Assembly (NCBI GenBank): GCA_041665405.1
Contig: JBAYIZ010000007.1
Span: forward strand, 1 to 55,181
DNA: 55,181 bases
Direction of reading: 5' to 3'
DNA from: Candidatus Magasanikiibacteriota bacterium
GTDB lineage: Bacteria; Patescibacteriota; Patescibacteriia; Magasanikbacterales; GWA2-37-8
Part shown: piece after piece, positions 1-55,181 of the stretch
Numbering within the stretch: the first letter of the stretch is position 1
Layout of the letters: each line of letters opens with the position of its first letter
Position numbers and translations under genes: made by a program
Notes under the pieces: generated by a model
Told to the model about the DNA's origin: nothing
The model's database searches: none
The model's input: the letters and a program-made list of their open reading frames with translations, nothing else

Positions 1-56
1 ATTCGCAAATTAATACATGCAGATCTGCTCGCAGCTCTGTGGAGAAAAGAAAAACT

Positions 57-137
57 GCCCAGGTGGTGTAATGGTAGCCACGCAGGACTTAAAATCCTGT
101 TCCTTCGGGAGTGCGGGTTCGAGTCCCGCCCTGGGCA
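57..137 (+). tRNA. tRNA-Leu (anticodon UAA)
   Basis: Acceptor GCCCAGG/CCTGGGC. Anticodon stem CAGGA/TCCTG with loop CTTAAAA gives UAA. Long variable arm TTCCTTCGGGAGT. T-arm GCGGG-TTCGAGT-CCCGC, discriminator A. Confidence 0.9.
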
Positions 138-169
138 CAAAAAAGAAGCCTTTTTTAAAGGCTTCTTTT

Positions 170-907
170 TTATTTTTTAGTTGAACTTTTTTCCCAGAGA
201 TAATTAAAATATTTTATTATCGATTCGGCGGCAGCACGACTGCTGATATTAAATACCAACGGTGGTTCATCTTCGGGTAACATGATAGACAACTCATCTT
301 CGCAAACATTAAACCACATAGGCATTTCCATCCCTTCTGGTAAATATCTGGCTCCAGACAGTGGCGAAGAATTTCTGAAATCTACAAATTTTTGGTCGAC
401 GGTTCTATCATAGAGACCTTTAAAATACATTCCTTTTTTTATTCTTTGTTTGTGAAATTGTTTCCAATGTTTATCAAGTTCTGGTTGTACATTGTATTTT
501 GACGCGCCCATAACATAAATGGTTTTACCAGATGGTGCATCAAGTTTTTTAAAAGTGGCTCGAACAATCCCATCCAGTCCTTCATAAACTCCGATTTCGC
601 GTGGTATTTGTTTTTGTTTTTCTTTTAATTCGTTAGCTATTTCTTTGGCTAATTTCTTTTTTTGTTCAGCTTCATCCACTAGATGTGCAGGGTCATTTGC
701 AACAAATAGAAACACTCCTTTATATTCAATTTTGCTCACCAAATCTCGCCCAACCAGCTCGTCTAAAGATAAATATACCACACTTCTAGGTAAGCCGGAT
801 TCCTTTACCACCTCTCCTGCCTTGGCTCTTCCCAATTCCATCAGGGCTAAATAAACGGTGGTTAAATTTTTGGAAAATCCAAATTTTTTCAGTTTTGATT
901 CTATCAT
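170..907 (-). CDS. TrmB-like winged-helix transcriptional regulator
   Basis: 245-aa ORF. The N-terminus (LTTVYLALMELGRAKAGEVVKESGLPRSVVYLSLDELVGRDLV) looks like the TrmB-family HTH, followed by a coiled-coil linker and a C-terminal domain. Confidence 0.65.
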   Translation of the reverse strand: MIESKLKKFGFSKNLTTVYLALMELGRAKAGEVVKESGLPRSVVYLSLDELVGRDLVSKIEYKGVFLFVANDPAHLVDEAEQKKKLAKEIANELKEKQKQIPREIGVYEGLDGIVRATFKKLDAPSGKTIYVMGASKYNVQPELDKHWKQFHKQRIKKGMYFKGLYDRTVDQKFVDFRNSSPLSGARYLPEGMEMPMWFNVCEDELSIMLPEDEPPLVFNISSRAAAESIIKYFNYLWEKSSTKK

Positions 908-934
908 ATTTGTCCATTATATTTGGACATATTA

Positions 935-963
935 AATATACCATAATTAGCTAAATTTGTCAA
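935..963 (-). promoter_or_regulatory. Sigma70-like promoter of the TrmB-like gene, followed by a 6-bp inverted repeat (911-929)
   Basis: Minus strand reads TTGACA (963..958), N17, TATATT (940..935). TGTCCA-N7-TGGACA at 911-929 lies between the -10 and the ATG and is a possible operator. Confidence 0.5.
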
Positions 964-1026
964 CATATTATAATTAATGTAATGAATAATTTGACAGTTA
1001 TTTGGCTAAAATAAGCAATTATACCC

Positions 1027-1055
1027 TTGACAAATCCATAAAGTTGTGATAATAT
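1027..1055 (+). promoter_or_regulatory. Sigma70-like promoter reading into GC-enriched island A
   Basis: TTGACA (1027-1032), N17, TAATAT (1050-1055). Divergent from the TrmB-like gene. Confidence 0.55.
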
Positions 1056-1167
1056 TAAATGTTTCATTATTGAAAAACAATGAAACAGCCCACAAAAGGA
1101 TAAATTATCCTGTTTCGATGAAAGTCGGGATGAAACGGGCTAACTCTTTCACAATTCTGAGGGCACC

Positions 1168-1530
1168 ATGGAACGCAAGGAATTTGAAGCGCGACTTTGT
1201 ACAATTCTTGGCCAGGACAGTTTGCCTGGTTGTATGAGTTGTTGTGTCCCATGCGAAATCTGGGAACCCATGTTTGGTCATGAGTACATTCTGGGAGGTT
1301 CCAAGTATGCGAAATGTCGATTGCAGACCTCTCGTAGTCCCACCAAACATCAGATGTCCGGGATCCTGTATCTGATCCATGATGTTGGTCTGGTTTGCGA
1401 GGAAGTTTTGTCTCCCAATGTCAATGGTGGAAAGGTCTTCTTGAGCAAAACTTGCCTCAGATGTATCAGTGGCACTGACTTCGTGGATGCTGTATTCGAG
1501 GCGATTGAGCGTAAGAAGGAGGTGCTGTGA
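1168..1530 (+). CDS. Hypothetical Cys-rich 120-aa protein (island A). Strand and coding status are uncertain.
   Basis: ATG is preceded by GAGGG. The promoter and terminator are on this strand, and codon position 1 is G-rich. However, a fully in-register antisense ORF (1105..1551, 148 aa, GTG start) is also open. Confidence 0.4.
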   Translation: MERKEFEARLCTILGQDSLPGCMSCCVPCEIWEPMFGHEYILGGSKYAKCRLQTSRSPTKHQMSGILYLIHDVGLVCEEVLSPNVNGGKVFLSKTCLRCISGTDFVDAVFEAIERKKEVL

Positions 1531-1634
1531 CTGAGTGTATTCGGGTCTCACTCACCCGCGTTGGTCGGCACGCAGTCCGACACTCATGCGTCTCCCGCTG
1601 GCACAATGCCAGCGGGATGTGGCATCGGCACTAA

Positions 1635-1700
1635 ACCATCGGCCTACTACATTAGAGTAAAAAATTTTTACTTTGATGTAGCCGATGGTTTTTTGTTTTT
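1635..1700 (+). terminator. Long imperfect hairpin plus T-run ending the island A transcript
   Basis: ACCATCGGC...GCCGATGGT arms followed by TTTTTTGTTTTT. Confidence 0.55.
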
Positions 1701-1773
1701 GTATTGTCTCAATGATAAAAAGATGATAGTATTTAATTTGTGAAATGATTATTAATTTGTTTAAAATAATTTT

Positions 1774-2643
1774 ATGCCAAAAGATAAATATACCGCCGTG
1801 TGGGTTTCACATACATCTATCTCCGATTGGCTCAAATGTCCGCGTGCTTATTATTTGAAAAATGTTTATCGTGATCCAGTGACTAAACACAAAATAAAGA
1901 TGATGTCACCGGCGCTGGCTTTGGGGCAGAGTGTGCATGAGGTGTTGGAATCATTATCTCAGTTGGCACGTGGTAGTCGATTTAGCGAACCATTACCAAC
2001 AAAATTTGAACGCGCTTGGGCAAAAGTAAAAGGTGAAAAAGGTGGTTTCACCAACGATGACACAGAATATGGATACAAAAAACGCGGATTGGAAATGTTG
2101 GCGCGTGTGTATAATCATCCTGGTCCGATAAATAATTTGTCGGTAAAAATTCAGATGGATTTGCCGTATTATTGGTTGAGTGAAGAAGATAATATTATTT
2201 TATGTGGCAAGGTGGATTGGTTGGAATATTTGCCAGACACGGATAGTGTACATATCATAGATTTTAAAACAGGAAAAATTCAAGAAGAAGAAAGTTCGTT
2301 GCAGTTGCCAATATATAGTTTGCTAGTTTCTAAATGCCAAAAAAGAAAAACCAGTAAGGCTAGTTATTGGTATTTGGCGGAAAATGATAATCTAACCGAA
2401 AAACAAATTCCTGATTTGGAAGAATCAGAAAAAAAGATTTTAGAAATTGCGCAAAAAATGAAAGTGGCGCGGCAAATAAATCGTTTCAAATGTCCAAATG
2501 GGGAAGAAGGGTGTTTCGCTTGTAAACCGTTTGAAGCTATATTAAAAAAAGAAGCGAAGTTGGTCGGGCAAGATGAATATGGAGCAGATGTGTATATAAT
2601 GGATAGGGCAGAGGAAGAAAATAGAGATGGGGAAATTTTGTAA
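1774..2643 (+). CDS. PD-(D/E)XK nuclease, Cas4/AddB-like, with a probable 4-Cys cluster
   Basis: 289 aa. GKVDWLEY...HIIDFKTGK (D...D/E-x-K) and LQLPIYSLL (QxxxY). One N-terminal Cys (WLKCPRAYY) plus C-terminal CPNGEEGCFACKP. Confidence 0.65.
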   Translation: MPKDKYTAVWVSHTSISDWLKCPRAYYLKNVYRDPVTKHKIKMMSPALALGQSVHEVLESLSQLARGSRFSEPLPTKFERAWAKVKGEKGGFTNDDTEYGYKKRGLEMLARVYNHPGPINNLSVKIQMDLPYYWLSEEDNIILCGKVDWLEYLPDTDSVHIIDFKTGKIQEEESSLQLPIYSLLVSKCQKRKTSKASYWYLAENDNLTEKQIPDLEESEKKILEIAQKMKVARQINRFKCPNGEEGCFACKPFEAILKKEAKLVGQDEYGADVYIMDRAEEENRDGEIL

Positions 2644-2645
2644 AC

Positions 2646-2712
2646 AAAAAAACCACTCGTTGCCAATAAGTTCAATGATTTAAACTCATTGGCATGGACG
2701 AGTGGTTTTTTT
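2646..2712. terminator. Bidirectional hairpin terminator
   Basis: AAAAAAACCACTCGT...ACGAGTGGTTTTTTT with inner TGCCAAT/ATTGGCA pairing. Flanked by an A-run and a T-run. Confidence 0.7.
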
Positions 2713-2766
2713 ATTCTCCTTCCAAGCCTGACCCCGACATAGTCGGGGTGTGCTGGGGGTGGGAGG

Positions 2767-3159
2767 CTACGGGCGCTTGTCGTCGACGGGATCATCGTCG
2801 CCATCATCGTCGTCGAGGGGGTCATTATCGTCATCCTCCTCGTCGTCGAATTCATCGACGTCGAACTCCTCCTCCTCATCCTCCTCGTCGTCTTGTTCTG
2901 TCGGACGCAACACGACGTGGCCGCGGTTCACTGCCAGCTTTCTAAGAGCGGCCCCAGCGACCAGTGGTCCGAACCCGAAGACGAGGAACACTGCCCCGCA
3001 GATCGCCATTTGATCCTGGTAATTGCGGAAGACGTCGACATCCTCCTCACCAACGACCCTCGTCAAGAGAACCACGAAGACGGTCGCACTGAGTGCAAGC
3101 ACCGCCGCTCCAATCCAGGACAGCACTCGACCGACGAGATGTATGGTCTTGGGCTTCAT
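2767..3159 (-). CDS. Hypothetical 2-TM membrane protein with a poly-acidic C-terminal tail (island B)
   Basis: 130 aa. Two hydrophobic helices, then TEQDDEEDEEEEFDVDEFDDEEDDDNDPLDDDDGDDDPVDD. G/C-ending codons. GC hairpin ACCCCGAC-ATA-GTCGGGGT (2731-2749) lies downstream. Confidence 0.6.
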   Translation of the reverse strand: MKPKTIHLVGRVLSWIGAAVLALSATVFVVLLTRVVGEEDVDVFRNYQDQMAICGAVFLVFGFGPLVAGAALRKLAVNRGHVVLRPTEQDDEEDEEEEFDVDEFDDEEDDDNDPLDDDDGDDDPVDDKRP

Positions 3160-3237
3160 TCAGCACCTGCCTTGATTCCAATTCAGAAAACTTTCCACGC
3201 TCATGCGCGGCCAGTCATTCCGAAGTTGATGTGACTT

Positions 3238-3267
3238 ATTCTAGCTAAATATTTAGCTCATTGTCAA
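3238..3267 (-). promoter_or_regulatory. Sigma70-like promoter for the island B gene, with a 16-bp perfect palindrome in the spacer
   Basis: Minus strand reads TTGACA (3267..3262), N18, TAGAAT (3243..3238). AGCTAAAT/ATTTAGCT at 3243-3258. Confidence 0.45.
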
Positions 3268-3397
3268 TTATTGTTGGAGAACGACCAATTCAACTGTGGA
3301 TAACTATTGATCAAATATCTCAAAAAATGTCATTTTTCCTTATATATTAGCCAAGAATCGGCAAAAAACTTGACAATTTCATCTTTGCTCGCTTCAT

Positions 3398-3426
3398 TTG
3401 ACAAAACTTCATTTTTGTATTATTAT
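3398..3426 (+). promoter_or_regulatory. Candidate rpoBC promoter, which would give a ~290-nt leader
   Basis: TTGACA (3398-3403), N17, TATTAT (3421-3426). Confidence 0.45.
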
Positions 3427-3720
3427 TTATCCGCTTTCGTGAGAAGGTCACGTACTTCAAAAAAACGCTTAACAAAGCAATAAAGTGGCATTTATCAGTT
3501 TGGTAAACCAGCTACTTGCAAGGTAATTCAATAAAATTTTTTTCATGCTAACCTTGCCGTTTTCCGCTAAAATATAACGAAAAAGCCATAAAAGCCTATT
3601 TTTTTGGCACTTTTTTTGTTTGTATTTTCAGATTCCCACTCCCCACTTTCGTGAGGACAAGCTTCGCGGGAATGACAATCATCAATTTTTTATAAAAAAT
3701 TTATTTAAAAACTTCACCTT

Positions 3721-6700
3721 ATGCCTGTATTCAAACGCCAAGCACTCAAGGAAAAAGATAGAAAGTTTTTTACAAAAGTAAAAAATACTATCCCATTGCC
3801 AAACCTTATTGAATTGCAATTGGATTCATATAATTGGTTTGTAAAAAATGGCATTAAAGAATTATTTGAAGAAGTTTCTCCAATTACCGATTTCTCTGGA
3901 AGAAATTTGGAGTTATATTTTGAAGACTATTATTTGGATGAACCTCGTTTTGATGAAGCGACTTGCAAAAAACGCAACGTTACTTTCGAGGCTCCACTTC
4001 GTATTACTGCGCGTTTGACCAATAAGGCAACCGGTACTACAAAATCTCAAGAAATTTATTTGGGCGATGTACCAATGATGACCAATCGTGGTACTTTCAT
4101 TGTGAACGGTATCGAACGGGTTATCGTTTCTCAGCTTATTCGTAGTGCTGGTGCTTTTTTTACTGCTCAGAGTGAACGCGGACGTCGCTATTATGGCGCC
4201 AAAGTTATTCCAAATCGTGGTGCTTGGCTTGAAATCGAAACTGATATTAACAATGCAATTTGGGTGAAGGTAGATCGCAAACGTAAAGTGGCCGTCACTT
4301 CTCTTTTGAAATCTTTTGGTTTTGATGATGAAGAAAAAATTCGCGCATATTTCAAAGATGTAAATAATCATCCTACTATCGACTATGTTGATGCCACACT
4401 GAAAAAAGATTTGGCAAAAAATATGGACGAAGGTTTGATTGAAGTTTATAAACGTATTCGTCCTGGTGATTTGGCAACTTCTGAAAATGCTAAAGGTTTA
4501 ATCCATTCCATGTTTTTCAATTTCGAGAGATATGATTTGGGTCGCGTGGGTGTTTATAAATTCAATACCAAATTTGATTTACCTTCCAAATCTGAAGATT
4601 ACGACAACAAAGAAAATCGCGTGTTGTCTACCGAAAAATTATTGGCAGTAATCAAAGAAGTGATTCGTTTGAATGTCACTCAGGAAGAACCAGATGATGT
4701 AGACCATCTTGGCAATCGCCGTATTCGCGCGGTAGGTGAACTTGTACAAAATCGTTTTCGTGTTGGTTTGGCTCGTATGGAACGTATTGTGAAGGATCGC
4801 ATGAGTACATATGATGTCGAACAACTGGTACCAAACAAAGTTATCAACGCTCGTCCAGTAATGAGTGCCATTCGTGAATTCTTTATGAGTTCACAGATGT
4901 CACAGTTTATGGATCAGCACAATCCATTGTCTGAGCTTGAGCACAAACGTCGTTTGTCCGCTCTTGGCCCAGGTGGTTTGTCTCGTGATCGCGCTAGTTT
5001 CGAAGTTCGCGATGTACACACTACTCACTATGGTCGCATCTGTCCGATTGCTACTCCGGAAGGTCCGAATATTGGTTTGGTAAATCACCTTTCCAGTTAT
5101 GCTCGTATCAATGAATTTGGTTTTATCGAAACTGCTTATCGCAAAGTTTTGCGTGAAGTAAAAAATGAAGTCTCTTTGACTGAAGGTGAAATTTTGCGCG
5201 GCGACGTCGGTAGTATAAAAGATGGTACAAAAATTACCAAAGAAATTGCTACTAAATTGGCCAAAGAAAAAGTAGCTGTAATAAAAGTGAAGCCACGTGT
5301 TACCAATGAGGTAATTTATTTGAGTGCTTTCAAGGAAGAAAAATATATTACTGCTTCTGCCAAAACCAAAACAGACGATGAAGGATATTTCCTCGAAGAT
5401 TATGTGCCAGCTCGTGTCAACTCCAAACCTGGTGTGGCCAAAACTATTGATTTAGAATTTATCGATGTTTCATCCGCACAAATTGTGAGTGTGGCTACTT
5501 CTTGTATTCCATTTTTGGAACATGATGATGCTACTCGCGCTTTGATGGGTACAAACATGCAGAGACAGGCTGTACCTTGTATTCGCCCAGAACCACCATT
5601 GGTTGGTACTGGTGTAGAACATGAAGCGGCTGTTTATTCTGGTCAGGTAGCTATCGCTGATGAAGATGGTGAAATCGTAGAATGTGATGGTGCACATGTG
5701 GTATTAAAAGGTAAGAAAGAAACTCATACATATAGTTTAAATAAATTTTTACGTGCCAACGCCGCCACTTGTATCAACCAACATCCGACAGTTGTTGTTG
5801 GACAAAAAGTAAAGAAGGGCGACTTCTTGAGTAATGGTCCAAGTATTGCAGAAGATGAATTGGCTCTTGGTCAAAATGTATTGGTAGCATATATGGCATG
5901 GGATGGTTTCAATTATGAAGATGCTATTATCGTGTCTGAACGAGTAGTACAAAAAGATCGTTATACTTCTATTCATATTGAGGACTATACAATCGATGTT
6001 CGCGAGACAAAACTTGGACCGGAAGTTGTCACTTCTGATATTCCAAATGTTTCTGAAGAAAAATTAAAAAATCTTGATTCCGAAGGCATTGTTCGCATTG
6101 GTGCCGAAGTAAAATCCGGCGACATTTTGGTAGGCAAAATTACTCCAAAAGGTGAAACAGAATTATCCGCAGAAGAAAGATTGTTACGTGCCATCTTTGG
6201 TGAAAAAGCTCGCGATGTTCGTGACTCTTCCTTATATCTGGAACATGGTGAACATGGAAAAGTTATCGGCATTCAGATTTTCTCTGAAGAAGCTGGTGAT
6301 AAATTGGAACCAGGTGTTATAAAACAAGTACAAATCACAGTGGCTGATATGCGCAAAATTCAGGTAGGTGACAAAATGGCTGGTCGCCATGGAAACAAAG
6401 GTGTTATTTCCAAAGTTGTTCCTTCTGAAGATTTACCATTCTTGGAAGACGGTACTCCTATTGATATTGTACTTTCACCATTGGGTGTTATTTCTCGTAT
6501 GAACTTGGGTCAGTTGCTCGAAACTCATTTGGGTCTAGCCGCCAACGCCCTTGGATATAAAGTGGCTACTCCAGTTTTGAACGGTGTGACTGAAGAACAA
6601 ATTTATGAAGAATTGAAAAAAGCTGGTCTGCCAGTTTCTGGTCAGGCTCAACTTTATGATGGTCGTACCGGTGAACCTTTTGATCACAAGACTACTATTG

Positions 6701-7164
6701 GCTACAACTACATGTTGAAATTGAACCACATGGTAGAAGACAAGATTCATCAACGTTCTATTGGTCCTTATAGTCTTATTACCCAACAGCCTTTGGGTGG
6801 TAAAGCTCAGTTTGGTGGCCAGAGATTTGGTGAAATGGAAGTCTGGGCACTGGAAGCTTATGGTGCCGCTCATACCTTGCAAGAAATTTTGACTATCAAA
6901 TCCGATGATGTCCCAGGTCGTTCAAAAGCCTATGAAGCCATTATTAAAGGTGAAGAAATTACTCGTGTAAATATTCCAGAATCCTTCAATGTATTGGTTC
7001 GTGAAATCAAAGGCCTTGGATTGGATGTAGAATTATTAAAACGTTCAGAATCCGGTGAGTATACAACTATAGAAGAAGTTACTGCTGAAGAAGATAAACA
7101 AAACAAGAAAAATGAAAACGCCCTTGATGACTTGAATAGTCAGCAGGATACTTCTAATAAATAA
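3721..7164 (+). CDS. rpoB: DNA-directed RNA polymerase beta subunit
   Basis: 1147 aa with conserved beta-subunit blocks (e.g. GDKMAGRHGNKGV, FGGQRFGEMEVWALEAYGAA). Confidence 0.97.
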   Translation: MPVFKRQALKEKDRKFFTKVKNTIPLPNLIELQLDSYNWFVKNGIKELFEEVSPITDFSGRNLELYFEDYYLDEPRFDEATCKKRNVTFEAPLRITARLTNKATGTTKSQEIYLGDVPMMTNRGTFIVNGIERVIVSQLIRSAGAFFTAQSERGRRYYGAKVIPNRGAWLEIETDINNAIWVKVDRKRKVAVTSLLKSFGFDDEEKIRAYFKDVNNHPTIDYVDATLKKDLAKNMDEGLIEVYKRIRPGDLATSENAKGLIHSMFFNFERYDLGRVGVYKFNTKFDLPSKSEDYDNKENRVLSTEKLLAVIKEVIRLNVTQEEPDDVDHLGNRRIRAVGELVQNRFRVGLARMERIVKDRMSTYDVEQLVPNKVINARPVMSAIREFFMSSQMSQFMDQHNPLSELEHKRRLSALGPGGLSRDRASFEVRDVHTTHYGRICPIATPEGPNIGLVNHLSSYARINEFGFIETAYRKVLREVKNEVSLTEGEILRGDVGSIKDGTKITKEIATKLAKEKVAVIKVKPRVTNEVIYLSAFKEEKYITASAKTKTDDEGYFLEDYVPARVNSKPGVAKTIDLEFIDVSSAQIVSVATSCIPFLEHDDATRALMGTNMQRQAVPCIRPEPPLVGTGVEHEAAVYSGQVAIADEDGEIVECDGAHVVLKGKKETHTYSLNKFLRANAATCINQHPTVVVGQKVKKGDFLSNGPSIAEDELALGQNVLVAYMAWDGFNYEDAIIVSERVVQKDRYTSIHIEDYTIDVRETKLGPEVVTSDIPNVSEEKLKNLDSEGIVRIGAEVKSGDILVGKITPKGETELSAEERLLRAIFGEKARDVRDSSLYLEHGEHGKVIGIQIFSEEAGDKLEPGVIKQVQITVADMRKIQVGDKMAGRHGNKGVISKVVPSEDLPFLEDGTPIDIVLSPLGVISRMNLGQLLETHLGLAANALGYKVATPVLNGVTEEQIYEELKKAGLPVSGQAQLYDGRTGEPFDHKTTIGYNYMLKLNHMVEDKIHQRSIGPYSLITQQPLGGKAQFGGQRFGEMEVWALEAYGAAHTLQEILTIKSDDVPGRSKAYEAIIKGEEITRVNIPESFNVLVREIKGLGLDVELLKRSESGEYTTIEEVTAEEDKQNKKNENALDDLNSQQDTSNK

Positions 7165-7175
7165 TTTTTTCTCCT

Positions 7176-10100
7176 ATGAACCGCGATTCAACAAAAACTG
7201 CAAACTTTGATGCGATTCGTCTGCGCCTGGCTTCTCCGGAAACCATTCGCGCTTGGTCTTTTGGTGAGGTAAACAAACCAGAGACTATCAACTATCGTAC
7301 TCAAAAACCAGAAAAAGGTGGCTTGTTCGCCGAAGAAATTTTTGGGCCTACCAAAGATTGGGAATGTTATTGTGGAAAGTATAAAAAAATTCGCTACAAA
7401 GGAATTGTTTGCGACAAGTGTGGGGTAGAAGTTACTACCTCATTGGTTCGTCGTGAACGTATGGGTCATATCGAATTGGCCGCTCCAGTAGCTCATATTT
7501 GGTTCTTGCGTTCTGTGCCTTCCAAAGTTGGTTTGATTTTGGATGTGCCAGTGCAAGCTTTGGAAAAAGTTATTTATTTTGCCGCCTTTATTATTTCTCA
7601 TGTAGATGAAGAAGGTAAGCGCAAAGCTAGTGATCAGATGCGTCAGGAATATAAATCCAAAAAGAAACAAATCGAACATGAATCAGAAGTCGAAATCAAA
7701 AAAGCCAATGATCAAAAATTGGGCGCAGAATTTTTGGAAAAAATTCAACATGAAATGGAGCGCAAACAGGTTGCTTTGGAACAAGATTTCATGGCCGCCG
7801 ATAAAGAATTAAAAGAATTACAAGTTTTGAAAATTTTGTCTGAGAATCATTATCAGGAATTGTCTTTGCGTTTTGGACATTTGTTTGAAGCGGGCATTGG
7901 TGCTGAGGCAGTTTACAATTTATTGGAAAGAATAAATATTCCAGACACCATCAAACAGATTATCGATGAACAAACTACTTCAAAGGGTGCAAAATTGGAA
8001 CGTTTGATCCGTCGCCACAAATTGCTGAACAGTTTGAACGTCAACAAGATTCGTCCAGAATGGACCATCATGAAATGTATTCCAGTTATTCCTCCAGATC
8101 TTCGCCCAATGGTGGCTTTGGATGGTGGGCGTTTTGCTACTTCCGATTTGAATGATTTATATCGTCGTGTTATCAATCGCAATAATCGTTTGCGCCGTCT
8201 TTTGGATCTTGATGCTCCAGAAGTTATTTGTCGCAATGAAAAACGCATGTTACAAGAAGCGGTGGATGCTTTGATTGATAATAATGCTCGTCATGCCAAA
8301 ACTGTTTTGGCCGCCACTGGCCAAAAACGTCAGTTGCGTTCATTGGCAGATATTTTGAAAGGTAAACAAGGCCGTTTCCGTCAGAACTTGTTGGGTAAAC
8401 GCGTAGATTATTCTGGTCGTTCTGTTATCGTCGTAGGTCCACAATTGAATATTGATGAATGTGGTTTGCCAAAACGCATGGCCCTAGAACTTTTCAAACC
8501 ATTTATCATGGGTGAAATTATCAAACGTGAACTGGCTCACAATGTGCGCTCTGCTTCTCGTTATATTGAAGCCGAACATGATGAAGTTTGGGATATATTG
8601 GAAGAGCTAACTCAGAATACTCGCGTAATGTTGAATCGTGCTCCAACTTTGCATCGTCTTGGTATTCAAGCTTTCCACCCTCGTTTGGTAGAAGGTAAAG
8701 CTATTCAGTTGCATCCTTTAGTTTGTACTGCTTTTAACGCTGACTTCGACGGCGATCAGATGGCTGTGCATTTACCTTTGACTGCCGAAGCTCGTTGGGA
8801 AGCAGAAAATTTGATGGCCGCAGAAAAGAACCTGCTCAAACCAGCTACTGGTCAACCAGTAATCACCCCTAAACAGGATATTGCTTTGGGTTGTTTTTAT
8901 CTCACCAACTATCATAGTACTGACACTGCTCCTGCCACAAAATATTTTTCATCTACCAAAGATGCAAAATTGGCATACAAATGTCGGGCTATCACTTTGC
9001 ACAAAAGAATTATTGTTCGTTTCAACGAAACTGAATTGAGCAAATTCCCAGAAGGAACAAACAAAATGATTGAGACTTCTTTGGGACGTATTTTGTTTAA
9101 TGAAATTTTACCAGATAAGATTTCTTATTACAACGAAACTATTACTGTAAAGAAAATGGCTGAGGTTATCCGTTTCTGTCTTGAATTTTACGGTCAGGAA
9201 ACCACCGCTCATTTCTTGGATGAATTGAAAAATTTGGGTTATCGTTATGTTACCAAATCTGGCTACTCTCTAGGTATTGCAGATTTTCCGAAGATTGAGG
9301 AAAAATTATCTTTGACTTTGGCTGCAGATAAACAAGTAGCTGAAGTAGAGGAACAATATCAAGAAGGTTTGTTGACTCAAGCAGAACGTCACGCCAAGAT
9401 TTTGGAAATTTGGACTTCAACAAAAGATAAAATCGTTGCCAACAACCAAAAGAACTTGGACAAAAACGGTCCAGTATTCGCCATGATTGAATCTGGTGCT
9501 CGCGGTACTTGGGGTCAGCTTGGTCAGGTTATCGGTATGAAAGGTTTGGTAGTATCTCCATCTGGTGATATTATCGAATTGCCTGTAAAAGGAAACTTTA
9601 AAGAAGGTTTTGATGTATTGGAATATTTTATTTCTTCTCACGGTACTCGTAAAGGTTTGTCTGATACGGCTTTACGTACCGCCAACGCTGGTTATTTGAC
9701 TCGTCGTTTGGTAGATGTGTCTCAAGATGTAGTAATTTTGGAAGAAGACTGTGGCGATACCACTGGTGAAATATTTACTGTCGCTCAATCCAAAGAAATG
9801 GGTGAAAAACTGGCCGATCGCGTTTGGGGTCGCTATGTAATTTCTGAGGTAAAAGTTGGTAACAAAGTATTTGTAAAAGCTGGTGAAGTTATTGACGATA
9901 AGACTGCTCGTGCTATTGATGAAGCAGGAATAACTGAAGTGCATGTACACAGTGTATTGCAATGTAAATTACCAAAAGGTTTTTGTCGCAAATGTTATGG
10001 TTATGATTTGGCGCACAACAAACCAGTAGAATTTGGTACAGCTGTCGGTATTATCGCCGCTCAATCTTTGGGTGAGCCTGGTACTCAGCTTACTTTGCGT

Positions 10101-11054
10101 ACTTTCCACTCTGGTGGTGTTGCTGGTGTTGATATCACTCAAGGCTTACCTCGTATTGAAGAATTATTTGAATGTCGTCCCCCAAAACGTAAAGCTGTAC
10201 TATCTGAAGTAGATGGTAAAGTAGAAATTGAAGATGCGGATGGTAAAATTGTTACTTCTCCTACTGGCAAAAAGATTTTCGAAGGTCGTCGTGGACAAAA
10301 AATTCTCAAAGTTCACTTCGAAGGAATGGAAGAAACAAAAATCAAATTTGATAGTGGCGATGAAGTGATGGTAAAAGATGGTGATGAAGTGGCTCCAGAT
10401 CAAGTAATTTTGGTACGCGGTACTTCTGGTGAAGAAGTCACTGCCAAATATCAGACCAAAGTGAAACTTGGTAAAAACAACATGACCCTGTCTTATGTTG
10501 GTCCAAAAGTTCGTGAATATATTATTCCATTAGGTTATAAATTGTACGTCAAAGAAGGCGAACAGGTAACAAAAGGACAACAGATGACCGATGGTAGTAT
10601 CAATTTGCAAGAGCTATTTGAACTAAAGGGTCGTCCAGCTGTTCAACGATATGTCTTGCAAGAAGTACAGAACATCTATTCTTCTCAAGGTCAGAAAGTA
10701 AATGATAAGCACGTAGAGTTGCTCATCTGCCAAATGTTTAGTCGTGTGCAGATTGAGGAAGCTGGTGAAACAGAATTGTTGCCAGGTGAAGTGGTAGAAA
10801 AAGCACAGTTCATGTATGCCAATCAGATGGCCAAAAAGAATGGATCCAAACCGTCAACTGGCAAAGAATTGTTGTTTGGTGTGTCTCGCGTGGCACTTTC
10901 CACTCAAAGTTTCTTGTCATCTGCTTCGTTCCAAGAAACTGCCAAGGTATTGATCAATACTGCTCTTACTGGCAAGATCGACTACCTCGAAGGTTTGAAG
11001 GAAAATGTGATTATCGGACGCTTGATTCCAGCTGGTACTGGGTTCAAGAAATAG
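7176..11054 (+). CDS. rpoC: DNA-directed RNA polymerase beta-prime subunit
   Basis: 1292 aa. Zn motif CYCGKY...CDKCGVEV and catalytic NADFDGDQMAVH. Confidence 0.97.
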   Translation: MNRDSTKTANFDAIRLRLASPETIRAWSFGEVNKPETINYRTQKPEKGGLFAEEIFGPTKDWECYCGKYKKIRYKGIVCDKCGVEVTTSLVRRERMGHIELAAPVAHIWFLRSVPSKVGLILDVPVQALEKVIYFAAFIISHVDEEGKRKASDQMRQEYKSKKKQIEHESEVEIKKANDQKLGAEFLEKIQHEMERKQVALEQDFMAADKELKELQVLKILSENHYQELSLRFGHLFEAGIGAEAVYNLLERINIPDTIKQIIDEQTTSKGAKLERLIRRHKLLNSLNVNKIRPEWTIMKCIPVIPPDLRPMVALDGGRFATSDLNDLYRRVINRNNRLRRLLDLDAPEVICRNEKRMLQEAVDALIDNNARHAKTVLAATGQKRQLRSLADILKGKQGRFRQNLLGKRVDYSGRSVIVVGPQLNIDECGLPKRMALELFKPFIMGEIIKRELAHNVRSASRYIEAEHDEVWDILEELTQNTRVMLNRAPTLHRLGIQAFHPRLVEGKAIQLHPLVCTAFNADFDGDQMAVHLPLTAEARWEAENLMAAEKNLLKPATGQPVITPKQDIALGCFYLTNYHSTDTAPATKYFSSTKDAKLAYKCRAITLHKRIIVRFNETELSKFPEGTNKMIETSLGRILFNEILPDKISYYNETITVKKMAEVIRFCLEFYGQETTAHFLDELKNLGYRYVTKSGYSLGIADFPKIEEKLSLTLAADKQVAEVEEQYQEGLLTQAERHAKILEIWTSTKDKIVANNQKNLDKNGPVFAMIESGARGTWGQLGQVIGMKGLVVSPSGDIIELPVKGNFKEGFDVLEYFISSHGTRKGLSDTALRTANAGYLTRRLVDVSQDVVILEEDCGDTTGEIFTVAQSKEMGEKLADRVWGRYVISEVKVGNKVFVKAGEVIDDKTARAIDEAGITEVHVHSVLQCKLPKGFCRKCYGYDLAHNKPVEFGTAVGIIAAQSLGEPGTQLTLRTFHSGGVAGVDITQGLPRIEELFECRPPKRKAVLSEVDGKVEIEDADGKIVTSPTGKKIFEGRRGQKILKVHFEGMEETKIKFDSGDEVMVKDGDEVAPDQVILVRGTSGEEVTAKYQTKVKLGKNNMTLSYVGPKVREYIIPLGYKLYVKEGEQVTKGQQMTDGSINLQELFELKGRPAVQRYVLQEVQNIYSSQGQKVNDKHVELLICQMFSRVQIEEAGETELLPGEVVEKAQFMYANQMAKKNGSKPSTGKELLFGVSRVALSTQSFLSSASFQETAKVLINTALTGKIDYLEGLKENVIIGRLIPAGTGFKK

Positions 11055-11064
11055 TTTAAATTTG

Positions 11065-11096
11065 AAAAAGACCTCGCGTTCGTCGAGGTCTTTTTT
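11065..11096. terminator. Bidirectional intrinsic terminator between rpoC and the TrmB-like gene
   Basis: AAAAAGACCTCG-CGTTCGT-CGAGGTCTTTTTT. Confidence 0.8.
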
Positions 11097-11101
11097 ATTT
11101 A

Positions 11102-11881
11102 TTATTTATTTTGTTCCCACAATACTTGAAATATTGATCTAAACATCGTTACGATATATTCATCTTCTATGAGTAGGGCTAGAGGAGTTTTTGGTTGCCA
11201 AATAATAATTTTGTTCGCATAAAGATGAAACGAAGTTGGAAAGTTTTGCATATTTTTTATATAACGAGTTTCGCGCTTTTGTTTTGCGTCGTCTAGTTTT
11301 AATTTTTCTGCATCTGAGCCACCAAATATCAAAGCCTTCATGAATATTTGTTTTTTTAGTCTTTGGGCAATCCATTTTTCTTCTTGAGCCCAACCGATGA
11401 AACCACTGATTAAATCTTGGACAGATCCGCAATAAATAATTTCATTTTTGCTTTCATCAAGTACTTCAAAAAAGATTTTTAAAAATTGATCTTTTCCTTC
11501 AAAAATTTTTACCGATGTCGGCAGTTCACCTTGTCTATATAAAGTCAGTAGATCAGGCAGGGCAGAGTAAAGTTTTACATCCTGTTCACTCAGTGATTCT
11601 CTTTTTTTTGCAAGCAACTCACGCACCAATGTGGGAGATTCAACCATAAAAGTTCGATTGTGTTTTTTTCGTTCCGAAAATTTCGCCAATCCGTGATTTT
11701 CTAGCTCAGAAATAATCTTATAAATGTTGGGGCGATTAATATTTAACTGTTTTGCAAGTTGGCTTATTGAAACAGGGCCAAGAGAGAGTGATGTGGTATA
11801 CAGTTCAATTTCGTGATTTGTTAACCCTAACGCCTTTAATGAACTGTAAAGCGTTTCTTTTATTTCTATTTGGCTAAACAT
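11102..11881 (-). CDS. TrmB-like winged-helix transcriptional regulator (second copy)
   Basis: HTH region LGLTNHEIELYTTSLSLGPVSISQLAKQLNINRPNIYKIISELENHGL. Start moved to MFSQIE (11881) because the -10 box at 11915..11910 lies inside the longer ORF. Confidence 0.65.
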   Translation of the reverse strand: MFSQIEIKETLYSSLKALGLTNHEIELYTTSLSLGPVSISQLAKQLNINRPNIYKIISELENHGLAKFSERKKHNRTFMVESPTLVRELLAKKRESLSEQDVKLYSALPDLLTLYRQGELPTSVKIFEGKDQFLKIFFEVLDESKNEIIYCGSVQDLISGFIGWAQEEKWIAQRLKKQIFMKALIFGGSDAEKLKLDDAKQKRETRYIKNMQNFPTSFHLYANKIIIWQPKTPLALLIEDEYIVTMFRSIFQVLWEQNK

Positions 11882-11909
11882 AGAGAAAAAGTTAAATATA
11901 TGTATATAT

Positions 11910-11938
11910 ATTATATACAATAATGCTTAATTTGTCAA
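11910..11938 (-). promoter_or_regulatory. Promoter of the second TrmB-like gene
   Basis: Minus strand reads TTGACA (11938..11933), N17, TATAAT (11915..11910). Confidence 0.55.
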
Positions 11939-11955
11939 GTGTCAGCCTAAAACAC

Positions 11956-11984
11956 TTGACAAATACGTATAAATAGTATATAAT
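11956..11984 (+). promoter_or_regulatory. Promoter reading into GC-enriched island C
   Basis: TTGACA (11956-11961), N17, TATAAT (11979-11984). The two -35 boxes are part of the inverted repeat TTGTCAAGTG (11932-11941) / CACTTGACAA (11953-11962). Confidence 0.6.
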
Positions 11985-12010
11985 AATCAGTTATTAAATA
12001 ACAAATGGCC

Positions 12011-12049
12011 GCTCCAGCGTGGGTTTAAGTCTTAAACCCACGCTGGAGC
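12011..12049 (+). repeat. 39-nt perfect palindrome (19-bp arms) in the island C leader
   Basis: GCTCCAGCGTGGGTTTAAG-T-CTTAAACCCACGCTGGAGC, followed by two more small hairpins (12055-12070 and 12074-12091). Confidence 0.85.
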
Positions 12050-12132
12050 CGATTCCGATCATGAGATCGGGTGCCAGGGCTTATGTCCTGGTTCCATTGG
12101 ACGGTATAGTTCTTTCACAATTGAGGTGTAAT

Positions 12133-12771
12133 ATGTCACGTCGAATCCTGGTCGTTGAGGACAATGCGAAGCATCTGGATGACGCCCGCGCCTATGCGGC
12201 TGATCTTATCGAGTGTGAAGTGGATTTCGCCACTACGCTCGCTGAGGCGATGGTCTTGCTAACGGCGAACAAGTACGACGGCGTGATCTCGGATGTGTTT
12301 TTCCCGGCGGACGATCAGTCCTCGGCTGACACGTTCGAGAACGCTCTCGCGCTCAACAAGAAGCTCCGTGAAATGCGGATTCACCACGTGTTCAACACGG
12401 CGGGGAACCATCACGGCAAAAAGTATGACGGCTTCTTGCACAAGACGCCAGAACTGATCTGGGTTCCTGGGAGTGAATATCCCGGCGATTTGTTCGTCAG
12501 CTCCGGCATGGTCATCGAAGCATATCCCCATGATAGTGATGGGGAGCATGCGACCAAGCAGTGGCAGGCGGCGTTCCGATATATATTGCTCTCTCTTGCA
12601 TTTCTCGAAATGCCAGACATGGGCCAGGATATCGTTCAAAGCCAGGAGCACCTGGGTGAGAAGTCGGCGCTTCGTTCTTTCCCCTACGGAGATTACGGTG
12701 AGCTGACCGAGAAGTTCTGGGGTTGCATGGACGAGCGCGTTCTTGCGATCTTTGCTCAGTTCAACGCCTAG
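12133..12771 (+). CDS. Orphan receiver (REC)-like domain protein with an uncharacterised C-terminal half (island C)
   Basis: 212 aa from the ATG preceded by GAGGTG. MSRRILVVEDN then DGVISDVFFP resemble receiver beta1 and beta3 acidic residues. No kinase or output domain was recognised. Confidence 0.5.
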   Translation: MSRRILVVEDNAKHLDDARAYAADLIECEVDFATTLAEAMVLLTANKYDGVISDVFFPADDQSSADTFENALALNKKLREMRIHHVFNTAGNHHGKKYDGFLHKTPELIWVPGSEYPGDLFVSSGMVIEAYPHDSDGEHATKQWQAAFRYILLSLAFLEMPDMGQDIVQSQEHLGEKSALRSFPYGDYGELTEKFWGCMDERVLAIFAQFNA

Positions 12772-12795
12772 CTCAACACCTCACAAACACGCCCT

Positions 12796-12824
12796 TGCCC
12801 CGCGGCGTATCAAATAGCGGGGCA
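12796..12824 (+). terminator. GC-rich hairpin after the island C ORF
   Basis: TGCCCCGC-N13-GCGGGGCA. Only a weak T-run follows. Confidence 0.4.
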
Positions 12825-12970
12825 CAATCTTTAGAAAATCATAAATTGGTTTGTTGAAGATTGAATCAAAGAATAATTATATGCACTCACTAAATCAACG
12901 GGTGATGTTTTATTCCCTTGATTTTTGATTTTAAAGTGGTAAAATAGAGCCAGAATTATAACATATATTT

Positions 12971-13696
12971 ATGTCAGGACATTCAAAGTGGCACAATATC
13001 CAACAGCGTAAAGGAAAACAGGATGCGAAACGCAGTAGTATGTTTTCTAAGTTTTCTAAAGCAATTTCGATTGCGGCACAAAAGGGTGGGGCGGATCCGG
13101 AGACAAATTTTTCTTTACGACTGGCGATTGAGAAGGCCAAAAGTGTAGCGATGCCTAAAGACAATATTGATAGAGCTATAAAAAAAGGAACAGGTGAAGT
13201 TGGGGATGGGGCTCAAATCGAAGAAGTCTTGTATGAGGCATATGGACCTGGCGGAGTGGTGATTGTTATTAAATGTTTGACCGACAATCGCAATCGTACT
13301 AGTGCAGATATAAAACATACATTATCCAAGAGCGGTGGCACACTTGGTAGCAGTGGGAGTGTGATGTGGATGTTTGATCTGTTGGGATTGATTCAAATTG
13401 AAACTTCAAAATTACCAGCCGATCGAGACACTTTTGAAATGGATATGATCGAGGCTGGGGCAGAAGATATTTCGGTTGAAGATAATCAAGTAGAAATAAA
13501 AACAAAATTGGAAAATTTTTCTAAAGTATTAAATAAATTAAAAGAGCTTGGTATTGAGCCAGACGATTCTGGTTTGCGGTATATTGCCAAAGATGAAGTG
13601 GCGATTAGTGACGAAGTGCGTGAACAAATTTCCAAGTTGTTTGAGGTATTGGAAGATAATGATGATGTGGAAGATTATTTTACCAACGCAGGTTAA
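12971..13696 (+). CDS. yebC: YebC/PmpR-family transcriptional regulator
   Basis: MSGHSKWHNIQQRKGKQDAKR N-terminus, 241 aa. Confidence 0.9.
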   Translation: MSGHSKWHNIQQRKGKQDAKRSSMFSKFSKAISIAAQKGGADPETNFSLRLAIEKAKSVAMPKDNIDRAIKKGTGEVGDGAQIEEVLYEAYGPGGVVIVIKCLTDNRNRTSADIKHTLSKSGGTLGSSGSVMWMFDLLGLIQIETSKLPADRDTFEMDMIEAGAEDISVEDNQVEIKTKLENFSKVLNKLKELGIEPDDSGLRYIAKDEVAISDEVREQISKLFEVLEDNDDVEDYFTNAG

Positions 13697-13703
13697 AAAT
13701 ATT

Positions 13704-14204
13704 ATGCCAAAACAAGAAATAATTTTGGGGATTGATCCTGGTTTTGGTCGAATGGGTTTTGGAGCGATTGAAAAAATGAAAACTGGAGAATGGCGGTCTT
13801 TGGATTATGGTTGTATCGATACTTCACCCAAGAAAAAGTTTGTGGAGCGTTTGCAGGAAGTGTATGAAGCGGTGGAATTTATTATCAAGAAATACAAACC
13901 ATCGGTAGTGGGAGTAGAGAAATTGTATTTTGCTAGAAACGTGACTACGGCTATCGAAGTGGCTCAAGCGCGTGGCGTAATTTTACTCTGTGCAGTACAG
14001 GCTGGACTACAAGTGGATGAATATACTCCTCAACAAATCAAGCAGGCGATTACTGGCTATGGTAAAGCGGAAAAACAACAGATGCAAAAAATGGTCGCAA
14101 TGATTTTGGGAATAAAGGGTAAAATAAAATCAGATGACGCGGCCGATGCGTTGGCAGTAGCACTTTGTACAGGACAAAGTTTGTGGGTTAAAAAAGTTAA
14201 ATAA
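13704..14204 (+). CDS. ruvC: Crossover junction endodeoxyribonuclease RuvC
   Basis: ILGIDPGFGRMGFG start motif and C-terminal DDAADALAVAL. The longer ORF (13548) overlaps yebC and is rejected. Confidence 0.85.
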   Translation: MPKQEIILGIDPGFGRMGFGAIEKMKTGEWRSLDYGCIDTSPKKKFVERLQEVYEAVEFIIKKYKPSVVGVEKLYFARNVTTAIEVAQARGVILLCAVQAGLQVDEYTPQQIKQAITGYGKAEKQQMQKMVAMILGIKGKIKSDDAADALAVALCTGQSLWVKKVK

Positions 14205-14209
14205 TTTTT

Positions 14210-15139
14210 ATGAATTATATTACTTTGAATAATGGGCAAAAGATGCCCGTGTTAGGTTTAGGGACTTGGAAATCTCCCAAGGACAAAGTTGGTGAGGCTA
14301 TTAAGTATGCAATTTTAGAATGCGGATATAGACACATTGATTGTGCTTCTATTTATGGAAACGAAAAAGAAATTGGTGTAGCTTTTCAAGAAATTTTTTC
14401 TTCGGGCAAAGTAAAAAGAGAAGAGGTTTTTATTACTAGCAAGTTGTGGAATGATTTTCATGGAAAGGACGACGTAGAATTGGCCTGTAAAAAAACACTT
14501 TCCGATTTACAACTAGAATATTTAGACTTATATTTAGTGCATTGGGGTGTCGCTTCACCAAATCAATCTGGTAGTGAGCCGGTTGATGAAAATGGCGTAC
14601 TAATTACTGCGCCAGTTTCAATTCAGGAAACTTGGCAGGCGATGGAAAAATTAGTTTCAGACGGTTTGGTCAAAGCGGTTGGTGTAGCAAATTTTACCGG
14701 TCCGATGTTGGTCGATTTGATGACTTATGCGACCATAATTCCAGCTGTCAATCAAATTGAATTGCATCCTTATAACCAACAAATAAAATTGGTAGAATTT
14801 TGTAAATATAAAAATATTGTCGTTACCGCCTACTCACCTTTGGGCTCACCAGCGAATAACAAAAGACAAGAAGATCCGCCTAGATTACTAGATGATGAAA
14901 AAATAAATGATTTAGCAAAAAAATATAATAAAACTCCCGCTCAGATTTTGATCAGATGGGCGATTCAACGAGATACCATAGCGATACCAAAAAGTGTGAA
15001 TAGTGATAATATAAAAAATAATATTAATGTATTTGACTTTAATTTATCTGTTGATGAAATGAGTGAGTTAGTAAAACTAGATAAACGTTATCGCTTCGTG
15101 AATCCATATGAATGGTGGAGAATTCCATATTTTGATTAA
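14210..15139 (+). CDS. Aldo/keto reductase
   Basis: 309 aa. LGLGTWKS, YRHIDCASIYGNE and LDLYLVHW are AKR hallmarks. Confidence 0.85.
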   Translation: MNYITLNNGQKMPVLGLGTWKSPKDKVGEAIKYAILECGYRHIDCASIYGNEKEIGVAFQEIFSSGKVKREEVFITSKLWNDFHGKDDVELACKKTLSDLQLEYLDLYLVHWGVASPNQSGSEPVDENGVLITAPVSIQETWQAMEKLVSDGLVKAVGVANFTGPMLVDLMTYATIIPAVNQIELHPYNQQIKLVEFCKYKNIVVTAYSPLGSPANNKRQEDPPRLLDDEKINDLAKKYNKTPAQILIRWAIQRDTIAIPKSVNSDNIKNNINVFDFNLSVDEMSELVKLDKRYRFVNPYEWWRIPYFD

Positions 15140-15140
15140 T

Positions 15141-15791
15141 ATGCTCAAAGTTTTATACGAAGACAACCATCTCATCGCGGTTTTTAAACCTGCTGGTGTT
15201 TTGGTACAGGGAGATGAGACGGGGGATAAATGTTTGATGGACGAAGTGAAAGAATATCTTAAAGAAAAATATAACAAACCCGGGCAAGTATTTTTGGGGT
15301 TGTTGCATCGATTGGATAGACCAGTGAGTGGGGTAGTTTTGTTTGCCAAAACCAGCAAGGGGGCGGCAAGATTGTCTGAACAGATTCGTACCCACAAAGT
15401 ACAAAAAGTTTATCAGGCGCTGGTAGAAGGAAAAGTAAAAAAAGAAAAAGATACTCTGATAAATTGGATAAGAAAAGATGAACAAAAAAATAAGGTGGCA
15501 TTGTTTGACAAGGAAACAGATAATACGCTTTATGCTGAGTTGGGTTATAAAGTTTTAAAATCAAATAGTAAGAACTCTCTATTGGAAATAAACTTGAAAA
15601 CGGGGCGTCCACATCAAATTCGCTCACAGTTGGCTCACATCGGTCATCCTATAGTTGGTGACCTCAAATATGGTGCTACAGTGGCACTTCCAGACAAGTC
15701 TATTGCACTGTGTGCGGTTTCTTTTACCTTTGAGACAGCGACGGGTGGGGAAATAAAAACAGCGACTGTGGAGCCGCCATTTAATGTATAA
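15141..15791 (+). CDS. RluA-family pseudouridine synthase
   Basis: HRLDRPVSGVVLFAKT catalytic motif and GRPHQIRSQLAHIGHPIVGD. Start set at MLKVLYED. Confidence 0.8.
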   Translation: MLKVLYEDNHLIAVFKPAGVLVQGDETGDKCLMDEVKEYLKEKYNKPGQVFLGLLHRLDRPVSGVVLFAKTSKGAARLSEQIRTHKVQKVYQALVEGKVKKEKDTLINWIRKDEQKNKVALFDKETDNTLYAELGYKVLKSNSKNSLLEINLKTGRPHQIRSQLAHIGHPIVGDLKYGATVALPDKSIALCAVSFTFETATGGEIKTATVEPPFNV

Positions 15792-15963
15792 ATAATTTTA
15801 TCAAAATACGTTCCTGTGCTACGTTTTAGACAAATTGTCAAAATTTTATTTAACGTAAAATGCAAAACTCGTCACTACGCTCCTCAAACATTGCATTTTA
15901 CTATAAAATTTTGCAATTTGTTGCTAAAACTTCGCAATGTCACTTAATTTTGATAAAATTATT
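15791..15963. repeat. Long intergenic hairpin element E1 (173 bp)
   Basis: Three pairing segments: AATAATTTTATCAAAAT / AATTTTGATAAAATTATT, GTTTTAGACAAATTGTCAAAATTTTA / TATAAAATTTTGCAATTTGTTGCTAAAAC, and GTAAAATGCAA / TTGCATTTTAC. 25-nt apical loop AACTCG...CTCAAACA. Confidence 0.75.
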
Positions 15964-15970
15964 TTTTTTA

Positions 15971-16666
15971 TTAAATTTTCTCAAATAAAGGCTTATAGAT
16001 ATCTTCTTTGATGTCTATTTTTAATTCATTACGATTGATTGTGTTGATGAATTCAATTGTGGCGCCCCTAATTACGCAGAGTGGTTGTTTTTCAGAACCT
16101 TCGCCCATCGTAAAAACCGCCGAGGTAGCCAAACTGTCCGCAACATCAGTTTTGGAGTATTTAAATGGGCGACCAAATAAGTCTAGTTTGCCAATATAGT
16201 TTTTTATCCCTTTGAAACCGGCATAGCCTAGAGCTACTCCGACTACTCCAGCTCGCAAAGGTAGTAGGCGACTGTCAGATACAATCACGCCCAGTTGTTT
16301 TAATTTATTTTTTTTCATCAAGTAGGTTCGAATCTTTTTAGCTGATTCGAAACTATCTTTTGGTAACAGAATTGTTTTGCCATTTGCGTTACTTTCGTCT
16401 ACACCTGCATTGGCCAACACGTCGCCATCTTTTATAGTCAGCCAAACATATTTTGTTTTCATTGCCCAGTCACTTTCTGCTTTGATTATAGTATCTTTTT
16501 CTTTTTCATTTTTTACAATGCAAAATCTACCTTCGGACAAAGCGACAATCTTGGAGGTCACGACTACCACATCTTTGTTTTTCAATTTTGGTAAATATTT
16601 ATCTAAAAAAACGAACAAATCGCCGTTTTCTTTAAACAGTTGGGTTTTGATTGGTTGTACTAACAT
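15971..16666 (-). CDS. CofE-like (F420-0:gamma-glutamyl ligase family) protein
   Basis: 231 aa. VVVTSKIVALSEGR and NAGVDESNA resemble the family motifs. Confidence 0.6.
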   Translation of the reverse strand: MLVQPIKTQLFKENGDLFVFLDKYLPKLKNKDVVVVTSKIVALSEGRFCIVKNEKEKDTIIKAESDWAMKTKYVWLTIKDGDVLANAGVDESNANGKTILLPKDSFESAKKIRTYLMKKNKLKQLGVIVSDSRLLPLRAGVVGVALGYAGFKGIKNYIGKLDLFGRPFKYSKTDVADSLATSAVFTMGEGSEKQPLCVIRGATIEFINTINRNELKIDIKEDIYKPLFEKI

Positions 16667-17315
16667 AATTTCTTCCTCTTAATAAGCGAATACCAATATA
16701 ACTTAGTGGTGTGTAGAACAACCCCATGACTACCTTGTATATCCACCAAGGAATAATGATTAGCAGTAATGTTTTAAGTGGATATACTCCGTAAAAAGCC
16801 ACAAACATGAAAATGACAGTATCTAGAAATTGTGACCAAACATTGGAAAGATTGGATCTGACCCAAAAATATTTACCACCAAGATTAGTTTTTTGTTTGA
16901 AGAAGAAGAAAGAAATGACATCTTGATATTCGCCAATGGCATAGGCTAATAATGATGCAATAGAGATGCGGGCGGACAACCCAAAAATTTCGTTGTAGCT
17001 GTCTTTCATCCATAGAGCTTGCGACCCCCAAGGAACTATAGTAGATATGGCACTATATATTAAAAATAAGGCCACACTAAGAATACCAGTCAAAACAAAC
17101 ATGCGAGCCGTTTTTTTACCGTAAACTTCGCCCACTACGTCGGTTGTCAAAAATACAAACGGGAAATAAAATACGGCCACCGATAATTGAGTGCCAAATA
17201 CAAAAGGCATAAGTTTGGAGCCAATGGTGTTGGAAGCAAACAAAGAAACTATATATATAGTTAGTACGATTGCTAATTTAAGCGAAAATTCTACTTTTTC
17301 TTCATTATTAATCAT
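16632..17315 (-). CDS. YhhQ/VUT-family (queuosine precursor) transporter
   Basis: 227 aa, multi-TM, FLDTVIF motif. Confidence 0.65.
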   Translation of the reverse strand: MINNEEKVEFSLKLAIVLTIYIVSLFASNTIGSKLMPFVFGTQLSVAVFYFPFVFLTTDVVGEVYGKKTARMFVLTGILSVALFLIYSAISTIVPWGSQALWMKDSYNEIFGLSARISIASLLAYAIGEYQDVISFFFFKQKTNLGGKYFWVRSNLSNVWSQFLDTVIFMFVAFYGVYPLKTLLLIIIPWWIYKVVMGLFYTPLSYIGIRLLRGRNYVSTTNQNPTV

Positions 17316-18142
17316 AATATTTTTTTGGTAATTTCGTTTATAAAACTAAAGTCGTTATTTTCTGTAATTATAATATCGAATTTTTTATTAAACTTACTTT
17401 CATCTTCTTTTTCGTTGGCAAAGCCAACGGTGAGTAAATTGAGATAATCGAATCCTTCGATCATACCGAGATCATCTATTTGATCACCCAACAAAATGAC
17501 ATTAGTTCTTTCCCTAAGTTCATTAAAGAAAGGAAATTGGCGGGTGGTTATTTCATATTTGTTTAAAGAGTGAATAATTGGTTTTTTAAAATTTGTTACA
17601 TATCCTTCGTTATCATATTCGTAATAGTTTGCCACGATATGGATGTTATTTGATAAAAGTTCGGCCAGCTCCAACTGCTTTTGTATCATATAGGCAGGTG
17701 CACCTGACATAATTACTATTGGTACCTGATATTTTTTTAGTAAATTTAAAAATTCATCTACCCCTGGTCTAAATTTGATGTTATTTTTTGCCACCACAGA
17801 ATCCATGTCGCTTTTGTTAAGTCGGCTTTGGACCAACAGCTCCATATGTTTCACCCACCACTTTTCCATTAATTTGGAGCGTTCCTCTAGGTTAATAGAT
17901 TGATCGTGTTCAAATGGTCCGTAATGTTTATACAAAGCAAATGAATCTTCTGCATAGTTTGGAGTGAGGTATCCGTCAGCGCGCAATTGTCCAATGAGTG
18001 AGTTCACTTTTTTGCCGTTTATATTTGCAGAAATAGTGAGAGTTTTATCAAAGTCAGCTAAAATATGCAGTTTTTTAGCTCCATTAGACGACATAGCGTC
18101 AACCTTTTGTTCTATCAATTCATTATTGTATGTGAGTCCCAT
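17312..18142 (-). CDS. HAD-superfamily hydrolase (UMPH-1-like 5-prime-nucleotidase type)
   Basis: ILADFDKTLT (DxDxT) and later GDQIDD. Confidence 0.6.
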   Translation of the reverse strand: MGLTYNNELIEQKVDAMSSNGAKKLHILADFDKTLTISANINGKKVNSLIGQLRADGYLTPNYAEDSFALYKHYGPFEHDQSINLEERSKLMEKWWVKHMELLVQSRLNKSDMDSVVAKNNIKFRPGVDEFLNLLKKYQVPIVIMSGAPAYMIQKQLELAELLSNNIHIVANYYEYDNEGYVTNFKKPIIHSLNKYEITTRQFPFFNELRERTNVILLGDQIDDLGMIEGFDYLNLLTVGFANEKEDESKFNKKFDIIITENNDFSFINEITKKIL

Positions 18143-18240
18143 AGAAGTATCATACGAATGTATCTAAGGTAGTATTATTTGATGAATAAGTCAATATTCG
18201 CGTGTCTGATAAAAATATTTATAGTATGGATATACAAATA

Positions 18241-18269
18241 AAAAAAATCCGCTTATTCGGCGGATTTTT
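18241..18269 (-). terminator. Intrinsic terminator of the small basic ORF
   Basis: Minus strand reads AAAAATCCGCCGAATAAGCGGATTTTTTT. Confidence 0.8.
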
Positions 18270-18277
18270 AGTGAGAA

Positions 18278-18352
18278 CTATCTCTTCTTTTTCTTAGCAA
18301 CTTTCTTTTTCTTAGCAACTTTCTTTTTTGCCTTTTTAACTTTCTTTGCCAT
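18278..18352 (-). CDS. 24-aa Lys-rich peptide MAKKVKKAKKKVAKKKKVAKKKKR (below the ORF-track cutoff)
   Basis: ATG is preceded by AGGAGGTG with 7-nt spacing. TAG stop. Own terminator 9 nt downstream. Contains a 19-nt tandem duplication. Confidence 0.6.
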   Translation of the reverse strand: MAKKVKKAKKKVAKKKKVAKKKKR

Positions 18353-18675
18353 ATGATTTTCACCTCCTGTTTTACTCTCATTAAGTTGAGAGCAATTAAT
18401 TTTTCCTACTCGCGAGTGCGAGAAAAAATTTTTTAGAAGTACTTTTTACAAGACAAGCATTGTTGTAAAAAATATTTTCTTCGACCTTGTATATATTATA
18501 GAGCCTTTTGCTAAAAAATGAAATAGTGTCAAGCAAAGTTATGCACAGGTGAGCGATAAAATTATTTTTATTAAATATAAACATAGTATATGTAAAATAA
18601 TTATTATCATTATATTTTTGAGTTATAAATATATTTTTGATAAATAATGTAGTTAGATATTGATATGTAAAATTT

Positions 18676-18705
18676 AATAAAAAATAACACTTCAAGTGTT
18701 ATTCT
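18676..18705 (-). terminator. Intrinsic terminator after the rnc-tRNA unit
   Basis: Minus strand reads AATAACACTTGAAGTGTTATT followed by a T-run. Confidence 0.7.
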
Positions 18706-18709
18706 TTTG

Positions 18710-18781
18710 TGCCCTCGGCAGGAGTCGAACCCACATTCCCAGGTTCGAAGCCTGGTGTCCTATCCGTTGAACGACAAGGGC
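18710..18781 (-). tRNA. tRNA-Arg (anticodon UCG)
   Basis: Reverse complement folds with acceptor GCCCTTG/CGAGGGC, anticodon stem CCAGG/CCTGG, loop CTTCGAA and T-loop GGTTCGACTCC. Confidence 0.85.
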
Positions 18782-18797
18782 AGAATAAATTGTTGTG

Positions 18798-18870
18798 TGG
18801 GACGGCCGGGGATCGAACCCGGGACCTTATCCTTAAGAGGGATCTGCTCTACCAGCTGAGCTACCGTCCC
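18798..18870 (-). tRNA. tRNA-Lys (anticodon CUU)
   Basis: Reverse complement GGGACGGTAGCTCAGCTGGTAGAGC..., anticodon loop CTCTTAA, T-arm CCGGGTTCGATCCCCGG. Confidence 0.85.
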
Positions 18871-18882
18871 ATGATGGTGATC

Positions 18883-19689
18883 TTATTGAATAGGATCACC
18901 AGGTTGTCTATTCATTATATCTATTTTTGGTCCTTTCCATGCCTTGATTTTTAAAGCGGCTTCAGCGGCTTCGGTCTGTGCTTCTTGTTTGCTACTGCCT
19001 TCACCACTAGCTATCAGTTCTTTTTCTAAAAATATTCCCACTTTAAAAATTTTATCATGATCTGGACCAGTTTCTTCTAGTACACGATACGTTGGAGTAA
19101 TTCCCAAAAGCTCTTGAGATGATTCTTGAAAACGACTCTTGGCATCCATATACAAACCGTTTTCCAACACATATGGTAATTTGGAAATTACACAACCCAA
19201 GATAAATTTCTTACAGGCGTCATAACCTTGATCCATATATATGGCACCAATTAAAGATTCAAACACATTGGCCATGATATACTCACGAGCCTTGGTGCCA
19301 GCATCTTTGGATTCACCATGACTAAGGAACAAAAACTGTTCCACTTCTAGTTCGTATGCCACACTAGCGAGCATTTTGGCATTTACCAAAGCGGCGCGCC
19401 AGTTGGTCAATTCACCCTCTGGATTGCCATATTCATTGAAAAGATATTCAGTGACGACTAATTCTACCACAGCATCCCCCAAAAATTCAAGACGCTCGTT
19501 TTGTCCCAAGGGAAATTCATGATGTTCATTCAAATATGAACGATGTACAAAAGCCTGAATTAAAAATTCTATGTTGTTGAATTTTATTCCGAGTTTTTTT
19601 TCTAATAACGGAAAGTTTTTTTCTTGGACTTCCGGCATTTCGATTATTTTCATATATTGTGGTTTACTCGCTTTTCGCATAGCGCACAA
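18883..19689 (-). CDS. rnc: Ribonuclease III
   Basis: FVHRSYLNEH and ERLEFLGDAV signature plus a C-terminal dsRBD. The true start may be an internal Met (MKIIEMPEV or MPEVQ). Confidence 0.9.
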   Translation of the reverse strand: MCAMRKASKPQYMKIIEMPEVQEKNFPLLEKKLGIKFNNIEFLIQAFVHRSYLNEHHEFPLGQNERLEFLGDAVVELVVTEYLFNEYGNPEGELTNWRAALVNAKMLASVAYELEVEQFLFLSHGESKDAGTKAREYIMANVFESLIGAIYMDQGYDACKKFILGCVISKLPYVLENGLYMDAKSRFQESSQELLGITPTYRVLEETGPDHDKIFKVGIFLEKELIASGEGSSKQEAQTEAAEAALKIKAWKGPKIDIMNRQPGDPIQ

Positions 19690-19732
19690 AATTTGGGCGA
19701 CAGGCGATAAACGGGAAGTTAATAAATATAAA

Positions 19733-20179
19733 TTATTTTTTTTCTACTACAGGTTCACCATTTGGGTACATATCTTTGTATAGTGATCCCAAAACCCCGT
19801 TGACAAATTTACCTGAGGCAGGGCCGCCATAACTTTTGGCCAATTCGATAGCTTCGTTGATAGCCACCTTTGGTGGAACTTCTGGATTGAATTTCATTTC
19901 CCAGATACCGATACGCAAGATGTTGCGATCCATGACAGTAATTTTTTCTAATGGCCAGTTTGGTGCATATTTAACAATAATTTCATCGATTTCTTTGAGA
20001 TGGTCAATAATGCCGTTGATTATATCACTAGAAAACTGTTTTTCGTCCCCCAACCCCACCCCAAATTCCTTGATATTTTGGTCCAAAATAGCCGGCAGGC
20101 CAGCGCTAGGCTGTCCGCGAAAATCCCATTCAAAAATGGTTTGCATGGCGATTGAGCGAGCTAAATGGCGATTGGACAT
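19733..20179 (-). CDS. nusB: Transcription antitermination factor NusB
   Basis: 148 aa. [14 protein letters not shown] and [13 protein letters not shown]. Confidence 0.85.
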
Positions 20180-20182
20180 AGG

Positions 20183-20217
20183 AAAAAACTAAGGCCAATA
20201 GTCAAAGACTATTGGCC
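20183..20217 (-). terminator. Intrinsic terminator between rpmF and nusB
   Basis: Minus strand reads GGCCAATAGTC-TTT-GACTATTGGCC-TTAGTTTTTT, ending 4 nt before the nusB ATG. Confidence 0.65.
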
Positions 20218-20224
20218 AAAGGGA

Positions 20225-20440
20225 TTATTTCTTTTTAGTTTTGCGAACAGTGCGAGCGGCGCGTTTGGCTACATCTACAACTTGACGACCACGATATGTT
20301 CCACAAAAAGCGCAAGCGCGGTGTGGAAGGGTAGTTTTGTTGCATTTTGGACAGATAGCTGGATTGGCAGCTTTTAGTCCATGGTGAGCGGAACGTTGGC
20401 GTTTATCGCCACTGGTACGGCGATGACCAGGTAAACCCAT
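20225..20440 (-). CDS. rpmF: 50S ribosomal protein L32
   Basis: 71 aa. Basic N-terminus and CPKC...CAFCGTYRGR zinc ribbon. Confidence 0.8.
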   Translation of the reverse strand: MGLPGHRRTSGDKRQRSAHHGLKAANPAICPKCNKTTLPHRACAFCGTYRGRQVVDVAKRAARTVRKTKKK

Positions 20441-20572
20441 ATTGGTAAGATTACTGAGTAAAAAAATTAATCTAGAGTTTTCTAAATTATGTTCTTAGTA
20501 TACACTAAAAATGTGGGTTTGTAAAGGGTCAAGGTTGATTTAATCTTTGTTTTAGACTAAAATACAGTAATT

Positions 20573-21544
20573 ATGATTAAAATACGTCAAATTAAAGAAA
20601 AAAATGTTTGGGATGAGCTGAATTTAACCAAAGTTGTTCCATTTCCTCAATCTTGGCAGTGGGGCGAGATTTTGGTAGCCGAAGGTAAGGATGTGGAACG
20701 ATTGACAGTAGAAAATGATGGAAAAATATTGACGGTTGCGCAAGTAGTTTTTTTGCCGCTTATTTTTGGTTGGCGTTATGCTTTTTGTCCAAAAGGCCCA
20801 GTAGGTGATTTGAGCGAAGAGGCTCTATCAGCTTTGGCCGATTATTTTAAAAACAAAAAAATAATTTTTTGGCGAATTGAGCCAAAAGAAAAAATTGATA
20901 ATAAAAATTTGAAAAAAAGTTATGATGTGAATCCTCGCGCCACATTAATTTTGGATTTACAAAAAACCGAAGGAGAAATTTTGGAAAAAATGCACACCAA
21001 GACAAGATATAATATTCGTTTGGCACAAAAGAAAAATTTAGAAATAAAAAACGAAAAGAATTTGGATGTATTTTTGGAGCTGATGAAAAAAACAGGTAGT
21101 CGCGATAAATTTCGTTTGCATGAGACAAAACATTATCAAGAGATTATGGATTCTGATTTTAGTAAACAAATTACTATATATAGTGAGGACAAACCAATCG
21201 CGACGGCGGTGTTTATTGGCTATGGCGAAACCTTTACTTATTTGTTTGGCGCTTCTGATCATGAGTATCGTTCGCTGATGGCGCCGTATTTGTTGCAATG
21301 GGAGGGGATAAAAATGGCCAAGCAAATGGGCTATAAATTTTATGATTTTTTTGGGGTAGCACCACGAATAAATAAAGAAGGTGAATATGAATTTGATTCA
21401 AAACATCAATATGCTGGAGTGAGTAGATTCAAATATGGGTTTGGTGGGACATGCCATGAAGATTCGGGGACATTTGATTTGATAATAAGTAATTTTAAAT
21501 ACAATTTGTATACAGTCTTACGTAAAATACGGCGACTTATTTAA
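20573..21544 (+). CDS. FemAB-family peptidoglycan bridge-forming aminoacyltransferase
   Basis: 323 aa. PFPQSWQWGEI N-terminal motif is typical of the family. Confidence 0.65.
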   Translation: MIKIRQIKEKNVWDELNLTKVVPFPQSWQWGEILVAEGKDVERLTVENDGKILTVAQVVFLPLIFGWRYAFCPKGPVGDLSEEALSALADYFKNKKIIFWRIEPKEKIDNKNLKKSYDVNPRATLILDLQKTEGEILEKMHTKTRYNIRLAQKKNLEIKNEKNLDVFLELMKKTGSRDKFRLHETKHYQEIMDSDFSKQITIYSEDKPIATAVFIGYGETFTYLFGASDHEYRSLMAPYLLQWEGIKMAKQMGYKFYDFFGVAPRINKEGEYEFDSKHQYAGVSRFKYGFGGTCHEDSGTFDLIISNFKYNLYTVLRKIRRLI

Positions 21545-21574
21545 ACATGTCATCCCCGTGAAAACGGGGATTAA

Positions 21575-21646
21575 GTCCCCATAGTTTAATGGATAAAATG
21601 CTAGCCTCCGAAGCCGGCGATATGCGTTCGATTCGCATTGGGGGCA
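21575..21646 (+). tRNA. tRNA-Arg (anticodon CCG)
   Basis: Acceptor GTCCCCA/TGGGGGC, anticodon loop CTCCGAA, T-arm ATGCG-TTCGATT-CGCAT. One A-C mismatch in the anticodon stem. Confidence 0.75.
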
Positions 21647-21664
21647 CATAAAATTTTTATAATA

Positions 21665-21701
21665 TAAAAAAACGCAGATCATTATAACCTGCGTTTTTTT
21701 T
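21665..21701. terminator. Bidirectional terminator between tRNA-Arg and gyrA
   Basis: AAAAAAACGCAG-N11-CTGCGTTTTTTTT. Confidence 0.75.
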
Positions 21702-21711
21702 GTATTATTTT

Positions 21712-24700
21712 TTACAACATCGTCACACTCGTCACCTTGTCACCCTCCACTTTGAATCTCATGAGGCGCACACCTTGAGTGGCGCGACCAGAGGAGGAGA
21801 TAGATTTGAATGGCAGGCGGATAACTTGTCCATGAGTAGACATGAGTAATAGATCTTTTTCGTTGGCATCTACTATATCCACTACTTTGGCAAAAGTGAG
21901 ATTACCGGTTTTGGCAGTAATTTCGGCAGTCTTGATGCCACTACCACCACGACCCTGTACTTTATATTCTTTTAGTACAGTGCGTTTCCCAACACCGTTT
22001 TCACCCACAGTCAAAAACACTAGAGAAGTATTTTTTGGGTCCACTATATCCATACCAATCACTGAATCGCTACCCTTGAGACGCATACCACGAACACCGC
22101 CGGCAGTACGACCCATTTCGCGAACATCTTTTTCACGGAAGCGAATGGCTTGACCTTGTTTGGTGGCGATCATGATTTCATTGTTGCCGTTACTTGGTTT
22201 GACCCATTCGAGATTATCATCTGGTTTTAGTTTTAAAGCGATCAATCCATTGCGACGGACATTGGCAAAATCTTCCAGAGCGGATTTTTTGATATTGCCA
22301 CGGGTGGTTACCATTACTAAATATTTGTAGTTACTCAAATCCCCAGTACCTAATAGGGCAGTCACTTTTTCATTTGGTGCTAATTGTAAGAAGTTTACCA
22401 AGGCTTGGCCTTTGGCAGTGCGACTTGCTTGAGGAATATCATATGCCATCAGCTGGAATACACGACCACGATTGGTAAAGAATAAAATGTTATCATGTGT
22501 GCTGGTAGCCATGAGATGATCAATACACTCTTCTTCCTTGGTAGTCACACCTATCACACCTTTGCCACCACGAGATTGTTGGTGGAAAGTATCCGGAGGA
22601 AGACGTTTGATATAACCATCAGTAGTGATCATGATCACCGTTGGTTCATTTGGAATCAAATCTTCGGTGGTAAATTCTTGAACACCACGCGCGACAATTT
22701 TGGTGCGACGTTCTTCACCATATTTCGCCTTGATTTCTTCTGTTTCAACTTTTACAATATTTAAGATCTTTTTAGCTGAAGCCAAAATACTCTCCAATTC
22801 TTTAATGATCAGTCTTTTCTCTTTTAATTCATCTTCGATTTTTTGTCTTTCCAAATTAGCCAATTGTTGTAATTTCATTTCCAAAATAGCAGTCGCTTGG
22901 CGATCGCTAAATTTGAATTTTGACATCAAATTTACTTTGGCTTCTTCTTTATTTTCACTAGCGCGAATCAATTTGATAATCAAATCAATTTTATCTAGCG
23001 CCATAGATAAACCTTCCAAAATGTGGGCGCGGTCTTTGGCTTTTTCCAAATCAAATTCAGTACGACGACGCACTACCACTTGACGATGTTTGATGAATTC
23101 TTCCAAAATATTTTTCAAATTCAAAACACGTGGTTGGATGCCATCTACCAGAGCCAATAGATTGTAATGGAAAGTAGTTTGAAGATCGGTTTGTTTATAA
23201 AGTTGATTCAAGACTTTTTGTGGATAGGCGTCTTTTTTTAATTCAATTACCACACGCACACCATCTTTGTTGGATTCGTCGCGCAAGTCGCGAATGCCTT
23301 CCATTTTTTTCTCTTGGACAAGATTGGCAATTTTTTCGATCATCTCGGCCTTGTTCACCTGATATGGAACTTCGGTCACGATGATTTGGAACATGCCACT
23401 TTTTTTGGCTTCTTGAATTTCAGCCTTAGCACGAATCACTACGCCACCACGGCCGGTAGCACAAGCGGTCAAAATATCTTTTTTATTATAAATAATACCA
23501 CCAGTAGGGAAGTCTGGGCCTTTGATAATTTCGGCCAATTCTTCTACTGTAGTATCTGGTTCGGCAATGAGTTTTCCAATACCGTCACATAGCTCAGACA
23601 GGTTGTGTGGTGGTACAGAGGTAGCCATTCCGACGGCAATACCCACTGTGCCGTTCAATAGTAAGTTTGGTAATTTTGCTGGCAAAACCATTGGTTCTTT
23701 GTGTGAACCATCATAGGTAGGATTGAAATTGACAGTATTTTTTTCAATATCTAAAAGCATTTCCTCGGCGATAGTTTGTAGGCGAGCCTCAGTATAACGC
23801 ATTGCAGCCGCAGAATCCCCGTCCATTGAGTTGTGTACAAAAATTCCAGAGGCGAGTGCGAAATTGTGAGTATTATCTATAGTCAAATCAAATACATCTT
23901 CCCGAGTATTTATTTTTTCTACACTTTTTACTTTGTGATTTTTGGTAATGTCTTGTAATACACATTCCAAATTTTCTGTATAATATTTTTTGAAACCAGT
24001 ATCCCAAGAGGTAGAAGCACCATAAGGATAAATTATTTTCCTTATTTTTTCGTACAACTCTTGATTCAATGTTTGGTATCGAGTAAATGTTTCTTTGCAA
24101 ACAGTTAAAAATTTCTTTTTTCCGGTATTGTTGGTAGTGCGCTTCTTATTTGATTCGGCAATTTTATTATGGAACAGTTGTTTATATTCTGGTAATTTCC
24201 ACAGTCGTTTCAAAGTGGCAGTTGCACGTTTACTTAATTCCTCTATTTTTTCTGGATGTGCTTGAATGTATTCTTTGTTGACTCTGCTTAGAGTTTGTCT
24301 CATTTTTTCTTTGTATTCCGGATTTTGCCAGTTGGTCAAATTCCTAGATTTCATTCTTTCAACACTTTTCGCGCGATTTTCTGGATTCGCCCAAAATTCT
24401 TTGCGACCTTGTGCAATTTTTTCGCGGTAGGATTCGTCTTGGTGTTTCAATGTGGCATTATTATAATGAATTTTCCAATGTTCACCCCAATGCATGCGAG
24501 TAATATTCTCTGGGTTGTTGTTGGTTTTATCAAAATTAACGTGATGACGTACTCGTCCATCTGCTTTATTGTATTTTTTATTTGTTAAATTATAGTTGTC
24601 TGTCAGGTGATGTGCGGGTATCCATTCTTTAGTTTTGTTTTGTAATATCAATTTATAACCACGACGATTTAGTCGGTCGGTAGTTTCTGAAATCTTTTCA

Positions 24701-25353
24701 TATATTGGCATCAATGAAGTTTCGGCTTGTAAATTTTGCGCTTCCATATAACTGCCGTCACGCAACATAAACAAATGATTTGGGGTACATCTTATTTCTT
24801 CGTCGTTATCCAAAGTAATTTTTACTAGCTCGGCATTTTTTCTAGTTAAACGTGGATGTTTTATTTCGGCGATAGAAATCAAGCCAACACTATTGACAGT
24901 GTAGGTATAATTTTTTTTGCCCTGTTCAAATTCTTTTATTAAATCATCAAAACTCAAATCACGACCATCTGTTAATTTTACTTTAGTATCAATAGTAAAA
25001 CAGCCGAAGTTACCCTGGCCATCTACCAATTGATGACGCATTGAAAAATCCTGCGCCATACGCACCATAGCCTCATATATAGAAGAATCACCATGAGGAT
25101 GGTATTTGGCCATCACCTCACCGACTACGTGAGCGGATTTACGGAATTTACCAGAGTGGCGCAAGCCAATATTCCACATTGCATAAAGAATACGACGGTG
25201 CACTGGTTTGAGCCCATCGCGAACATCTGGTAACGCACGTGAAACAATTACGCTCATGGCATATTCCAAATATGAATTTTTCATTTCACTGACAATCGAG
25301 GTCTGTAAAATTTTTCCGATATCTCCTTTTGGTAGTTCAAGTTTGTTTTGCAT
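21712..25353 (-). CDS. gyrA: DNA gyrase subunit A precursor (contains an intein)
   Basis: 1213 aa. Extein blocks [15 protein letters not shown] and GNFG | [17 protein letters not shown]. The mature protein would be 822 aa. Confidence 0.95.
23830..25002 (-). mobile_element. Intein (391 aa) with an HNH-like endonuclease insert, within gyrA
   Basis: Residues 118-508. Starts with Cys ([10 protein letters not shown]), block B is TPNH, and it ends in FVHN followed by Ser+1. Central [30 protein letters not shown] (HNH-like) plus three W-x-(N/L)-P-E-(N/Y) repeats. Confidence 0.85.
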
Positions 25354-25355
25354 AA

Positions 25356-25784
25356 TTATCTTTTAGTGGTAGTTGTTTTATTAGTAGTGGTTGAAACAAT
25401 AGTGGAGGTAGTAGAGGTCGCGATATCGATTGTGCTGGTTGTACTGGTCACAGAAATATTTTCGATCTGTTCTTTCAAAGTTTTATTTATTAATTCTTTT
25501 ATTTGTAATTTGGTAAGTTCTTTTTGTAATTCATTTTCACGTACACTTTGAAAAGCTTGATTCCAATCGGCACCAGTTTGTTTTAAGATTTTATTTTCTT
25601 CAGTCTTGCTCCAATTAAAGGTGGATACATTTGACCATAGTGAATATCCCCAAAAAAACACGATCAGAATTCCTAATCCACCAACTCCTATCCAAAGCCA
25701 AATAGACAATTTTTTTTCTTTGGTGAGTTGTTGTTCGATGAACTGTTCGCGAATATCAATTTTACCTCCTTTTTTGGTAGGCAT
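25356..25784 (-). CDS. Hypothetical single-pass membrane protein with a Thr/Ser-rich tail
   Basis: 142 aa. One TM helix ([22 protein letters not shown]). Confidence 0.5.
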
Positions 25785-25787
25785 ATA

Positions 25788-26402
25788 TTAATAGTTTTTT
25801 TCTAACACCATTAATTTTGTTTCTTCGGTTGGTAAATCTTTCTTTTTGATAATAATTTTTTTATCAGTGATATCTGGTTTGAGTCCAAGTACTTTTATAA
25901 AATCAGTCAGCGTACCAGCTTTTGGGTCGCTATCACATTGGTAGGCGATTGGAATCACAATACGTGGTTCCATCGCTGTCACCATATCGGCGGCATCTGC
26001 AGCAGACAAATATTCCTTGCCACCACCAACTGGGACAAACAAAATATCTGGTGTGCCTAGTTTTTCAATATATTCGGCATCCAGTTTTTTGGTAATTTTT
26101 CCAAGGTGTACCAAATTCAAATTTTCGGCATTAATTTTAAAAACTTGTCCGTCTTCACAAGGATAGCTATAACACATCACACCTTTGATTTCGCATTCAC
26201 CAGAAGTAGGAATCACAAAAGGGTCTTGAGAAAGTGTGGTGGCGTTGTCTTCACCATGAGAATATAGGGCAATCTGTGGAGTGAAGCTACGAGGGAACTC
26301 ACCAGTGTTTGGTTTGTATCCATCTATAATAATAGTAACATCCTCATCCAAATTTTTGGTCTGCAAACGGACGCAGGTCTGTCCAAGCCAGGAAATATGC
26401 AT
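25788..26402 (-). CDS. MBL-fold metal-dependent hydrolase (UPF0173-like)
   Basis: 204 aa. The MHISWLGQTCVRLQT N-terminus is typical of this small MBL family. Confidence 0.55.
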   Translation of the reverse strand: MHISWLGQTCVRLQTKNLDEDVTIIIDGYKPNTGEFPRSFTPQIALYSHGEDNATTLSQDPFVIPTSGECEIKGVMCYSYPCEDGQVFKINAENLNLVHLGKITKKLDAEYIEKLGTPDILFVPVGGGKEYLSAADAADMVTAMEPRIVIPIAYQCDSDPKAGTLTDFIKVLGLKPDITDKKIIIKKKDLPTEETKLMVLEKNY

Positions 26403-26560
26403 ATTTTATTGGTCAAAAATCGTTAAAAATTTGTTAAACAAAACTGGTAAAATTATATCATATTTGGGTATTGGTGGCAAGTAAAATATAGTAGTAAAAA
26501 GTGTATAAAAATGAGTAGGTATTTTTTGGATTTTTTTAAAATATTGACAAAATTTTGTCT

Positions 26561-26589
26561 TTGACAAAAGGGCAAAAATGTGCTATACT
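26561..26589 (+). promoter_or_regulatory. Sigma70-like promoter
   Basis: TTGACA, N17, TATACT. A 14-bp perfect palindrome GACAAAATTTTGTC (26546-26559) lies just upstream. Confidence 0.55.
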
Positions 26590-26622
26590 ATTTATATAAT
26601 TTGTGTAATTTATAATAAATAT

Positions 26623-28035
26623 ATGACAATAGACAAAAGACCAGAAGGCGATGTCTTAGCGCGAGCTAATGCTGCTTTGCAAGCGGCCAACATGGCCGAC
26701 ATAAATGCACAAGCCCAGTTAGAAGCGGAAGCGAAAGTCATTCGTGGTGAATTTGATGAACACCAGAAGGATGTTGATAAAAAGGGGGAGCAGTCTGATT
26801 TGATGAAAAAAATAGAAGAGAAGTTGGCAGAATTAATTGAAGCTGGGAAAAATGCGTCGGGAGATTTAAAATCCATATTGCAGACATCAATATCTGAATT
26901 ACAAGCTGCAAGACAAGAATTATCAGAAAAAATTGTGGCGACAGTTGCAGTAGAAAAACACGGCAAACCTAATTGGAGTACAGAGCACCCTGCTTTAAAA
27001 GAGATGAAAGATTTGCAAGATCTGGCACGACATTATTTAAACAATTATGCAGATGCGACCGATGCAATGGATGCTTTAATAAGTGAGGCGGGTCAGACTG
27101 ATACAGACCCCAAGAAACGTAAAGCCGCTATTGAAAAATTAACTAAATTGAAAAAAATATTAGAACAGATGCAGGTTGAGGAAATAAAGTTAGGTGAAGA
27201 AATAGCGGGGAGATTTTTAGAAAAACATAAAATTCCTGAATTGTTAGCCATGATAAACCGGGAACCAATGCTCATTGCAGCGAGTGGTTATGAAGATCCG
27301 GTAATTGATGAAGACAAAAAGAGACGAGGGGATTATAGATTTGGAGTTCCTCAAGCTACTATTGTGAGATCGCCGAGTGAATACACTGCACCATTTGATA
27401 GATCTTTGGGAAATAACTCAAATATCCAAGTTGTTGATCCTGAAGATCCAAAAAAATATCTTGTTAATCAGGATCATAGAGCAAAATTTAGAGAATTTTT
27501 TGATGTAAGTATACAAAACCCACAAAAATTAGCCGAAAAAAGATCGATTGGTAGAATTGAAGATCAATTTAATAGAAGTATAAAATTAATGGATGATGCT
27601 GCTCTTCAAATTGTGGGTTTGTTAAAGAAAAGTAAACAATTAGATGAAGGTTTGCATGCCGCGATAATTTTTAAGAAAAAAGAGACCGAAATGGTGGCTA
27701 GAAATTTGCAAGAAGTTGGTGACTTTTTTCAGGAAACAACCAAAGGTGGTCGTTTTAATTCTTTGCCTTATTTGAGAGGGTTATCTGAGGATTTATCTTT
27801 TGATCCTAAGGCCCTACAAGAAAAAGGCGCAGTTGTTTATCTTCAAGAAATTGCAGAGAAAATTAAAGTAGTAAAAACAAGATTATTAGAAACTTTGGAA
27901 GCTATCACGACAGCAAGATACTATTATAGAAATGGTTTTACAGATGCCGCGAACAGCTTAGAACATCGTTATATGGAAGTTGTTAAAATAAACAAATTGT
28001 TGCAAAAAATTATACCTTTAATACCATTAAGATAG
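26623..28035 (+). CDS. Hypothetical 470-aa protein, N-terminal coiled coil, no signal peptide or TM
   Basis: Start moved to MTIDKRPEG because the promoter -10 lies inside the longer ORF. No family recognised. Confidence 0.55.
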   Translation: MTIDKRPEGDVLARANAALQAANMADINAQAQLEAEAKVIRGEFDEHQKDVDKKGEQSDLMKKIEEKLAELIEAGKNASGDLKSILQTSISELQAARQELSEKIVATVAVEKHGKPNWSTEHPALKEMKDLQDLARHYLNNYADATDAMDALISEAGQTDTDPKKRKAAIEKLTKLKKILEQMQVEEIKLGEEIAGRFLEKHKIPELLAMINREPMLIAASGYEDPVIDEDKKRRGDYRFGVPQATIVRSPSEYTAPFDRSLGNNSNIQVVDPEDPKKYLVNQDHRAKFREFFDVSIQNPQKLAEKRSIGRIEDQFNRSIKLMDDAALQIVGLLKKSKQLDEGLHAAIIFKKKETEMVARNLQEVGDFFQETTKGGRFNSLPYLRGLSEDLSFDPKALQEKGAVVYLQEIAEKIKVVKTRLLETLEAITTARYYYRNGFTDAANSLEHRYMEVVKINKLLQKIIPLIPLR

Positions 28036-28053
28036 GTATCGTAAAAATTAATT

Positions 28054-28090
28054 AAAATATCCCTTAATGTGAATTTAGGGATATTTTAAT
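28054..28090 (+). terminator. Intrinsic terminator
   Basis: AAATATCCCT-N12-AGGGATATTTT. Confidence 0.7.
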
Positions 28091-28106
28091 TTTGGTGACT
28101 TATCTA

Positions 28107-28135
28107 TTGACAAATCCCTCAAAATAGTTTATTAT
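28107..28135 (+). promoter_or_regulatory. rpsA promoter
   Basis: TTGACA, N17, TATTAT. Confidence 0.55.
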
Positions 28136-28233
28136 ATTCCCATAAATCAAAACATTAAGCCGACCCAATTTAGTGGTTGGCACTCTATACCGATTCGTTC
28201 GGTAGGGGTTAAGCAGGTGTTTTTTTAATATAT

Positions 28234-29385
28234 ATGGCAGAATCAAAAACAGCCGCCGCTAAACAGGACTTCAAAACCCTATTGGCAGGCATGGCAATCA
28301 ACGTCCCAAAAGTGGGCGAGGTTGTAAAAGGTAAAGTAATTTCCGTAGACAGAGGCGAAGTTCGTCTCGATGTCGAAGGTGTGACCACTGGTGTTGTCCG
28401 TGGCCAAGAATTGTTTGTAGAATCACGCGAGTATGCTGGCCTAAAGGTTGGCGACGAAGCTGAGGCTACTGTAGTAGATTTGGAAAATGAAAATGGCGAG
28501 ATGGAACTTTCTTTCCGCATTGCTGGATATCAGCGTGCTTGGGATACCATGAAGAAATGGATGAAAGACGGTGTTACTATCAAAGCCAAAGTTGTTTCCG
28601 CCAACAAAGGTGGTTTGATGATGCGTGTAGATGCTTTGTCTGGTTTTATGCCAGTATCTCAGCTTTCTCCAGATAACTATCCTCGTGTTACTGGTGGTGA
28701 CAAGAATCGCATTTTGGATAAATTGCGTGAAATGCAAGGTAAAGAATTTGAAGTGAAGGTTATTGACGTTGATGAAAAAGAAGAAAAATTGATCGTTTCC
28801 GAACGTGCTGTTTGGGAAGATTCTCAGAAAGCTGTATTGGAAGCTTACAAGATTGGCGATATCGTCACTGGCGAAATCTCCGCTTTGACTTCCTTTGGTG
28901 CTTTTGTGAAATTTGGTGATGGCCTTGAAGGTCTTATCCATATTTCTGAAATCGCTTGGCAGAGAATTGATCACCCAAAGGATGTGTTGAAAGTGGGCGA
29001 TCAGGTAAAGGCTCAGATTATCCAACTCGATCACTCCAAGATTTATTTGTCTATCAAACGCTTGGTAGATGATCCTTGGAAAAAAGTAAAGGATAAATAT
29101 AAAATGAATGATAAAGTCACCGGTAAAATTATCAAAGTAGAACCATTCGGTTTAATGATTGCCCTAGACAAAGAAATTCATGGTTTGGCTCACATCTCTG
29201 AATTGTCTGATGAACCAGTAAGCAACATCAATGACAAATTCAAGGTAGGACAAGAATTAGAATTCGAAATAGTATCCTTGGAACCTGCTGAACACCGCCT
29301 CGGCTTGAAAGTCGCCGGTGTCAAAGGCAAGGTAAAGAAAGAGGAACCAAAGGCAGAAAAGAAAGCAGAAGAAAAAGCTGAATAA
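28234..29385 (+). CDS. rpsA: 30S ribosomal protein S1 (four S1 domains)
   Basis: 383 aa. Repeated GxxVxGxV...GfxVdl/GLIHISE S1-domain pattern and a Lys/Glu-rich tail. Confidence 0.85.
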   Translation: MAESKTAAAKQDFKTLLAGMAINVPKVGEVVKGKVISVDRGEVRLDVEGVTTGVVRGQELFVESREYAGLKVGDEAEATVVDLENENGEMELSFRIAGYQRAWDTMKKWMKDGVTIKAKVVSANKGGLMMRVDALSGFMPVSQLSPDNYPRVTGGDKNRILDKLREMQGKEFEVKVIDVDEKEEKLIVSERAVWEDSQKAVLEAYKIGDIVTGEISALTSFGAFVKFGDGLEGLIHISEIAWQRIDHPKDVLKVGDQVKAQIIQLDHSKIYLSIKRLVDDPWKKVKDKYKMNDKVTGKIIKVEPFGLMIALDKEIHGLAHISELSDEPVSNINDKFKVGQELEFEIVSLEPAEHRLGLKVAGVKGKVKKEEPKAEKKAEEKAE

Positions 29386-29398
29386 TCAACTTTTTAAA

Positions 29399-29429
29399 CA
29401 AGCCCCGATTCAATCGGGGCTTTTGTTTT
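29399..29429 (+). terminator. Intrinsic terminator
   Basis: AAGCCCCGATTCAATCGGGGCTTTTGTTTT. Confidence 0.8.
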
Positions 29430-29501
29430 GGAGCTTGATTTTGTTGGAAATATAGGGTAGTATTACCTTTATATTAATTAGCTAGTGAATTACAATATTT
29501 T

Positions 29502-31346
29502 ATGAAAAACTTTTTAAAGAATTTTTTGGCGATATTTCTGGTGTTACTGGTGGTAGCCGGTGTTTTGGGTTTGACCAAATCTGGTGAAAGCAAAAAACCA
29601 GACCAGATAAACACAGTCAAAATGGTAGAAGAAATCAACGCTGGACTGGTGCAATCGGTCACGGTGCAAGGTGATTTGTTGACTGTAAAATTGAAAGATG
29701 CAAATGCCAAATTGCAGGAAGCCAAAAAGGAAACAGGCGAATCATTTGGTGATATTATGAAGAACTATGGCGTGGCTGATGCGGCTCGCAATAGTATCGC
29801 TGTTGAAATCAAAGATCAAACTTCGTGGAAATTTTGGATGTCTAATCTTTTGCCAGCAATAATTCCATTGGTCATCATTATGGTATTTCTATATTTCATG
29901 ACTAGAGGCGTACAAGGTGCAAATAATAAAGCGATGGGTTTTGGACAAAGCAACCCACGCCAAGCAGGTACAGATCCAAAAGATAAAAAAACTTTTGCAG
30001 ATGTGGCTGGTGCCAAGGAAGCAAAGATGGAATTGGAAGAAATTGTAGATTTTTTGAAAGATCCAAAAAAGTTTGCTGATATGGGAGCCAAGATTCCTAA
30101 AGGTGTTTTACTCATGGGTGCTCCTGGTACTGGTAAGACATTGTTGGCCAAGGCAGTAGCCGGTGAAGCTGGTGTACAATTTTTCCATATGAGTGGTTCT
30201 GAATTTGTGGAGATGTTTGTGGGTGTGGGTGCCTCTCGTGTGCGTGATTTATTTTCTAAAGCAAAAAAAGCCGCTCCAGCTATCGTGTTTATTGATGAAA
30301 TAGATGCAGTTGGTCGCAGACGTGGTACAGGTATGGGTGGAGGACATGATGAACGTGAACAGACATTGAATCAAATTTTAGTTGAAATGGATGGCTTTGA
30401 AGCCAACTTGGGAGTGATTGTGATGGCCGCCACCAACCGTCCAGATGTATTGGATCCTGCGCTATTGCGTCCAGGTCGTTTTGATCGTCGTGTAGTTATC
30501 GATTTGCCAGACATGAAAGACCGTGAAGAAATTTTAGTAGTTCATGCCAAAGGTAAACCAATCGAAAAAGAAGTTTCTTTAAATAAATTGGCTCAACGCA
30601 CTCCAGGATTTTCTGGTGCGGATTTGGCCAACCTTTTGAATGAAGCCGCTATCTTGGCCGTTCGTCGCAATAAAAAAACTGTGGGAGAAAGTGAAGTGTT
30701 GGAAAGTATTGAAAAAGTATTGCTCGGGCCAGAAAGAAAGAATAGAATCGTGAGTGATCTTGAAAAAAAGATGACTGCCTATCATGAGGCTGGACATGCG
30801 ATAGTGGGACATTATTTGCCACATTGTGATCCAGTGCGCAAGGTGTCTATTATTTCTCGTGGACAAGCTGGTGGCTATACATTGAACATGCCTTCTGAGG
30901 ATAGACATTATCACACATTGGCTCAATTTAGAGATGAATTGGCGATGATGATGGGTGGTTATGTTATTGAAAAAATGATTTTTGGTGATGGTATGATTTC
31001 TACTGGTCCAAGTTCCGATTTGAAACATGCTACCAAAACTGCCAAAGATATGGTCACTCGCTATGGTATGAGTGATAAACTCGGTCCACGCACCTTTGGG
31101 GAGCATGAAGAAATGATTTTCTTGGGCAAAGAAATTCACGAACAGCGTGATTATAGCGACAAAACAGCCGAGGAAATTGATAAAGAAGTAAAAGCTCTAG
31201 TTGAAGAAGGTGAGAAACGAGCCAAAGAAATTATCGGCGAAAATAAGGTCAAAATGGAAGAGTTGGTCAAGGAATTGATGGAAAAAGAGACCATTGAACA
31301 AGATGAAATTATCAGAGTGCTTGGTCAGCGTCCTTTAGCTCAATAA
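29502..31346 (+). CDS. ftsH: ATP-dependent zinc metalloprotease FtsH
   Basis: 614 aa. Walker [12 protein letters not shown] region and HEAGHA zinc site. Confidence 0.95.
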
Positions 31347-31352
31347 TGATAG

Positions 31353-31385
31353 AAAAAAATACACAGGGTAACCTGTGTATTTTTG
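31353..31385 (+). terminator. Intrinsic terminator
   Basis: AAAAAATACACAGG-GTAA-CCTGTGTATTTTTG. Confidence 0.8.
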
Positions 31386-31454
31386 TTTATCCTTACAAAA
31401 TATGTTATAATGATAATAGTCGGCAAAATTAATTGCCAATTGTTATTTGTATAT

Positions 31455-32426
31455 ATGCACGAACCAACATTTCGCCAAGCCATAACTCGTTCTTGGCAAT
31501 TGGTAGCGCAAAAAAAATCTTTGTGGATATTTGGATTATTATCTGCCGTTATTGGGCAGATGGGTTTGAGTGATTTTGTGGGGATGTTATATAAAACAGC
31601 CAACGAAGGTTTTCGTATATACAAATTAAATTTATTTTTTGAATTTTTCAGCGCTTGGAATTGGCATAAGGTATCGGTTGTATTATTAATGCTTTGGTTT
31701 GTCGGTATTATTTTAATTTTATTGGCCGCTATTATATTTGTAGCCGTGAGTGCTAGAGGAGCTATCATCGCGTACGCCATTCATTGGTATAAAAAAGACA
31801 GTATATTGCTATTGTCTGATGCGTGGAATAAAGGCGTGCACAAATTTTTTCCGCTATTGGCAATCTCAGCTGTTGGCAGAAGTTTACAATTGATTATTAT
31901 TTATTTATTTTCATTGTTGGCGTTGAGATTAGTCCAAAACGGTACGCTGTCTAGTAATTTATTATTGATATTATCTGCTGGTGCTGGTTTATTTTTGGCT
32001 TTAGTGATCGAGTCAGTTTCTATTTATAGTAGTGGATATTTGTTATTACAAAAAGAAGAATTAATTCGTGCCGTAAAAAAAGGTTGGAATTTATTTTTAG
32101 ATCATTTGATGGTATCTCTAGAATTGGGGATAGTGCTGATGTTGTTTAGTGCAGTATTTTTGGGAATAGTAATTTATGGTTCCTTCATTGCGTTCATCCC
32201 CTCATTTTTGATGTGGATTGTAGCCGGATTTTCTGGTTTGAAATTCTTGGTGGGTTTTGGAATTTATACAGGTGTTGCTCTTTATTCCGCTTTAGTATTG
32301 GTAGTAGCCGGCGTTTTCAATGCTTTTGTGACCTGTGCCTGGGTGTATTTGTTTATGAAAATGCATCACGAAGGAGTAGTTAGCAGAGTAATCCATTTTT
32401 TAAAAAATCTATTTAGAAGATCCTAA
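31455..32426 (+). CDS. Hypothetical polytopic membrane protein
   Basis: About 323 aa from MHEPTF. An extended -10 TGTTATAAT lies upstream, inside the longer ORF. Multiple TM helices. Confidence 0.5.
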   Translation: MHEPTFRQAITRSWQLVAQKKSLWIFGLLSAVIGQMGLSDFVGMLYKTANEGFRIYKLNLFFEFFSAWNWHKVSVVLLMLWFVGIILILLAAIIFVAVSARGAIIAYAIHWYKKDSILLLSDAWNKGVHKFFPLLAISAVGRSLQLIIIYLFSLLALRLVQNGTLSSNLLLILSAGAGLFLALVIESVSIYSSGYLLLQKEELIRAVKKGWNLFLDHLMVSLELGIVLMLFSAVFLGIVIYGSFIAFIPSFLMWIVAGFSGLKFLVGFGIYTGVALYSALVLVVAGVFNAFVTCAWVYLFMKMHHEGVVSRVIHFLKNLFRRS

Positions 32427-32428
32427 TT

Positions 32429-34156
32429 ATGTCGACAGATTTTCCCTCGATTAGTAATTTGTTACCAAAAACCCCTGTCGCTGGAGCCCCATCCGTCAAA
32501 CAAACGATGGATAGTTCTACTGCAAAGTTTTCTCAACAAATGAAGAAAATTGAACTCAAAGAAAAAGAAGGTATTGTCAAAGAGAATGCTCAGGCGCTGG
32601 GTTTGCCATATATCGACTTAAGTGCTTTTCCGGTTGCGGCCGAAGCTTTGCGAATTTTTCCAGAATCATTGGTTCTGGAAAAGGGAGTTGTGTGTTTTTA
32701 TTTCACACCAGAAGAAATTCGTGTTGGTTGCATTGAACCAAATAAAGAATTGGACGACTTTTTATCTCAGTTAGGTGAGCGTCATCATGCTCCAGTAGTT
32801 TTGCATTTGATTTCTGAAAACAGTTTTGAACACGTCGTAAAATTATATGCAAATTTGCCAATCGTAAAAGCGATTTCCAAAGATATAAATATTACCGATG
32901 AAGAATTGAATAAGTTTGGAGAACATATTAGTAATTTACAGATTTTACAAGAAAAATTTGTGAATGTTTCGGTGACGGATATTTTGAGTTTGATGATTGC
33001 CGCCGCTTTGAAAATAAATTCATCTGATATCCATGTGGAGGCAGAAGAAAATGGTATTGCAGTGCGTTATCGTATCGATGGTATTTTACACGACGTGGCT
33101 ACTCTACCAAAAGAACAATGGAAGCGATTTGTGTCGCGTATTAAATTGTTGTCTGCCTTGAAAATTAATGTTACTGATCGGCCGCAAGATGGACGTGTGA
33201 CTTTGGCCCTGCAGTCTGGAAATCTGGACGTTCGTGTCTCTACCATGCCTACTATACACGGTGAGAGTGTGGTAATGCGTATTTTGCATAGTGGTAGTAA
33301 AGGGGTGACCTTTGATGAACTTGGACTGCGCGGTGACGCTTACAAGCGCCTAAAACGTGAAACGGAGAGACCAAACGGTATGATTATCACTACTGGTCCT
33401 ACTGGATCTGGTAAAACAACCACCTTGTATAGTATTTTGCGTACATTGAACAAACCTGGGGTCAAGATTATCACATTGGAAGACCCTATTGAAATCAAAA
33501 TGGACGGTATCAATCAGAGTCAGGTAGATATTTCCAAAGATTATACTTTTGCCAAAGGTTTACGCAGTATTTTGCGCCAAGATCCAGATATTTGTATGGT
33601 CGGTGAAATCCGTGACCTAGAAAGTGCTGAGATCGCTATTCAGGCCGCGCTCACCGGTCATTTGATGTTGTCTACAATTCATACCAATAGTGCATCTGGC
33701 GTTATTCCACGTTTCCTTTCTATGGGAGTGAAGCCGTTTTTGTTGGCACCATCATTGAACGCCGTGATTGGCCAACGCTTGGTGCGTCGTATCTGTGAAT
33801 TTTGTAAAGAAGAGGAAAAGGTAGAGGGGACAGAAAAACTTGAACGTGCCAAAAAAATGCTTTCCGAGCTACCAGAAACAGAAAAGGTGAATGTTAATTT
33901 TAATGATTTACATTTTTATATCGGAAAGGGTTGTGAAAAATGTAGTGGGTTAGGATACAAAGGACGTATTGGTGTTTATGAAATTTTCACTATGACTAAA
34001 GAAGTGGAACAAATTATTTTGAGTACCGAAGTTTCTGAGTATAAAATTGAAGAATTGGCAGTAAAAAACGGTATGACTACCATGGTTCAAGACGGTTTGT
34101 TGAAGGCTCTGGATAAAATTACCTCACTGGATGAAGTTTTCCGCGTGACCGAGTAG
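32429..34156 (+). CDS. GspE/PilB-family secretion/pilus assembly ATPase
   Basis: 575 aa. N-terminal T2SSE_N-like region, Walker A GPTGSGKTTT and tetracysteine CEFC...CEKC. Confidence 0.85.
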   Translation: MSTDFPSISNLLPKTPVAGAPSVKQTMDSSTAKFSQQMKKIELKEKEGIVKENAQALGLPYIDLSAFPVAAEALRIFPESLVLEKGVVCFYFTPEEIRVGCIEPNKELDDFLSQLGERHHAPVVLHLISENSFEHVVKLYANLPIVKAISKDINITDEELNKFGEHISNLQILQEKFVNVSVTDILSLMIAAALKINSSDIHVEAEENGIAVRYRIDGILHDVATLPKEQWKRFVSRIKLLSALKINVTDRPQDGRVTLALQSGNLDVRVSTMPTIHGESVVMRILHSGSKGVTFDELGLRGDAYKRLKRETERPNGMIITTGPTGSGKTTTLYSILRTLNKPGVKIITLEDPIEIKMDGINQSQVDISKDYTFAKGLRSILRQDPDICMVGEIRDLESAEIAIQAALTGHLMLSTIHTNSASGVIPRFLSMGVKPFLLAPSLNAVIGQRLVRRICEFCKEEEKVEGTEKLERAKKMLSELPETEKVNVNFNDLHFYIGKGCEKCSGLGYKGRIGVYEIFTMTKEVEQIILSTEVSEYKIEELAVKNGMTTMVQDGLLKALDKITSLDEVFRVTE

Positions 34157-34208
34157 GTGAAAAAACAATTTTGTGGTATAATAAATTTATCTTAATAAAA
34201 ATTTTATT

Positions 34209-35357
34209 ATGCGCGTTCGTCATACTGAAACTCGTGCTCAGTTTTCTGAGCCATCGGTAAATTTTTATCGAACTATTGCTTTGTCTTTTTTAGTTGTCAC
34301 CATTGGCTTGCTGGCCGTGGTGGTTTTTGTTACATCGAAAAAAGCGACCATTACAATTTTGGCTAAAGAGGATACTCGTAGTGTCAACTTGACGGTGGGT
34401 GTTAGCACAGGTAGTGGTTCATTGGGGGATAATACTATTATAGGTACAGTTTCTTCATCAATGATAAATTTTTCACAAAAATATTTTCCTACTGGTTCCA
34501 AAACCATCGAAGGTTTAGCCGGAGGTGAAGTTGTTTTATATAATAAGACTGGTGAATCTCAGGTTTTGGTGAAGACAACTCGTTTAGTGACTGATAAAGG
34601 TATCTTATTTAGATTGTCGGACAAGGTTTCTATCCCGGCCAGCGGGCAAATAGTCGCTACAGTATATGCAGACAAAGCCGGCCCTGATAGCGATATAGGC
34701 CCTAGCCAATTTACTATTCCTGGATTGGCGGCGGAAAAACAAAAAGTAGTTTACGCCGAGAGTCTAAAACCGATGGCGACGGGCATTCGCAAAGTTGGTA
34801 TTTTGACTGAAGATGATGTCAAAACCGCTAGTAAGGATTTTGAAGAAAAAATAAAAGAACAATATAGTATTGTTGTAGGAGACGAAAACCAAAAAAGCGT
34901 AGTGACGGTTATTGGTGCCAATCCAAAAGTGGACAAAAAAGTTGGTGAAGAAGTAGACGGATTTAATTTGAGCGGAACTAGTACAGTAGTGGTAATATCT
35001 TATGACAAGAAAAGTTTAAATGACGCTGTTTCTAAAGTGGTGTCATCGAAGGTGGACAATACTTTAGAAAAAGTTTTGACTGTGACCAATGACCCAAAAG
35101 TGTCCGTACTATCATATGACCAATCTACCAAAACCGCCCAGTTGGCGGTGTCACAAGATGTGTTAGTGACCTTAGATGCCAACGCCGAAAAATTATCCCC
35201 TCAATATTTTATGAATAAAAGTAAAGACAATATTGAAAGGTATGTGTTTGAGTTGAACCATGTGGCTGGGGTAGAAGTGAAATTTTCGCCTTCATGGATA
35301 AGTAAAGCTCCAAATGTACCAGATAAAATAAAAGTGGTGGTTAAAAATGTAAAATAG
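34209..35357 (+). CDS. Hypothetical N-terminally anchored extracytoplasmic protein
   Basis: 382 aa with one N-terminal TM (IALSFLVVTIGLLAVVVFV). No family recognised. Confidence 0.5.
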   Translation: MRVRHTETRAQFSEPSVNFYRTIALSFLVVTIGLLAVVVFVTSKKATITILAKEDTRSVNLTVGVSTGSGSLGDNTIIGTVSSSMINFSQKYFPTGSKTIEGLAGGEVVLYNKTGESQVLVKTTRLVTDKGILFRLSDKVSIPASGQIVATVYADKAGPDSDIGPSQFTIPGLAAEKQKVVYAESLKPMATGIRKVGILTEDDVKTASKDFEEKIKEQYSIVVGDENQKSVVTVIGANPKVDKKVGEEVDGFNLSGTSTVVVISYDKKSLNDAVSKVVSSKVDNTLEKVLTVTNDPKVSVLSYDQSTKTAQLAVSQDVLVTLDANAEKLSPQYFMNKSKDNIERYVFELNHVAGVEVKFSPSWISKAPNVPDKIKVVVKNVK

Positions 35358-35361
35358 AGAT

Positions 35362-35390
35362 TTGACAGATTTTACCCTTTAATTTAATAT
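35362..35390 (+). promoter_or_regulatory. Promoter of the T-box leader / GNAT-thrS unit
   Basis: TTGACA, N17, TAATAT. Confidence 0.55.
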
Positions 35391-35396
35391 AGACAC

Positions 35397-35547
35397 AGGT
35401 GATTGAAGCGGCTACCAACTGCTTTCCGTAAGGATCCCTTCTGCCAATGGTGGACTGGGGCTAAGCCAAAAAATGAGTGAAACATTCGGGTGGAACCGTC
35501 TAGGAAATCCCTTGACCCCGATATCTTTGTTTAGATATCGGTTTTTT
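35397..35547 (+). promoter_or_regulatory. Candidate T-box riboswitch leader, specifier ACC (Thr)
   Basis: GGGTGGAACCG at 35488-35498 resembles the T-box core GGGUGGnACCG. The 3' strand of a possible antiterminator (CCCCGAT) overlaps the terminator stem CCGATATCT-TTGTTT-AGATATCGG plus T6. Hairpin AAGCGG-CUACCAA-CUGCUU (35406-35424) presents ACC followed by A. Confidence 0.55.
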
Positions 35548-35555
35548 ATTTTTAT

Positions 35556-36092
35556 ATGAAAGTGCCAATAATAAAATGTAAGAGAATTACATTGCGTCCG
35601 TTAAGTGTGAAGGACGCTAATATTTTTATAAGTTGGTTTCGTGATAAGGAAGTGACTAAATATTTAATATTACAAAAAGCACCATCTTTGAGAAATGAAA
35701 TAAAATGGATAAAGGATAGGATCAAGTCAAAAGAAAATTATGTCTGGTCTATGCTTAATGAAAATAACCAGTTGGTTGGTAATATTGATATTAGGTATAA
35801 TTATGTTAATCACGTCGGCAATTTTGGTATTGTGATCGGCGATAAACAATCTTGGGGTTTGGGGTATGGTGCCGAGGCCTTTGAAGCTATCATTGCTTTT
35901 GCTTTTAAAAAATTAAAATGTAATCGGGTTGATTTATTTGTATATGCAGGTAATGGGCGCGCAAAGAAATTGTATAAAAAATTAGGTTTTGTTTATGAAG
36001 GAAAACAAAGACAAAGATATTTTAATTTAATTACTAAAAAGTTCGAAGATAGTGAGATATATAGTATCTTGCGTCAAGAATATAAAAAATAA
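35556..36092 (+). CDS. GNAT-family N-acetyltransferase (RimJ/RimL-like)
   Basis: 178 aa. ITLRPLSVKDA start and WGLGYGAEAFEAII acetyl-CoA region. Confidence 0.75.
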   Translation: MKVPIIKCKRITLRPLSVKDANIFISWFRDKEVTKYLILQKAPSLRNEIKWIKDRIKSKENYVWSMLNENNQLVGNIDIRYNYVNHVGNFGIVIGDKQSWGLGYGAEAFEAIIAFAFKKLKCNRVDLFVYAGNGRAKKLYKKLGFVYEGKQRQRYFNLITKKFEDSEIYSILRQEYKK

Positions 36093-36097
36093 TATAT

Positions 36098-37849
36098 ATG
36101 GAAAAAGAACAATTGGAAAAAATGCGTCATTCATTAGCTCATTTAATGAGTATGGCCATAATGGAAAAAAAATATCCTCAGGCCGGTTTGGGTGTGGGGC
36201 CTTCTATTGAAAACGGTTTTTATCAGGATTATGATCTGCCGGAAAGTATTTCTGAAAAAGATTTCGAGTGGATAGAAAAACGGATGCGTGAAATGATCTC
36301 TCAAAAAATTAAGTTTGTAAAAAGTGAAGCGAGTTTTGAAGATGCTTTGAAATTTTATACGCACGATCCGTATAAAACAGAAATGATTCATGGACTCAAA
36401 GAAAAAGGCGAAAAGGTATTAAGTTTTTATGATTCCGATTGGTTTCATAATCTTTGCGCTGGGCCACATGTAGAAGATACGAGCGAAATTAATCCTGATG
36501 CGTTTAAATTAACTCATGTAGCAGGTGCTTATTGGCGTGGAGACAGTAAAAATAAAATGTTACAAAGAATTTATGGGGTTGCTTTTGCCACCAAAGCGGA
36601 ATTGGATGAGTATCTGCATTTGTTGGAAGAAGCAGAAAAGCGAGATCACCGAAAAATTGGTGCTGAGCAAGATTTGTTTTTCTTTGATGAGAAGGTTGGC
36701 AAGGGTTTGGTAATGTGGTTGCCAAACGGCACTATTATTCGCAATGAAATAGAAAAATTGGCTACTGATTTTGAACGCGCGGCCGGTTATGTTCGTGTTC
36801 GTACCCCACATTTGGGCAAAGAAGAGCTGTATCTCACTTCCGGTCATTTGCCATATTATAAAGATAGTATGTATCCAGCGATGGTAATGGATGATGGTAC
36901 TTATTATCTCAAAGCGATGAATTGTCCACACCATCATACGATTTTCAATCACAACAAACATAGTTATCGTGATATGCCTCTGCGTATTGCAGAATATGGT
37001 GAGTGCTATCGCAATGAATTGTCTGGCACATTAGCTGGGCTGTTGCGCGTACGCTGTATGGCGATGAACGATGCTCATATTTATTGTCGCAAAGATCAGG
37101 TCAAAGCCGAATTCAAGAGTGTGATTGATCTGATGGTAAAATATTTCAAGATTTTTGGTTTAGAAAATTATTGGTTTCGTCTTTCCAAGTGGAGCCCTGA
37201 TCATTTGGACAAATATATTAACGAACCTCAAAATTGGGAATACAGTGAAGGTATAATTCGCGAAGTATTGCAAGAAATGAAAGTGCCATTTGTGGAAGCG
37301 GAGGATGAAGCGGCTTTTTATGGACCAAAAATTGATGTAATGTTCAAATCCATTATTGGTCGCGAAGAAACTATGTCTACTGTTCAATTGGACTTTGCCG
37401 CCAAACAAAAATTTGGATTAAGTTATACAGATGAAACCGGTCAAGACAATAATGAAGTATTTGTTATTCATCGTGCTCCACTTTCCACACATGAAAGATT
37501 CACAGCCTTTTTGATAGAGCATTATGGTGGTCGTTGGCCGGTATGGTTGTGTCCAACTCAAATCGTACTGGTACCAGTAGTGGATAAACATATCGAGGGG
37601 GCAAAGGCGATAGAACTAGAATTATTTAATTTGGGTGTTCGTGTAGAAAGTGATTGCGCCAGTGAAACATTAGGCAATCGCGTGCGTAAGGCGGCCAACA
37701 GACAAGTACCATATATCATTGTAGTCGGAGATAAAGAATTGGCCGGTGAAGATTGGATGATCAAAGTACGTGGACAAAAAGAACAGATTAAAATGAGTAA
37801 AACAGAATTCTTGGTTAAAATTCAAAGTGAAATAAAGGACAGAATATAA
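36098..37849 (+). CDS. thrS: Threonine--tRNA ligase (no N-terminal TGS domain)
   Basis: 583 aa. Editing-domain RHSLAHLM and CAGPHV. Class II core and anticodon-binding domain. Confidence 0.92.
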   Translation: MEKEQLEKMRHSLAHLMSMAIMEKKYPQAGLGVGPSIENGFYQDYDLPESISEKDFEWIEKRMREMISQKIKFVKSEASFEDALKFYTHDPYKTEMIHGLKEKGEKVLSFYDSDWFHNLCAGPHVEDTSEINPDAFKLTHVAGAYWRGDSKNKMLQRIYGVAFATKAELDEYLHLLEEAEKRDHRKIGAEQDLFFFDEKVGKGLVMWLPNGTIIRNEIEKLATDFERAAGYVRVRTPHLGKEELYLTSGHLPYYKDSMYPAMVMDDGTYYLKAMNCPHHHTIFNHNKHSYRDMPLRIAEYGECYRNELSGTLAGLLRVRCMAMNDAHIYCRKDQVKAEFKSVIDLMVKYFKIFGLENYWFRLSKWSPDHLDKYINEPQNWEYSEGIIREVLQEMKVPFVEAEDEAAFYGPKIDVMFKSIIGREETMSTVQLDFAAKQKFGLSYTDETGQDNNEVFVIHRAPLSTHERFTAFLIEHYGGRWPVWLCPTQIVLVPVVDKHIEGAKAIELELFNLGVRVESDCASETLGNRVRKAANRQVPYIIVVGDKELAGEDWMIKVRGQKEQIKMSKTEFLVKIQSEIKDRI

Positions 37850-37860
37850 ATTCGATAATA

Positions 37861-37893
37861 ATACAAAATCCGCTCAAAAGACGGATTTTGTAT
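37861..37893 (+). terminator. Intrinsic terminator
   Basis: ATACAAAATCCG-N9-CGGATTTTGTAT. Confidence 0.7.
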
Positions 37894-37901
37894 TATTCCA
37901 C

Positions 37902-37930
37902 TTGCATTTTTTCACTATTATAAGTATAAT
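37902..37930 (+). promoter_or_regulatory. miaA promoter. The -10 ends 7 nt before the ATG, so the mRNA is probably leaderless.
   Basis: TTGCAT, N17, TATAAT. ATG at 37938. Confidence 0.45.
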
Positions 37931-37937
37931 CCGTTCA

Positions 37938-38870
37938 ATGAAAAATCATTTCCCCAAAGTTATCTTTATAGTTGGCCCAACTGCCTCAGGAAAAACTGTT
38001 CTGAGTATTTTATTGTCTAAAAAATTTAATGGGGAAGTAGTAAACGCCGATTCTCGCCAGGTCTATAAAGAAATGAATATTGCTACGGCAAAGCCAGCCC
38101 ATGATCCTGGAAGGCAAAATAGCGGGGAATATATTTTTCAGGGGGTAGCTCATCACTTGGTGGATATTGTTAAACCGAGCAAACGTTTCACTTTGTCTGA
38201 TTTTAAGGATCAGGCTAACCTGGCGATAGCGGATATTTTGTCTCGCGGGAAATTGCCCATTGTGGTTGGAGGAACAGGCCTATATATTTGGTCGCTGGTA
38301 GATAATTTAGATATTCCGAAAGTAGAACCGAACACAAAGTTAAGAAAAAGTTTTGATTTGAAACCTTTGGAAGAGTTAATAAAGTTATTAAAGAATATTG
38401 ACCCGGAAACGGCCAAAACTGTAGATTTGAAAAATCGTCGTCGAGTGATGCGGGCTCTGGAAGTGGCGATTAGTAGTGGAGAGTCTTTTGTTTCGCAAAC
38501 TACCAAATCAATACCATTATATAATGCGTTACAAATTGGTATAAAAACAGACAGAGAAAAACTTTATCAAAATATAAATAATCGCATCGATTCTCAAATC
38601 CAATCTGGTTTGGTGGAAGAGACAAAAATACTATCGGGCAAATATCCTTGGGACTTATCGAGTATGAGTAGTATCGGCTATAAGCAAATCGGCAGCTATT
38701 TGAGAGGGGAGATTACTCTGGAAGAAGCAGTGGACGTATTAAAACGTGATACTCGCAGATATGCCAAAAGACAAGAAACATGGTTTAAACGCGACAAGCG
38801 GATTGTATGGATTGCGCCAGACGATATTGTTGGAGCGCAAAAAATTATTACAAAATTTTTGGATAAATAA
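37938..38870 (+). CDS. miaA: tRNA dimethylallyltransferase
   Basis: P-loop VGPTASGKT and NADSRQVYKEMNIATAKP. Confidence 0.9.
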   Translation: MKNHFPKVIFIVGPTASGKTVLSILLSKKFNGEVVNADSRQVYKEMNIATAKPAHDPGRQNSGEYIFQGVAHHLVDIVKPSKRFTLSDFKDQANLAIADILSRGKLPIVVGGTGLYIWSLVDNLDIPKVEPNTKLRKSFDLKPLEELIKLLKNIDPETAKTVDLKNRRRVMRALEVAISSGESFVSQTTKSIPLYNALQIGIKTDREKLYQNINNRIDSQIQSGLVEETKILSGKYPWDLSSMSSIGYKQIGSYLRGEITLEEAVDVLKRDTRRYAKRQETWFKRDKRIVWIAPDDIVGAQKIITKFLDK

Positions 38871-38980
38871 AAAAACACCACGAACATAATGACTTTTGCG
38901 CTTTTTTCACCCGCGATGGTGAAAGGATGAGCCTCGGCTCATAACCCGCTTAAAAGTAATTATGTTCGTGGTGTTTTTTT
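38871..38980. terminator. Branched 110-nt hairpin element (E4) between convergent genes, likely a bidirectional terminator
   Basis: Outer stem AACACCACGAACATAAT / ATTATGTTCGTGGTGTT flanked by A6 and T8. Inner hairpins TTTCACC/GGTGAAA and ATGAGC/GCTCAT. Confidence 0.6.
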
Positions 38981-38991
38981 TATTTTGATTT

Positions 38992-40866
38992 TTAATTGTT
39001 GAGTGAAATTTCGTTCCCCAATAGTTCTAGTTTCTTTCCGCTCACTGTATCATCAGCGGTGACATGTACTTTTGAAACTAGAGTATCCTGAGTGGGATTG
39101 TTTTTGTTAATAGTGACAGAAAATGGAAAAACCAAAACATCTGTGTTGTCTGTCATTTCAGGTATAGTCCAGACCAAATGTTTCGTCTTTGGATTATATT
39201 GGACAATATTGGATGGGGTCGAAGAAGGCCCGTCCCATATGATGTCGCCATAAATATCAGCTGATAAAGTAACGTTTTTTAATGGGTGATAGGTATTGTT
39301 TAACATCCAAGTAATACTGTGTTTTTCTTTTTCTTGGCTATCACTACTAATATCATTTTTTACTTCAATCGATAAATCAGAATTGAGAGTGATATTTATA
39401 GGGTTGCCACTAATTGTCTGAGTTGCCTTGGTAGAATCAACAAAGGTAAGCTCAGTTGTGATTTTAATTTGATTATTTTCAATACTATTCCAAGGTGCTT
39501 TATCACTATTTTTTATTGGTATCTGGAAGTCAAATGATACATCTGAACCAGAATTCAACTTACTTAAACTCGAGATTTTTTTATCATTCCACACTAGAGT
39601 AGCCCGACGAACCTGGTCAGATATTTGAGAGCCGTTGATGTCGCCGTCGTTTTTATCAGCGATGTCACTCCAGCTCAAGATACTTTGGTTTTTGTATGAT
39701 GGAGCGTCGACAGTGAGCTTGATTTGTGTTTTATTGATTACATCTTTACCAGAATTTTTTATAGCAATTGTAAAGTTGAGAATTTCACCTGGTTTTGATT
39801 CCATGTCGGTGAGTGATCCATTTATAGCAGTGTTAATTGTGACAGCATTTTTGATGATTTCGGTATTTAGAATAGCTTCGGACAATAAATAACTGTCTTG
39901 ATTTGGATTGGCCAATTTAACTTGTACTTTTAGTGCGACAGCACTTTCGTCTGTAGCGCTGAATTTGCCGGAAAAGTTTATAATATACTTGGAAATACTA
40001 TTTGTTGATGCAGATGGTTGTATTTTCCAAATTTTTTTTATTAGTGGAATTGATGAGGAAGTGATTGAAAAGCTAGCAGGGAAAACGGGAACCACTTCTA
40101 GGTTTTGTCTCATTAGATTGTCCTTGCTTTCTACCACTATCGTATAATGGGTAAGGGTGTCAAGTGTGATTTTATCGATACCAGACAACGAGATAGTAAT
40201 AGGCGCTTGAGCTGGCAAAACATTTAGAGTGGCTACTTTTTGCATTTCCGATTTGAAATTTTCAGGGGTGTAGTTCAACAAAACTCTCCACGATTGTCCA
40301 TTTCCTAATGATCCAAATAGATTACCAGTAATTTGTAATGTTTTTTCTTCGTTTGGTTTTAAAACACCGATATCCCATTCATTTTTTCCAACATTTTTTG
40401 GGTTTAATGAGCTTTGTGAGTAGACAAATCCAGATGGATAGTTGGTAGTCAAATTCACGTTATTGAGAGTGACGTTTTGGTTGTTTTTGAAGACAATCTG
40501 ATAGGTGGTGGTGGCTCCAATAGTAAAACTTTCTGGGCCGATTATTTTTAGATCTAGCTGTGTATCAGAAAATTTATTGGCCATTGGTAAAAAGAAAAAT
40601 CCTGCCCAGGCCAAAGCGGCTAGAATGGCAATTGAAAATACAAATTTGAATAGGCCACCAAGAAATGATCCGGTTTGAGTTTTATTTATTTTTCGCATAT
40701 CTGGCATTTTTCCACTGTCGTCTTTGTAAATACTAGTTAGTTGACGTTCGATTTTTTGGTCAGCATAATTGTCGTTTTTTGGTGGAAGTGCCTTGGTGGT
40801 GCGACGGCGTGGTTTTTTTGTAGCGATTTTCTCAAAATTTTCAACCGGTATGTTGTTTTTGGGCAT
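38992..40866 (-). CDS. Large membrane-anchored surface protein (repetitive beta-rich ectodomain)
   Basis: 624 aa. Basic cytoplasmic N-terminus, one TM (FVFSIAILAALAWAGFFFL), then a Ser/Thr/Asn-rich region. Confidence 0.55.
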   Translation of the reverse strand: MPKNNIPVENFEKIATKKPRRRTTKALPPKNDNYADQKIERQLTSIYKDDSGKMPDMRKINKTQTGSFLGGLFKFVFSIAILAALAWAGFFFLPMANKFSDTQLDLKIIGPESFTIGATTTYQIVFKNNQNVTLNNVNLTTNYPSGFVYSQSSLNPKNVGKNEWDIGVLKPNEEKTLQITGNLFGSLGNGQSWRVLLNYTPENFKSEMQKVATLNVLPAQAPITISLSGIDKITLDTLTHYTIVVESKDNLMRQNLEVVPVFPASFSITSSSIPLIKKIWKIQPSASTNSISKYIINFSGKFSATDESAVALKVQVKLANPNQDSYLLSEAILNTEIIKNAVTINTAINGSLTDMESKPGEILNFTIAIKNSGKDVINKTQIKLTVDAPSYKNQSILSWSDIADKNDGDINGSQISDQVRRATLVWNDKKISSLSKLNSGSDVSFDFQIPIKNSDKAPWNSIENNQIKITTELTFVDSTKATQTISGNPINITLNSDLSIEVKNDISSDSQEKEKHSITWMLNNTYHPLKNVTLSADIYGDIIWDGPSSTPSNIVQYNPKTKHLVWTIPEMTDNTDVLVFPFSVTINKNNPTQDTLVSKVHVTADDTVSGKKLELLGNEISLNN

Positions 40867-40885
40867 AAAATATATAATTATTATT

Positions 40886-43426
40886 TTATTTTTCCATTAC
40901 CAGGCCCCATACCCGGTCTGTATTTAATGTTAGTGAAGAGATGCTGGCTCCATTTTTAGCCAATTCGATGCCGTCACCTTCTTTATAATTTGGTTGCCAA
41001 TCAGTAGGTAAGATTATTTGGCTCTCAAACAAACTTTCAATACCAGACTGTTTTTGTATTATTAGCTGATAACGCTGGGCTTGTTTTGAATTAACAATTT
41101 TTTGCCAAGAGATGTTGGCAGTTTGATTTATGTCAGCTAGTTTGAATGGAAGTTTATAAGTAAATTCGATTTCGGTAGTTTGTCCAGGTTCGGTAATTAC
41201 CCAATTGCCGAAAGCAGTCTTGCCAAATTCTTCAGTAATTCGAGTGCCGGTACGTTCATCAATTTTAATTTCTTTTTCTATTTGTTTTAAAAATTCATCA
41301 GCCTTGTATGTTTTTTCTGGTACTTTAAAATTACTTTCTTCGGGCCAAATAAAACCACTAGCGGATACAAGTTCACTATTTTTTGGAACATATAAACGAA
41401 TGTAATCAATATTGGTTGTGCCATATAATTTCTCTTGAGCATTGCCGGTATGAGTACGAGAAATTGTGACAGTATCAGTAATAGTGCCATCATCTTGTAC
41501 CACCGCTTGGTGACTGATGGATTGTTTTATTTTACTATCACTTTTTTCGCCATGGATGTTAGTGTTGAAGACAGCCAAATAATCTTGACGATCATTGGTA
41601 ACTAAAATTTTCCCGCTCCAACCCATTTGTTCTATTGCCAATTGAGCAGTCTGGTCGGTGAAGTAAGCCTGTACTTCTTTTTTTGTCAAAGCCTCTTGTA
41701 AATTTACAATCAACGGCACAAGATCTTTTGGTTCACTATTTTTGAAATGGTCAATAAATTGGGGAGCCAAGTCTGAGAGGATTTGTTTTGGTTTGTTGCC
41801 TTTTTTTTCTGGGCCGGTTTCAACTACTTGTTGGATGGTTGACAGAGCGTTGTCAGCCGAAAGTGTTAATCCTCGTTTTTCATCGGATATCGGACCAGTG
41901 ATTGCTAATAGTCTTTCCAGCACTGAGGCGTTGATGGCGATAACACCATCCACAGTTACATTGCGACTGTGGCGATAAAACCACATCATTTTTTGAGCAC
42001 TAGTAGAAAAATCTGGGAACCAATTCGAGTCCTGGAATTCCCAGCGTTTATTGGTTAGCAACAACGGGGTAGGTGGTTCCAAAAATTGATCCAATTGGCC
42101 TTGTATGTCGTAACTACCACCTGCTGGTACATCTAGACTGATAATTTTACCGTCTTTAACATCCATTACTGCGATACTACCGATAAATCCACCAGTAGGG
42201 CGTAGTTCGCTGGGATTTTGGAAGACTAATAAATAACGACGTTGACCTTGAACGCCAAAAATTTCCTTGATAGCCCCATTTAAATCAGACAAATTTTGTA
42301 AATCATGCAAAACTGCAGTAAAAATAATTTTAAATTCTTTGAATGGTCCCTGATAATCTAGAGGTAAGGAATCCGAGTTTACTGTATCTAAATAACCCAA
42401 CGCCTCCTTGTAGTTTGGTATAGCGGCCGACAGGTGGTTGTTAAAAATTCCCAATCTGATATTGAAAGTACTGCTAGCGTTGATTTGGCTTTCAGCTATA
42501 CCCTTTAGTAAATAGGTGTTGCCTTGAGCGATTTTTTGCCCAGCTAAGAGTAGAGATTGACGACTTCTGACTTCATTGTCTAAAACGGGAACGATAGAAG
42601 CTATTTTTTGTAAAAATTCATAGTTGTTTTCCATAGTGGATATTGCTGTTCCGAAGCTGTTTAAAGCATCGTTAATGGCGGTCTGAGCAGTAGGAATGTC
42701 GGCTTGCATTAGAGCAATAGTCGAATTTTGTAACGACAAAAAACCAGCAGTGCTATCTTGAACAATCTTGCCAGTGGTAAGTTTGATGTTCTGGTAATAA
42801 CTATTGGCCGAGCTAGGTACTATGAGGATAATAATTAAAATTACAGTGGCGGCGATGAGTCGTTGAAAGAAAAAATTTGCTCTAAAAAAGTTTTTTATAT
42901 TTTTACCCAAGTTTATCAATAGTGTATCAATTTTTTGGGTGATAGAATTAAAAGATTTTTTGATTGACCATTTTGCATGTTCACCACATTTTTGTTTTTT
43001 TGGTGTTAACTCTTTAGACAAAACAGAATTTTGGACAGATTCAGATGGAGATAAATTGGCAAATATTTTTTGGTTTATGTCTCCTGGAGTAATGGTTTTA
43101 TTGGATTGAATTTCTTGTTTAATTTTTTCGTAAGCGGCGTTGAAATCTAAAAATTTATTTTTTTCTGGAGAAATTGTGGCTACATTGTGCCAGGTTTGAG
43201 TAGTGTCTTTTTTTAGATTCACAACATGGGTCGAAGCGGTAGGTGAGTGTGAAACGTGATGAATAAAAAACTTGATCGGGGCGGCTGTAATAGGCGTTGA
43301 TTTGATTTGAACAAGCGAAGCTAAATACTGGCCACAGGTGGATTTGTTATGTCCAGGTTTATCACAAAAAGCACAACGACGGAGTTGTGGTCTCTTTTTG
43401 TTGAACAATTTATTTATTCGCGACAT
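40886..43426 (-). CDS. DUF4012-like surface protein with an N-terminal CCHC zinc knuckle
   Basis: 846 aa. CAFCDKPGHNKSTC (C-x2-C-x4-H-x4-C), one TM, then ELRPTGGFIGSIAV, which is typical of DUF4012. Confidence 0.6.
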   Translation of the reverse strand: MSRINKLFNKKRPQLRRCAFCDKPGHNKSTCGQYLASLVQIKSTPITAAPIKFFIHHVSHSPTASTHVVNLKKDTTQTWHNVATISPEKNKFLDFNAAYEKIKQEIQSNKTITPGDINQKIFANLSPSESVQNSVLSKELTPKKQKCGEHAKWSIKKSFNSITQKIDTLLINLGKNIKNFFRANFFFQRLIAATVILIIILIVPSSANSYYQNIKLTTGKIVQDSTAGFLSLQNSTIALMQADIPTAQTAINDALNSFGTAISTMENNYEFLQKIASIVPVLDNEVRSRQSLLLAGQKIAQGNTYLLKGIAESQINASSTFNIRLGIFNNHLSAAIPNYKEALGYLDTVNSDSLPLDYQGPFKEFKIIFTAVLHDLQNLSDLNGAIKEIFGVQGQRRYLLVFQNPSELRPTGGFIGSIAVMDVKDGKIISLDVPAGGSYDIQGQLDQFLEPPTPLLLTNKRWEFQDSNWFPDFSTSAQKMMWFYRHSRNVTVDGVIAINASVLERLLAITGPISDEKRGLTLSADNALSTIQQVVETGPEKKGNKPKQILSDLAPQFIDHFKNSEPKDLVPLIVNLQEALTKKEVQAYFTDQTAQLAIEQMGWSGKILVTNDRQDYLAVFNTNIHGEKSDSKIKQSISHQAVVQDDGTITDTVTISRTHTGNAQEKLYGTTNIDYIRLYVPKNSELVSASGFIWPEESNFKVPEKTYKADEFLKQIEKEIKIDERTGTRITEEFGKTAFGNWVITEPGQTTEIEFTYKLPFKLADINQTANISWQKIVNSKQAQRYQLIIQKQSGIESLFESQIILPTDWQPNYKEGDGIELAKNGASISSLTLNTDRVWGLVMEK

Positions 43427-43513
43427 CTTAAAATTTTGGTGATTGTTTAACTACTATATTATACACCTTTTTAGGCTGTCGTGCACCTATAAAAAACGGT
43501 AGTTATCCACTTT

Positions 43514-44632
43514 TTATTTGGTTTCATTATAAATTTGAAGAGTTTGAGTGGCCGTCTTTACCCATGAGTATTTTTGTAGAGTTTTTTGTCCTTTTTCGAT
43601 CAGATTTTTACGAGTGTCATTATCTTTAATCACCAAATTAGCCGCTGACGTAATTGAGTGAGGATCGTCAGGGTTAAAATATATGGCCGCCTCCTCTAAT
43701 ATCTCGGGTAAACAAGTCCGATCGGAAGAAATTACCGGCAAATCATATTGCATTGCTTCAAGAGGAGGTAACCCAAATCCTTCGTAGAGACTTGGGAAGA
43801 CGTAGAGAGAAGCGTTGCGATAAAGTTCTGGAAGTTCGTTGTCTGGGACAAAATCAGTCAAAATAATGTCTTTAATATTTTTTTGTTCTATGTATTTTTC
43901 TAATTGATGATAAAAATAATTTTTCTTTCCAGTCAAAACTAAATGATAAGTATGTCCATGTTGTTTGCAAAAAATTTCCCAAGCATCTACCAGTTTAAAC
44001 AAATTTTTATGAGGGTAAGCTACTCCAACGTACAGCCAGTATGGTTTGTTTATTTCATATTTTTTGTAGACAGAAAACGGAGCCTCGGCCATGGTTTTTT
44101 CAAGAGGAGATAAATATGTTGTGACAATTTTTTTATGATCAATTTTTAGAGTTTGAACAATATCTTGTTTGGTAAATTCACTGATGGTGATAATTTTATT
44201 AGCCTTTTTTACTGCATGGTTAAGAGTAAATCTGAACATTTTGTTTTTGATCCAATACCATATTGGTCCGAGCGTGCTCGCATGTCTAGTAGGAAAATGT
44301 AGAAGCAGAAGATCATGTATAGTGACCACAAATTTTTGATTATAAAAAAGCGGGACATTCCAATGAGGAAAGTGCATCAGGTCAACTTTTTCATTTTTTA
44401 TAATGTATGGAAAATAAATTTGTTCAGCCCAGCCATACCATCCAATATCGGCCAAAACTTTTTTAAATCTTAAATTCGTAGGATTATAATCATCCCAATT
44501 TTCCTTACGCAAAAATATCGCATACTCGTTTTGTGAATCAATTTTTTCTAGGTTGGCGATCAGTTGTTCTATGTATCGTCCCAAACCACCTTGCTTGGGT
44601 CCAAGCATGCGCGCATCAATTCCAATCCTCAT
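43514..44632 (-). CDS. Glycosyltransferase family 1 (GT4-type)
   Basis: 372 aa. C-terminal EGFGLPPLEAM motif. Confidence 0.8.
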   Translation of the reverse strand: MRIGIDARMLGPKQGGLGRYIEQLIANLEKIDSQNEYAIFLRKENWDDYNPTNLRFKKVLADIGWYGWAEQIYFPYIIKNEKVDLMHFPHWNVPLFYNQKFVVTIHDLLLLHFPTRHASTLGPIWYWIKNKMFRFTLNHAVKKANKIITISEFTKQDIVQTLKIDHKKIVTTYLSPLEKTMAEAPFSVYKKYEINKPYWLYVGVAYPHKNLFKLVDAWEIFCKQHGHTYHLVLTGKKNYFYHQLEKYIEQKNIKDIILTDFVPDNELPELYRNASLYVFPSLYEGFGLPPLEAMQYDLPVISSDRTCLPEILEEAAIYFNPDDPHSITSAANLVIKDNDTRKNLIEKGQKTLQKYSWVKTATQTLQIYNETK

Positions 44633-44667
44633 AATTATTATGTGGTTTATCTTTTTATAATACTATA

Positions 44668-44791
44668 GGTCAAACAAATATTAATTTTCGCCGCGCGAAT
44701 TGTCCGAAGCACCGAGAATTAAACCAAGCTGTCTGGAAAACCTCCAATTCGGTGCAAGTCTGAGCACAAGAAAATTCATATTTGTTTGACC
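44668..44791. repeat. Intergenic hairpin element E2 (124 bp)
   Basis: GGTCAAACAAATATTAATTTTC / GAAAATTCATATTTGTTTGACC (one mismatch) plus an inner stem GCACCGA(G)AATT / AATTCGGTGC. Confidence 0.7.
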
Positions 44792-44846
44792 GTATAAACA
44801 ACGGTACGAATTGAACCATAAATAGTATAACAGAGATATCCCCAAA

Positions 44847-44875
44847 TTGCCAAAATCAATTTTTTGGCATATAAT
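44847..44875 (+). promoter_or_regulatory. Promoter of the MgtE-N/CBS - NRAMP pair, with a palindromic spacer
   Basis: TTGCCA, N17, TATAAT. TGCCAAAA / TTTTGGCA 8-bp arms span the -35 and spacer. Confidence 0.5.
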
Positions 44876-44896
44876 AAAGCCGTCTAAATATATTTT

Positions 44897-46111
44897 ATGC
44901 CATATCTCAGTCGTCTATTAAACAGTAAAGTCAGTGATAGTGCCGACACGGTGATTGGTCGTTTGGAAGATGTGTTGATCAGAGTACGGCCTGGTGAGTA
45001 TTCTCCTTTGGAGTATGTGGTTATCAAAAAACGTCATCAGAGGAAAAGAGTCATCATCCCATATGAGGCGATTGAAAATTTTAGTAGCGAAGAAGTTTCT
45101 TTGCGTACACTTTTTTCAAAAATAAATTTTTTAGAGCACGAGCCAGATGGTTTTGTTCGTCTGAATCGTGATGTAATGGATCAACAAATAGTGGATGTGG
45201 CTGGCGCGCGAGTAGTTCGTGTCAATGATCTACGGATTGGTGATTTTGAAGGTAAAATGTGCATTCTGGGAATTGATGTAAGTTTCGGCGGATTGTTACG
45301 TCGTCTTGGGATGTCTTGGATGGATTTTTTGGGCGTCATGAAAGTGAACTTGATTGATTGGCGCAAAGCTCAACCGGTTGAGGGTGTATTAAAATTGGAT
45401 AGTGTGTCCAAGGATTTGACCAGACTTCATCCCGCTGACATTGCCAACATCGTAGAGGATTTAAGTGCTAAACAAGGCAGTAATCTGGTATTATCACTAG
45501 ATAAAAATATGGCAGCACGTGTATTTGAGGAAATAGATCCTGAGATTCAAAAATTATTGATTTCTCAACTAAGTCCTGAACATGCGGCACGTATCAGTGA
45601 GCGTATGTCAATTGATGAGTTAGTAGATTTGATTCAATCTTTGCCAGAGCATCAATCAAAGCAATTGTTGAACTTTGTTGAACAAGATCGCATGAAAAAG
45701 GTAAAAAAATTATTGAGCTATGAGGATGATACAGCGGGCGGTTTGATGTCTACTGATTTTCTCGCTGGTTTACCAGATGATACTATCGCCGCAACTATTG
45801 AAAAAATTCGTAAACTTTCAGATAGTTTTCGTTCGTTAAATTACGTGTATATTATTGATGAAAAGGGAAAGTATAAAGGTGTAATTTCTTTTAGAAAATT
45901 ATTGATTTCTGATAAAAGGGAAGTTTTGAAGGATGTGATGAAAAAAAATATTCATTTACCGGTTTTATATCCTACTCAATCGATAAAAAGTGTGGCTCAT
46001 TTGATGACCAAATATGATTTGAATTCTGCTGCCGTAGTTGATCAAGAAAATAAATTTTTGGGAGTGGTCGCTGTCGACGATGTGATGCGAGTTTTAGTAC
46101 CAAATGCTTAA
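44897..46111 (+). CDS. Soluble PRC-barrel + MgtE-N + CBS-pair protein (no membrane domain)
   Basis: 404 aa. Central region LHPADIANIVEDLS...ARVFEEIDPE resembles the MgtE N-domain. The C-terminal tandem CBS is like the MgtE cytosolic part. No TM segments. Confidence 0.65.
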   Translation: MPYLSRLLNSKVSDSADTVIGRLEDVLIRVRPGEYSPLEYVVIKKRHQRKRVIIPYEAIENFSSEEVSLRTLFSKINFLEHEPDGFVRLNRDVMDQQIVDVAGARVVRVNDLRIGDFEGKMCILGIDVSFGGLLRRLGMSWMDFLGVMKVNLIDWRKAQPVEGVLKLDSVSKDLTRLHPADIANIVEDLSAKQGSNLVLSLDKNMAARVFEEIDPEIQKLLISQLSPEHAARISERMSIDELVDLIQSLPEHQSKQLLNFVEQDRMKKVKKLLSYEDDTAGGLMSTDFLAGLPDDTIAATIEKIRKLSDSFRSLNYVYIIDEKGKYKGVISFRKLLISDKREVLKDVMKKNIHLPVLYPTQSIKSVAHLMTKYDLNSAAVVDQENKFLGVVAVDDVMRVLVPNA

Positions 46112-47384
46112 TTTTATGCAAAATGATGTTGTAAAAGAATCGAGAAGAGTGAAGCTTTGGGCTAGGATCTTATTAATAAGTAGTGTTATTGGTCCAGGAA
46201 TTATTGCTGGTACTGCCGATAATGACGCTGGTGGAATTGCCACTTATTCGGTAGCTGGTGCTCAATTTGGGTATCATCTGATTTGGGTTTTATTTGCTAT
46301 TACTTTTGTATTGGTGATTACTCAAGAAATGGGGTCACGTCTCGGAATAGTTTCTGGCAAAGGACTGGCCGCTTTGATTCGAGAAAACTTTCCTTTTAAG
46401 GCAACATTTTTTATTATCTCTTTGAGTTTTATCGCCAATTGGGCCAATGTTTTGGCCAACATTTCTGGTATATCAGCCGTGGCAAATATTTATAATATTC
46501 CCAATTGGTTATTTGTTTTGAGCTCGGCTAGTTTGGTTAGTTGGTTGGTAATATCAGGTAATTTTAAAAACATTCAGAGGATTTTTCTTACTTCATCAGC
46601 GCTATATTTGGCTTATGTTGTCGCTGGTTTTATGAGTCACCCAGATTGGTCAGCGGCGTTGAAATCCATTGTAGTGCCATCTTGGATTCCTACACAAGAT
46701 TTTCTATTTATGGCTATCGCTCTTATTGGTACCACAGTGACCATTTGGGGACAGTTTTTTATTCAATCATATTTTGCAGAAAAGGGTGTGCGCACTCAGG
46801 ATTTGGGTTTGGCAAAATTGGATATTTGTCTGGGCGCATTTTGGACGAATTTTGTAGCTTTTTTTATTATTATAGCTACTGCGGGGACATTGTATGCGAA
46901 CGGTATAACAATAAATGACGCAGCCGATGCGGCACGTGCATTGGAACCGTTTGCGGGATCACTAGCAAAGCATTTGTTTGCTTGGGGGCTGTACAATGCC
47001 TCAATGCTTGGGGCTGGAGTAGTGACTATTTCTACTGCTTATATTATTACTGAAGCTTTTGGTTGGGAAGGAAAAGTTAATGCTGGTTTCAAGGAGTCGT
47101 CTGCATTCTATAAAATCTTTTTGTTTTGTATTTTTTCTACTGCTTTGATTGTACTAATACCAAATTTTCCAATAGTAACTGTTTTGGTTGCTTCACAAGC
47201 CTTAAACACATTCGTGTTGCCGGTGTTATTCTTTTTCTTGTTGAGACTTTTAAATCGCAAGGATATTATGGGACAACATCGCAATGGTAAGATTATGAAT
47301 ATCGCGGCTTGGGTTTCTATTGTCGGATTAACAGTATTAAATTTAGTTTATTTTGTGTATTTGATTATTGGGTTTTTTGATTAG
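46104..47384 (+). CDS. NRAMP-related transporter with a non-canonical metal site
   Basis: 426 aa, about 11 TM. TM1 region GPGIIAGTADNDAGGIATY replaces DPGN, and GTTVTIWGQF replaces the MPH-containing motif. 8-nt overlap with the upstream gene. Confidence 0.7.
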   Translation: MLNFMQNDVVKESRRVKLWARILLISSVIGPGIIAGTADNDAGGIATYSVAGAQFGYHLIWVLFAITFVLVITQEMGSRLGIVSGKGLAALIRENFPFKATFFIISLSFIANWANVLANISGISAVANIYNIPNWLFVLSSASLVSWLVISGNFKNIQRIFLTSSALYLAYVVAGFMSHPDWSAALKSIVVPSWIPTQDFLFMAIALIGTTVTIWGQFFIQSYFAEKGVRTQDLGLAKLDICLGAFWTNFVAFFIIIATAGTLYANGITINDAADAARALEPFAGSLAKHLFAWGLYNASMLGAGVVTISTAYIITEAFGWEGKVNAGFKESSAFYKIFLFCIFSTALIVLIPNFPIVTVLVASQALNTFVLPVLFFFLLRLLNRKDIMGQHRNGKIMNIAAWVSIVGLTVLNLVYFVYLIIGFFD

Positions 47385-48519
47385 TCGTCAAAATTTGAAG
47401 ATGTTTTTTTGCACTTTCGTTCCAGTTGTATTTAGAGGCTAATTCTGAGCCTCTTTTTATATATTCCTCATATAGTTTGCTGTTTTCAAGAATAAGTTTC
47501 ATTGCTATGGTGAGTTCAGAAACATTATTTGGGTTAATATAATAGGCAGCATTATTTGAAACTTCTGGTAATGAAGAGCGGTTGCCAGTGATGACCGGGG
47601 TACCTATTTTCATCGCCTCAATAATAGGGAACCCAAAACCTTCATAGAAACTTGGGAATACAAATAGATTGGCTTGTGCTAGTAGAGCGGGTTTATCGGC
47701 ATCTGCTACATATCCCAAAAATTTGATGTGGTCACGTAATTTTGAAGAATTGGCACACTCATAAACCAATTTATTTTTCCATCCCGATCCTCCAGCAATT
47801 AATAAATGAAATTTGTCACTCAAATGTTTTGGTAGTTTTTCAAAGGCCTTGATCAGCCCCAATAAATTTTTGCGTGGTTCAATCGATCCTAAAAACAAAA
47901 TAAAATTTTCCGGTAAGTCGTATTTTTTTTGAATAATAGTTTTTTGTAATTTTAGTTTTGGCTCGGAAACATCAAAATTTGGTGAGATACCTGGGTAGAT
48001 TACTAATATTTTGTTTTCTTCTATTTGATAATATTGAATCAAATCCCGTTTTGTATTTTCTGATGGTACGACAATAATATTTGCCTCCTGGCATTGTTTT
48101 TTTGGGTTAACTAATTTATGCCACAGTCGTTGTTTAAAAGTATTAAATTCAGGAAACAACTCAAAAGAAATATCATGAATTGTTAATATATGTTTGGTTT
48201 GTTTATTTAGCGATAAAAAATTGATATTGGGAGAATACCAAATATCAATTTTTTCTGGAAGTAGTTGATTAACGTTTATCAAACCTAAAGCCAACGCTAG
48301 ATTTACAAATTTGTTGGGATAACGGATCGAGATAAAATAAACATTTGGTTGTGACCAGATTAACAAATTTTTATCTGTTTTTTTAAAAGAATTAGAAAAT
48401 AAAAAGTAATTATTATCTTTATCTTCTTTAAAAATAGCGCTTAGCAACTCAAAAGTATACTCGCCAATGCCAGTTTTATTTTTAACCATGAGAGACCTGA
48501 TATCGACACCAATGTTCAT
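47365..48519 (-). CDS. Glycosyltransferase family 1
   Basis: 384 aa. EGFGFPIIEAM motif. Confidence 0.8.
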   Translation of the reverse strand: MNIGVDIRSLMVKNKTGIGEYTFELLSAIFKEDKDNNYFLFSNSFKKTDKNLLIWSQPNVYFISIRYPNKFVNLALALGLINVNQLLPEKIDIWYSPNINFLSLNKQTKHILTIHDISFELFPEFNTFKQRLWHKLVNPKKQCQEANIIVVPSENTKRDLIQYYQIEENKILVIYPGISPNFDVSEPKLKLQKTIIQKKYDLPENFILFLGSIEPRKNLLGLIKAFEKLPKHLSDKFHLLIAGGSGWKNKLVYECANSSKLRDHIKFLGYVADADKPALLAQANLFVFPSFYEGFGFPIIEAMKIGTPVITGNRSSLPEVSNNAAYYINPNNVSELTIAMKLILENSKLYEEYIKRGSELASKYNWNESAKKHLQILTTNQKTQ

Positions 48520-48521
48520 AA

Positions 48522-49625
48522 CTAATTTAAACTATTTTGAAATTGTGTGAAGTGATCGTTGATAAATGATTGAATTTTATTTTTGAATTTATAAGCGGCA
48601 AAATTTTGGGCATGAAGACGGATTTTTTCGCTGTCCCAACAGTAAGGATCAAATTTTGACACGCTATCGAGAAGTGATTCCCATGTTTGTTGATAAAAAA
48701 ACATGCCAGTTTCGTTGGATATGATTGTCTCTGTAGCGCCGCCATATCCGTAGGCAATCACTGGTCGGCCAGCGGCCATAGCTTCGACCGGAGTGATTCC
48801 GAAGTCTTCTTTTTGAGGATGGATAAAGGCTAATGCTCGGCTAAATAAAACAGCTTTTTCACTCTCAGAAATTTTTCCGTAAAATTCAATGTTTGATTTT
48901 GCGATTCTTTTTAGATGTTTAAATTCTGGTCCGATACCAAAAATTTTCAACGGTATATTTAAGCGATTAAAAACTTTTACAACTAAATCCAAACGCTTAT
49001 ATGGCACTAGGCGGCCACCTGCGACATAGTAATCACCAAGCTTGTTGGCAATTTGAAAGCGGTGGGTATCAACAGGCGGGAAAATAATTTCCGATTCGCG
49101 GCGATAATATTTTTTAATTCTTTTTTGAACAGTTTGAGAGTTGGCAATAAAATGATCGACTCGTTGAGTACTCATTTGATCCCAAATACGTAATTGATGA
49201 TTTAACAATGGTAAAATTAACTTAATAAAATAATTACTTTTTAAATCGGACAAATAATTGTTGCCATCTCCCCAAAGAAAACGAGGAGGAGTATGACAAT
49301 ATGAGATATGTAAAGTATCTGGTGAAGTAATAACACCTTTGGCAAAACCACTGGATGAAGAAATAACCATATCATATCCACGCAGATCGTGCTGCTCGGT
49401 GGCCATGGGCATAAAAGGCAAATACCATTGAAAAATATTATTTATGAATGGCATTTTTGACAACCACGACTCTCTGACTTTTTCATGATCCAAATAATTA
49501 ATTTTTATTCGGTCGTGAAATAAAACAAAAATTGGCGCATCTGGCCAAATTTCGTGTAAGGCTTTTAAAACTCTTTCCGCCCCTCCATCTTGCGAAAGAT
49601 AATCATGCACTAGGGCAATTTTCAT
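48522..49625 (-). CDS. Glycosyltransferase family 1
   Basis: 367 aa. EDFGITPVEAMAAGRPVIA motif. Confidence 0.8.
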   Translation of the reverse strand: MKIALVHDYLSQDGGAERVLKALHEIWPDAPIFVLFHDRIKINYLDHEKVRESWLSKMPFINNIFQWYLPFMPMATEQHDLRGYDMVISSSSGFAKGVITSPDTLHISYCHTPPRFLWGDGNNYLSDLKSNYFIKLILPLLNHQLRIWDQMSTQRVDHFIANSQTVQKRIKKYYRRESEIIFPPVDTHRFQIANKLGDYYVAGGRLVPYKRLDLVVKVFNRLNIPLKIFGIGPEFKHLKRIAKSNIEFYGKISESEKAVLFSRALAFIHPQKEDFGITPVEAMAAGRPVIAYGYGGATETIISNETGMFFYQQTWESLLDSVSKFDPYCWDSEKIRLHAQNFAAYKFKNKIQSFINDHFTQFQNSLN

Positions 49626-51043
49626 ACAATCGATCCAGTTTTTCGAATTACAACAAAGGGTGTTTTAATCAAAATAATAAAATCAATGAAGAAATTCCAG
49701 TGTTCAATATAAAAAATATCTAAACGAGCTTCTTCATCAAAGCTCAAATCACTGCGTCCGGAAATTTGGGCCATTCCCGTAATACCTGGTTTGATAGCTA
49801 AAACAGTTTTGTGCCATTTTTCGTATTTATTTACCTCTCTTGGTTGATGAGGACGAGGGCCTACTAAACTCATATTTCCAACCAACACATTAAAAAACTG
49901 AGGTAATTCGTCCAGGCTAAGAAGACGGATAAAACGACCAAAAGGTGTGATGCGAGGATCATTTTTTATTTTATAAACCGGGCCTTGTTTTTCGCTTTTT
50001 TCTTTTATTAATTCTTTTTCTACCTCGATGGCTTCTTGCCCAGATTTTCCAAATTGTTCGCCAGTACAATATTTTTGGTACATAGAACGGAATTTGTAGG
50101 TGAAGAATTTTTTACCTTCTTGTCCGACGCGTTCATTTTTGTAAATAATCGGTCCGCCGGTTTCAATTGAAATTATTAACGCGATAATTAAAAATATTGG
50201 AGATAAAATTATTAAGAAAAATATACTCCAAAATATATCGCTACCTCTTTTTAAAATTCTACCCCAGCCAGTGAGGCGGGTGCGACGGAGTTCAATAATA
50301 GGGATACCAGCGATAGTGGAAATTGCCATATTAGAGGATATCGTAGCAAATAAATCCGCGGAATATTTGAAAGTAATATGGTGTTCATTGGCAAAGTCAA
50401 TGGTTTGTAATGCCTCATCCTCTTTACTTTTTGGATCAGCAAAAATTAGTTCGTCCAAGTCATTTTTTTGTATTTTGGATAATTCATCTTGATTAAAACT
50501 TTTTAAAACACCAACTATTTTGTATCCGAGATAGGGCTTGCTTTCAAGTGTTTGTTGAATTTGGTCGGCTACACTTTGAGTACCGATAATTACAGTGCGA
50601 CGTAAACCAACACCCATTCGATAAAAAAGAATTTTTAATAATCGTAGAATTGTGCGAGCGAGTGAAACATAGATGACAGCCAAAACTCCACTAGCTAAAA
50701 CCAAAAAGCGGGAATCAAATTTTTGTAAAGTAAAAAATACATAAATAGTAATAGCGGCGAATCCAGTGGCGCAGGCAAAAAATACTTTGTTTAATTCTTT
50801 GGCCAATTTGCGGTTGGGGTCGGCGGAATATAATCCTGAAAAAGCAAAAATAAAAATCCACCCGGCAGAGGCAAACAATACAATGGGCCAATAATTTTCC
50901 CAAGACAAATTAAATAAAATAGGGCGAATACTGGTGACTAATCCAGTAAAGCGCAAACTATAAGCTGTAAAACCAGCCAAAATCAACATTAAATAATCCA
51001 AAGGAAGTTGAAGAAAGGCAAATGTGAGCTCAAAACGTTTCAT
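49622..51043 (-). CDS. Polyprenyl-phosphate sugar phosphotransferase (WbaP/bacterial sugar transferase family)
   Basis: 473 aa. N-terminal TM bundle. C-terminal DELPQFFNVLVGNMSLVGPRP signature. Confidence 0.85.
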   Translation of the reverse strand: MKRFELTFAFLQLPLDYLMLILAGFTAYSLRFTGLVTSIRPILFNLSWENYWPIVLFASAGWIFIFAFSGLYSADPNRKLAKELNKVFFACATGFAAITIYVFFTLQKFDSRFLVLASGVLAVIYVSLARTILRLLKILFYRMGVGLRRTVIIGTQSVADQIQQTLESKPYLGYKIVGVLKSFNQDELSKIQKNDLDELIFADPKSKEDEALQTIDFANEHHITFKYSADLFATISSNMAISTIAGIPIIELRRTRLTGWGRILKRGSDIFWSIFFLIILSPIFLIIALIISIETGGPIIYKNERVGQEGKKFFTYKFRSMYQKYCTGEQFGKSGQEAIEVEKELIKEKSEKQGPVYKIKNDPRITPFGRFIRLLSLDELPQFFNVLVGNMSLVGPRPHQPREVNKYEKWHKTVLAIKPGITGMAQISGRSDLSFDEEARLDIFYIEHWNFFIDFIILIKTPFVVIRKTGSIV

Positions 51044-51129
51044 ATTGTTATAATAGCATTCCCGTATAAACGGGAATCATGGGTATATTTTATGCTAAAT
51101 ATGAATGTTCGTCAATTGAAAGATTGTTA

Positions 51130-51158
51130 TTGACAAAATTGCTATTCTTTGTGATAAT
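51130..51158 (+). promoter_or_regulatory. Promoter reading into GC-enriched island D
   Basis: TTGACA, N17, GATAAT. Inverted repeat GTCAAT-N12-ATTGAC overlaps the -35. Confidence 0.5.
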
Positions 51159-51371
51159 TTGATGTTAATCTATGAACTAGATTAAACAGTTCTTTGATAT
51201 TTACCCAGTTTTCTTTTTAGTTTATTTTAGACAAATATATTAAAAAGAAAACTGGGGGGAATTTAACACTTGTAGTGTTTTATTCCAAGGTGAACTATTC
51301 ACAAGCAGGAGCATACGATGAGCAACAGCTCGAAGCATGGCGTCGTGGTTGACAAGATCATCGCTCTTTAG

Positions 51372-51926
51372 ATGGGGTTGGTCGCCGCGTGGAACTGGCT
51401 CATGGTCTTCCTTACGGTCAAGGACCTTCCTCCTAGGTTCCCGCAAGGTTTTCCTTCTGCAGCCATTGCTGCCGAGCACGGCTTCACCGTGCTGAGTGAT
51501 ACCGAACCGAGTGCCGATCTCGACGTGACGAAGCTCTATTTCAGGTCGGTGTTCTGTGACACTCAAGCACGTAGGGTTTCAGGTAGTAGTTTCTGGGAAG
51601 TGTATTTCAATGGAGTCTTTCGGTGTGCACGGCCTTGGGGGTGTCTTGGCCTCTGCGACGCACCGAGACTGTTGGCTCAGATAGATAAGGCCACCGGTTT
51701 CGACATGACCAACGGAGAGGTCTTGCTCCTTGGTACGATCTTGGCCGAAGAAAGAACCGGCCGCCGCGCCGTCGGCTGCCTCAGGACCTGCAAAGGCCCC
51801 GAGAAGAACCCCAAATGGCATTGGGCTTTGGGGTTCTTGTACACGACCAATGATCGGGTTGGGTCGGTTAGATTCACCACATCACCCTATGGCGGCTGCG
51901 CGACCACGATCGTGAGTCGCGAATAG
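51372..51926 (+). CDS. Hypothetical 184-aa protein (island D), preceded in frame by a 17-codon ORF (51318-51371) ending in TAG
   Basis: Third codon positions are predominantly G/C in this frame and less so in the in-register antisense frame. GGAG lies 6 nt before the ATG at 51318. No family recognised. Confidence 0.45.
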   Translation: MGLVAAWNWLMVFLTVKDLPPRFPQGFPSAAIAAEHGFTVLSDTEPSADLDVTKLYFRSVFCDTQARRVSGSSFWEVYFNGVFRCARPWGCLGLCDAPRLLAQIDKATGFDMTNGEVLLLGTILAEERTGRRAVGCLRTCKGPEKNPKWHWALGFLYTTNDRVGSVRFTTSPYGGCATTIVSRE

Positions 51927-51980
51927 TTTCAGAGCATCGCATCAGTCACTTCGGTGCGGCGTGTCTGGACTTGTTTTTCT

Positions 51981-52046
51981 GCCCTCGGCATTTCTGTTCT
52001 CACCAATCGGTGGGGGTAGCAATGTCCGAGGGCTTTGCTATTTTTT
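51981..52046 (+). terminator. Compound GC hairpin plus T-run ending island D
   Basis: GCCCTCGGCAT...ATGTCCGAGGGC with inner CACC-AATC-GGTG, followed by TTTGCTATTTTTT. Confidence 0.6.
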
Positions 52047-52106
52047 AGTTATTTATATGTAAATCAGGATTGACTTTTTGCTCAATTTTAGTTAAAATCC
52101 TATGGT

Positions 52107-52400
52107 ATGCAAATAATATTTGAAAATGACAAAATTGGTGATCCTGAGCGGTTTATTCGTCGTTGTGGCTATGGTCAGCACAAAATGAGAAATGGCGAAG
52201 TTAGCTATGTAAAACGAGTGCACAGTGATTGGTACCCACGATTTCATGTATATATTTCATCTGAAAAAGAAAAGGTTATTTTCAATCTACATTTGGATCA
52301 ACGTCAGCCAGTATATGAAGGTGTGACTGCCCACGCTGGTGAATACGATGGTGTGGTAGTAGAAAAAGAAGCAGAAAGAATAAAAAAATTTGTAATTTAA
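52107..52400 (+). CDS. Hypothetical 97-aa protein
   Basis: Compact ORF abutting adk, with a TTGACT-N17-TAAAAT promoter upstream. No family recognised. Confidence 0.5.
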   Translation: MQIIFENDKIGDPERFIRRCGYGQHKMRNGEVSYVKRVHSDWYPRFHVYISSEKEKVIFNLHLDQRQPVYEGVTAHAGEYDGVVVEKEAERIKKFVI

Positions 52401-52401
52401 T

Positions 52402-53067
52402 ATGTCAAAAAAGATTTTAATTTTTATCGGACCACCAGGAAGTGGCAAAGGTACACAGGCAAAATTGTTGGCGCATAAATTTGGATATATACATTTTTCT
52501 ACGGGTGATTTGTTGCGCGCGCTTGCAGAAAAAAACAATATTGCTTATGATGAAAAAAATGCTTTGGAGGAAATGAAAGATGGGAATTTGGTACCGGATT
52601 GGTTGGTGTATCGTTTGTCTTTTAATGAAATAAAAAATATTTTGGGTGAAAATAAAGGTGTAGTTTTGGATGGTGCGATTCGTAATTTGGAACAAGCGCA
52701 AGAATTTCAGAAATTTTTTGTGGAAAATAATTTGGAAAAAGAAGTGCAAGTAATTGAAGTAAAATTGTCTGATGAAGAAACTATGAATCGTCTGACAAAA
52801 CGCCGAATTTGTGCTAAGTGCGGGGAAATTATTCCTTGGTTGGCGACTACCAAAGATTTGGTTGTTTGTCCAAAATGTGGCGGTGAATTGGTTTATAGAC
52901 AAGATGATAAAATAGAAACTATCCAAAAAAGAATTGAAGAGCAGGGTAATTTGGCACTACAACCGATTGTAGATTATTATAAAAATTTAGATTTGTTGAA
53001 ATCTGTTGATGGAGATCAAACTATTGAATTGGTGGAAAAACAAATTGCAGAGATCGCGAAATCATAA
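52402..53067 (+). CDS. adk: Adenylate kinase (zinc-lid type)
   Basis: GPPGSGKGTQA P-loop. CAKCG...CPKCGG lid. Confidence 0.93.
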   Translation: MSKKILIFIGPPGSGKGTQAKLLAHKFGYIHFSTGDLLRALAEKNNIAYDEKNALEEMKDGNLVPDWLVYRLSFNEIKNILGENKGVVLDGAIRNLEQAQEFQKFFVENNLEKEVQVIEVKLSDEETMNRLTKRRICAKCGEIIPWLATTKDLVVCPKCGGELVYRQDDKIETIQKRIEEQGNLALQPIVDYYKNLDLLKSVDGDQTIELVEKQIAEIAKS

Positions 53068-53076
53068 TTTTATTTT

Positions 53077-53883
53077 ATGGCGTTAATTAAAACACAGCAC
53101 GAAATTGAAAAGATTATTATTGGTTGTAAATTGACCGGTGAAATTTTGGAAAAATTATATAAAATGGTGAAGCCCGGGATGAGTACTTGGGAGGTGGATC
53201 AAATGGCAGAGAGATTGATTGAAGAAGCAGGGGGTCGTCCAGCTTTCAAAGGATTTAAGGGCCACAAAGATGATATTCCATTTCCATCTACTATATGTGC
53301 TTGTGTTAATGAAGAATTGGTACATGGTATTGCGAAGAAAAATTGTATTTTGAAAGATGGTGATATCTTTACTATTGATATTGGGATGGAATGGCCATTC
53401 AAAAAAGGAGAACGTGGATATTTCACCGATACAGCTTATACGGTGGCGGTAGGAAAAATCTCTAAGGAGACAGAAAAATTATTGCGAGTAACTCAGGAAT
53501 CCCTAGAAGCTGGAATAAAAGCCGCTATTCCTGGTAATAGTGTGGCAGATATCGGCAGGGCTGTTGAAAATTATGTAAAATCTCAAGGCAAGTATGGAAT
53601 AATTCGAGATTTGGTTGGGCACGGAGTTGGACATGCTGTGCACGAAGATCCTAGAATTCCAAATTATTATGATCCAAAATTAGAAAAAATAAAAATAAAA
53701 CCTGGTATGGTGTTGGCGATTGAGCCAATGGTTTCGATGGGTGATTGGCGTGTAGACAACAGTCCAGATAATTGGACAATTATTATGGCAGATTCATCGA
53801 TGTGTGCGCATTTTGAACATACGGTTGTGATTACCAAAACTGGGAATATTGTGGCGACACGCCGACCAGGGGAAATAGATTAA
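53077..53883 (+). CDS. map: Type I methionine aminopeptidase
   Basis: 268 aa. DIFTIDIG, GHGVGHAVHE, LAIEPM and HFEHTV metal-ligand blocks. Confidence 0.93.
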   Translation: MALIKTQHEIEKIIIGCKLTGEILEKLYKMVKPGMSTWEVDQMAERLIEEAGGRPAFKGFKGHKDDIPFPSTICACVNEELVHGIAKKNCILKDGDIFTIDIGMEWPFKKGERGYFTDTAYTVAVGKISKETEKLLRVTQESLEAGIKAAIPGNSVADIGRAVENYVKSQGKYGIIRDLVGHGVGHAVHEDPRIPNYYDPKLEKIKIKPGMVLAIEPMVSMGDWRVDNSPDNWTIIMADSSMCAHFEHTVVITKTGNIVATRRPGEID

Positions 53884-53890
53884 TTTATCA

Positions 53891-54070
53891 AATTTCAATA
53901 AATATTTTACCTCTCTCACTATAAAAATATTCGTAAATTTGCGATTCGTTTCACTCTGGCCGTGAACTCGCCTGCGGGCTCAAACAGCACGGCCAGCCAC
54001 GCTTCACTCATCTGCAAATTTTACTCGTATTTTTATCGTTCGTTCGGTTAAAATATTTATTTCAATTTTC
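53891..54070. repeat. Long intergenic hairpin element E3 (about 180 bp), related to E1
   Basis: Imperfect arms AAATTTCAATAAATATTTTACC / GGTTAAAATATTTATTTCAATTT and ATAAAAATA...TTTGC / GCAAATTT...TATTTTTAT. Apical stem GGCCGTG/CACGGCC with loop AACTCG...CTCAAACAG. Confidence 0.7.
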
Positions 54071-54077
54071 TTAGTAT

Positions 54078-54464
54078 ATGAATATATTAGCTGTGGACTT
54101 CGGCACAAAAAATATTGGATTGGGCTGGTGCGATACGGGTATCAATGTGGTTTTGCCATATGGGGTGATTGACAATAAGGATAAAATTAAGGCCAAAAGG
54201 GAATTGGTGGATTTGATCAAGACCGAGAAGATTCAAAAAGTGGTGGTGGGGTTGCCATATACTATGGATGGTAAGGAAAATGAAAACACTAAAAAGATTC
54301 GAGTGTTTGTTGAGGGTTTTGAAAAAGAGATTGGTATTAAAGTGGAATTTTTTGATGAGCGGTTTACTTCTAAACAAGCGGATCGGATGGAGGGTGGGGC
54401 TAGTCGTGATGAAAAGTCCGCGATGGTGTTGCTTGAAAGTTATTTGGTCAAAAATAAGAAATAA
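54078..54464 (+). CDS. ruvX: Putative pre-16S rRNA nuclease / Holliday junction resolvase-like RuvX (YqgF)
   Basis: 128 aa. ILAVDFGTKNIGLG start and VVGLPYTMDG. Confidence 0.85.
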   Translation: MNILAVDFGTKNIGLGWCDTGINVVLPYGVIDNKDKIKAKRELVDLIKTEKIQKVVVGLPYTMDGKENENTKKIRVFVEGFEKEIGIKVEFFDERFTSKQADRMEGGASRDEKSAMVLLESYLVKNKK

Positions 54465-54467
54465 TGT

Positions 54468-54842
54468 ATGTTAAAATATAATTTGAACAAAATAAAAGGT
54501 GAGAAGAATGATGCCTATGTGAGTAATGCTGTTATGGTTTATGCTGATAAGGAAAATTTGTTTGAAGGAACAATTTTAGAGAAATGTGCTCATGATATTG
54601 ATGCGATAATGATTAATTTAAAACCGACAGAAAAAATTCAACGACACAAACATATAACATCTGAAGAAATAGTTTTGGTATTAAATGGTGTTGGATTTAT
54701 TTCAGAAGAAGAAAAAAATATTCCAGTGGAAACAAATGATTTAATTTTTTTGGAAAAGAATAAAACTCACGGGTTCGAGGCTGGAATTGACGGTCTGAAA
54801 GTGATAGTTTTTCATGGTCCACCCATGCATGAGCGGGTGTAA
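54468..54842 (+). CDS. Cupin-domain protein
   Basis: 124 aa. HKHITSEEIVLVLNG...HGFE pattern resembles cupin motifs 1 and 2. Confidence 0.55.
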   Translation: MLKYNLNKIKGEKNDAYVSNAVMVYADKENLFEGTILEKCAHDIDAIMINLKPTEKIQRHKHITSEEIVLVLNGVGFISEEEKNIPVETNDLIFLEKNKTHGFEAGIDGLKVIVFHGPPMHERV

Positions 54843-54851
54843 TTTATAAAT

Positions 54852-55181
54852 ATGTATTCTTTTATTCTGCATCGGACAGATTTTCGCGAGTATGACCAGA
54901 TTATCACTTTGTATACATTTGAAAAAGGGAAAATAGAAGCACAGGCACGCGGTATAAAAAAGATCATTAGCAAAAATTCGGCTTATTTAGAGCCGTTTTT
55001 TTTAGTTGAGGCGGATATTATTCCCGGTAAGGAAATCAATCATCTTACCAAAGTGGTGCCAGTGGTTTGTTATAAAAATATTTTGAATGATTTTAATAAA
55101 ATGATGTTGGTAAAAACAGTATTTAGTTGGTTGTCGGTTTTGATTCGCAACAACGAACCAGATAATAAAATATTTTTATTG
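54852..55181 (+). CDS. recO: DNA repair protein RecO (5' part; runs off the window)
   Basis: The N-terminus MYSFILHRTDFREYDQIITLYTFEKGKIEAQARG is typical of the RecO OB-fold. Confidence 0.75.
   Translation, partial: MYSFILHRTDFREYDQIITLYTFEKGKIEAQARGIKKIISKNSAYLEPFFLVEADIIPGKEINHLTKVVPVVCYKNILNDFNKMMLVKTVFSWLSVLIRNNEPDNKIFLL

Follow-up and report, generated by a model that had tools for sequence, protein, structure and literature searches.

Four GC-rich accessory islands in the AT-rich chromosome of a Candidatus Magasanikbacteria bacterium, three of them in intergenic hotspots between core genes

What are four short GC-rich stretches, each with one open reading frame, doing in the otherwise AT-rich chromosome of an ultra-small groundwater bacterium of Candidatus Magasanikbacteria (CPR/Patescibacteria), and where might they have come from? 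The window, that is, the whole stretch of 55,181 nucleotides analysed here, has an overall GC content of 37.8%, and the stretches lie at about 1100-1640, 2715-3235, 12005-12830 and 51260-52035 (islands 1, 2, 3 and 4, respectively). The original prediction saw them as small genes acquired from a GC-richer donor, perhaps the host of this episymbiont, followed by capture of resident promoters. The compositional signal behind this proposal is real: GC contents of 0.497, 0.582, 0.544 and 0.544 for islands 1-4 compare with 0.370 ± 0.03 in size-matched background windows (z = 3.8, 6.3, 6.2 and 6.1), the largest of which is exceeded by every island. When runs were detected in 200-nt windows with a GC cut-off of at least 0.48, the only long ones were 1201-1700, 2601-3250, 12001-12850 and 51251-52050; the remaining short GC peaks correspond to tRNAs, parts of rpoB, rpsA (S1) and pilB, and the small rpmF gene. 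By dinucleotide signature, islands 1 and 2 deviate (P ≤ 0.005), island 3 is a borderline case (P = 0.048) and island 4 does not deviate (P = 0.14).

The reading frames of 120, 130, 212 and 184 aa are present as described. Preference for G/C-ending codons holds for islands 2, 3 and 4 (GC3 0.65-0.71, 0.65-0.68 and 0.65, against a median of 0.32 and a MAD-sd of 0.044 for 44 ORFs), but island 1 reaches just 0.50. The GC1 of the island 2 and 3 ORFs is 0.61-0.75 and their amino-acid make-up is shifted too; the composition of the islands, first codon positions included, is that of a GC-richer gene pool. Near-consensus promoters do stand shortly 5' of all four (10/12, 11/12, 12/12 and 11/12 for islands 1-4), and native genes are preceded by equally good ones, with 10 sites in the window scoring at least 11/12. 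Each island is bounded by promoter and terminator in the correct orientation. The GC-rich 3' hairpins proposed as distinctive of the islands were confirmed, but islands 1 and 2 still finish in ordinary A/T-flanked terminator hairpins. GC-richness sets in no more than about 100 nt from the predicted transcription start and lasts until the terminator, and the promoters and adjoining genes for TrmB-family regulators remain AT-rich.

Comparison with related Magasanikbacteria genomes whose RpoB is at least 90% identical (an RpoB 90%-identity cluster that includes Magasanikbacteria MAGs) places islands 1-3 within inserted segments, 179-1755, 2644-3291 and 11098-12907, and the corresponding junctions elsewhere hold either an empty site or different cargo. 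The core genes framing these sites are, in order, tRNA-Leu, the PD-(D/E)XK nuclease gene, rpoBC and yebC. Islands 1-3 are thus shown to occupy intergenic hotspots between conserved core genes, and the islands are accessory DNA rather than core genes, in line with the original prediction. Promoter capture, however, is not supported, because the promoters of islands 1-3 fall inside the inserts and are missing from the empty sites. Nor do intact native genes abut every island, as the TrmB-family genes beside islands 1 and 3 belong to the inserts. Core genes of the window and of the sister genome L067 have diverged almost to saturation at synonymous positions (dS 0.7-2.6). The first insert has the following features.

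179-1755, unstranded: inserted module A (TrmB-family regulator and island 1), between the tRNA-Leu terminator and the PD-(D/E)XK nuclease gene
170-907, minus strand: TrmB_a, a TrmB-family winged-helix regulator gene (Pfam PF01978, E = 2e-13)
963-935, minus strand: TrmB_a promoter (11/12)
1027-1055, plus strand: island 1 promoter, TTGACA-17-TAATAT with TG extension (10/12)
1060-1167, plus strand: island 1 5' leader (fold z = -3.8)
1168-1530, plus strand: island 1 ORF, 120 aa, Cys-rich, an ORFan of uncertain coding status
1531-1695, plus strand: island 1 3' UTR, GC-rich hairpins, then a terminator hairpin (1633-1692) and T-run (fold z = -7.4)

Against sister genome L071, blastn aligns window positions 1-178 and 1756-2643, with just 129 nt between them in L071; elsewhere this site carries an HNH gene (L066, L070 and L077) or an EamA-like gene (L067). 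TrmB_a, AT-rich (GC3 0.29) and divergent from island 1, is missing from this site in all sister genomes. At its predicted 5' end the island 1 leader folds into a stem-loop (1060-1087); it also contains another hairpin, the 12-mer TCTTTCACAATT (1145-1156) and GAGGG as Shine-Dalgarno sequence. By statistics alone an antisense ORF (1105-1551, 148 aa) is as plausible as the 120-aa frame, whose codon periodicity is weak (p = 0.07); promoter, Shine-Dalgarno and terminator favour the plus strand. Island 3 has a similar neighbour.

11098-12907, unstranded: inserted module C (TrmB-family regulator and island 3), between the rpoC terminator and the yebC promoter
11102-11920, minus strand: TrmB_b, a TrmB-family regulator gene (Pfam PF01978, E = 2.5e-12)
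11930-11964, unstranded: perfect 13-nt inverted repeat, ATTTGTCAAGTGT, 9-nt spacer, ACACTTGACAAAT
11938-11910, minus strand: TrmB_b promoter (12/12)
11956-11984, plus strand: island 3 promoter (12/12)
11992-12132, plus strand: island 3 5' leader (fold z = -7.7)
12133-12771, plus strand: island 3 ORF, 212 aa, with a receiver-like (REC-fold) N-terminal half and a family-specific C-terminal part
12797-12823, plus strand: GC-rich 3' hairpin of island 3, read from sequence (3' UTR fold z = -2.6)

This site is empty in L071 (138 nt) and L080 (about 40 nt); it holds a 226-aa GC-rich gene in L066, Bro-N and 135-aa genes in L067, and an amino-acid permease gene on the contig of P0065. TrmB_b is AT-rich (GC3 0.27) and 23% identical to TrmB_a. 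Both regulators lie within 200 nt of GC-rich cargo yet keep a host-like GC3 of 0.27-0.29, making modules A and C compositionally mosaic, which sits awkwardly with the cassette exchange favoured below. The inverted repeat spans the -35 boxes of the back-to-back TrmB_b and island 3 promoters and is a candidate operator; a perfect palindrome in this position suggests that the TrmB-family regulator probably represses both its own gene and the cargo. The island 3 leader forms a strong hairpin (12007-12051) and a second one, and then carries TCTTTCACAATT (12111-12122) and, as Shine-Dalgarno sequence, GAGGTG; exact copies of this 12-mer occur only here and in island 1, at the same distance to the start codon. 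The second insert comprises island 2.

2644-3291, minus strand: cassette B (island 2), inserted precisely between the stop codon of the PD-(D/E)XK gene and the conserved TGTGGATAACTAT upstream of rpoB
2646-2711, minus strand: 3'-end terminator hairpin of cassette B, about 65 nt, bidirectional (nhmmer E = 1e-17 to 1e-19)
2767-3159, minus strand: island 2 ORF, 130 aa, with two predicted transmembrane helices and, after them, a poly-acidic tail
3238-3267, minus strand: island 2 promoter, TTGACA-18-TAGAAT (11/12)

The junction is empty (0-1 nt) in L071, L077, L078, L079 and L080, holds an unrelated GC-rich cassette in reverse orientation in L066 and L070, and in L067-L069 carries a diverged form of the island 2 cassette with a higher AT content. 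The terminator hairpin is kept in L067 and on the different GC-rich cassette of L066/L070, the only places where nhmmer found it. The absence of any shared repeat, as originally reported, is therefore not entirely accurate, given this hairpin and the 12-mer common to the leaders of islands 1 and 3. No att site, mobility gene or target duplication was found within the window, an absence that counts against cassette exchange. Codon periodicity (p = 3e-17) and a positional homologue, an 82-aa gene in L067 that is 31-32% identical (dN 0.71), indicate that island 2 is coding; the product would be a fast-evolving small membrane protein with two predicted helices and an acidic tail. One weak match aside, 1.84 billion cluster representatives held no further homologue. 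Conservation in L067 extends to the -35 box and the beginning of the leader (CAACTTCGGA), and promoter, start codon context and terminator are in common. Also at odds with cassette exchange, the coding part is saturated despite this shared frame, and GC3 differs by about 0.25-0.3 (0.65-0.71 in island 2 against 0.40-0.41 in L067). Island 4 lies far from the other three.

51130-51158, plus strand: island 4 promoter, TTGACA-17-GATAAT with TG extension (11/12)
51165-51317, plus strand: island 4 leader, AT-rich stem-loops and Shine-Dalgarno sequence AGGAG (fold z = -6.6)
51318-51371, plus strand: 17-codon ORF (MSNSSKHGVVVDKIIAL), read from sequence
51372-51926, plus strand: island 4 ORF, 184 aa, an ORFan
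51927-52046, plus strand: island 4 3' UTR, terminator hairpin (51981-52033) and T-run (fold z = -7.4)

Its leader includes an 18-bp stem (51204-51256), and the only good Shine-Dalgarno belongs to the 17-codon ORF, whose terminal TAG is in frame with, and directly adjoins, the ATG of the 184-aa ORF; the short frame could be a coupled leader peptide or part of a nonsense-interrupted 202-codon gene. AlphaFold2, run on the 184-aa protein without alignment, gives an uninformative model (pLDDT 43). Island 4 and both its junctions are identical in three independent assemblies from three different samples, which bears on the possibility that the islands arose through chimeric assembly or the incorporation of contaminant reads into the contig. 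Apart from sharp compositional boundaries nothing speaks for such an artefact, and we regard it as practically negligible: two contigs from separate sources (55 kb and 121 kb) have records of the other island proteins, a 1.3-kb JGI contig contains island 2 as well, island 2 shares its regulatory frame with a sister genome, and each island is framed by correctly oriented signals. Chimeric assembly is excluded for island 4 and unlikely for islands 1-3.

Islands 1 and 4 are ORFans, predicted ORFs only, with no homologue among 5.8 billion proteins, including metagenomes from the same kinds of samples. GC-rich islands in AT-rich genomes classically point to genes for structured RNAs, and islands 1 and 4 might instead be GC-rich structured non-coding RNA genes, their ORFs by-products of the scarcity of stops in GC-rich DNA. 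The lack of homologues, the weak periodicity and long ORFs on both strands of island 1, and whole transcripts that fold far better than shuffles (z = -6.8 and -5.6 for islands 1 and 4) fit this proposal. However, no island matches an Rfam family even at E ≤ 1, and the fold signal comes from UTR hairpins rather than cores (z = -0.35 for the island 1 core; -2.7 on both strands for that of island 4). Both islands have a Shine-Dalgarno correctly spaced from an ATG and ORFs longer than in 99% of shuffles (P = 0.008 for island 4), and island 4 shows codon periodicity (p = 8e-4). We therefore consider RNA genes quite unlikely.

The island 3 protein has relatives. Its AlphaFold2 model (pLDDT 90.5) matches receiver domains over about 90 residues in Foldseek, with a Pfam REC match below threshold, and 46 homologues share a core of 18 invariant columns, among them E9, D10, D54, T89, H93, H94, G95, K142, Q143 and W144. 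All come from metagenome sequences of CPR (bacterial) or DPANN (archaeal) type or from unbinned small contigs with AT-rich flanks; the product is a stand-alone receiver-like protein of a family restricted to CPR and DPANN. This argues against a GC-richer host as the donor, an origin favoured solely by the direction of the compositional difference. Islands 1, 2 and 4 have no notable homologue in the searches given above, phage records held no match to islands 1, 3 and 4, and viral contigs held no member of the island 3 family. We regard a host origin as highly improbable, and no donor or reservoir of the GC-rich coding parts was found.

Within the close clade of this family, the gene is GC-richer than its flanks at 9 of 9 loci examined (GC3 0.60-0.84, flank GC 0.34-0.49), and neighbours differ from locus to locus. 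Among them are TrmB genes (three loci), an IS200-like transposase, an IS1595-type fragment, an HTH fragment of transposase type whose match is sub-threshold, and a tRNA next to a reading frame judged by eye to be GIY-YIG-like. Members are just 52-60% identical to the window protein, too divergent for all of them to be recent copies from a single transfer, and a clade that is GC-rich in every genome found is not what recent, not-yet-ameliorated transfer predicts; this too tells against cassette exchange. Equal GC-richness in syntenic positions across all relatives would have marked ancient core genes, and here the outcome is mixed: synteny is lacking, but members of the island 3 clade are GC-rich wherever found.

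Such persistence could mean that GC-richness is actively maintained in these transcription units rather than left over from a foreign donor. Possible causes are selection on the transcript (for example stability against RNases that cleave A/U-rich RNA, or avoidance of spurious promoters and terminators) and GC-biased gene conversion limited to segments recombining between genomes, whose tracts would stop at the cassette ends because the flanks are non-homologous. Besides the island 3 clade, the coincidence of the GC-rich part with the transcript and the GC3 that island 2 holds across saturated synonymous divergence from L067 are consistent with maintenance. So are the 5'-terminal stem-loops and long structured 3' UTRs in all four units (z about -3 to -11), features that generally stabilise mRNAs. 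However, the coding cores do not clearly exceed native genes in structure (z = -0.35, +0.79, -3.1 and -2.7 against -0.81 ± 0.99), the GC1 and amino-acid shift fits long residence in a GC-rich background as well as selection, and the effects reported for GC-biased conversion in bacteria fall far short of a GC3 change from 0.3 to 0.7. Moreover, island 3 family genes in a more distant clade match their flanks in being AT-rich, and so are HNH, Bro-N and the 237-aa gene, which are further cargo of these hotspots. Maintained GC is thus possible but unlikely.

We consider it moderately probable that the islands are horizontally exchanged accessory cassettes in recombination hotspots, with coding parts from a GC-richer pool circulating among CPR bacteria. 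Bacterial integration hotspots usually work by recombination in conserved flanking genes, and a type IV pilus ATPase encoded in the window (PF00437) is consistent with DNA uptake; the units probably entered and are exchanged by horizontal transfer, most likely through uptake and recombination in the flanking core genes. In groundwater Patescibacteria, most detected incoming gene transfers originate in other Patescibacteria (PMC12455944). Overall, the chromosome would carry four separate accessory transcription units, each with a strong sigma-70-type promoter, a leader with an initial stem-loop, a Shine-Dalgarno sequence, one ORF, a structured 3' UTR and a terminator. Islands 1 and 3 belong to two-gene modules in which an AT-rich TrmB-family regulator is divergent from its cargo, and the coding parts may have been drawn from the GC-richer CPR gene pool and not from the host.

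The best-supported reading of the four GC-rich islands in this window is that they are small accessory units residing in integration hotspots and exchanged among related and unrelated CPR bacteria, and are ordinary in kind. In the window, which has a GC content of 37.8%, sliding windows reveal four long GC-rich runs (1201-1700, 2601-3250, 12001-12850 and 51251-52050), and the corresponding units are listed below.

The four islands and the inserts that carry them
About 1100-1640: island 1, ORF of 120 aa at 1168-1530 (+)
About 2715-3235: island 2, ORF of 130 aa at 2767-3159 (-)
About 12005-12830: island 3, ORF of 212 aa at 12133-12771 (+)
About 51260-52035: island 4, ORF of 184 aa at 51372-51926 (+)
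179-1755: module A, the regulator gene TrmB_a with island 1
2644-3291: cassette B, island 2
11098-12907: module C, the regulator gene TrmB_b with island 3

The compositional contrast from which the original prediction started is confirmed. GC contents of 0.497, 0.582, 0.544 and 0.544 for islands 1-4, compared with 0.370 +/- 0.03 in size-matched background windows, place the islands 3.8-6.3 SD over the background mean, and each lies above all background windows. Against a median GC3 of 0.32 (44 ORFs), the ORFs of islands 2, 3 and 4 reach 0.71, 0.65-0.68 and 0.65, whereas that of island 1 has no more than 0.50. In dinucleotide signature, islands 1 and 2 are deviant, island 3 is borderline and island 4 is not deviant. 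The remaining short GC peaks correspond to tRNAs, portions of large core genes and the small rpmF gene. A candidate fifth island at the peak 20251-20450 was rejected, as translation of the sequence identified it as rpmF (ribosomal protein L32; 20235-20441, minus strand), a GC-elevated gene of about 70 aa that falls under the 80-aa size of the ORF listing.

A full transcription unit is present in all four islands: the promoter is followed by a leader with a stem-loop at its start, by a Shine-Dalgarno sequence and a single ORF, and then by a structured 3' UTR and a terminator. GC-richness sets in no more than about 100 nt from the predicted transcription start (about 1061, 3231, 11992 and 51165 for islands 1-4) and lasts up to the terminator, and the promoters themselves are AT-rich. 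The predicted promoter ahead of every island was indeed found and is among the best sigma-70-type matches in the window; however, native genes are preceded by promoters of equal quality, and strong promoters therefore reflect the general build of this genome and are no island-specific mark. Excess folding energy resides in the UTRs (z of -2.6 to -11), and the coding cores of islands 1-4 give z of -0.35, +0.79, -3.1 and -2.7, compared with -0.81 +/- 0.99 for native coding windows. Rfam searches of the whole window at gathering thresholds, and of each island at E <= 1, returned only tRNAs and chance microRNA-type matches, and the islands show neither the family match nor the core folding excess of a structured RNA gene. 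Codon periodicity is strong in islands 2 and 3, moderate in island 4 and weak in island 1.

The accessory status of the islands was examined at the corresponding junctions of sister genomes. The window RpoB clusters at >= 90% identity with proteins named Candidatus Magasanikbacteria, and the contigs carrying those proteins provided five further lineages, which differ from the window in rpoB by 12-13% of nucleotides (L066/L070, L067-L069, L071-L073 and L077-L079) or by 17% (L080/L081). Between the window and L067, rpoB has a dS of 0.74, while yebC and the nuclease gene have values of 1.5-2.6; these lineages are related species, not strains. The contents of the three insertion intervals are as follows.

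Occupancy of insertion sites A, B and C in the window and in sister lineages
Site A, after tRNA-Leu; window: 1.6 kb (179-1755), TrmB_a and island 1
Site A, L071: 129 nt
Site A, other lineages: HNH or EamA-like genes
Site B, from the PD-(D/E)XK nuclease stop codon to the conserved TGTGGATAACTAT upstream of rpoB; window: 648 nt (2644-3291), island 2 with promoter and terminator
Site B, L071, L077, L078, L079 and L080: 0-1 nt
Site B, L066 and L070: an unrelated GC-rich gene, oppositely oriented
Site B, L067-L069: the same cassette frame as in the window with a different coding part
Site C, from the rpoC terminator to the yebC promoter; window: 1.8 kb (11098-12907), TrmB_b and island 3
Site C, L071 and L080: essentially empty
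Site C, L066: a GC-rich membrane-type gene of 226 aa
Site C, L067: Bro-N and a 135-aa gene
Site C, one further contig: amino-acid permease

Because the occupancy of sites A-C differs among lineages, with islands 1-3 absent or replaced at the same junction, these islands are accessory, and their promoters and the TrmB genes are borne by the inserts. The proposal that foreign genes had captured native promoters is thus not borne out for islands 1-3, and the supposedly intact native genes abutting islands 1 and 3 include TrmB genes that are themselves parts of the inserts. No integrase or transposase gene was found in the window and no target duplication at the junctions, and only module A adjoins a tRNA gene. 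Exchange would probably proceed through uptake of DNA that then recombines in the conserved flanks; a type IV pilus ATPase is encoded in the window.

Several further observations concern these sites. Upstream of rpoB lies a long conserved region (3292-3720; also in L066, L067, L071, L079 and L080), which includes a pair of TTGACA boxes and an approximately 300-nt leader and opens with TGTGGATAACTAT, the reverse complement of the DnaA-box-like TTATCCACA; all site B cassettes, in either orientation, terminate exactly at this motif. In L066 (7320-7401 and 7916-8048), and also in L070 and L077, an AT-rich HNH endonuclease gene (156 aa) is located between partial and complete copies of the tRNA-Leu region, an arrangement that looks like an insertion duplicating part of the tRNA gene. 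The ENA sample ERZ27249449 yielded both the window genome (121-kb contig) and L066 (85-kb contig), so that this one sample contains two related species of Magasanikbacteria, which carry different GC-rich cargo in shared hotspots.

Where hotspots A and C are "empty" in sister genomes, they are occupied by a repeated element of about 100 nt, which is also present in the window, with the copies listed below.

Copies of the repeated element of about 100 nt
Window 38880-38990 (+): core at 38920-38954, conserved core TTTTCGCTTTTTTCRMCCGCGAGGKYGAAAGGATGAGCCTYGGCTCATAACCCGCTCAAA
L071 8646-8740, 17378-17476 and 18268-18366: three copies
L067 17372-17470: one copy
L066 20120-20228: one copy

Its core comprises two hairpins within an outer stem, the sequence of which differs in each copy yet remains complementary, and is followed by a T-run; the consensus fold has 24 pairs, four of them with compensatory changes on both sides. 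No Rfam family matches the element, which may represent a small RNA or a terminator motif not described before, or else a MITE-like repeat. A separate observation is that gyrA (21712-25353, minus strand, 1213 aa) contains an intein, the Intein_splicing match covering residues 134-508; the main match to the topoisomerase IV/gyrase A domain follows it.

The islands resemble integration hotspots, or genomic islets, in that the same core-gene interval holds different accessory genes or none in relatives, the composition is atypical, one interval lies beside a tRNA gene, and exchange plausibly proceeds via recombination in conserved flanks. There are also differences, as the inserts described here, at 0.65-1.8 kb with one or two genes, are tiny and lack integrases, transposases and repeats, and three of the four cargo ORFs are ORFans. 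The GC content of the inserts also exceeds that of the host, whereas genes gained recently are usually the AT-richer ones. Deviant composition was found for the islands, and absence or replacement at the junction for islands 1-3; mobility genes, flanking direct repeats and an att site were not found in the window, although island 3 homologues elsewhere do adjoin transposase genes. Nor was a donor lineage identifiable, since islands 1, 2 and 4 have no useful homologues and the island 3 clade was never seen in GC-matching flanks.

Islands 1 and 3 are each paired with a divergently oriented TrmB-family gene (170-907 and 11102-11920), in which an N-terminal TrmB-type winged helix-turn-helix was detected (PF01978, E = 2e-13 and 2.5e-12, both over the cut-off); TrmB_a and TrmB_b are 23% identical. 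As in known TrmB regulator-target pairs, each regulator diverges from its cargo and the two promoters lie back to back, and the pair at island 3 has a perfect 13-nt inverted repeat (11930-11964), a candidate operator, across both -35 boxes; the same arrangement occurs beside island 3 homologues in two other CPR genomes. Unlike archaeal TrmB, only the N-terminal DNA-binding domain matches here and the sugar-sensing part was not detected. The TrmB genes beside different island 3 homologues are not mutual closest relatives, and binding to the operator is putative, as judged from sequence. The leaders of islands 1 and 3 also share an exact 12-mer, TCTTTCACAATT, 11-12 nt ahead of the start codon, of which no other copy was found in the window or in 81 fetched loci.

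A different set of common features characterizes the island 2 cassette. The window and L067-L069 share a frame consisting of a -35 box, the leader start CAACTTCGGA, the start ATGAARCCYAAG, the hairpin CCCCGACTATGTCGGGG and a 65-nt terminator hairpin. Within this frame, L067-L069 encode an 82-aa protein that is 31-32% identical to that of island 2 and has a GC3 of 0.40-0.41; the two alleles are thus about 0.25-0.3 apart in GC3, at a divergence where neutral sites are saturated. Among 1.84 billion representatives, the island 2 protein retrieved only itself and one weak match. When the cargo proteins of the window and of sister and related loci were compared, the only related pairs were island 2 with the 82-aa protein of L067 and TrmB_a with TrmB_b. 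The terminator hairpin of about 65 nt recurs with a conserved loop at the following positions.

Copies of the terminator hairpin of the island 2 cassette
Window 2646-2711: island 2 cassette
L067 9169-9234: cassette with the 82-aa coding part
L066 5958-6021: a different, unrelated GC-rich cassette (also in L070) between ribonucleotide reductase and Cob genes

For the L066 hairpin cassette, the gene caller annotated a 118-aa plus-strand ORF and missed the minus-strand gene, which encodes a protein of 132 aa. The original statement that no flanking repeat is shared therefore holds only in part, as the 65-nt hairpin and the 12-mer recur; apart from these two, inspection of the leaders and 3' hairpins revealed no common ends and no shared IS200/IS605- or attC-type terminal repeats. 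The common features, namely the 12-mer, TrmB pairing, the inverted repeat at island 3 and the recurring hairpin, suggest a family of modular cassettes, but are no proof of a dedicated mobility mechanism.

Two other classes of small mobile cargo can be compared with these units. Similar to integron gene cassettes, the cargo is small and mostly consists of single ORFan ORFs, and one cassette type carries a conserved 3' hairpin of about 65 nt that recurs on another cassette. However, there is no integron integrase and no array, inspection of the conserved 3' hairpin revealed no attC-type core sites (RYYYAAC / GTTRRRY), and the units are scattered singletons with their own promoters, whereas integron cassettes are normally promoterless. 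Phage morons are likewise single ORFs with their own promoter and terminator and deviant composition, placed in a conserved gene order and present in some relatives only, and the islands are autonomous promoter-ORF-terminator units of this kind. Unlike morons, they are flanked by chromosomal housekeeping genes (their neighbors being tRNA-Leu, rpoBC, yebC, a sugar transferase and adk), and neither prophage or phage genes nor matches to phages or viruses were found.

Among the four island proteins, that of island 3 is the only one with an informative family, comprising 46 further proteins at 36-60% identity. Eighteen columns of the alignment are invariant, including E9, D10, D54, T89, H93, H94, G95, K142, Q143 and W144. 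AlphaFold2 with the family alignment gave a model with pLDDT 90.5, and Foldseek matched about 90 residues (strands 1-4) to receiver domains (probability 1.0, E ~4e-4, TM ~0.55 relative to target), the remaining approximately 120 residues having no Foldseek match. As in CheY-like receivers, the predicted fold of residues 1-90 superposes, and E9, D10 and D54 would occupy phosphorylation-pocket positions; in the alignment, these three residues and T89 are invariant at the expected positions. There are also differences: the PF00072 (REC) match is below threshold (16.8 bits versus a cut-off of 30.2, residues 5-59 only), Pfam, PADLOC and PHROGs yielded sub-threshold REC-type matches only, there is neither an output domain nor a partner kinase nearby, and in place of, or in addition to, the last part of the predicted fold, the family has its own segment of about 120 residues, in which the motifs GNHHG and KQW are invariant. 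On the predicted structure, island 3 encodes a receiver-like protein and not a demonstrated member of the receiver family.

The island 3 family was detected solely in CPR and DPANN-type sequences, and its members have different neighbors in every genome, including those listed below.

Neighbors of island 3 homologues
TrmB-family genes: three loci
IS1595-type fragment
IS200-like transposase
Transposase-type HTH fragment: sub-threshold match
tRNA with a GIY-YIG-like reading frame: judged by eye

This is the profile of a gene moving among CPR genomes, in line with a published survey that traced most transfers into groundwater Patescibacteria to other Patescibacteria (PMC12455944). The tblastn searches of islands 1, 3 and 4 against 50,697 phage records, and a scan of IMG/VR contigs for the island 3 family, gave no match. 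A host donor, as had been speculated, is not supported, given that islands 1 and 4 have no homologue, island 2 has one weak match and island 3 belongs to a family of CPR/DPANN type only. Overall, the accessory nature of the DNA stands for islands 1-3, whereas promoter capture and the host donor do not.

A search of 5.8 billion proteins found no homologue of island 1 or island 4, and Pfam, PADLOC and PHROGs gave no match for islands 1, 2 and 4. Chimeric assembly of island 4 is excluded because the island and both flanks are identical in three assemblies from three samples; the proteins flanking it are all singletons at 90% identity. Island 1 also contains an antisense ORF of 148 aa. For the island 4 protein, AlphaFold2 without an alignment gave an uninformative model (pLDDT 43), and the sole good Shine-Dalgarno sequence stands before a 17-codon ORF (51318-51371) and not before the 184-aa ORF, the TAG of the former (at 51369) abutting the ATG of the latter in the same frame. 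The 17-codon ORF could be a coupled leader peptide, the product of a nonsense mutation, or an ORF with a read-through stop. It is quite unlikely that islands 1 and 4 have a non-coding function instead of encoding a protein.

The exchange of accessory units leaves the GC-richness of the islands without explanation, as the GC-rich island 3 clade was never seen in GC-rich flanks. This close clade has roughly 40 members, most of them on Logan contigs of 1-2 kb; in the nine loci examined (52-56% identity to the window protein), GC3 of the gene is 0.60-0.84 and flank GC 0.34-0.49, the gene being GC-richer than its flanks in all nine; the distant clade (36-46% identity) has the same composition as its flanks. 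In addition, AT-rich regulator genes lie 200 nt from GC-rich cargo within one insert. One alternative is that an unsampled GC-rich reservoir keeps supplying these genes to AT-rich genomes. Another, to which we assign a low probability, is that a gene-specific force, and not donor ancestry, keeps the transcribed part of small CPR cassettes, regulator-coupled or stand-alone, GC-rich in place; this could be mRNA selection or GC-biased conversion limited to the exchanged segment. Such a force would account for a receiver-like clade that is GC-richer than the host in nine of nine genomes, for AT-rich regulators beside GC-rich cargo in one insert, and for alleles with GC3 of 0.65-0.71 and 0.40-0.41 in one cassette frame in two species. 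A separate observation is a GC-rich gene pair in L031, another CPR contig with an island 3 homologue (131-1630, GC 0.53-0.54 in a contig of 0.40); since one of the two encodes orotidine-5'-phosphate decarboxylase, GC-rich inserts in these CPR genomes are not restricted to ORFans.

The genomes of CPR bacteria are tiny and streamlined, and little is understood of the ways in which these organisms acquire new functions. At nucleotide resolution, this window presents the intervals around tRNA-Leu, rpoBC and yebC as exchange points, at which units of one or two genes with promoter, leader and terminator are swapped between related species with no mobility gene visible. A gene-specific force maintaining GC content, if true, would be relevant to an old question, namely how GC content is determined in bacteria. 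The cargo consists mostly of ORFans, small membrane proteins and a CPR/DPANN-restricted receiver-like family, which are candidates for strain-specific surface or signaling functions in host or phage interactions.

Follow-up and report, generated by a model that had tools for sequence, protein, structure and literature searches.

Island A, a GC-rich stretch beside a TrmB-type regulator gene in a member of the Patescibacteria, is most probably a single-gene, plus-strand mRNA for a small and poorly conserved protein with cysteine motifs, as judged by comparison with related loci. It was studied within 55,181 nucleotides of contig JBAYIZ010000007.1 from a Candidatus Magasanikiibacteriota bacterium, hereafter termed the window; the DNA originates from a groundwater community (ENA ERZ27249449; Logan SRR6484324). 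The window as a whole is AT-rich (37.8% GC), and island A (approximately positions 1088 to 1632) forms a GC peak of 46-53%, compared with 24-38% on either side. A sequence-only reading of the same DNA had regarded both the strand and the protein or RNA nature of the island as undecidable by eye, and had offered a small Cys-rich protein with a structured 3' untranslated region (UTR), a sense/antisense pair, or a structured RNA. This undecidability holds for the window on its own, but not once related loci are compared. Among the three readings, the small cysteine-containing plus-strand protein with 3'-UTR hairpins fits best, and it is supported by the open plus frame, the similarity to a related locus (L015), synonymous codon changes, and a Shine-Dalgarno site followed by an ATG.

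In the scheme that we propose, transcription would start near position 1061 from a sigma-70 promoter, whose match and conservation are both observed. The transcript would open with a stem-loop that may protect its 5' end from decay, and a leader of about 105 nt would precede GAGGG and the ATG. The product, presumably a cytosolic protein of 120 amino acids, might bind a metal, most likely zinc, or be thiol-redox active via C22/C25 and C96/C99. The message would carry a GC-rich hairpin that may protect its 3' end, and it would finish at an intrinsic terminator. Judging by conservation, the TrmB-family protein probably controls both its own promoter and that of the unit via palindromes in the 260-nt intergenic region. 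The regulator and the small gene together would represent accessory DNA in a variable slot that extends from a tRNA-Leu(TAA) gene to a conserved nuclease gene.

The transcription unit and its small protein

The unit promoter on the plus strand (1027-1055) is of the sigma-70 type and consists of TTGACA (1027-1032), a 17-nt spacer and TAATAT (1050-1055), with a TG extension in front of the -10 element. It was thus correctly recognised from the sequence alone, and its exact 26-nt string occurs once in the window, with no occurrence expected by chance. Directly downstream, a 5' hairpin (1060-1087, plus strand) is located at the predicted transcript start, with a folding energy of -7.8 kcal/mol and a z-score of -4.2. 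An equivalent hairpin of varying sequence is found at the same position in six of seven loci (z -3.2 to -4.2). An alternative role as a palindrome that binds a protein is conceivable in principle, although the sequence varies between loci. The GAGGG noted before the ATG is a Shine-Dalgarno sequence (1159-1163, plus strand), which ends 4 nt upstream of the start codon at 1168; GGAG or GGAGG precedes the ATG in L015, L019, L020 and L022.

The 3' part of the unit contains a perfect, GC-rich hairpin of 11 bp (1593-1617, plus strand). Its arms CCCGCTGGCA (1594-1603) and TGCCAGCGGG (1607-1616) had been described as a perfect 10-bp stem, which the T1593-A1617 pair extends by one. GC-rich hairpins also follow the stop codon in L015, L022, L023 and L024 (z -3.4 to -5.6), and the hairpin of the window is their counterpart. 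The unit ends, as initially proposed, with a long hairpin (1633-1691) and a T-run that reaches position 1700, in which the stem is followed by TTTTTTGTTTTT. A stable stem-loop is thus present directly upstream of a U-run on the plus strand, as is typical of intrinsic terminators; read on the minus strand, only three T residues follow the stem. A simple terminator scan did not list the hairpin at 1633-1700, presumably because its stem and loop exceed the limits of the scan. The entire 3' region folds with a z-score of -7.5, owing to the 11-bp hairpin and the terminator. For the 3' UTR without the terminator (1528-1631), the z-score is only -2.0 and 5 of 200 shuffled sequences fold equally well, and the earlier description of this stretch as strongly structured is therefore too generous.

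The coding sequence (1168-1530, plus strand) encodes a protein of 120 amino acids with nine cysteine residues, rather than the 11 counted before, including the pairs C22-x2-C25 and C96-x2-C99. It is predicted as a gene by gene callers, as is its counterpart in L015. The L015 locus shares with the window a TrmB-like protein (82% amino acid identity), the same promoter, a 5' hairpin, GGAG plus ATG, a plus-strand ORF of 127 amino acids (counted from the ATG that is properly spaced after GGAG) and a GC-rich hairpin after the stop codon. BLASTP aligns the two small proteins over 89 residues with 26% identity (E 9e-4), and overall they share 29% of their residues. The Smith-Waterman score of 47 compares with 25±4.2 for shuffled sequences; in one set of 2000 shuffles 3 scored as high, and in another set of 3000 shuffles 5 did. 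The statistical support for homology comes from L015 alone (p about 0.002), which counts against our explanation. In a third locus, L020, whose TrmB-like protein is 58% identical, a plus-strand ORF of 136 amino acids occupies the equivalent position; its product contains an SLxxCxxC motif and has a comparable helix at the C-terminus. Neither of its pairwise scores reaches significance (p 0.35 and 0.13), and L020 was therefore rejected as a firm member of the family and is counted as a possible member only.

The best block between the window and L015 aligns FEARLCTILGQDSLPGCMSC with FESEIKAIFGQVSLGFCLNC. In this FE..I.GQ.SL..C..C block, five of the nine identical residues are encoded by different codons: Ile by ATT or ATC, Gln by CAG or CAA, Ser by AGT or TCA, and Cys, twice, by TGT or TGC. 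Such synonymous replacements at conserved residues are the pattern expected from selection on the protein. Nucleotide identities at codon positions 1, 2 and 3 are 0.47, 0.57 and 0.32, although this alignment was built on the plus-strand translation and is thus biased toward the plus frame. The plus frame is open in the window, L015 and L020, over 120, 127 and 136 codons, while every other frame encounters stop codons in at least one of these loci. The first CxxC motif is invariant in the three proteins; the second pair is CxxC in the window, HxC in L015 and differently placed in L020.

Beyond these loci, relatives are scarce. The 120-aa protein has no match in Pfam, NCBIfam, PHROGs, PADLOC or the sequences of the PDB, and a word-indexed search of 5.8 billion clustered proteins returned no relative. 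An exhaustive HMMER search of 1.84 billion representatives added one match only, P0002, which was rejected because it is a short and weak match summed over about ten near-identical repeats of an unrelated 1977-aa protein. No relatives of the island were found in phages and plasmids, at either the DNA or the protein level. Exact-motif scans of viral contigs gave no match, nor did a profile scan based on the three small proteins. The single-sequence AlphaFold model of the 120-aa protein has a pLDDT of 48.8 and is thus too poor for a fold search.

The TrmB module and its genomic setting

The divergent neighbour of the unit is a gene for a 245-aa regulator (170-907, minus strand), which the sequence-only reading had rightly called TrmB-like. 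It matches the TrmB family PF01978 (E 2e-13), with its winged-helix domain scoring 50.3 bits against a cut-off of 25.6, and its nearest solved structure is 3QPH, a TrmB-family global regulator. Besides the window's own protein, 26 homologues with 40-82% identity were found, and DNA was obtained via these homologues for nine loci in all. A scan of GTDB genomes with the TrmB-like protein gave one locus, which ends at a contig end, and L003 is 100% identical to the window and thus adds nothing. No paper in the literature library that was searched pairs TrmB with Patescibacteria or the Candidate Phyla Radiation (CPR).

The intergenic region has a common architecture in the nine loci, consisting of TGTyC-N9-GrACA, the -10 and -35 elements of the TrmB promoter, TTGGCT/TTAGCT-N6-AGCC and the second promoter. 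In the window, the first element is the palindrome TGTCC-N9-GGACA (911-929, unstranded), which separates the TrmB promoter from the start codon of the TrmB gene and is recognisable in all nine loci. Its arms vary, with a change in one arm often matched in the other (TGTCC/GGACA versus TGTTC/GAACA), and the palindrome is imperfect in some loci; it may be either an operator or a hairpin at the 5' end of the TrmB mRNA. The TrmB promoter (935-963, minus strand) is a TG-extended TTGACA-N17-TATATT, and its -35 element (TTGTCAA on the plus strand) is invariant in the nine loci. Just upstream of the -35 element of the unit, the imperfect palindrome TTGGCTAAAATAAGCAAT (1002-1019, unstranded) is a candidate binding site of the TrmB-like protein; TTGGCT/TTAGCT-N6-AGCC sequences occupy the equivalent place in the aligned loci. 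The second promoter has the consensus CTCTTGACAAGTyCTAAAAAATrTGATAAT in the nine loci, with the conserved motif CTCTTGACAAGTYCTAAAAAATRTGATAAT, and TTGACA and TGATA of the unit promoter are invariant in the intergenic alignment. About 78% of the aligned intergenic nucleotides are identical between the window and L015. The recurrence of one architecture in nine loci indicates that the unit promoter is real and conserved. The sequence-only reading was thus right about the unit from promoter to terminator and about its connection with the TrmB-like gene, both of which are conserved in the nine loci.

Different genes are located behind this promoter. In L016, L017, L022, L023, L024 and L025 it precedes a 163-aa protein of a clearly conserved family (score 566 for L016 versus L022), and a gene with a PEP-utilizers domain is called downstream of the 163-aa gene in L016, L017, L024 and L025. 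In L022, the hairpin is followed by an ORF that agrees with the beginning of the downstream ORF of L024. The protein encoded in L019 has 274 amino acids, a receiver-like N-terminal part and CxxCxGxG repeats, and in the P0134 locus a Fic-domain gene comes after a 102-aa gene. The window protein was compared with the 163-aa and 274-aa genes as possible relatives, and no relationship was found. In L019, a second GC-rich ORF (approximately 1080-1310, upstream strand) starts 14 nt past the stop codon of the 274-aa gene and is cut short where the contig ends, and some units thus appear to hold more than one gene. The 163-aa gene of L023 contains an in-frame TAG (approximately 2230-2240, minus strand; ..MTP*GRE.. 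instead of the ..MTPEGRE.. of its relatives), which could reflect a pseudogene, a sequencing error or recoding. A PemK gene directly follows the TrmB gene in L024 (2477-2881). Such toxin-type neighbours, PemK in L024 and Fic in the P0134 locus, fit an accessory-genome setting.

All genes measured behind the promoter are GC-rich through their choice of codons. GC content at third codon positions (GC3) reaches 0.73 in L019 and 0.78 in L024, against 0.38-0.48 in the adjacent TrmB genes, and is 0.60 and 0.49 in the small ORFs of L015 and L020. Between the window and L015, the TrmB-like proteins are 82% identical and the small proteins only 29%, yet GC3 is high in both. It is conceivable, though we hold it to be rather unlikely, that in Magasanikbacteria-like members of the CPR the TrmB-like regulator and its divergent promoter serve as a conserved "expression dock", behind which the gene has been repeatedly exchanged. 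Equally tentative is the suggestion that the contents of such a dock are unrelated proteins (the 120-136-aa CxxC proteins, the 163-aa proteins and the 274-aa receiver-like protein with DnaJ-type zinc fingers), with a 5' hairpin before and mostly a GC-rich 3' hairpin after the gene. The dock genes have GC3 values of about 0.5-0.78, and other genes of the same genomes are clearly lower (about 0.3 in the window). Two origins of this GC-richness are conceivable: the genes may be imported from a GC-rich outside pool, for instance from the hosts of these episymbionts or from a mobile element, or there may be selection for GC-rich coding, for example for mRNA stability or translation rate.

Downstream of island A, the window encodes a Cas4-like PD-(D/E)XK nuclease (1774-2643), for which a homologue search returned 6257 sequences at E<=1e-20, some of them named Candidatus Magasanikbacteria or Patescibacteria. 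The nuclease gene adjoins rpoB in the long relative loci that were fetched, which suggests a housekeeping role rather than a defence role in this lineage. Its upstream side is variable; the slot was delimited as 57-138 and 139-1688 in the window, 1-170 in L005, 2866-4000 in L007 and 2196-2814 in L013. In L005 and L006, of which L006 originates from the same sample as the window, the nuclease is 93% identical and tRNA-Leu(TAA) is located directly upstream of the nuclease promoter region; positions 139 to 1688 of the window, approximately, have no counterpart there. The slot contains an EamA-like gene in L013 (nuclease 91% identical) and two other small genes in L007 (83%), and none of the syntenic loci found via the nuclease gene contains island A. 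The empty slot in the closest relative indicates that TrmB and island A form a strain-specific accessory block of about 1.55 kb. A tRNA-Leu remnant at 1562-1606 was considered as a mark of the integration site and dismissed as chance-level similarity, since 152 of 500 shuffles score as well.

The window contains a second GC-rich island, island B (2694-3240, 57-60% GC), which separates the nuclease gene from rpoB. Its plausible gene (2767-3159, minus strand) encodes a protein of 130 amino acids that has two hydrophobic helices and whose long tail is acidic; the gene caller of the source record placed there an Arg/His/Pro-rich plus-strand ORF (2694-2945), which looks spurious. The corresponding slot of L005 carries a different GC-rich two-helix ORF on the minus strand, without DNA similarity.

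Alternative readings of island A

The view of island A as a structured non-coding RNA of approximately 630 nt, or a dual-function RNA in which the ORF is incidental, would be in line with a GC-rich island in an AT-rich genome, with its GC-richness being maintained across loci, with the hairpins at both ends and with the whole-unit fold (z -3.95). The minus strand, however, folds as well or better (z -4.79), and the signal therefore comes from a few strand-symmetric hairpins. Within the ORF, folding is indistinguishable from that of shuffled sequences (z -0.31; 39 of 100 shuffles are equally good), such that the structural signal is confined to the terminal hairpins. Rfam 15 contains no family that matches 1027-1700 at E<=1, at gathering score the whole window yields four tRNAs only, and ARAGORN detects no tmRNA; known classes such as RNase P, tmRNA and other large RNAs were discarded on these grounds. 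Moreover, conserved amino acids with replaced synonymous codons are unexpected for an RNA, and the genes behind this promoter elsewhere, namely those of the 163-aa family, clearly encode proteins. The RNA proposal of the sequence-only reading is therefore abandoned, and we consider such an RNA very improbable. Elsewhere in the window, sub-threshold Rfam matches to mir-3051 and STnc250 are located at 2637-2719 and 133-243; they coincide with ordinary terminator hairpins, one of them bidirectional between the nuclease gene and island B, and are attributed to chance. Even less credible, and close to dismissible, is the idea that the minus-strand ORF (1105-1551; 148 aa, GTG start) is the real gene, or that both strands code as an overlapping sense/antisense pair. 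The two ORFs do lie in the exact antisense register that had been pointed out (1551-1170 = 381 = 3x127), the minus frame is open across 148 codons, GC3 fails to separate the strands as stated (0.50 versus 0.51), and in L015, too, the antisense strand contains long open frames (160 and 122 amino acids). But the fully open minus frame of L015 is in a different register, and the same-register frame contains no stop codon in the window, two in L015 and three in L020. The minus-strand translations of the window and L015 have no similarity beyond chance (p about 0.4-0.7), and the proposed pair is not supported. The minus ORF lacks a promoter-like site upstream and a Shine-Dalgarno site, and its start falls within the plus-strand 3' UTR. 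Its frame is open because the plus-strand gene contains no TTA, CTA or TCA codons. Thus, the minus-strand ORF is judged not to be a gene and is apparently a by-product of the codon make-up of the plus-strand gene.

A further alternative accepts the plus-strand frame and takes the island for expressed foreign DNA in decay, that is, an acquired gene or remnant whose frame is still open but whose selected function has been lost. The codon usage of the ORF is indeed foreign, with a GC3 of 0.50 compared to 0.26-0.38 in 27 host genes, and this also counts against our preferred explanation. The near absence of homologues, the location in a strain-specific block that is missing from a 93% relative, and the TAG codon of L023, by which decay does occur in the TrmB module, point in the same direction. 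Neutral DNA, however, would be expected to drift toward the GC3 of the host, which is not observed; the frame is intact across 120 codons, the N-terminal motif is retained with synonymous changes relative to L015, and promoter, Shine-Dalgarno site and terminator are undamaged. Decay of a foreign gene is therefore regarded as improbable, and a functional mRNA for a small cysteine-motif protein remains the preferred reading.

The preferred reading has consequences for annotation. GC-rich islands of AT-rich CPR genomes are not necessarily structured RNAs, an antisense ORF such as the one at island A should not be called, and the conserved promoter with its TrmB neighbour provides a rule for finding the real gene. 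The gene itself is of modest biological interest: it belongs to the accessory genome of an uncultured lineage of Patescibacteria, and its small product with cysteine motifs is nearly an orphan. The more interesting by-product is the conserved regulator-promoter module with its differing, persistently GC-rich genes. Should gene capture, or selection for GC-rich coding, lie behind it, the module would be informative about the way in which such reduced symbionts take up foreign genes and bring them under control.

Comparison with known systems

Shadow ORFs on the antisense strand of GC-rich genes are a known artefact of gene calling. The minus-strand ORF of the window resembles them, because it is in exact antisense register, owes its length to a sense gene without TTA, CTA and TCA codons, and is not conserved. 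It differs in that it occurs in an AT-rich genome and arises from one locally GC-rich gene.

Stem-loops at the 5' end stabilise bacterial mRNAs, as exemplified by the ompA leader in E. coli and by aprE or ermC in B. subtilis. Similar to these leaders, the hairpin of the window is located a few nucleotides from the start of the transcript and recurs in related loci with differing sequence, but the transcription start of the window is a predicted one. With its two CxxC pairs, of which the first is conserved in L015 and L020, the small protein is reminiscent of zinc-ribbon-like proteins; it differs from them in lacking a sequence or profile match to any such family or structure, and in L015 the second pair is H-x-C.

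The cassettes of integrons consist of a promoterless ORF and a hairpin-forming attC site and are expressed from a fixed promoter. The TrmB module likewise presents a fixed promoter in front of interchangeable, unrelated ORFs, most of which are followed by a perfect hairpin. In contrast to integrons, no integrase gene is called in the flanks of any locus examined, the module holds one gene per site instead of an array, and its hairpins share no sequence. In the loci with the 163-aa protein, moreover, the operon continues with a conserved host-like gene.

In Thermococcus and Pyrococcus, TrmB adjoins its target operon, the genes of the trehalose/maltose transporter. The protein of the window is bacterial (Patescibacteria), has 245 amino acids with an uncharacterised C-terminal part, and its presumed targets are small GC-rich genes instead of sugar transporters. 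Despite these differences, both systems have in common a winged-helix regulator that adjoins its presumed target, with conserved palindromes in the intergenic region.

Follow-up and report, generated by a model that had tools for sequence, protein, structure and literature searches.

A candidate palindromic operator at the back-to-back promoters of a TrmB-type regulator gene and an apparently acquired receiver-like gene in a CPR bacterium

Introduction

Next to nothing is known about how CPR bacteria (Patescibacteria) control transcription, and in the literature library that we searched no paper dealt with TrmB together with CPR or Patescibacteria. Among the closest described systems are archaeal ones. 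Characterised TrmB proteins bind inverted repeats, regulate their own genes, and control glycolytic and gluconeogenic genes (PMC4158304). The archaeal proteins TrmB, TrmBL1, and Tgr share with TrmB2, the regulator described here, a PF01978 winged helix, a long helix, and a C-terminal effector-like domain. They are autoregulated and use palindromic promoter operators (TACT-N3-AGTA; TGM TATCAC-N5-GTGATA), and TrmB2 likewise has a candidate palindrome at its own promoter. However, the promoters here are of the bacterial sigma-70 type and not TATA/BRE, the -35 box doubles as the half-site (TGTCA/TTGACA), a single element spans 2 promoters, and the effector domain PF11495 is undetected by sequence in TrmB2. 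The best full-length structural match to TrmB2 is TrmBL2 (TK0471/PF0496), an archaeal chromatin protein and global repressor of similar size (roughly 260 aa). TrmBL2 coats DNA in a largely non-specific manner (PMC3031468, PMC4877046). At our locus, in contrast, a discrete operator-like site with fixed phasing is conserved.

In tetR/tetA and in many LysR- and MarR-type pairs, regulator and target are transcribed divergently from promoters that both overlap one palindromic operator. The layout here is the same, but the regulator family differs, the arms of the palindrome are the -35 hexamers, and the target has been swapped for an apparently acquired gene. Xenogeneic silencers (H-NS, Lsr2, MvaT, and Rok) are resident DNA-binding proteins that restrain acquired genes and recognise AT-rich foreign DNA by its composition. 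Here, the islets of foreign DNA are GC-richer and not AT-richer than the host (0.48-0.59 versus 0.38), and the candidate site is part of the native promoter region. In Thaumarchaeota, an output-less receiver is encoded head to head with an ArsR-type winged-helix regulator (Galperin et al. 2018, PMC5847659). In the pairs described below, which occur in CPR bacteria and DPANN archaea, the helix-turn-helix protein is TrmB-like, and the receiver falls below the Pfam cut-off and carries a conserved extension of about 100 aa. The locus analyzed in this work (locus 2) provides a precise candidate operator for what seems to be among the commonest regulator families of CPR bacteria.

Results

The window, a 55,181-nucleotide stretch of DNA from an uncultivated groundwater CPR bacterium, has a mean GC of 0.38, and its native genes have a GC3 of 0.25-0.38 (about 0.30). 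It contains 2 TrmB-like genes and no further ORF of this kind:

170..907, minus strand: trmB1, 245 aa, PF01978 at 50.3 bits (cut-off 25.6)
11102..11881, minus strand: trmB2, 259-aa TrmB-family regulator, PF01978 at 47.1 bits (cut-off 25.6)

The initial annotation had described these genes as paralogous, which agrees with their PF01978 scores, although the paralogs are distant (23% identity, E 7e-12). The AF2 model of TrmB2 (pLDDT 84.8) shows a winged helix-turn-helix together with a long helix spanning residues 83-118; its C-terminal domain is of the alpha/beta type. The best PDB matches found with Foldseek were TrmBL2 (5bpd, E 6e-15) and TrmB (3qph, E 6e-10). The model also matched 2f5t, the effector domain of TrmB (E 1e-5); the corresponding sequence model, PF11495, did not match TrmB2 at E <= 0.1. 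More than 160 homologs with 48-82% identity occur in CPR, and TrmB2 is a core CPR gene that is inherited vertically.

Between trmB2 and the gene divergent from it (cargo 2) we located the following elements:

11910..11938, minus strand: trmB2 promoter, -35 TTGACA (11938-11933), 17-nt spacer, -10 TATAAT (11915-11910), 12/12 consensus
11956..11984, plus strand: outward promoter, now that of cargo 2, TTGACA (11956-11961), 17-nt spacer, TATAAT (11979-11984), 12/12 consensus
11930..11964, unstranded: P1, composite palindrome with 13-nt perfect arms, candidate operator
11901..11919, unstranded: P2, palindrome TGTATATA-ATT-TATATACA, covering the trmB2 -10 box and predicted start site
11990..12002, plus strand: small hairpin/palindrome GTTAT-TAA-ATAAC at the 5' end of the outward transcript

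Within positions 1-14000, these 2 promoters are the only 12/12 matches to TTGACA-17-TATAAT. A 10-bp inverted repeat enclosing the -35 boxes of back-to-back, near-consensus promoters had been annotated here. The promoters are in fact perfect and the repeat is longer than claimed, reading ATTTGTCAAGTGT-N9-ACACTTGACAAAT with arms at 11930-11942 and 11952-11964 that hold both -35 boxes. A perfect 13-nt repeat with a loop of at most 20 nt did not arise in any of 60 first-order Markov simulations of the window. The conserved core of P1 (see below) is TTTGTCAA (11931-11938)-N17-TTGACAAA (11956-11963), and the spacer contains a near-palindrome, TCAGCCTAA at 11942-11950 (TTAGGCTAA in orthologs). This inner near-palindrome is displaced by 1-1.5 bp from the middle of the outer palindrome, and additional copies of it in the genome are at chance level. 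Because the arms of P1 consist of the -35 hexamers plus the usual extension of this genome, TTGACAA(A/T), which recurs at the promoters of rpoB, islets B and D, and locus 1, promoter function alone accounts for much of the conservation.

This conservation was analyzed in an ungapped four-way alignment of the window with 3 orthologous loci (L078, L080, and L082; TrmB2 identity 65-79%). The TTTGTCAA-N17-TTGACAAA core is free of indels upstream of all 3 orthologs, with 8/8 columns invariant in the left arm and 7/8 in the right one, the 17-nt spacings are identical across the 4 loci, and the inner TTAG(G)CTAA is retained. The conserved span extends from the outward -10 box to the trmB2 ATG, whose column is identical, and includes the trmB2 promoter; past +10 of the outward transcript only 5% of the columns are invariant. 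The AGTGT/ACACT complementarity that completes the 13-nt arms is not kept in the orthologs, and a more distant locus (L069, 48% identity) retains the left arm alone. The P2 arms, TTGTATA/TATACAA, are retained in L078, L080, and L082, also at loci with a different centre, and P2 could be a second candidate operator, for autorepression of trmB2.

We also searched 373 kb of related DNA for TGTCA-N(3-21)-TGACA. Seven of the 11 occurrences lie within 150 nt upstream of the start codon of a TrmB-like gene, a zone that makes up 1% of this DNA, which amounts to an about 60-fold concentration. With an N7 spacer, the repeat adjoins the start of the TrmB-like gene in L023, L038, and L056, or sits by a hexamer without a usable -10 box. 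At this spacing the half-sites of these non-orthologous TrmB genes cannot be 2 working -35 boxes. The initial proposal of a shared dimer site able to co-regulate both genes is plausible in view of the core, the 17-bp spacing, and the inner palindrome kept in the 3 orthologous loci, and this pattern suggests that P1 is most likely an operator for a TrmB2 dimer or tetramer.

The partner of trmB2 is not conserved. The outward promoter faces an HD/PEP-utilizers operon in L078 and L082 and a Ppnp gene in L080, so that the divergent partner of the orthologs is the HD/PEP-utilizers/PPDK_N operon and not cargo 2. Judging from these loci, the ancestral partner is a housekeeping (Ppnp)-HD-PEP-utilizers-PPDK_N operon, and an HD/PEP-utilizers operon is absent elsewhere within the window. 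Homology with the orthologs breaks off about 15-20 nt past the predicted start of the ancestral outward promoter; the palindrome at 11990..12002 is the final segment that can be aligned (the orthologs read CATTAA..TTAATG, GTTAA..TTAAC, and GTTAAC x2 at this position), and homology stops near 12004. The junctions are present in 3 independent assemblies, and a single 4.8-kb contig covers 11024-13500 at even depth, which rules out an assembly chimera. A strain form without islet C was not seen among the contigs compared, and a search for RNA runs with the locus sequence returned DNA runs only.

The compositionally foreign DNA begins where this homology ends:

12005..12830, plus strand: GC-rich islet C (leader, gene, and 3' hairpin), delimited by the GC profile and starting about 15-20 nt past the predicted start site
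12004..12098, plus strand: structured 5' leader, 3 hairpins on a closing stem, with a perfect 19-bp stem at 12011-12049
12111..12126, plus strand: TCTTTCACAATT followed by a Shine-Dalgarno sequence, GAGG (12123-12126)
12133..12771, plus strand: cargo 2, receiver (REC)-like protein of 212 aa whose C-terminal extension is conserved and which lacks an output domain
12796..12824, plus strand: GC-rich hairpin TGCCCCGC-N13-GCGGGGCA at the 3' edge of islet C, without a T-run, possibly a terminator or stabiliser

Cargo 2 starts at the ATG at 12133; neither 12135 nor the GTG at 12019 is its true start. With a GC of 0.55 and a GC3 of 0.68, its composition is foreign to the window, and GC enrichment had rightly been noted for this gene and for cargo 1 of locus 1 (0.48). 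A Shine-Dalgarno sequence is absent from 34 of the 39 native genes, and by this difference and its GC3 cargo 2 looks horizontally acquired. Its leader folds at -65.9 kcal/mol (z = -7.1), and none of 200 shuffles folds as well. No Rfam family was found for the leader, with noise only at the gathering and E-value thresholds. The 19-bp hairpin was also considered as a repeated element and rejected, its arm sequence being found once, in locus 2. The TCTTTCACAATT 12-mer occurs in 2 exact copies, each 11-22 nt upstream of a cargo ATG; the second (1145-1156) precedes the ribosome-binding site of cargo 1. A degenerate leader motif, TCTTTSAYA, shows no overall enrichment (5 found versus 3.6 expected); its placement in 3 islet leaders is notable, the pattern having been defined post hoc.

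Cargo 2 has 46 homologs (36-60% identity), and all those named by taxon are from CPR. Among 43 sequences of the family, E9, D10, D54, and T89 are invariant; the candidate conserved Lys, K104 of a K-T-P motif, varies. Cargo 2 scores 16.8 bits against PF00072, below the gathering cut-off of 30.2, and several homologs have precomputed PF00072 matches. Its AF2 model (pLDDT 90.5) matches many REC structures in Foldseek with a probability of 1.0, but over about 90 residues and with a TM on target of 0.5-0.6, and the second half of the model deviates from the canonical (beta-alpha)5 fold. No histidine kinase was found among the called neighbours.

We counted upstream genes at 44 loci of this family. 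The upstream neighbour was TrmB-like in 15/44 cases, versus 8/275 for other genes (Fisher p = 2.7e-9), and the TrmB partners, from CPR bacteria and DPANN archaea, are mutually non-orthologous (15-30% identity). The recurrent pairing of the receiver-like family with TrmB-like genes is thus well supported. Transfer of TrmB and receiver together as a pair was rejected (mirror-tree r = 0.13; receivers with 58-71% identity stand alongside TrmBs with 15-23%).

Locus 1 comprises the following features:

911..929, unstranded: TGTCCA-N7-TGGACA, between the trmB1 -10 box (940-935) and ATG (907)
935..963, minus strand: trmB1 promoter, TTGACA (963-958) and TATATT (940-935), 11/12 consensus
1027..1055, plus strand: cargo 1 promoter, TTGACA (1027-1032) and TAATAT (1050-1055), 10/12 consensus
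1088..1640, plus strand: GC-rich islet A, the cargo 1 ORF plus terminal hairpins (1593-1617, 1633-1691)
1168-1530, plus strand: cargo 1, 120 aa, ORFan, GC 0.48, GC3 0.50

The position annotated for the 911..929 repeat is correct, but arms of 6 nt within a spacer of 250 bp are at about chance level: TGTCMA-N3-25-TKGACA occurs twice in the window (expectation 0.42), a count that 6% of shuffles attain. The repeat is by itself a weak candidate for a trmB1 autorepression site; its counterpart in L023, L038, and L056 is the TGTCA-N7-TGACA next to the TrmB-like start. The -35 boxes of locus 1 are 63 nt apart and do not form a compact repeat. Cargo 1 found no homolog but itself in 5.8 billion proteins and 1.84 billion representatives, a full HMMER scan included; a single weak match to a repeat protein spans 36 residues, and there was no match in Pfam or PADLOC. 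The claim that the same layout occurs twice as one module is only partly supported, since the regulators are distant paralogs, the repeats differ, cargo 1 has no homologs, and, taken alone, the repeat of locus 1 does not exceed chance.

Regarding the islets in general, B and D (2700-3240 and 51255-52040) have an equally strong promoter and no TrmB neighbour, and the probability that both TrmB junctions are occupied is about 0.2 given the islets' preference for head-to-head junctions. No flanking direct repeats of at least 8 nt were found at islets A, B, and C, no recombinase adjoins an islet within the window, and no relatives were found in IMG/VR or in phage and plasmid collections; a mobile-element origin was rejected on the lack of target duplications and of such relatives. 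The search for defence systems returned nothing past generic winged-helix similarity.

Discussion

With moderate confidence, we interpret locus 2 as an autoregulated TrmB-type operator-promoter in which an acquired gene has captured the outward promoter. The promoters, the palindrome, their conservation, the exchange of partners, the foreign composition, and the pairing statistics are observed; binding of TrmB2 at P1, repression, and the nature of the signal are inferred. TrmB2 bound at P1 would keep RNA polymerase off both -35 boxes, so that trmB2 and the outward gene would be repressed together, and P2, over the trmB2 -10 box and start, could add further autorepression. Derepression could be brought about by a ligand of the C-terminal domain or by the receiver-like protein itself. 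The promoter-operator unit would be ancestral to the TrmB2 clade, in which it would control the (Ppnp)-HD-PEP-utilizers-PPDK_N operon, and its outward promoter would have been taken over in this genome by an acquired GC-rich gene with a Shine-Dalgarno site and a structured leader. Locus 2 would then be a concrete case of an acquired gene wired in through the capture of a resident bidirectional promoter. Against this reading count the largely non-specific DNA binding of TrmBL2 (PMC3031468), the off-centre position of the inner palindrome, and L069, which retains one arm only.

Because each arm is a -35 hexamer with an extension common to other promoters, and complementarity outside the hexamers is not conserved, P1 might instead be a geometric by-product of 2 strong back-to-back promoters that is not recognised as a unit, regulation being exerted elsewhere, for example at P2, which is conserved at the classical position for autorepression, or by the exceptionally structured leader RNA of cargo 2. 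We consider this unlikely: exact spacing and the inner palindrome have been kept at 4 loci despite diverged flanks, and the N7 half-sites in L023, L038, and L056 cannot form a promoter pair. A further explanation, compatible with promoter capture, places the meaning of the adjacency at the protein level. An orphan receiver, phosphorylated or switched in another way, would modulate the neighbouring TrmB-like regulator by protein-protein contact, as an archaeal-style two-component output, and selection would restore the pairing after each transfer of the receiver gene. It would fit the pairing across non-orthologous TrmB clades of CPR and DPANN, the invariant acidic pocket, D54, and T89 of a receiver without an output domain, and the stand-alone REC genes of Thaumarchaeota divergent from ArsR-type helix-turn-helix genes, for which protein-protein signalling has been proposed (PMC5847659). 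However, the mirror-tree correlation is not significant and gives no signal of co-evolution, the receiver gene is absent beside the close TrmB2 orthologs, and no histidine kinase is near it, so we regard such a partnership as possible but doubtful. The TrmB-receiver link hints at a possible route from signalling to transcription in organisms that have no classical DNA-binding response regulators. The broader proposition, that TrmB-type regulators and the atypical orphan receiver form an undescribed two-protein module repeatedly rebuilt by transfer in the ultra-small CPR and DPANN prokaryotes, and also that autoregulated TrmB outward promoters are preferred platforms for GC-rich acquired genes, on which foreign Shine-Dalgarno-bearing genes would land just past the transcription start, where the resident regulator would control them, is in our view speculative and somewhat unlikely.

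The initial annotation had gone further and suggested a dedicated control module for acquired genes. What stands of this is that cargo 2 is foreign in composition and varies between orthologous TrmB loci; what does not is dedication to foreign genes, since TrmB2 is a core gene and its ancestral partner a housekeeping operon. Locus 2 is most likely an ordinary self-regulated switch. That TrmB-like proteins are dedicated gatekeepers or silencers, with the slot upstream of their genes as a preferred landing and control site, is the least probable of the explanations considered, and quite improbable, even though cargo varies among the close orthologs (the window versus L078, L080, and L082) while regulator and promoter stay constant, L004 and L036 have different GC-rich neighbours beside TrmBs that are 86% identical, and TrmBL2 acts as a global repressor and chromatin protein (PMC3031468). 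The survey of relatives for GC-rich partners gave a GC-rich divergent neighbour at 4 of about 7 TrmB-like genes found independently of the receiver gene, a small sample ascertained partly through its cargo. Besides the ancestral partner, islets B and D without a TrmB neighbour, the p of about 0.2 in the window once conditioned on head-to-head junctions, and the lack of an integrase, target duplication, or repeat at the islets argue against a landing site, and, with 5-20% of these genomes consisting of islets, chance adjacency is common. The ancestral arrangement recalls the archaeal TrmBs, which control central carbon genes, in that the TrmB2 orthologs face a PEP-utilizers/PPDK_N operon.

Two TrmB-like genes divergent from GC-rich ORFs

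The window (GC content 37.8%) belongs to an uncultivated member of the Candidate Phyla Radiation (CPR) from groundwater. As the initial annotation had proposed, it contains 2 paralogous TrmB-like genes, each divergent from a GC-enriched ORF, termed here cargo 1 and cargo 2; a third TrmB-like gene was not found in the window.

Features of locus 1 and locus 2 (coordinates, strand, description)
170-907, -, trmB1, 245-aa paralog; Pfam TrmB 50.3 bits (cut-off 25.6)
911-929, locus-1 repeat TGTCCA-N7-TGGACA, between the trmB1 -10 and ATG
1168-1530, +, cargo 1; GC 0.48, GC3 0.50
11102-11881, -, trmB2, 259 aa, between rpoC and the yebC-ruvC cluster; Pfam TrmB 47.1 bits (cut-off 25.6)
11930-11964, locus-2 inverted repeat ATTTGTCAAGTGT-N9-ACACTTGACAAAT; perfect, 13-nt arms
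11938 to 11910, -, trmB2 promoter; perfect TTGACA-17-TATAAT, -35 within a repeat arm
11956 to 11984, +, outward promoter, facing cargo 2; perfect TTGACA-17-TATAAT, -35 within a repeat arm
12133-12771, +, cargo 2; GC 0.55, GC3 0.68

TrmB1 and TrmB2 share only 23% identity. TrmB2 has more than 160 homologs in CPR, the nearest named ones being annotated Candidatus Magasanikbacteria. Its AF2 model (pLDDT 84.8) combines a winged helix with a helix of 36 residues and an alpha/beta domain, and the top PDB matches were TrmBL2 (E 6e-15), TrmB (E 6e-10) and the TrmB effector domain (E 1e-5); the sequence model of this effector domain, PF11495, did not match TrmB2. Archaeal TrmB proteins that have been characterized bind inverted repeats, are autoregulated and control genes of glycolysis and gluconeogenesis (PMC4158304).

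A conserved repeat embeds both -35 boxes at locus 2

The inverted repeat described in the initial annotation as embedding both -35 boxes is real and longer than claimed; no perfect 13-nt repeat of this kind appeared in 60 Markov simulations of the window. The 2 promoters at this locus were the only 12/12 promoter matches in the first 14 kb, and the next-best matches fell at sensible sites before rpoB, trmB1, cargo 1 and another GC-rich gene. The locus-1 repeat lies where it had been placed, but its 6-nt arms are approximately at chance expectation, and the -35 boxes of this locus are 63 nt apart, without a compact repeat.

The initial annotation had made its proposal depend on conservation of the repeats. 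TrmB2 orthologs with available DNA were found at 3 loci from related genomes, L078 (79% identity), L080 (71%) and L082 (65%), and at locus 2 the core arms, the spacing and the inner palindrome are kept in all 3. The repeat-anchored alignment is gapless between the outward -10 and the start codon of trmB2: no column varies in the left arm TTTGTCAA, 7 of the 8 columns of the right arm TTGACAAA are invariant, all three 17-nt spacings are identical, and an inner palindrome (TTAGGCTAA or TTAGCTAA) is retained in the spacer. The -10 and start site of trmB2 are covered by a second palindrome, TTGTATA...TATACAA (11901-11919), whose arms are kept also where the center has changed. Past approximately +10 of the outward transcript, just 5% of the columns are invariant. 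Because the extra bases that bring the arms to 13 nt in the window are not conserved, and a 48%-identical relative (L069) keeps the left arm and nothing else of the repeat, the conserved unit is TTTGTCAA-N17-TTGACAAA in fixed phasing. Promoter function accounts for part of this conservation because the arm corresponds to the -35 box plus the TTGACAA(A/T) extension usual in this genome; what it leaves unexplained is the fixed spacing together with the inner palindrome. The best-supported reading, which conservation and knowledge of the family make somewhat probable, is a candidate dimer site that would co-regulate both genes.

We also searched 373 kb of non-redundant related DNA for TGTCA-N(3-21)-TGACA. 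Seven of the 11 occurrences were located within 150 nt upstream of start codons of TrmB-like genes, a zone representing 1% of the sequence, and L023 adds an eighth that overlaps the annotated start. In L023, L038 and L056, where the spacing is N7, the repeat adjoins the regulator start codon or partners a hexamer without a usable -10, and therefore does not reflect 2 working promoters. This favours TGTCA/TGACA, a sequence coincident with the sigma-70 -35 box, as a candidate half-site recognized by CPR TrmB-like proteins.

The partner gene of TrmB2 has been exchanged

In the 3 ortholog loci and in a fourth context known by gene list only (P0051), the divergent partner of TrmB2 is an operon encoding an HD protein and a PEP-utilizers protein, with PPDK_N in addition in L082 and Ppnp ahead of both genes in P0051 and L080. 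Such an operon fits the carbon-metabolism theme of the TrmB family, and none of these genes was found in the window. Homology to the ortholog loci stops at ~12004, directly past a small hairpin (11990-12002) with co-variation between orthologs, and is followed by GC-rich DNA (12005 to ~12830) comprising a leader, the cargo 2 ORF and a 3' hairpin. The leader matches no Rfam family; its fold (-65.9 kcal/mol, z = -7.1) places 3 hairpins on a closing stem and contains a perfect stem of 19 bp.

Native genes have a GC3 of 0.25-0.38. A GAGG Shine-Dalgarno precedes the cargo 2 ATG; among native genes, 34/39 have none, 4/39 a weak purine patch and 1/39 GAGG. Throughout the window (43 ORFs), GAGG, GGAG or a purine-rich patch is present at the genes of GC-rich islets, unlike at most native genes. 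This contrast is a second, independent mark of the islet genes as putatively foreign or specially translated.

Read most simply, a foreign transcription unit would have been inserted ~15-20 nt past the start of the ancestral outward promoter, which would now drive it. The data support a scenario in which an acquired gene may have captured a conserved, putatively autoregulated TrmB-type bidirectional promoter. Autoregulated repressors with a shared palindromic operator in a divergent promoter are an already known class, to which locus 2 would add a member. The event is marked by neither a target duplication nor a recombinase, nor by any relative in phages or plasmids. The junctions are present in 3 independent assemblies and are crossed by one evenly covered 4.8-kb contig; an assembly chimera was therefore ruled out. 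In a freshwater metagenome (run X3), a 235-nt contig matched 12581-12815, the 3' end of cargo 2, with 2 differences; almost no other part of the 2-kb stretch was present, at a depth insufficient to judge whether the gene travels alone.

Receiver genes are often found next to TrmB-like genes

No homologs of cargo 1 were found. Cargo 2 has 46 homologs of ~200 aa (36-60% identity), every named one from CPR, with invariant residues E9, D10, D54 and T89. Since receiver-domain matches of its AF2 model (pLDDT 90.5) are confined to the first ~90 residues and its Pfam REC score is under cut-off, the product is predicted to be an atypical orphan receiver that lacks an output domain and is extended at the C-terminus by a conserved segment.

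In 44 non-redundant loci encoding cargo 2 relatives, 15/44 immediate upstream neighbors of receiver genes were themselves TrmB-like, versus 8/275 of the other genes at these loci (Fisher p = 2.7e-9), and 15 of the 24 divergent upstream neighbors of receiver genes were TrmB-like. DNA labelled Saccharibacteria, Kaiserbacteria, Woesearchaeota and Nanoarchaeota is represented among these loci. Their TrmB partners are spread over many clades (mutual identity 15-30%). In the window, L004 and L009, the receivers are 58-71% identical and their TrmBs 15-23%. Together with the absence of a mirror-tree signal between the 2 proteins, this indicates that the pairing is re-created and not co-inherited. The association is specific, statistically strong and apparently new to the literature. 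The nearest published parallel, stand-alone REC genes of Thaumarchaeota divergent from ArsR-type HTH genes (PMC5847659), shares the arrangement of a receiver divergent from an HTH gene, but the regulator here is TrmB-like. In L006 (3927-4874), the gene divergent from the receiver-like gene encodes an rve-family transposase and not a TrmB-like protein, which is consistent with a mobile region.

A control module dedicated to acquired genes is unlikely

The initial annotation had generalized the layout to a dedicated control module for acquired genes, and the survey of TrmB neighbors bears on this from both sides. Besides the receiver pairing, re-created across TrmB clades, cargo varies next to close orthologs of one regulator: L004 and L036 encode 86% identical TrmBs with different GC-rich neighbors, and the Ppnp gene at the ancestral partner position in L080 is itself GC-rich. 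These points argue for something real. However, the ancestral target of TrmB2 is housekeeping, and 2 more GC-rich islets of the window have the same strong promoter type without a TrmB neighbor, one (2700-3240; promoter 3267 to 3238) divergent from rpoB and the other (51255-52040) from a sugar transferase gene. Moreover, 3 of the 6 original head-to-head junctions have an islet, which gives occupation of both TrmB junctions a probability of ~0.2; islets account for 5-20% of these genomes, and extensive gene transfer is documented in Patescibacteria (PMC12455944). A dedicated module is thus improbable, a minority reading at most.

Additional observations

Both islets without a TrmB neighbor have a near-consensus TTGACA promoter within AT-rich DNA. 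The first contains a gene (2767-3159, -, GC3 0.71) for a membrane protein with an acidic tail and the second an ORF at 51372-51926 (GC3 0.65), neither with a significant Pfam or PADLOC match. In this second islet (islet D), at 51319-51374, a short ORF, MSNSSKHGVVVDKIIAL, has a good Shine-Dalgarno, and its terminal TAG directly abuts the ATG of the 184-aa ORF, which has none such; translational coupling and a disrupted gene are both conceivable here. The exact 12-mer TCTTTCACAATT occurs at 1145-1156 and 12111-12122, directly before the ribosome-binding sites of the unrelated cargo 1 and cargo 2. Similar motifs, TCTTTGAYA or TCTTTCAAT, are found in the islet D leader (~51191) and in leaders of GC-rich genes in L004, L039, L047 and L080, and the degenerate motif shows no overall enrichment. 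A Cas4-like PD-(D/E)XK nuclease (PF12705, E 4e-21; PADLOC Cas4 models, E 1e-9) is encoded at 1774-2643, with no CRISPR array or other cas genes nearby. In L036 (JBAYUW010000009.1, Paceibacterota), a putative hammerhead ribozyme core, CUGAUGAG...CGAAAC (3470-3513; Rfam Hammerhead_3 25.5 bits, E 0.002, under the gathering score of 48.5), precedes a GC-rich receiver-domain ORF of 272 aa by ~100 nt. Finally, in L082, 2 GC-rich ORFs (4946-6194 and 6369-8480; GC ~0.60, genome ~0.40) immediately downstream of the 65% TrmB2 ortholog adjoin the gene for a TrwB/T4SS coupling protein, a neighborhood suggestive of a conjugative element.

Follow-up and report, generated by a model that had tools for sequence, protein, structure and literature searches.

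An in-frame TAG splits a GC-rich single-gene island in a Candidatus Magasanikiibacteriota genome, a putative orphaned relative of a diversity-generating retroelement target

Island D is a self-contained single-gene unit comprising a strong promoter, a 5' UTR, a Shine-Dalgarno (SD) site, an open reading frame (ORF), and two 3' stem-loops. The GC-rich island, set in an AT-rich candidate-phyla-radiation (CPR) genome, spans positions 51274-52052 of the window, by which we mean the whole stretch of DNA analyzed here (55,181 nucleotides of contig JBAYIZ010000007.1, assembly GCA_041665405.1); all window features described below lie on its + strand. The reading frame is interrupted by a TAG that is immediately followed by an in-frame ATG. 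The most likely outcome is termination at the UAG and re-initiation at the abutting AUG, which would give a 184-aa protein. Ribosomes would load at a conserved AGGAG and the ATG at 51318 and terminate at the UAG after a 17-residue peptide; some of them would restart at the AUG that abuts the stop (UAGAUG), and their product would lack the poorly conserved N-terminus. We give about an even chance to the reading as a whole: a single-gene unit with its start at 51318, a real TAG and re-initiation, and an orphaned relative of P0004, a putative target of a diversity-generating retroelement (DGR). Island D is either a shortened version rescued by translation restart or a young pseudogene.

The 184-codon ORF (51372-51926) belongs to an uncharacterized protein family of two members. 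Its one detectable relative is P0004, a protein of 179 aa on contig L007, where it is likewise encoded by a GC-rich island in an AT-rich genome. P0004 was found by an exhaustive HMMER scan of 1.84 billion representative proteins (E 2.2e-4), and the pairwise BLASTP comparison gives 1e-13 at 32% identity across 139 aa. Differences in the best block number 13/15/26 by codon position (pS 0.71 versus pN 0.32), and 31 of 58 identical residues use different codons. The similarity is found in the ORF frame only, with no match in an alternative frame. Judged by this comparison, Island D is protein-coding and not a structured RNA. ORF length is only marginal, as 4.3% of dinucleotide shuffles of the island contain, in one frame or another, 184 or more codons in a row without a stop; coding status thus rests on the homolog and not on length. 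A 12-bp perfect inverted repeat at 51804-51838 (arms 51804-51815 and 51827-51838; inverted-repeat search) lies inside the ORF, its left arm within a 10-residue insertion relative to P0004. The preliminary description had reported both the GC-rich ORF and this internal hairpin, and both are present where it placed them.

Searches for further relatives returned none. Word-indexed searches with D and with P0004 gave only the query, and neither phage and plasmid collections, searched by tblastn and blastn, nor viral contigs, scanned by DNA pattern and by protein alignment, added a member. A metagenome scan with TGAANTANTCACNAGCAGGAG gave 10 matches, all of them chance matches inside unrelated genes. 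P0002 and P0003, also retrieved by HMMER, were rejected as family members, both being repeat proteins; P0002, which has PPC-like repeats and 29% identity to D, is unaligned to P0004 (hhalign probability 10.6%) and is a weak lead. Sequence searches of Pfam, NCBIfam, PHROG, PADLOC, and PDB match neither D nor P0004. AlphaFold models of D are poor (pLDDT 43.5 from the single sequence and 34.5 from the two-sequence alignment), so a fold search is not justified, and neither fold nor function is assignable.

The start codon of the family is shown, by comparison of start contexts, to correspond to the ATG at 51318. The ancestral start and its short frame occupy 51318-51371: AGGAG (51307-51311) is followed by a 6-nt spacer, the ATG, 17 sense codons (MSNSSKHGVVVDKIIAL), and the TAG at 51369-51371, with the second ATG at 51372. 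The 20 nt before this second ATG hold no SD-like motif. P0004 likewise has AGGAG and a 6-nt spacer ahead of the shared start ATGA(G/A)CAA, with no stop in the equivalent N-terminal stretch. Ahead of a conserved FPS motif there are 50 residues in P0004, 44 in the read-through frame, and 26 in the 184-aa ORF, an N-terminal alignment that is weak because there is only one homolog. Codons 1-30, read across the TAG, show coding-type periodicity in a single frame (GC3 0.87, GC2 0.33). Together, the matching start context, the conserved 5' UTR, and the uninterrupted P0004 place the original start at 51318 and mark the TAG as an interruption confined to this lineage.

The TAG at 51369 is shown to be real, lineage-specific, and a normal stop codon in this genome. 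The window contig, ENA ERZ27249449, JGI 3300037810, and Logan SRR6484324 carry Island D without a single base difference, although these four assemblies perhaps do not all represent independent samples. Stop usage among 37 large ORFs is TAA 27, TAG 8, and TGA 2, with TAG also ending conserved genes, and none of the four tRNAs in the window has a CUA (suppressor) anticodon. The preliminary description had listed the ribosome-binding site, the first ATG, the TAG after 17 codons, and the abutting ATG, and the coordinates it gave are exact. It had listed a sequencing or assembly error among the explanations, which the identical TAG in four assemblies refutes. Homologs opening at the second ATG and lacking a conserved upstream frame would have pointed to a plain leader; the sole homolog instead begins where the first ATG lies, keeps its SD and spacer, and reads through without a stop, so that the TAG interrupts a longer ancestral frame. 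Of the options originally put forward, both a recent nonsense mutation and termination-reinitiation are now favored, the two being compatible.

The 5' region carries a strong promoter followed by a hairpin-rich leader. The best promoter-like site across 50900-52300 is the sigma-70-type TTGACA-N17-GATAAT at 51130-51158, with 11 of 12 consensus matches and a TG extended -10 (TTTGTGATAAT), and a TTTGTGATA(A/T)T motif is common to this promoter and to the region upstream of the homolog in L007. At the predicted 5' end of the transcript lies an 8-bp hairpin (51165-51185; arms 51165-51172 and 51178-51185, from an inverted-repeat search), a predicted mRNA-stabilizing 5' stem-loop. A long AU-rich hairpin follows at 51204-51256, whose 24-nt arms (51204-51227 and 51233-51256) are 92% complementary around a perfect 16-bp stem. 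L007 has a shorter, GC-richer hairpin in the same place, and its sequence is not conserved. The 5' UTR is ~150 nt long and the leader folds with z = -6.2 versus chance. The promoter, the 8-bp hairpin, and the 16-bp stem had been correctly located in the preliminary description, which had also noted a small hairpin with a T-run; this hairpin, AACACT-TGT-AGTGTT, lies at 51265-51279 and is followed by TTTTATT.

The proximal 5' UTR is significantly conserved between the two family members. The local alignment of D with L007 scores 33 versus a shuffle maximum of 26 (0 of 2000 shuffles reach 33). Within the conserved block falls a stem-loop at 51258-51286, with outer stem GGAAU/AUUCC and inner hairpin AACACU-UGU-AGUGUU; its counterpart in L007 is GACACU-GGU-GGUGUC, with an outer stem that differs in sequence and still pairs. 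The translation-initiation region (51290-51311) consists of the hairpin GUGAA-CUA-UUCAC, TTCACAA at 51298-51304, and the SD, and TCAC(A/G)AGCAGGAG is identical between Island D and L007. We propose that the conserved stem-loop and the TTCACAA/SD block form a translation-initiation module of the kind that a GC-rich mRNA would need where the host otherwise works without SD sites. The leader hairpins and the 3' stem-loops would most likely be mRNA-stabilizing and terminating structures.

Two stem-loops follow the stop codon of the 184-codon ORF. The first (51928-51969) is directly after the stop, and L007 has one in the same position. The second is a long, compound, terminator-like element at 51981-52046, in which the stem-loop (51981-52033) is followed by the T-rich tail TTTGCTATTTTTT; the compound GC hairpin terminator of the preliminary description is present. 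The 3' UTR folds with z = -6.35 versus chance. The second element has its architecture in common with L007 1733-1785, while sequence conservation between the two 3' UTRs is not significant (p = 0.18), so that the architecture alone is shared. The element at 51981-52046 resembles the GC-rich inverted repeats found after DGR targets, which have been described downstream of the variable repeat (PMC3240598, PMC5758913). Such a repeat just downstream of the D ORF is non-specific, being also terminator-like.

P0004 appears, from its sequence context, to be the hypervariable target (variable-protein gene) of a DGR. L007 contains a 51-nt direct repeat, with one copy at the end of the ORF (1619-1669) and the other downstream (1824-1874). 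In a 53-nt comparison of the copies, the downstream one has an adenine at 10 of the 15 mismatched positions (hypergeometric P 2.6e-4); this copy reads AAC AAC TTC AAC AGC AAC and has an 11/12 promoter just upstream. The ORF adjoining P0004 matches NCBIfam DivGenRetAVD (E 5.5e-8) and Pfam bAvd (3.9e-4), an Avd-like match of a partial ORF that stays below the curated cutoff (33 versus 80 bits). The template copy is antisense to the 3' end of this Avd-like ORF, a layout that is not canonical, and no reverse transcriptase is visible on the contig, which ends there.

Island D has no DGR parts nearby and is thus, on sequence grounds, a putative orphaned relative of a DGR target. When 51651-52050 was compared by relaxed blastn with the window and the tails of L001 and L028, no template repeat was found, and the 3' coding end of D has no similarity to the VR/TR repeat of L007. 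Within ~72 kb, none of the ORFs that reach 150 aa (120 in L028) carries a YxDD motif that could represent a reverse transcriptase, and there is no Avd; the neighboring 97-aa ORF has no Pfam or NCBIfam match. A DGR inside the window was considered and rejected, there being neither a reverse transcriptase motif nor an AAC-rich, template-like segment related to D. Template-repeat patterns searched in viral contigs gave 0 matches and then 2 chance matches.

The main rival reading is that Island D is a young pseudogene, which is possible and clearly less probable than the reading we prefer. Here, the DGR context was lost, a nonsense mutation then struck codon 18, and nothing functional is made; the 184-codon ORF would survive because GC-rich sequence has few stops and little time has elapsed. 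Consistent with this, the stop is premature relative to the intact P0004, RT, Avd, and template repeat are absent within ~72 kb, structure predictions are poor, and the length of the ORF is weak evidence. Furthermore, the GC2 of Island D is unusual (0.52) and codon periodicity is lost at codons ~71-105, which would fit relaxed constraint. However, the in-frame ATG directly after the stop argues against a neutral event: ATG makes up 4 of the 202 codons of the read-through frame, and a neutral nonsense hit would be expected beside a Met codon only ~2% of the time. The 184 downstream codons carry no second stop or frameshift, the promoter (11/12 + TG), SD, and both 3' stem-loops, including the terminator, are intact, and the sequence is identical across assemblies. 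These features favor termination and restart at the abutting AUG.

In the nearest genomes, Ca. Magasanikbacteria whose adk is 49-53% identical, secY is followed by a 100-aa ORF and then by adk and map; the island is absent, and the 100-aa ORF is unrelated to the 97-aa ORF of the window. The genes on either side are not the same in the two hosts of the D/P0004 family. The borders of Island D show no integrase, repeats, or tRNA, and the search of 1.84 billion representative proteins turned up no donor lineage. GC3 is 0.65 in Island D compared with ~0.27 in the host (overall GC 54% versus 38% window-wide), and high GC3 persists in both D and P0004, two copies with saturated synonymous sites. A broader proposal, which we regard as doubtful, is that D belongs to a class of GC-rich, SD-led single-gene cassettes, mobile or maintained separately, in CPR genomes that are otherwise without SD sites, and that it is still the remote target of a DGR elsewhere, with its 5' module and 3' stem-loops traveling as a translation module and a retrohoming recognition structure. 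Comparison of the GC islands with each other by blastn found no similarity.

It is improbable that the 184-aa gene is controlled by transcription attenuation, with the 17-codon ORF as leader peptide and the leader hairpins as attenuator. The leader is rich in hairpins, a small hairpin and U-run occur at 51265-51286, and a short ORF with a good SD stands ahead of the main ORF, and the leader had been called attenuator-like. That label is not supported. The stem is only 6 bp, with 2 G-C pairs, and a terminator scan of the leader does not call it; the U-run is not kept in L007, which reads UUUCGCU; the long AU-rich hairpin has no counterpart by sequence there; and neither alternative (antiterminator) pairing nor a transcribed leader peptide was found in the leader, which also matches no riboswitch or leader family in Rfam. 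The 17 codons share the GC3-rich coding signature of the remaining gene. Since the same start opens the full-length protein in the homolog, the short ORF is not a conserved device. Of the earlier proposal of a leader peptide coupled to re-initiation, the re-initiation is favored and the leader/attenuator is not, the short ORF being the ancestral N-terminus.

Readthrough or recoding at the TAG, yielding a 202-residue protein, is still less credible. One frame runs on into the other, and joining them would, judged by the translation, give an N-terminus with a 22-residue hydrophobic stretch, IIAL-x-MGLVAAWNWLMVFLTV. However, TAG terminates 8 of 37 large ORFs, conserved genes among them, the window is without a suppressor tRNA, and no known readthrough context or structure was identified, all of which weighs against this option of the preliminary description.

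Least plausible is that Island D is a structured non-coding RNA with an incidental ORF: a GC-rich island in an AT-rich genome with a marginal ORF length might suggest one, and the full 891-nt region is far more stable than its shuffles on either strand (z = -6.3 and -8.5), but these scores reflect mixed composition and the hairpins of the UTRs (the ORF region alone gives z = -2.1 and -2.6), differences from the homolog are mainly synonymous, and Rfam passes only tRNAs at gathering score across the window and, at E <= 10, gives only microRNA-type noise on the AU hairpin of the island (E >= 0.14).

The split ORF is a small case study of how a nonsense mutation can be tolerated with an abutting restart codon. 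The analysis also anchors a two-member orphan family whose intact member is apparently hypermutated by a DGR in an uncultured lineage; most target genes in the CPR DGR set of Wu et al. are reported to have no recognizable motif (PMC5758913). This genome almost never uses SD sites except before GC-rich islands (2 of 31 genes have an SD). At least five GC-rich, SD-led islands occur in ~72 kb, and three of them (D, 1148, and 12114) have TTCACAA upstream of the SD. Several GC3-rich genes combine strong promoters, structured leaders, and SD sites, and the remaining genes are without SD. Should this pattern hold more widely, it would bear on the way CPR bacteria express genes that are foreign or under special regulation, and on what keeps these genes from drifting to host base composition.

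Island D has features in common with several known systems. Termination-reinitiation at adjacent or overlapping stop and start codons underlies translational coupling in bacterial operons. In Island D, too, the UAG abuts the AUG, and of the two starts only the upstream one is served by an SD, a good one. Here, however, one ancestral gene is split rather than two genes linked, and the arrangement, with its predicted restart, is lineage-specific. Transcription attenuators likewise have a long multi-hairpin leader with a short ORF and a hairpin that runs into U residues, whereas Island D has a weak terminator, no alternative structures, and an ancestral N-terminus in place of a leader ORF. Horizontally acquired single-gene islets of atypical composition show the same contrast in GC3, the use of an SD, and host-specific flanks, but Island D differs in its borders, in the negative outcome of the donor search, and in its persistent GC3.

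Among DGR targets (mtd of Bordetella phage BPP-1; CPR set of Wu et al. 2018, PMC5758913; Guo et al. 2011, PMC3240598), Island D differs in having no template repeat, Avd, or RT within ~72 kb, a C-terminal end unlike the L007 repeat, and a protein with no match to known target folds or Pfam families. For the GRNA loop consensus of DGRs, the L007 loop (GAAA) fits, whereas the window loop (AAUC) does not. P0004 is like these targets in its 3' repeat, its AAC mismatches, and its Avd-like neighbor. Both P0004 and Island D share with them GC-rich stem-loops directly after the stop codon.

Island D, a GC-rich single-gene unit on the forward (+) strand, carries an interrupted gene from an orphan protein family and is related to a probable target of a diversity-generating retroelement (DGR). 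Its GC content (51274-52052) is 54%, versus 37.8% for the window. The top promoter-like site of the region, TTGACA-N17-GATAAT with a TG extended -10 (51130-51158; 11/12), is followed by an 8-bp leader hairpin (51165-51185), a long AU-rich leader hairpin with 24-nt arms and a 16-bp perfect core (51204-51256), and a small hairpin, AACACT-TGT-AGTGTT, that runs into TTTTATT (51265-51286). An AGGAG Shine-Dalgarno (SD) site (51307-51311) lies 6 nt before the ATG at 51318, from which 17 sense codons lead to a TAG (51318-51371, with the TAG at 51369-51371). Directly abutting this stop, a second ATG opens a 184-codon ORF (51372-51926), which contains a 12-bp perfect inverted repeat (51804-51838). Two stem-loops (51928-51969 and 51981-52033) and a T-rich tail complete the 3' end. 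Read with each ruler label as the first base of its line, the coordinates in the preliminary description were exact, and its observation was confirmed.

Island D codes for protein rather than for RNA. High GC against an AT-rich background could suggest a structured RNA, a reading that we reject. Rfam detects four tRNAs only in the window and nothing credible on island D even at E <= 10. Fold z-scores over the full 891 nt are very negative because of the UTR hairpins; the two strands of the ORF alone fold at z = -2.1 and -2.6. ORF length alone is unconvincing, since at least 184 open codons arise in 4.3% of dinucleotide shuffles. The ORF has no match in Pfam, NCBIfam, PHROG, PADLOC, or PDB, and a word-indexed search of 5.8 billion proteins returned no relative. 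Exhaustively scanning 1.84 billion representatives with HMMER gave one credible relative, P0004 (179 aa, E 2.2e-4), which aligns to island D in the ORF frame only and with 32% identity over 139 residues (pairwise BLASTP, 1e-13). In the best-conserved block, differences fall 13/15/26 across the three codon positions, pS is 0.71 versus a pN of 0.32, and 31/58 of the identical residues use different codons. Such a pattern is what purifying selection on a protein leaves behind. Two further HMMER matches were repeat proteins; one match with PPC-like repeats (P0002) aligns to island D and not to P0004 (hhalign probability 10.6%) and is a weak lead only. Within the ORF, the left arm of the 12-bp hairpin lies in a 10-residue insertion relative to P0004 and the right arm encodes a conserved ALGFL segment, so that the insertion resembles an inverted copy of neighboring sequence.

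The ancestral start of the family can be placed by comparison with L007, one of six short Logan contigs (L007-L012) that carry the P0004 gene. There the gene is a GC-rich island too (55-64% GC, flanks 35-40%), with a GC3 of 0.79 versus 0.24 for an adjoining LCP-family gene. The sequence before its start, ACTCACGAGCAGGAGTGTGTGATGAACAAG, matches ATTCACAAGCAGGAGCATACGATGAGCAAC in the window, and the AGGAG and 6-nt spacer are identical in both. The last ~55 nt of the two 5' UTRs align with a local score of 33, which none of 2000 shuffles reach (maximum 26), and both contain a stem-loop, ACACU-NGU-NGUGU, whose outer stems differ yet pair. The conserved FPS motif is preceded by 50 residues in P0004, 44 in the read-through frame of island D, and 26 in the 184-aa ORF; conservation within the family is lowest in the N-terminal region. 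Codons 1-30 from the ATG at 51318, which span the TAG, have a GC3 of 0.87 and a GC2 of 0.33 in a single frame. Together, the matching start context, conserved 5' UTR, N-terminal lengths, and coding-type GC across the TAG indicate that the family start codon is the ATG at 51318, and that the TAG is an interruption specific to island D's lineage. The earlier proposal that the TAG splits a longer frame is thus borne out, since the start context of the homolog matches the first ATG.

The TAG at 51369 is real and means stop. Island D is identical, with no polymorphism, in the window contig, a 121-kb ENA contig, a JGI contig, and a Logan contig, assemblies that may share samples. The JGI contig differs from the window solely by a 10-bp deletion (55080-55089) and one SNP (48949), and the ENA contig by three positions within the first 10.9 kb of the window. 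Among 37 large ORFs, stop codons are TAA (27), TAG (8), and TGA (2), and no tRNA able to read TAG is among the four in the window.

Termination followed by re-initiation is the most likely outcome, a reading that we hold with about even confidence. Ribosomes would terminate at the UAG, restart at the adjacent AUG, and make the 184-aa protein. ATG accounts for 4 of the codons in the 202-codon frame, so a neutral nonsense hit would be expected beside one ~2% of the time. The ATG directly after the TAG therefore favors a mutation tolerated through restart. Promoter, SD site, the 184 open codons, and the two stem-loops at the 3' end all remain intact. A serious rival, possible if on the unlikely side, is that island D is a young pseudogene. 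This is consistent with its GC2 of 0.52, its poor structure predictions, and codons ~71-105 from the ATG at 51318 (window 51528-51632), where the codon-position GC periodicity is lost and an insertion relative to P0004 occurs; a search for an alternative-frame match to P0004 across these codons found none. Any remaining reading of the split frame is improbable.

The leader is unlikely to be an attenuator. This part of the earlier interpretation is unsupported on present evidence, and the truly split frame stands. The small hairpin, whose 6-bp stem holds two G-C pairs, is not scored as a terminator, and L007 does not retain its U-run. A search for alternative pairing found none, and the short ORF represents the former N-terminus of the protein. 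No sequence counterpart of the long AU-rich hairpin exists in L007; the hairpin at the mRNA 5' end there is shorter and richer in GC. The hairpins of island D are best read as putative 5' stabilizers and 3' terminators, and the conserved stem-loop and SD block as a candidate translation-initiation module.

Translation in the host seems to start without SD sites. Counting GGAG, GAGG, or AGGA upstream of starts among genes of two contigs reaching beyond the window, L001 and L028 (window 1-10907, 41372-55181, and flanks), we found SD sites before 2/31 called genes, both GC-rich. All three GC-rich islands at 1168-1530, 12133-12771, and 51318-51926 have an SD site, strong promoters, and hairpin-rich leaders, and each carries an exact TTCACAA that lies 2-6 nt ahead of the SD (1148-1154, 12114-12120, and 51298-51304); the whole window holds 15 copies (18.5 expected). 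L007 has CTCACGA at this position. TTCACAA is absent in homologs of island B (11950-12860, +; ORF 212 aa) from other candidate phyla radiation (CPR) genomes, though SD sites are present.

In or close to the window we count at least four further GC-rich islands of a single gene each, with a GC3 of 0.50-0.73 versus ~0.27 for the host. Besides island B, these are at 1040-1530 (+; 120 aa), 2644-3250 (-; 130 aa), and, beyond the window end, L001 18163-18830 (-). A purine-rich, SD-like motif precedes the ATG in all four, and a TTGACA-type promoter and hairpin-rich leader were seen in each of the three with examined leaders (1168, 12133, and L001 18163). We found no DNA-level similarity among the islands, island D included. 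The L001 ORF (18163-18630, -; 155 aa) is GC-rich, with an SD of GAGGAG and no Pfam match, and its predicted N-terminus resembles a lipoprotein signal (…LILGGC). The 212-aa product of island B is receiver-domain-like; its real start is ATG 12133 (MSRRILVVEDN), and the leader holds an 18-bp perfect stem at about 12011-12049. Members of this protein family occur widely in CPR and have a higher GC3 than several of their hosts. Island B is divergently paired with a TrmB-family regulator (11102-12771); a Ca. Kaiserbacteria genome has the same pair beside a phage-type integrase (L023 2952-4642), and another homolog adjoins an rve transposase. The common initiation motif and the lasting GC3 of islands in an SD-poor CPR genome, only sketched here, are more novel threads, beside which the split ORF itself is of moderate interest.

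The family sits at different loci in different hosts. The host is a CPR bacterium near Ca. Magasanikbacteria (adk 49-53% identical). In these relatives the island is missing from the stretch that holds secY, a 100-aa ORF, adk, and map; the flanks of the P0004 gene in L007 also differ from those of island D. Directly downstream of island D is a 97-aa ORF (52070-52400) with its own promoter (TTGACT-N17-TAAAAT) and no family match; it is unrelated to the 100-aa ORF that a Magasanikbacteria relative has at this position, ahead of adk.

P0004 is, from its sequence context, a probable DGR target. The last 51 nt of its ORF (L007 1619-1669) recur at 1824-1874 with 75% identity, where the downstream copy has GAC AAC AAC TTC AAC AGC AAC versus GAC AGC CGC TTC AGC GGC GGC in the gene. 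Over 53 nt, the downstream copy has an adenine at 10/15 mismatches (P 2.6e-4), and its mismatches at other bases concentrate at the 3' end, which would be expected of an IMH/IMH* pair (PMC5758913). An 11/12 promoter lies directly upstream of this template copy. Between samples, one SNP falls in the variable repeat (1650) and one in the template repeat (1867). No reverse transcriptase is seen on the 2.1-kb L007 because the contig ends. Around island D, we found no template-like repeat, accessory protein Avd, or YxDD reverse transcriptase ORF in the window, 6.7 kb past its end, or 9.8 kb before its start, and we see no relationship between its 3' end and the L007 repeat. Target status is therefore not extended to island D. 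In L007, an ORF adjoining P0004 (1787-2143, -), cut by the contig end, matches NCBIfam "DGR protein Avd" (E 5.5e-8) and Pfam bAvd (3.9e-4), both below curated cutoffs. In a non-canonical arrangement, the template copy overlaps this Avd-like ORF at its 3' end, in antisense. The P0004 stop codon is followed by GC-rich stem-loops, one of which has a GAAA loop; Guo et al. (PMC3240598) report that variable repeats are followed by hairpins with GRNA loops.
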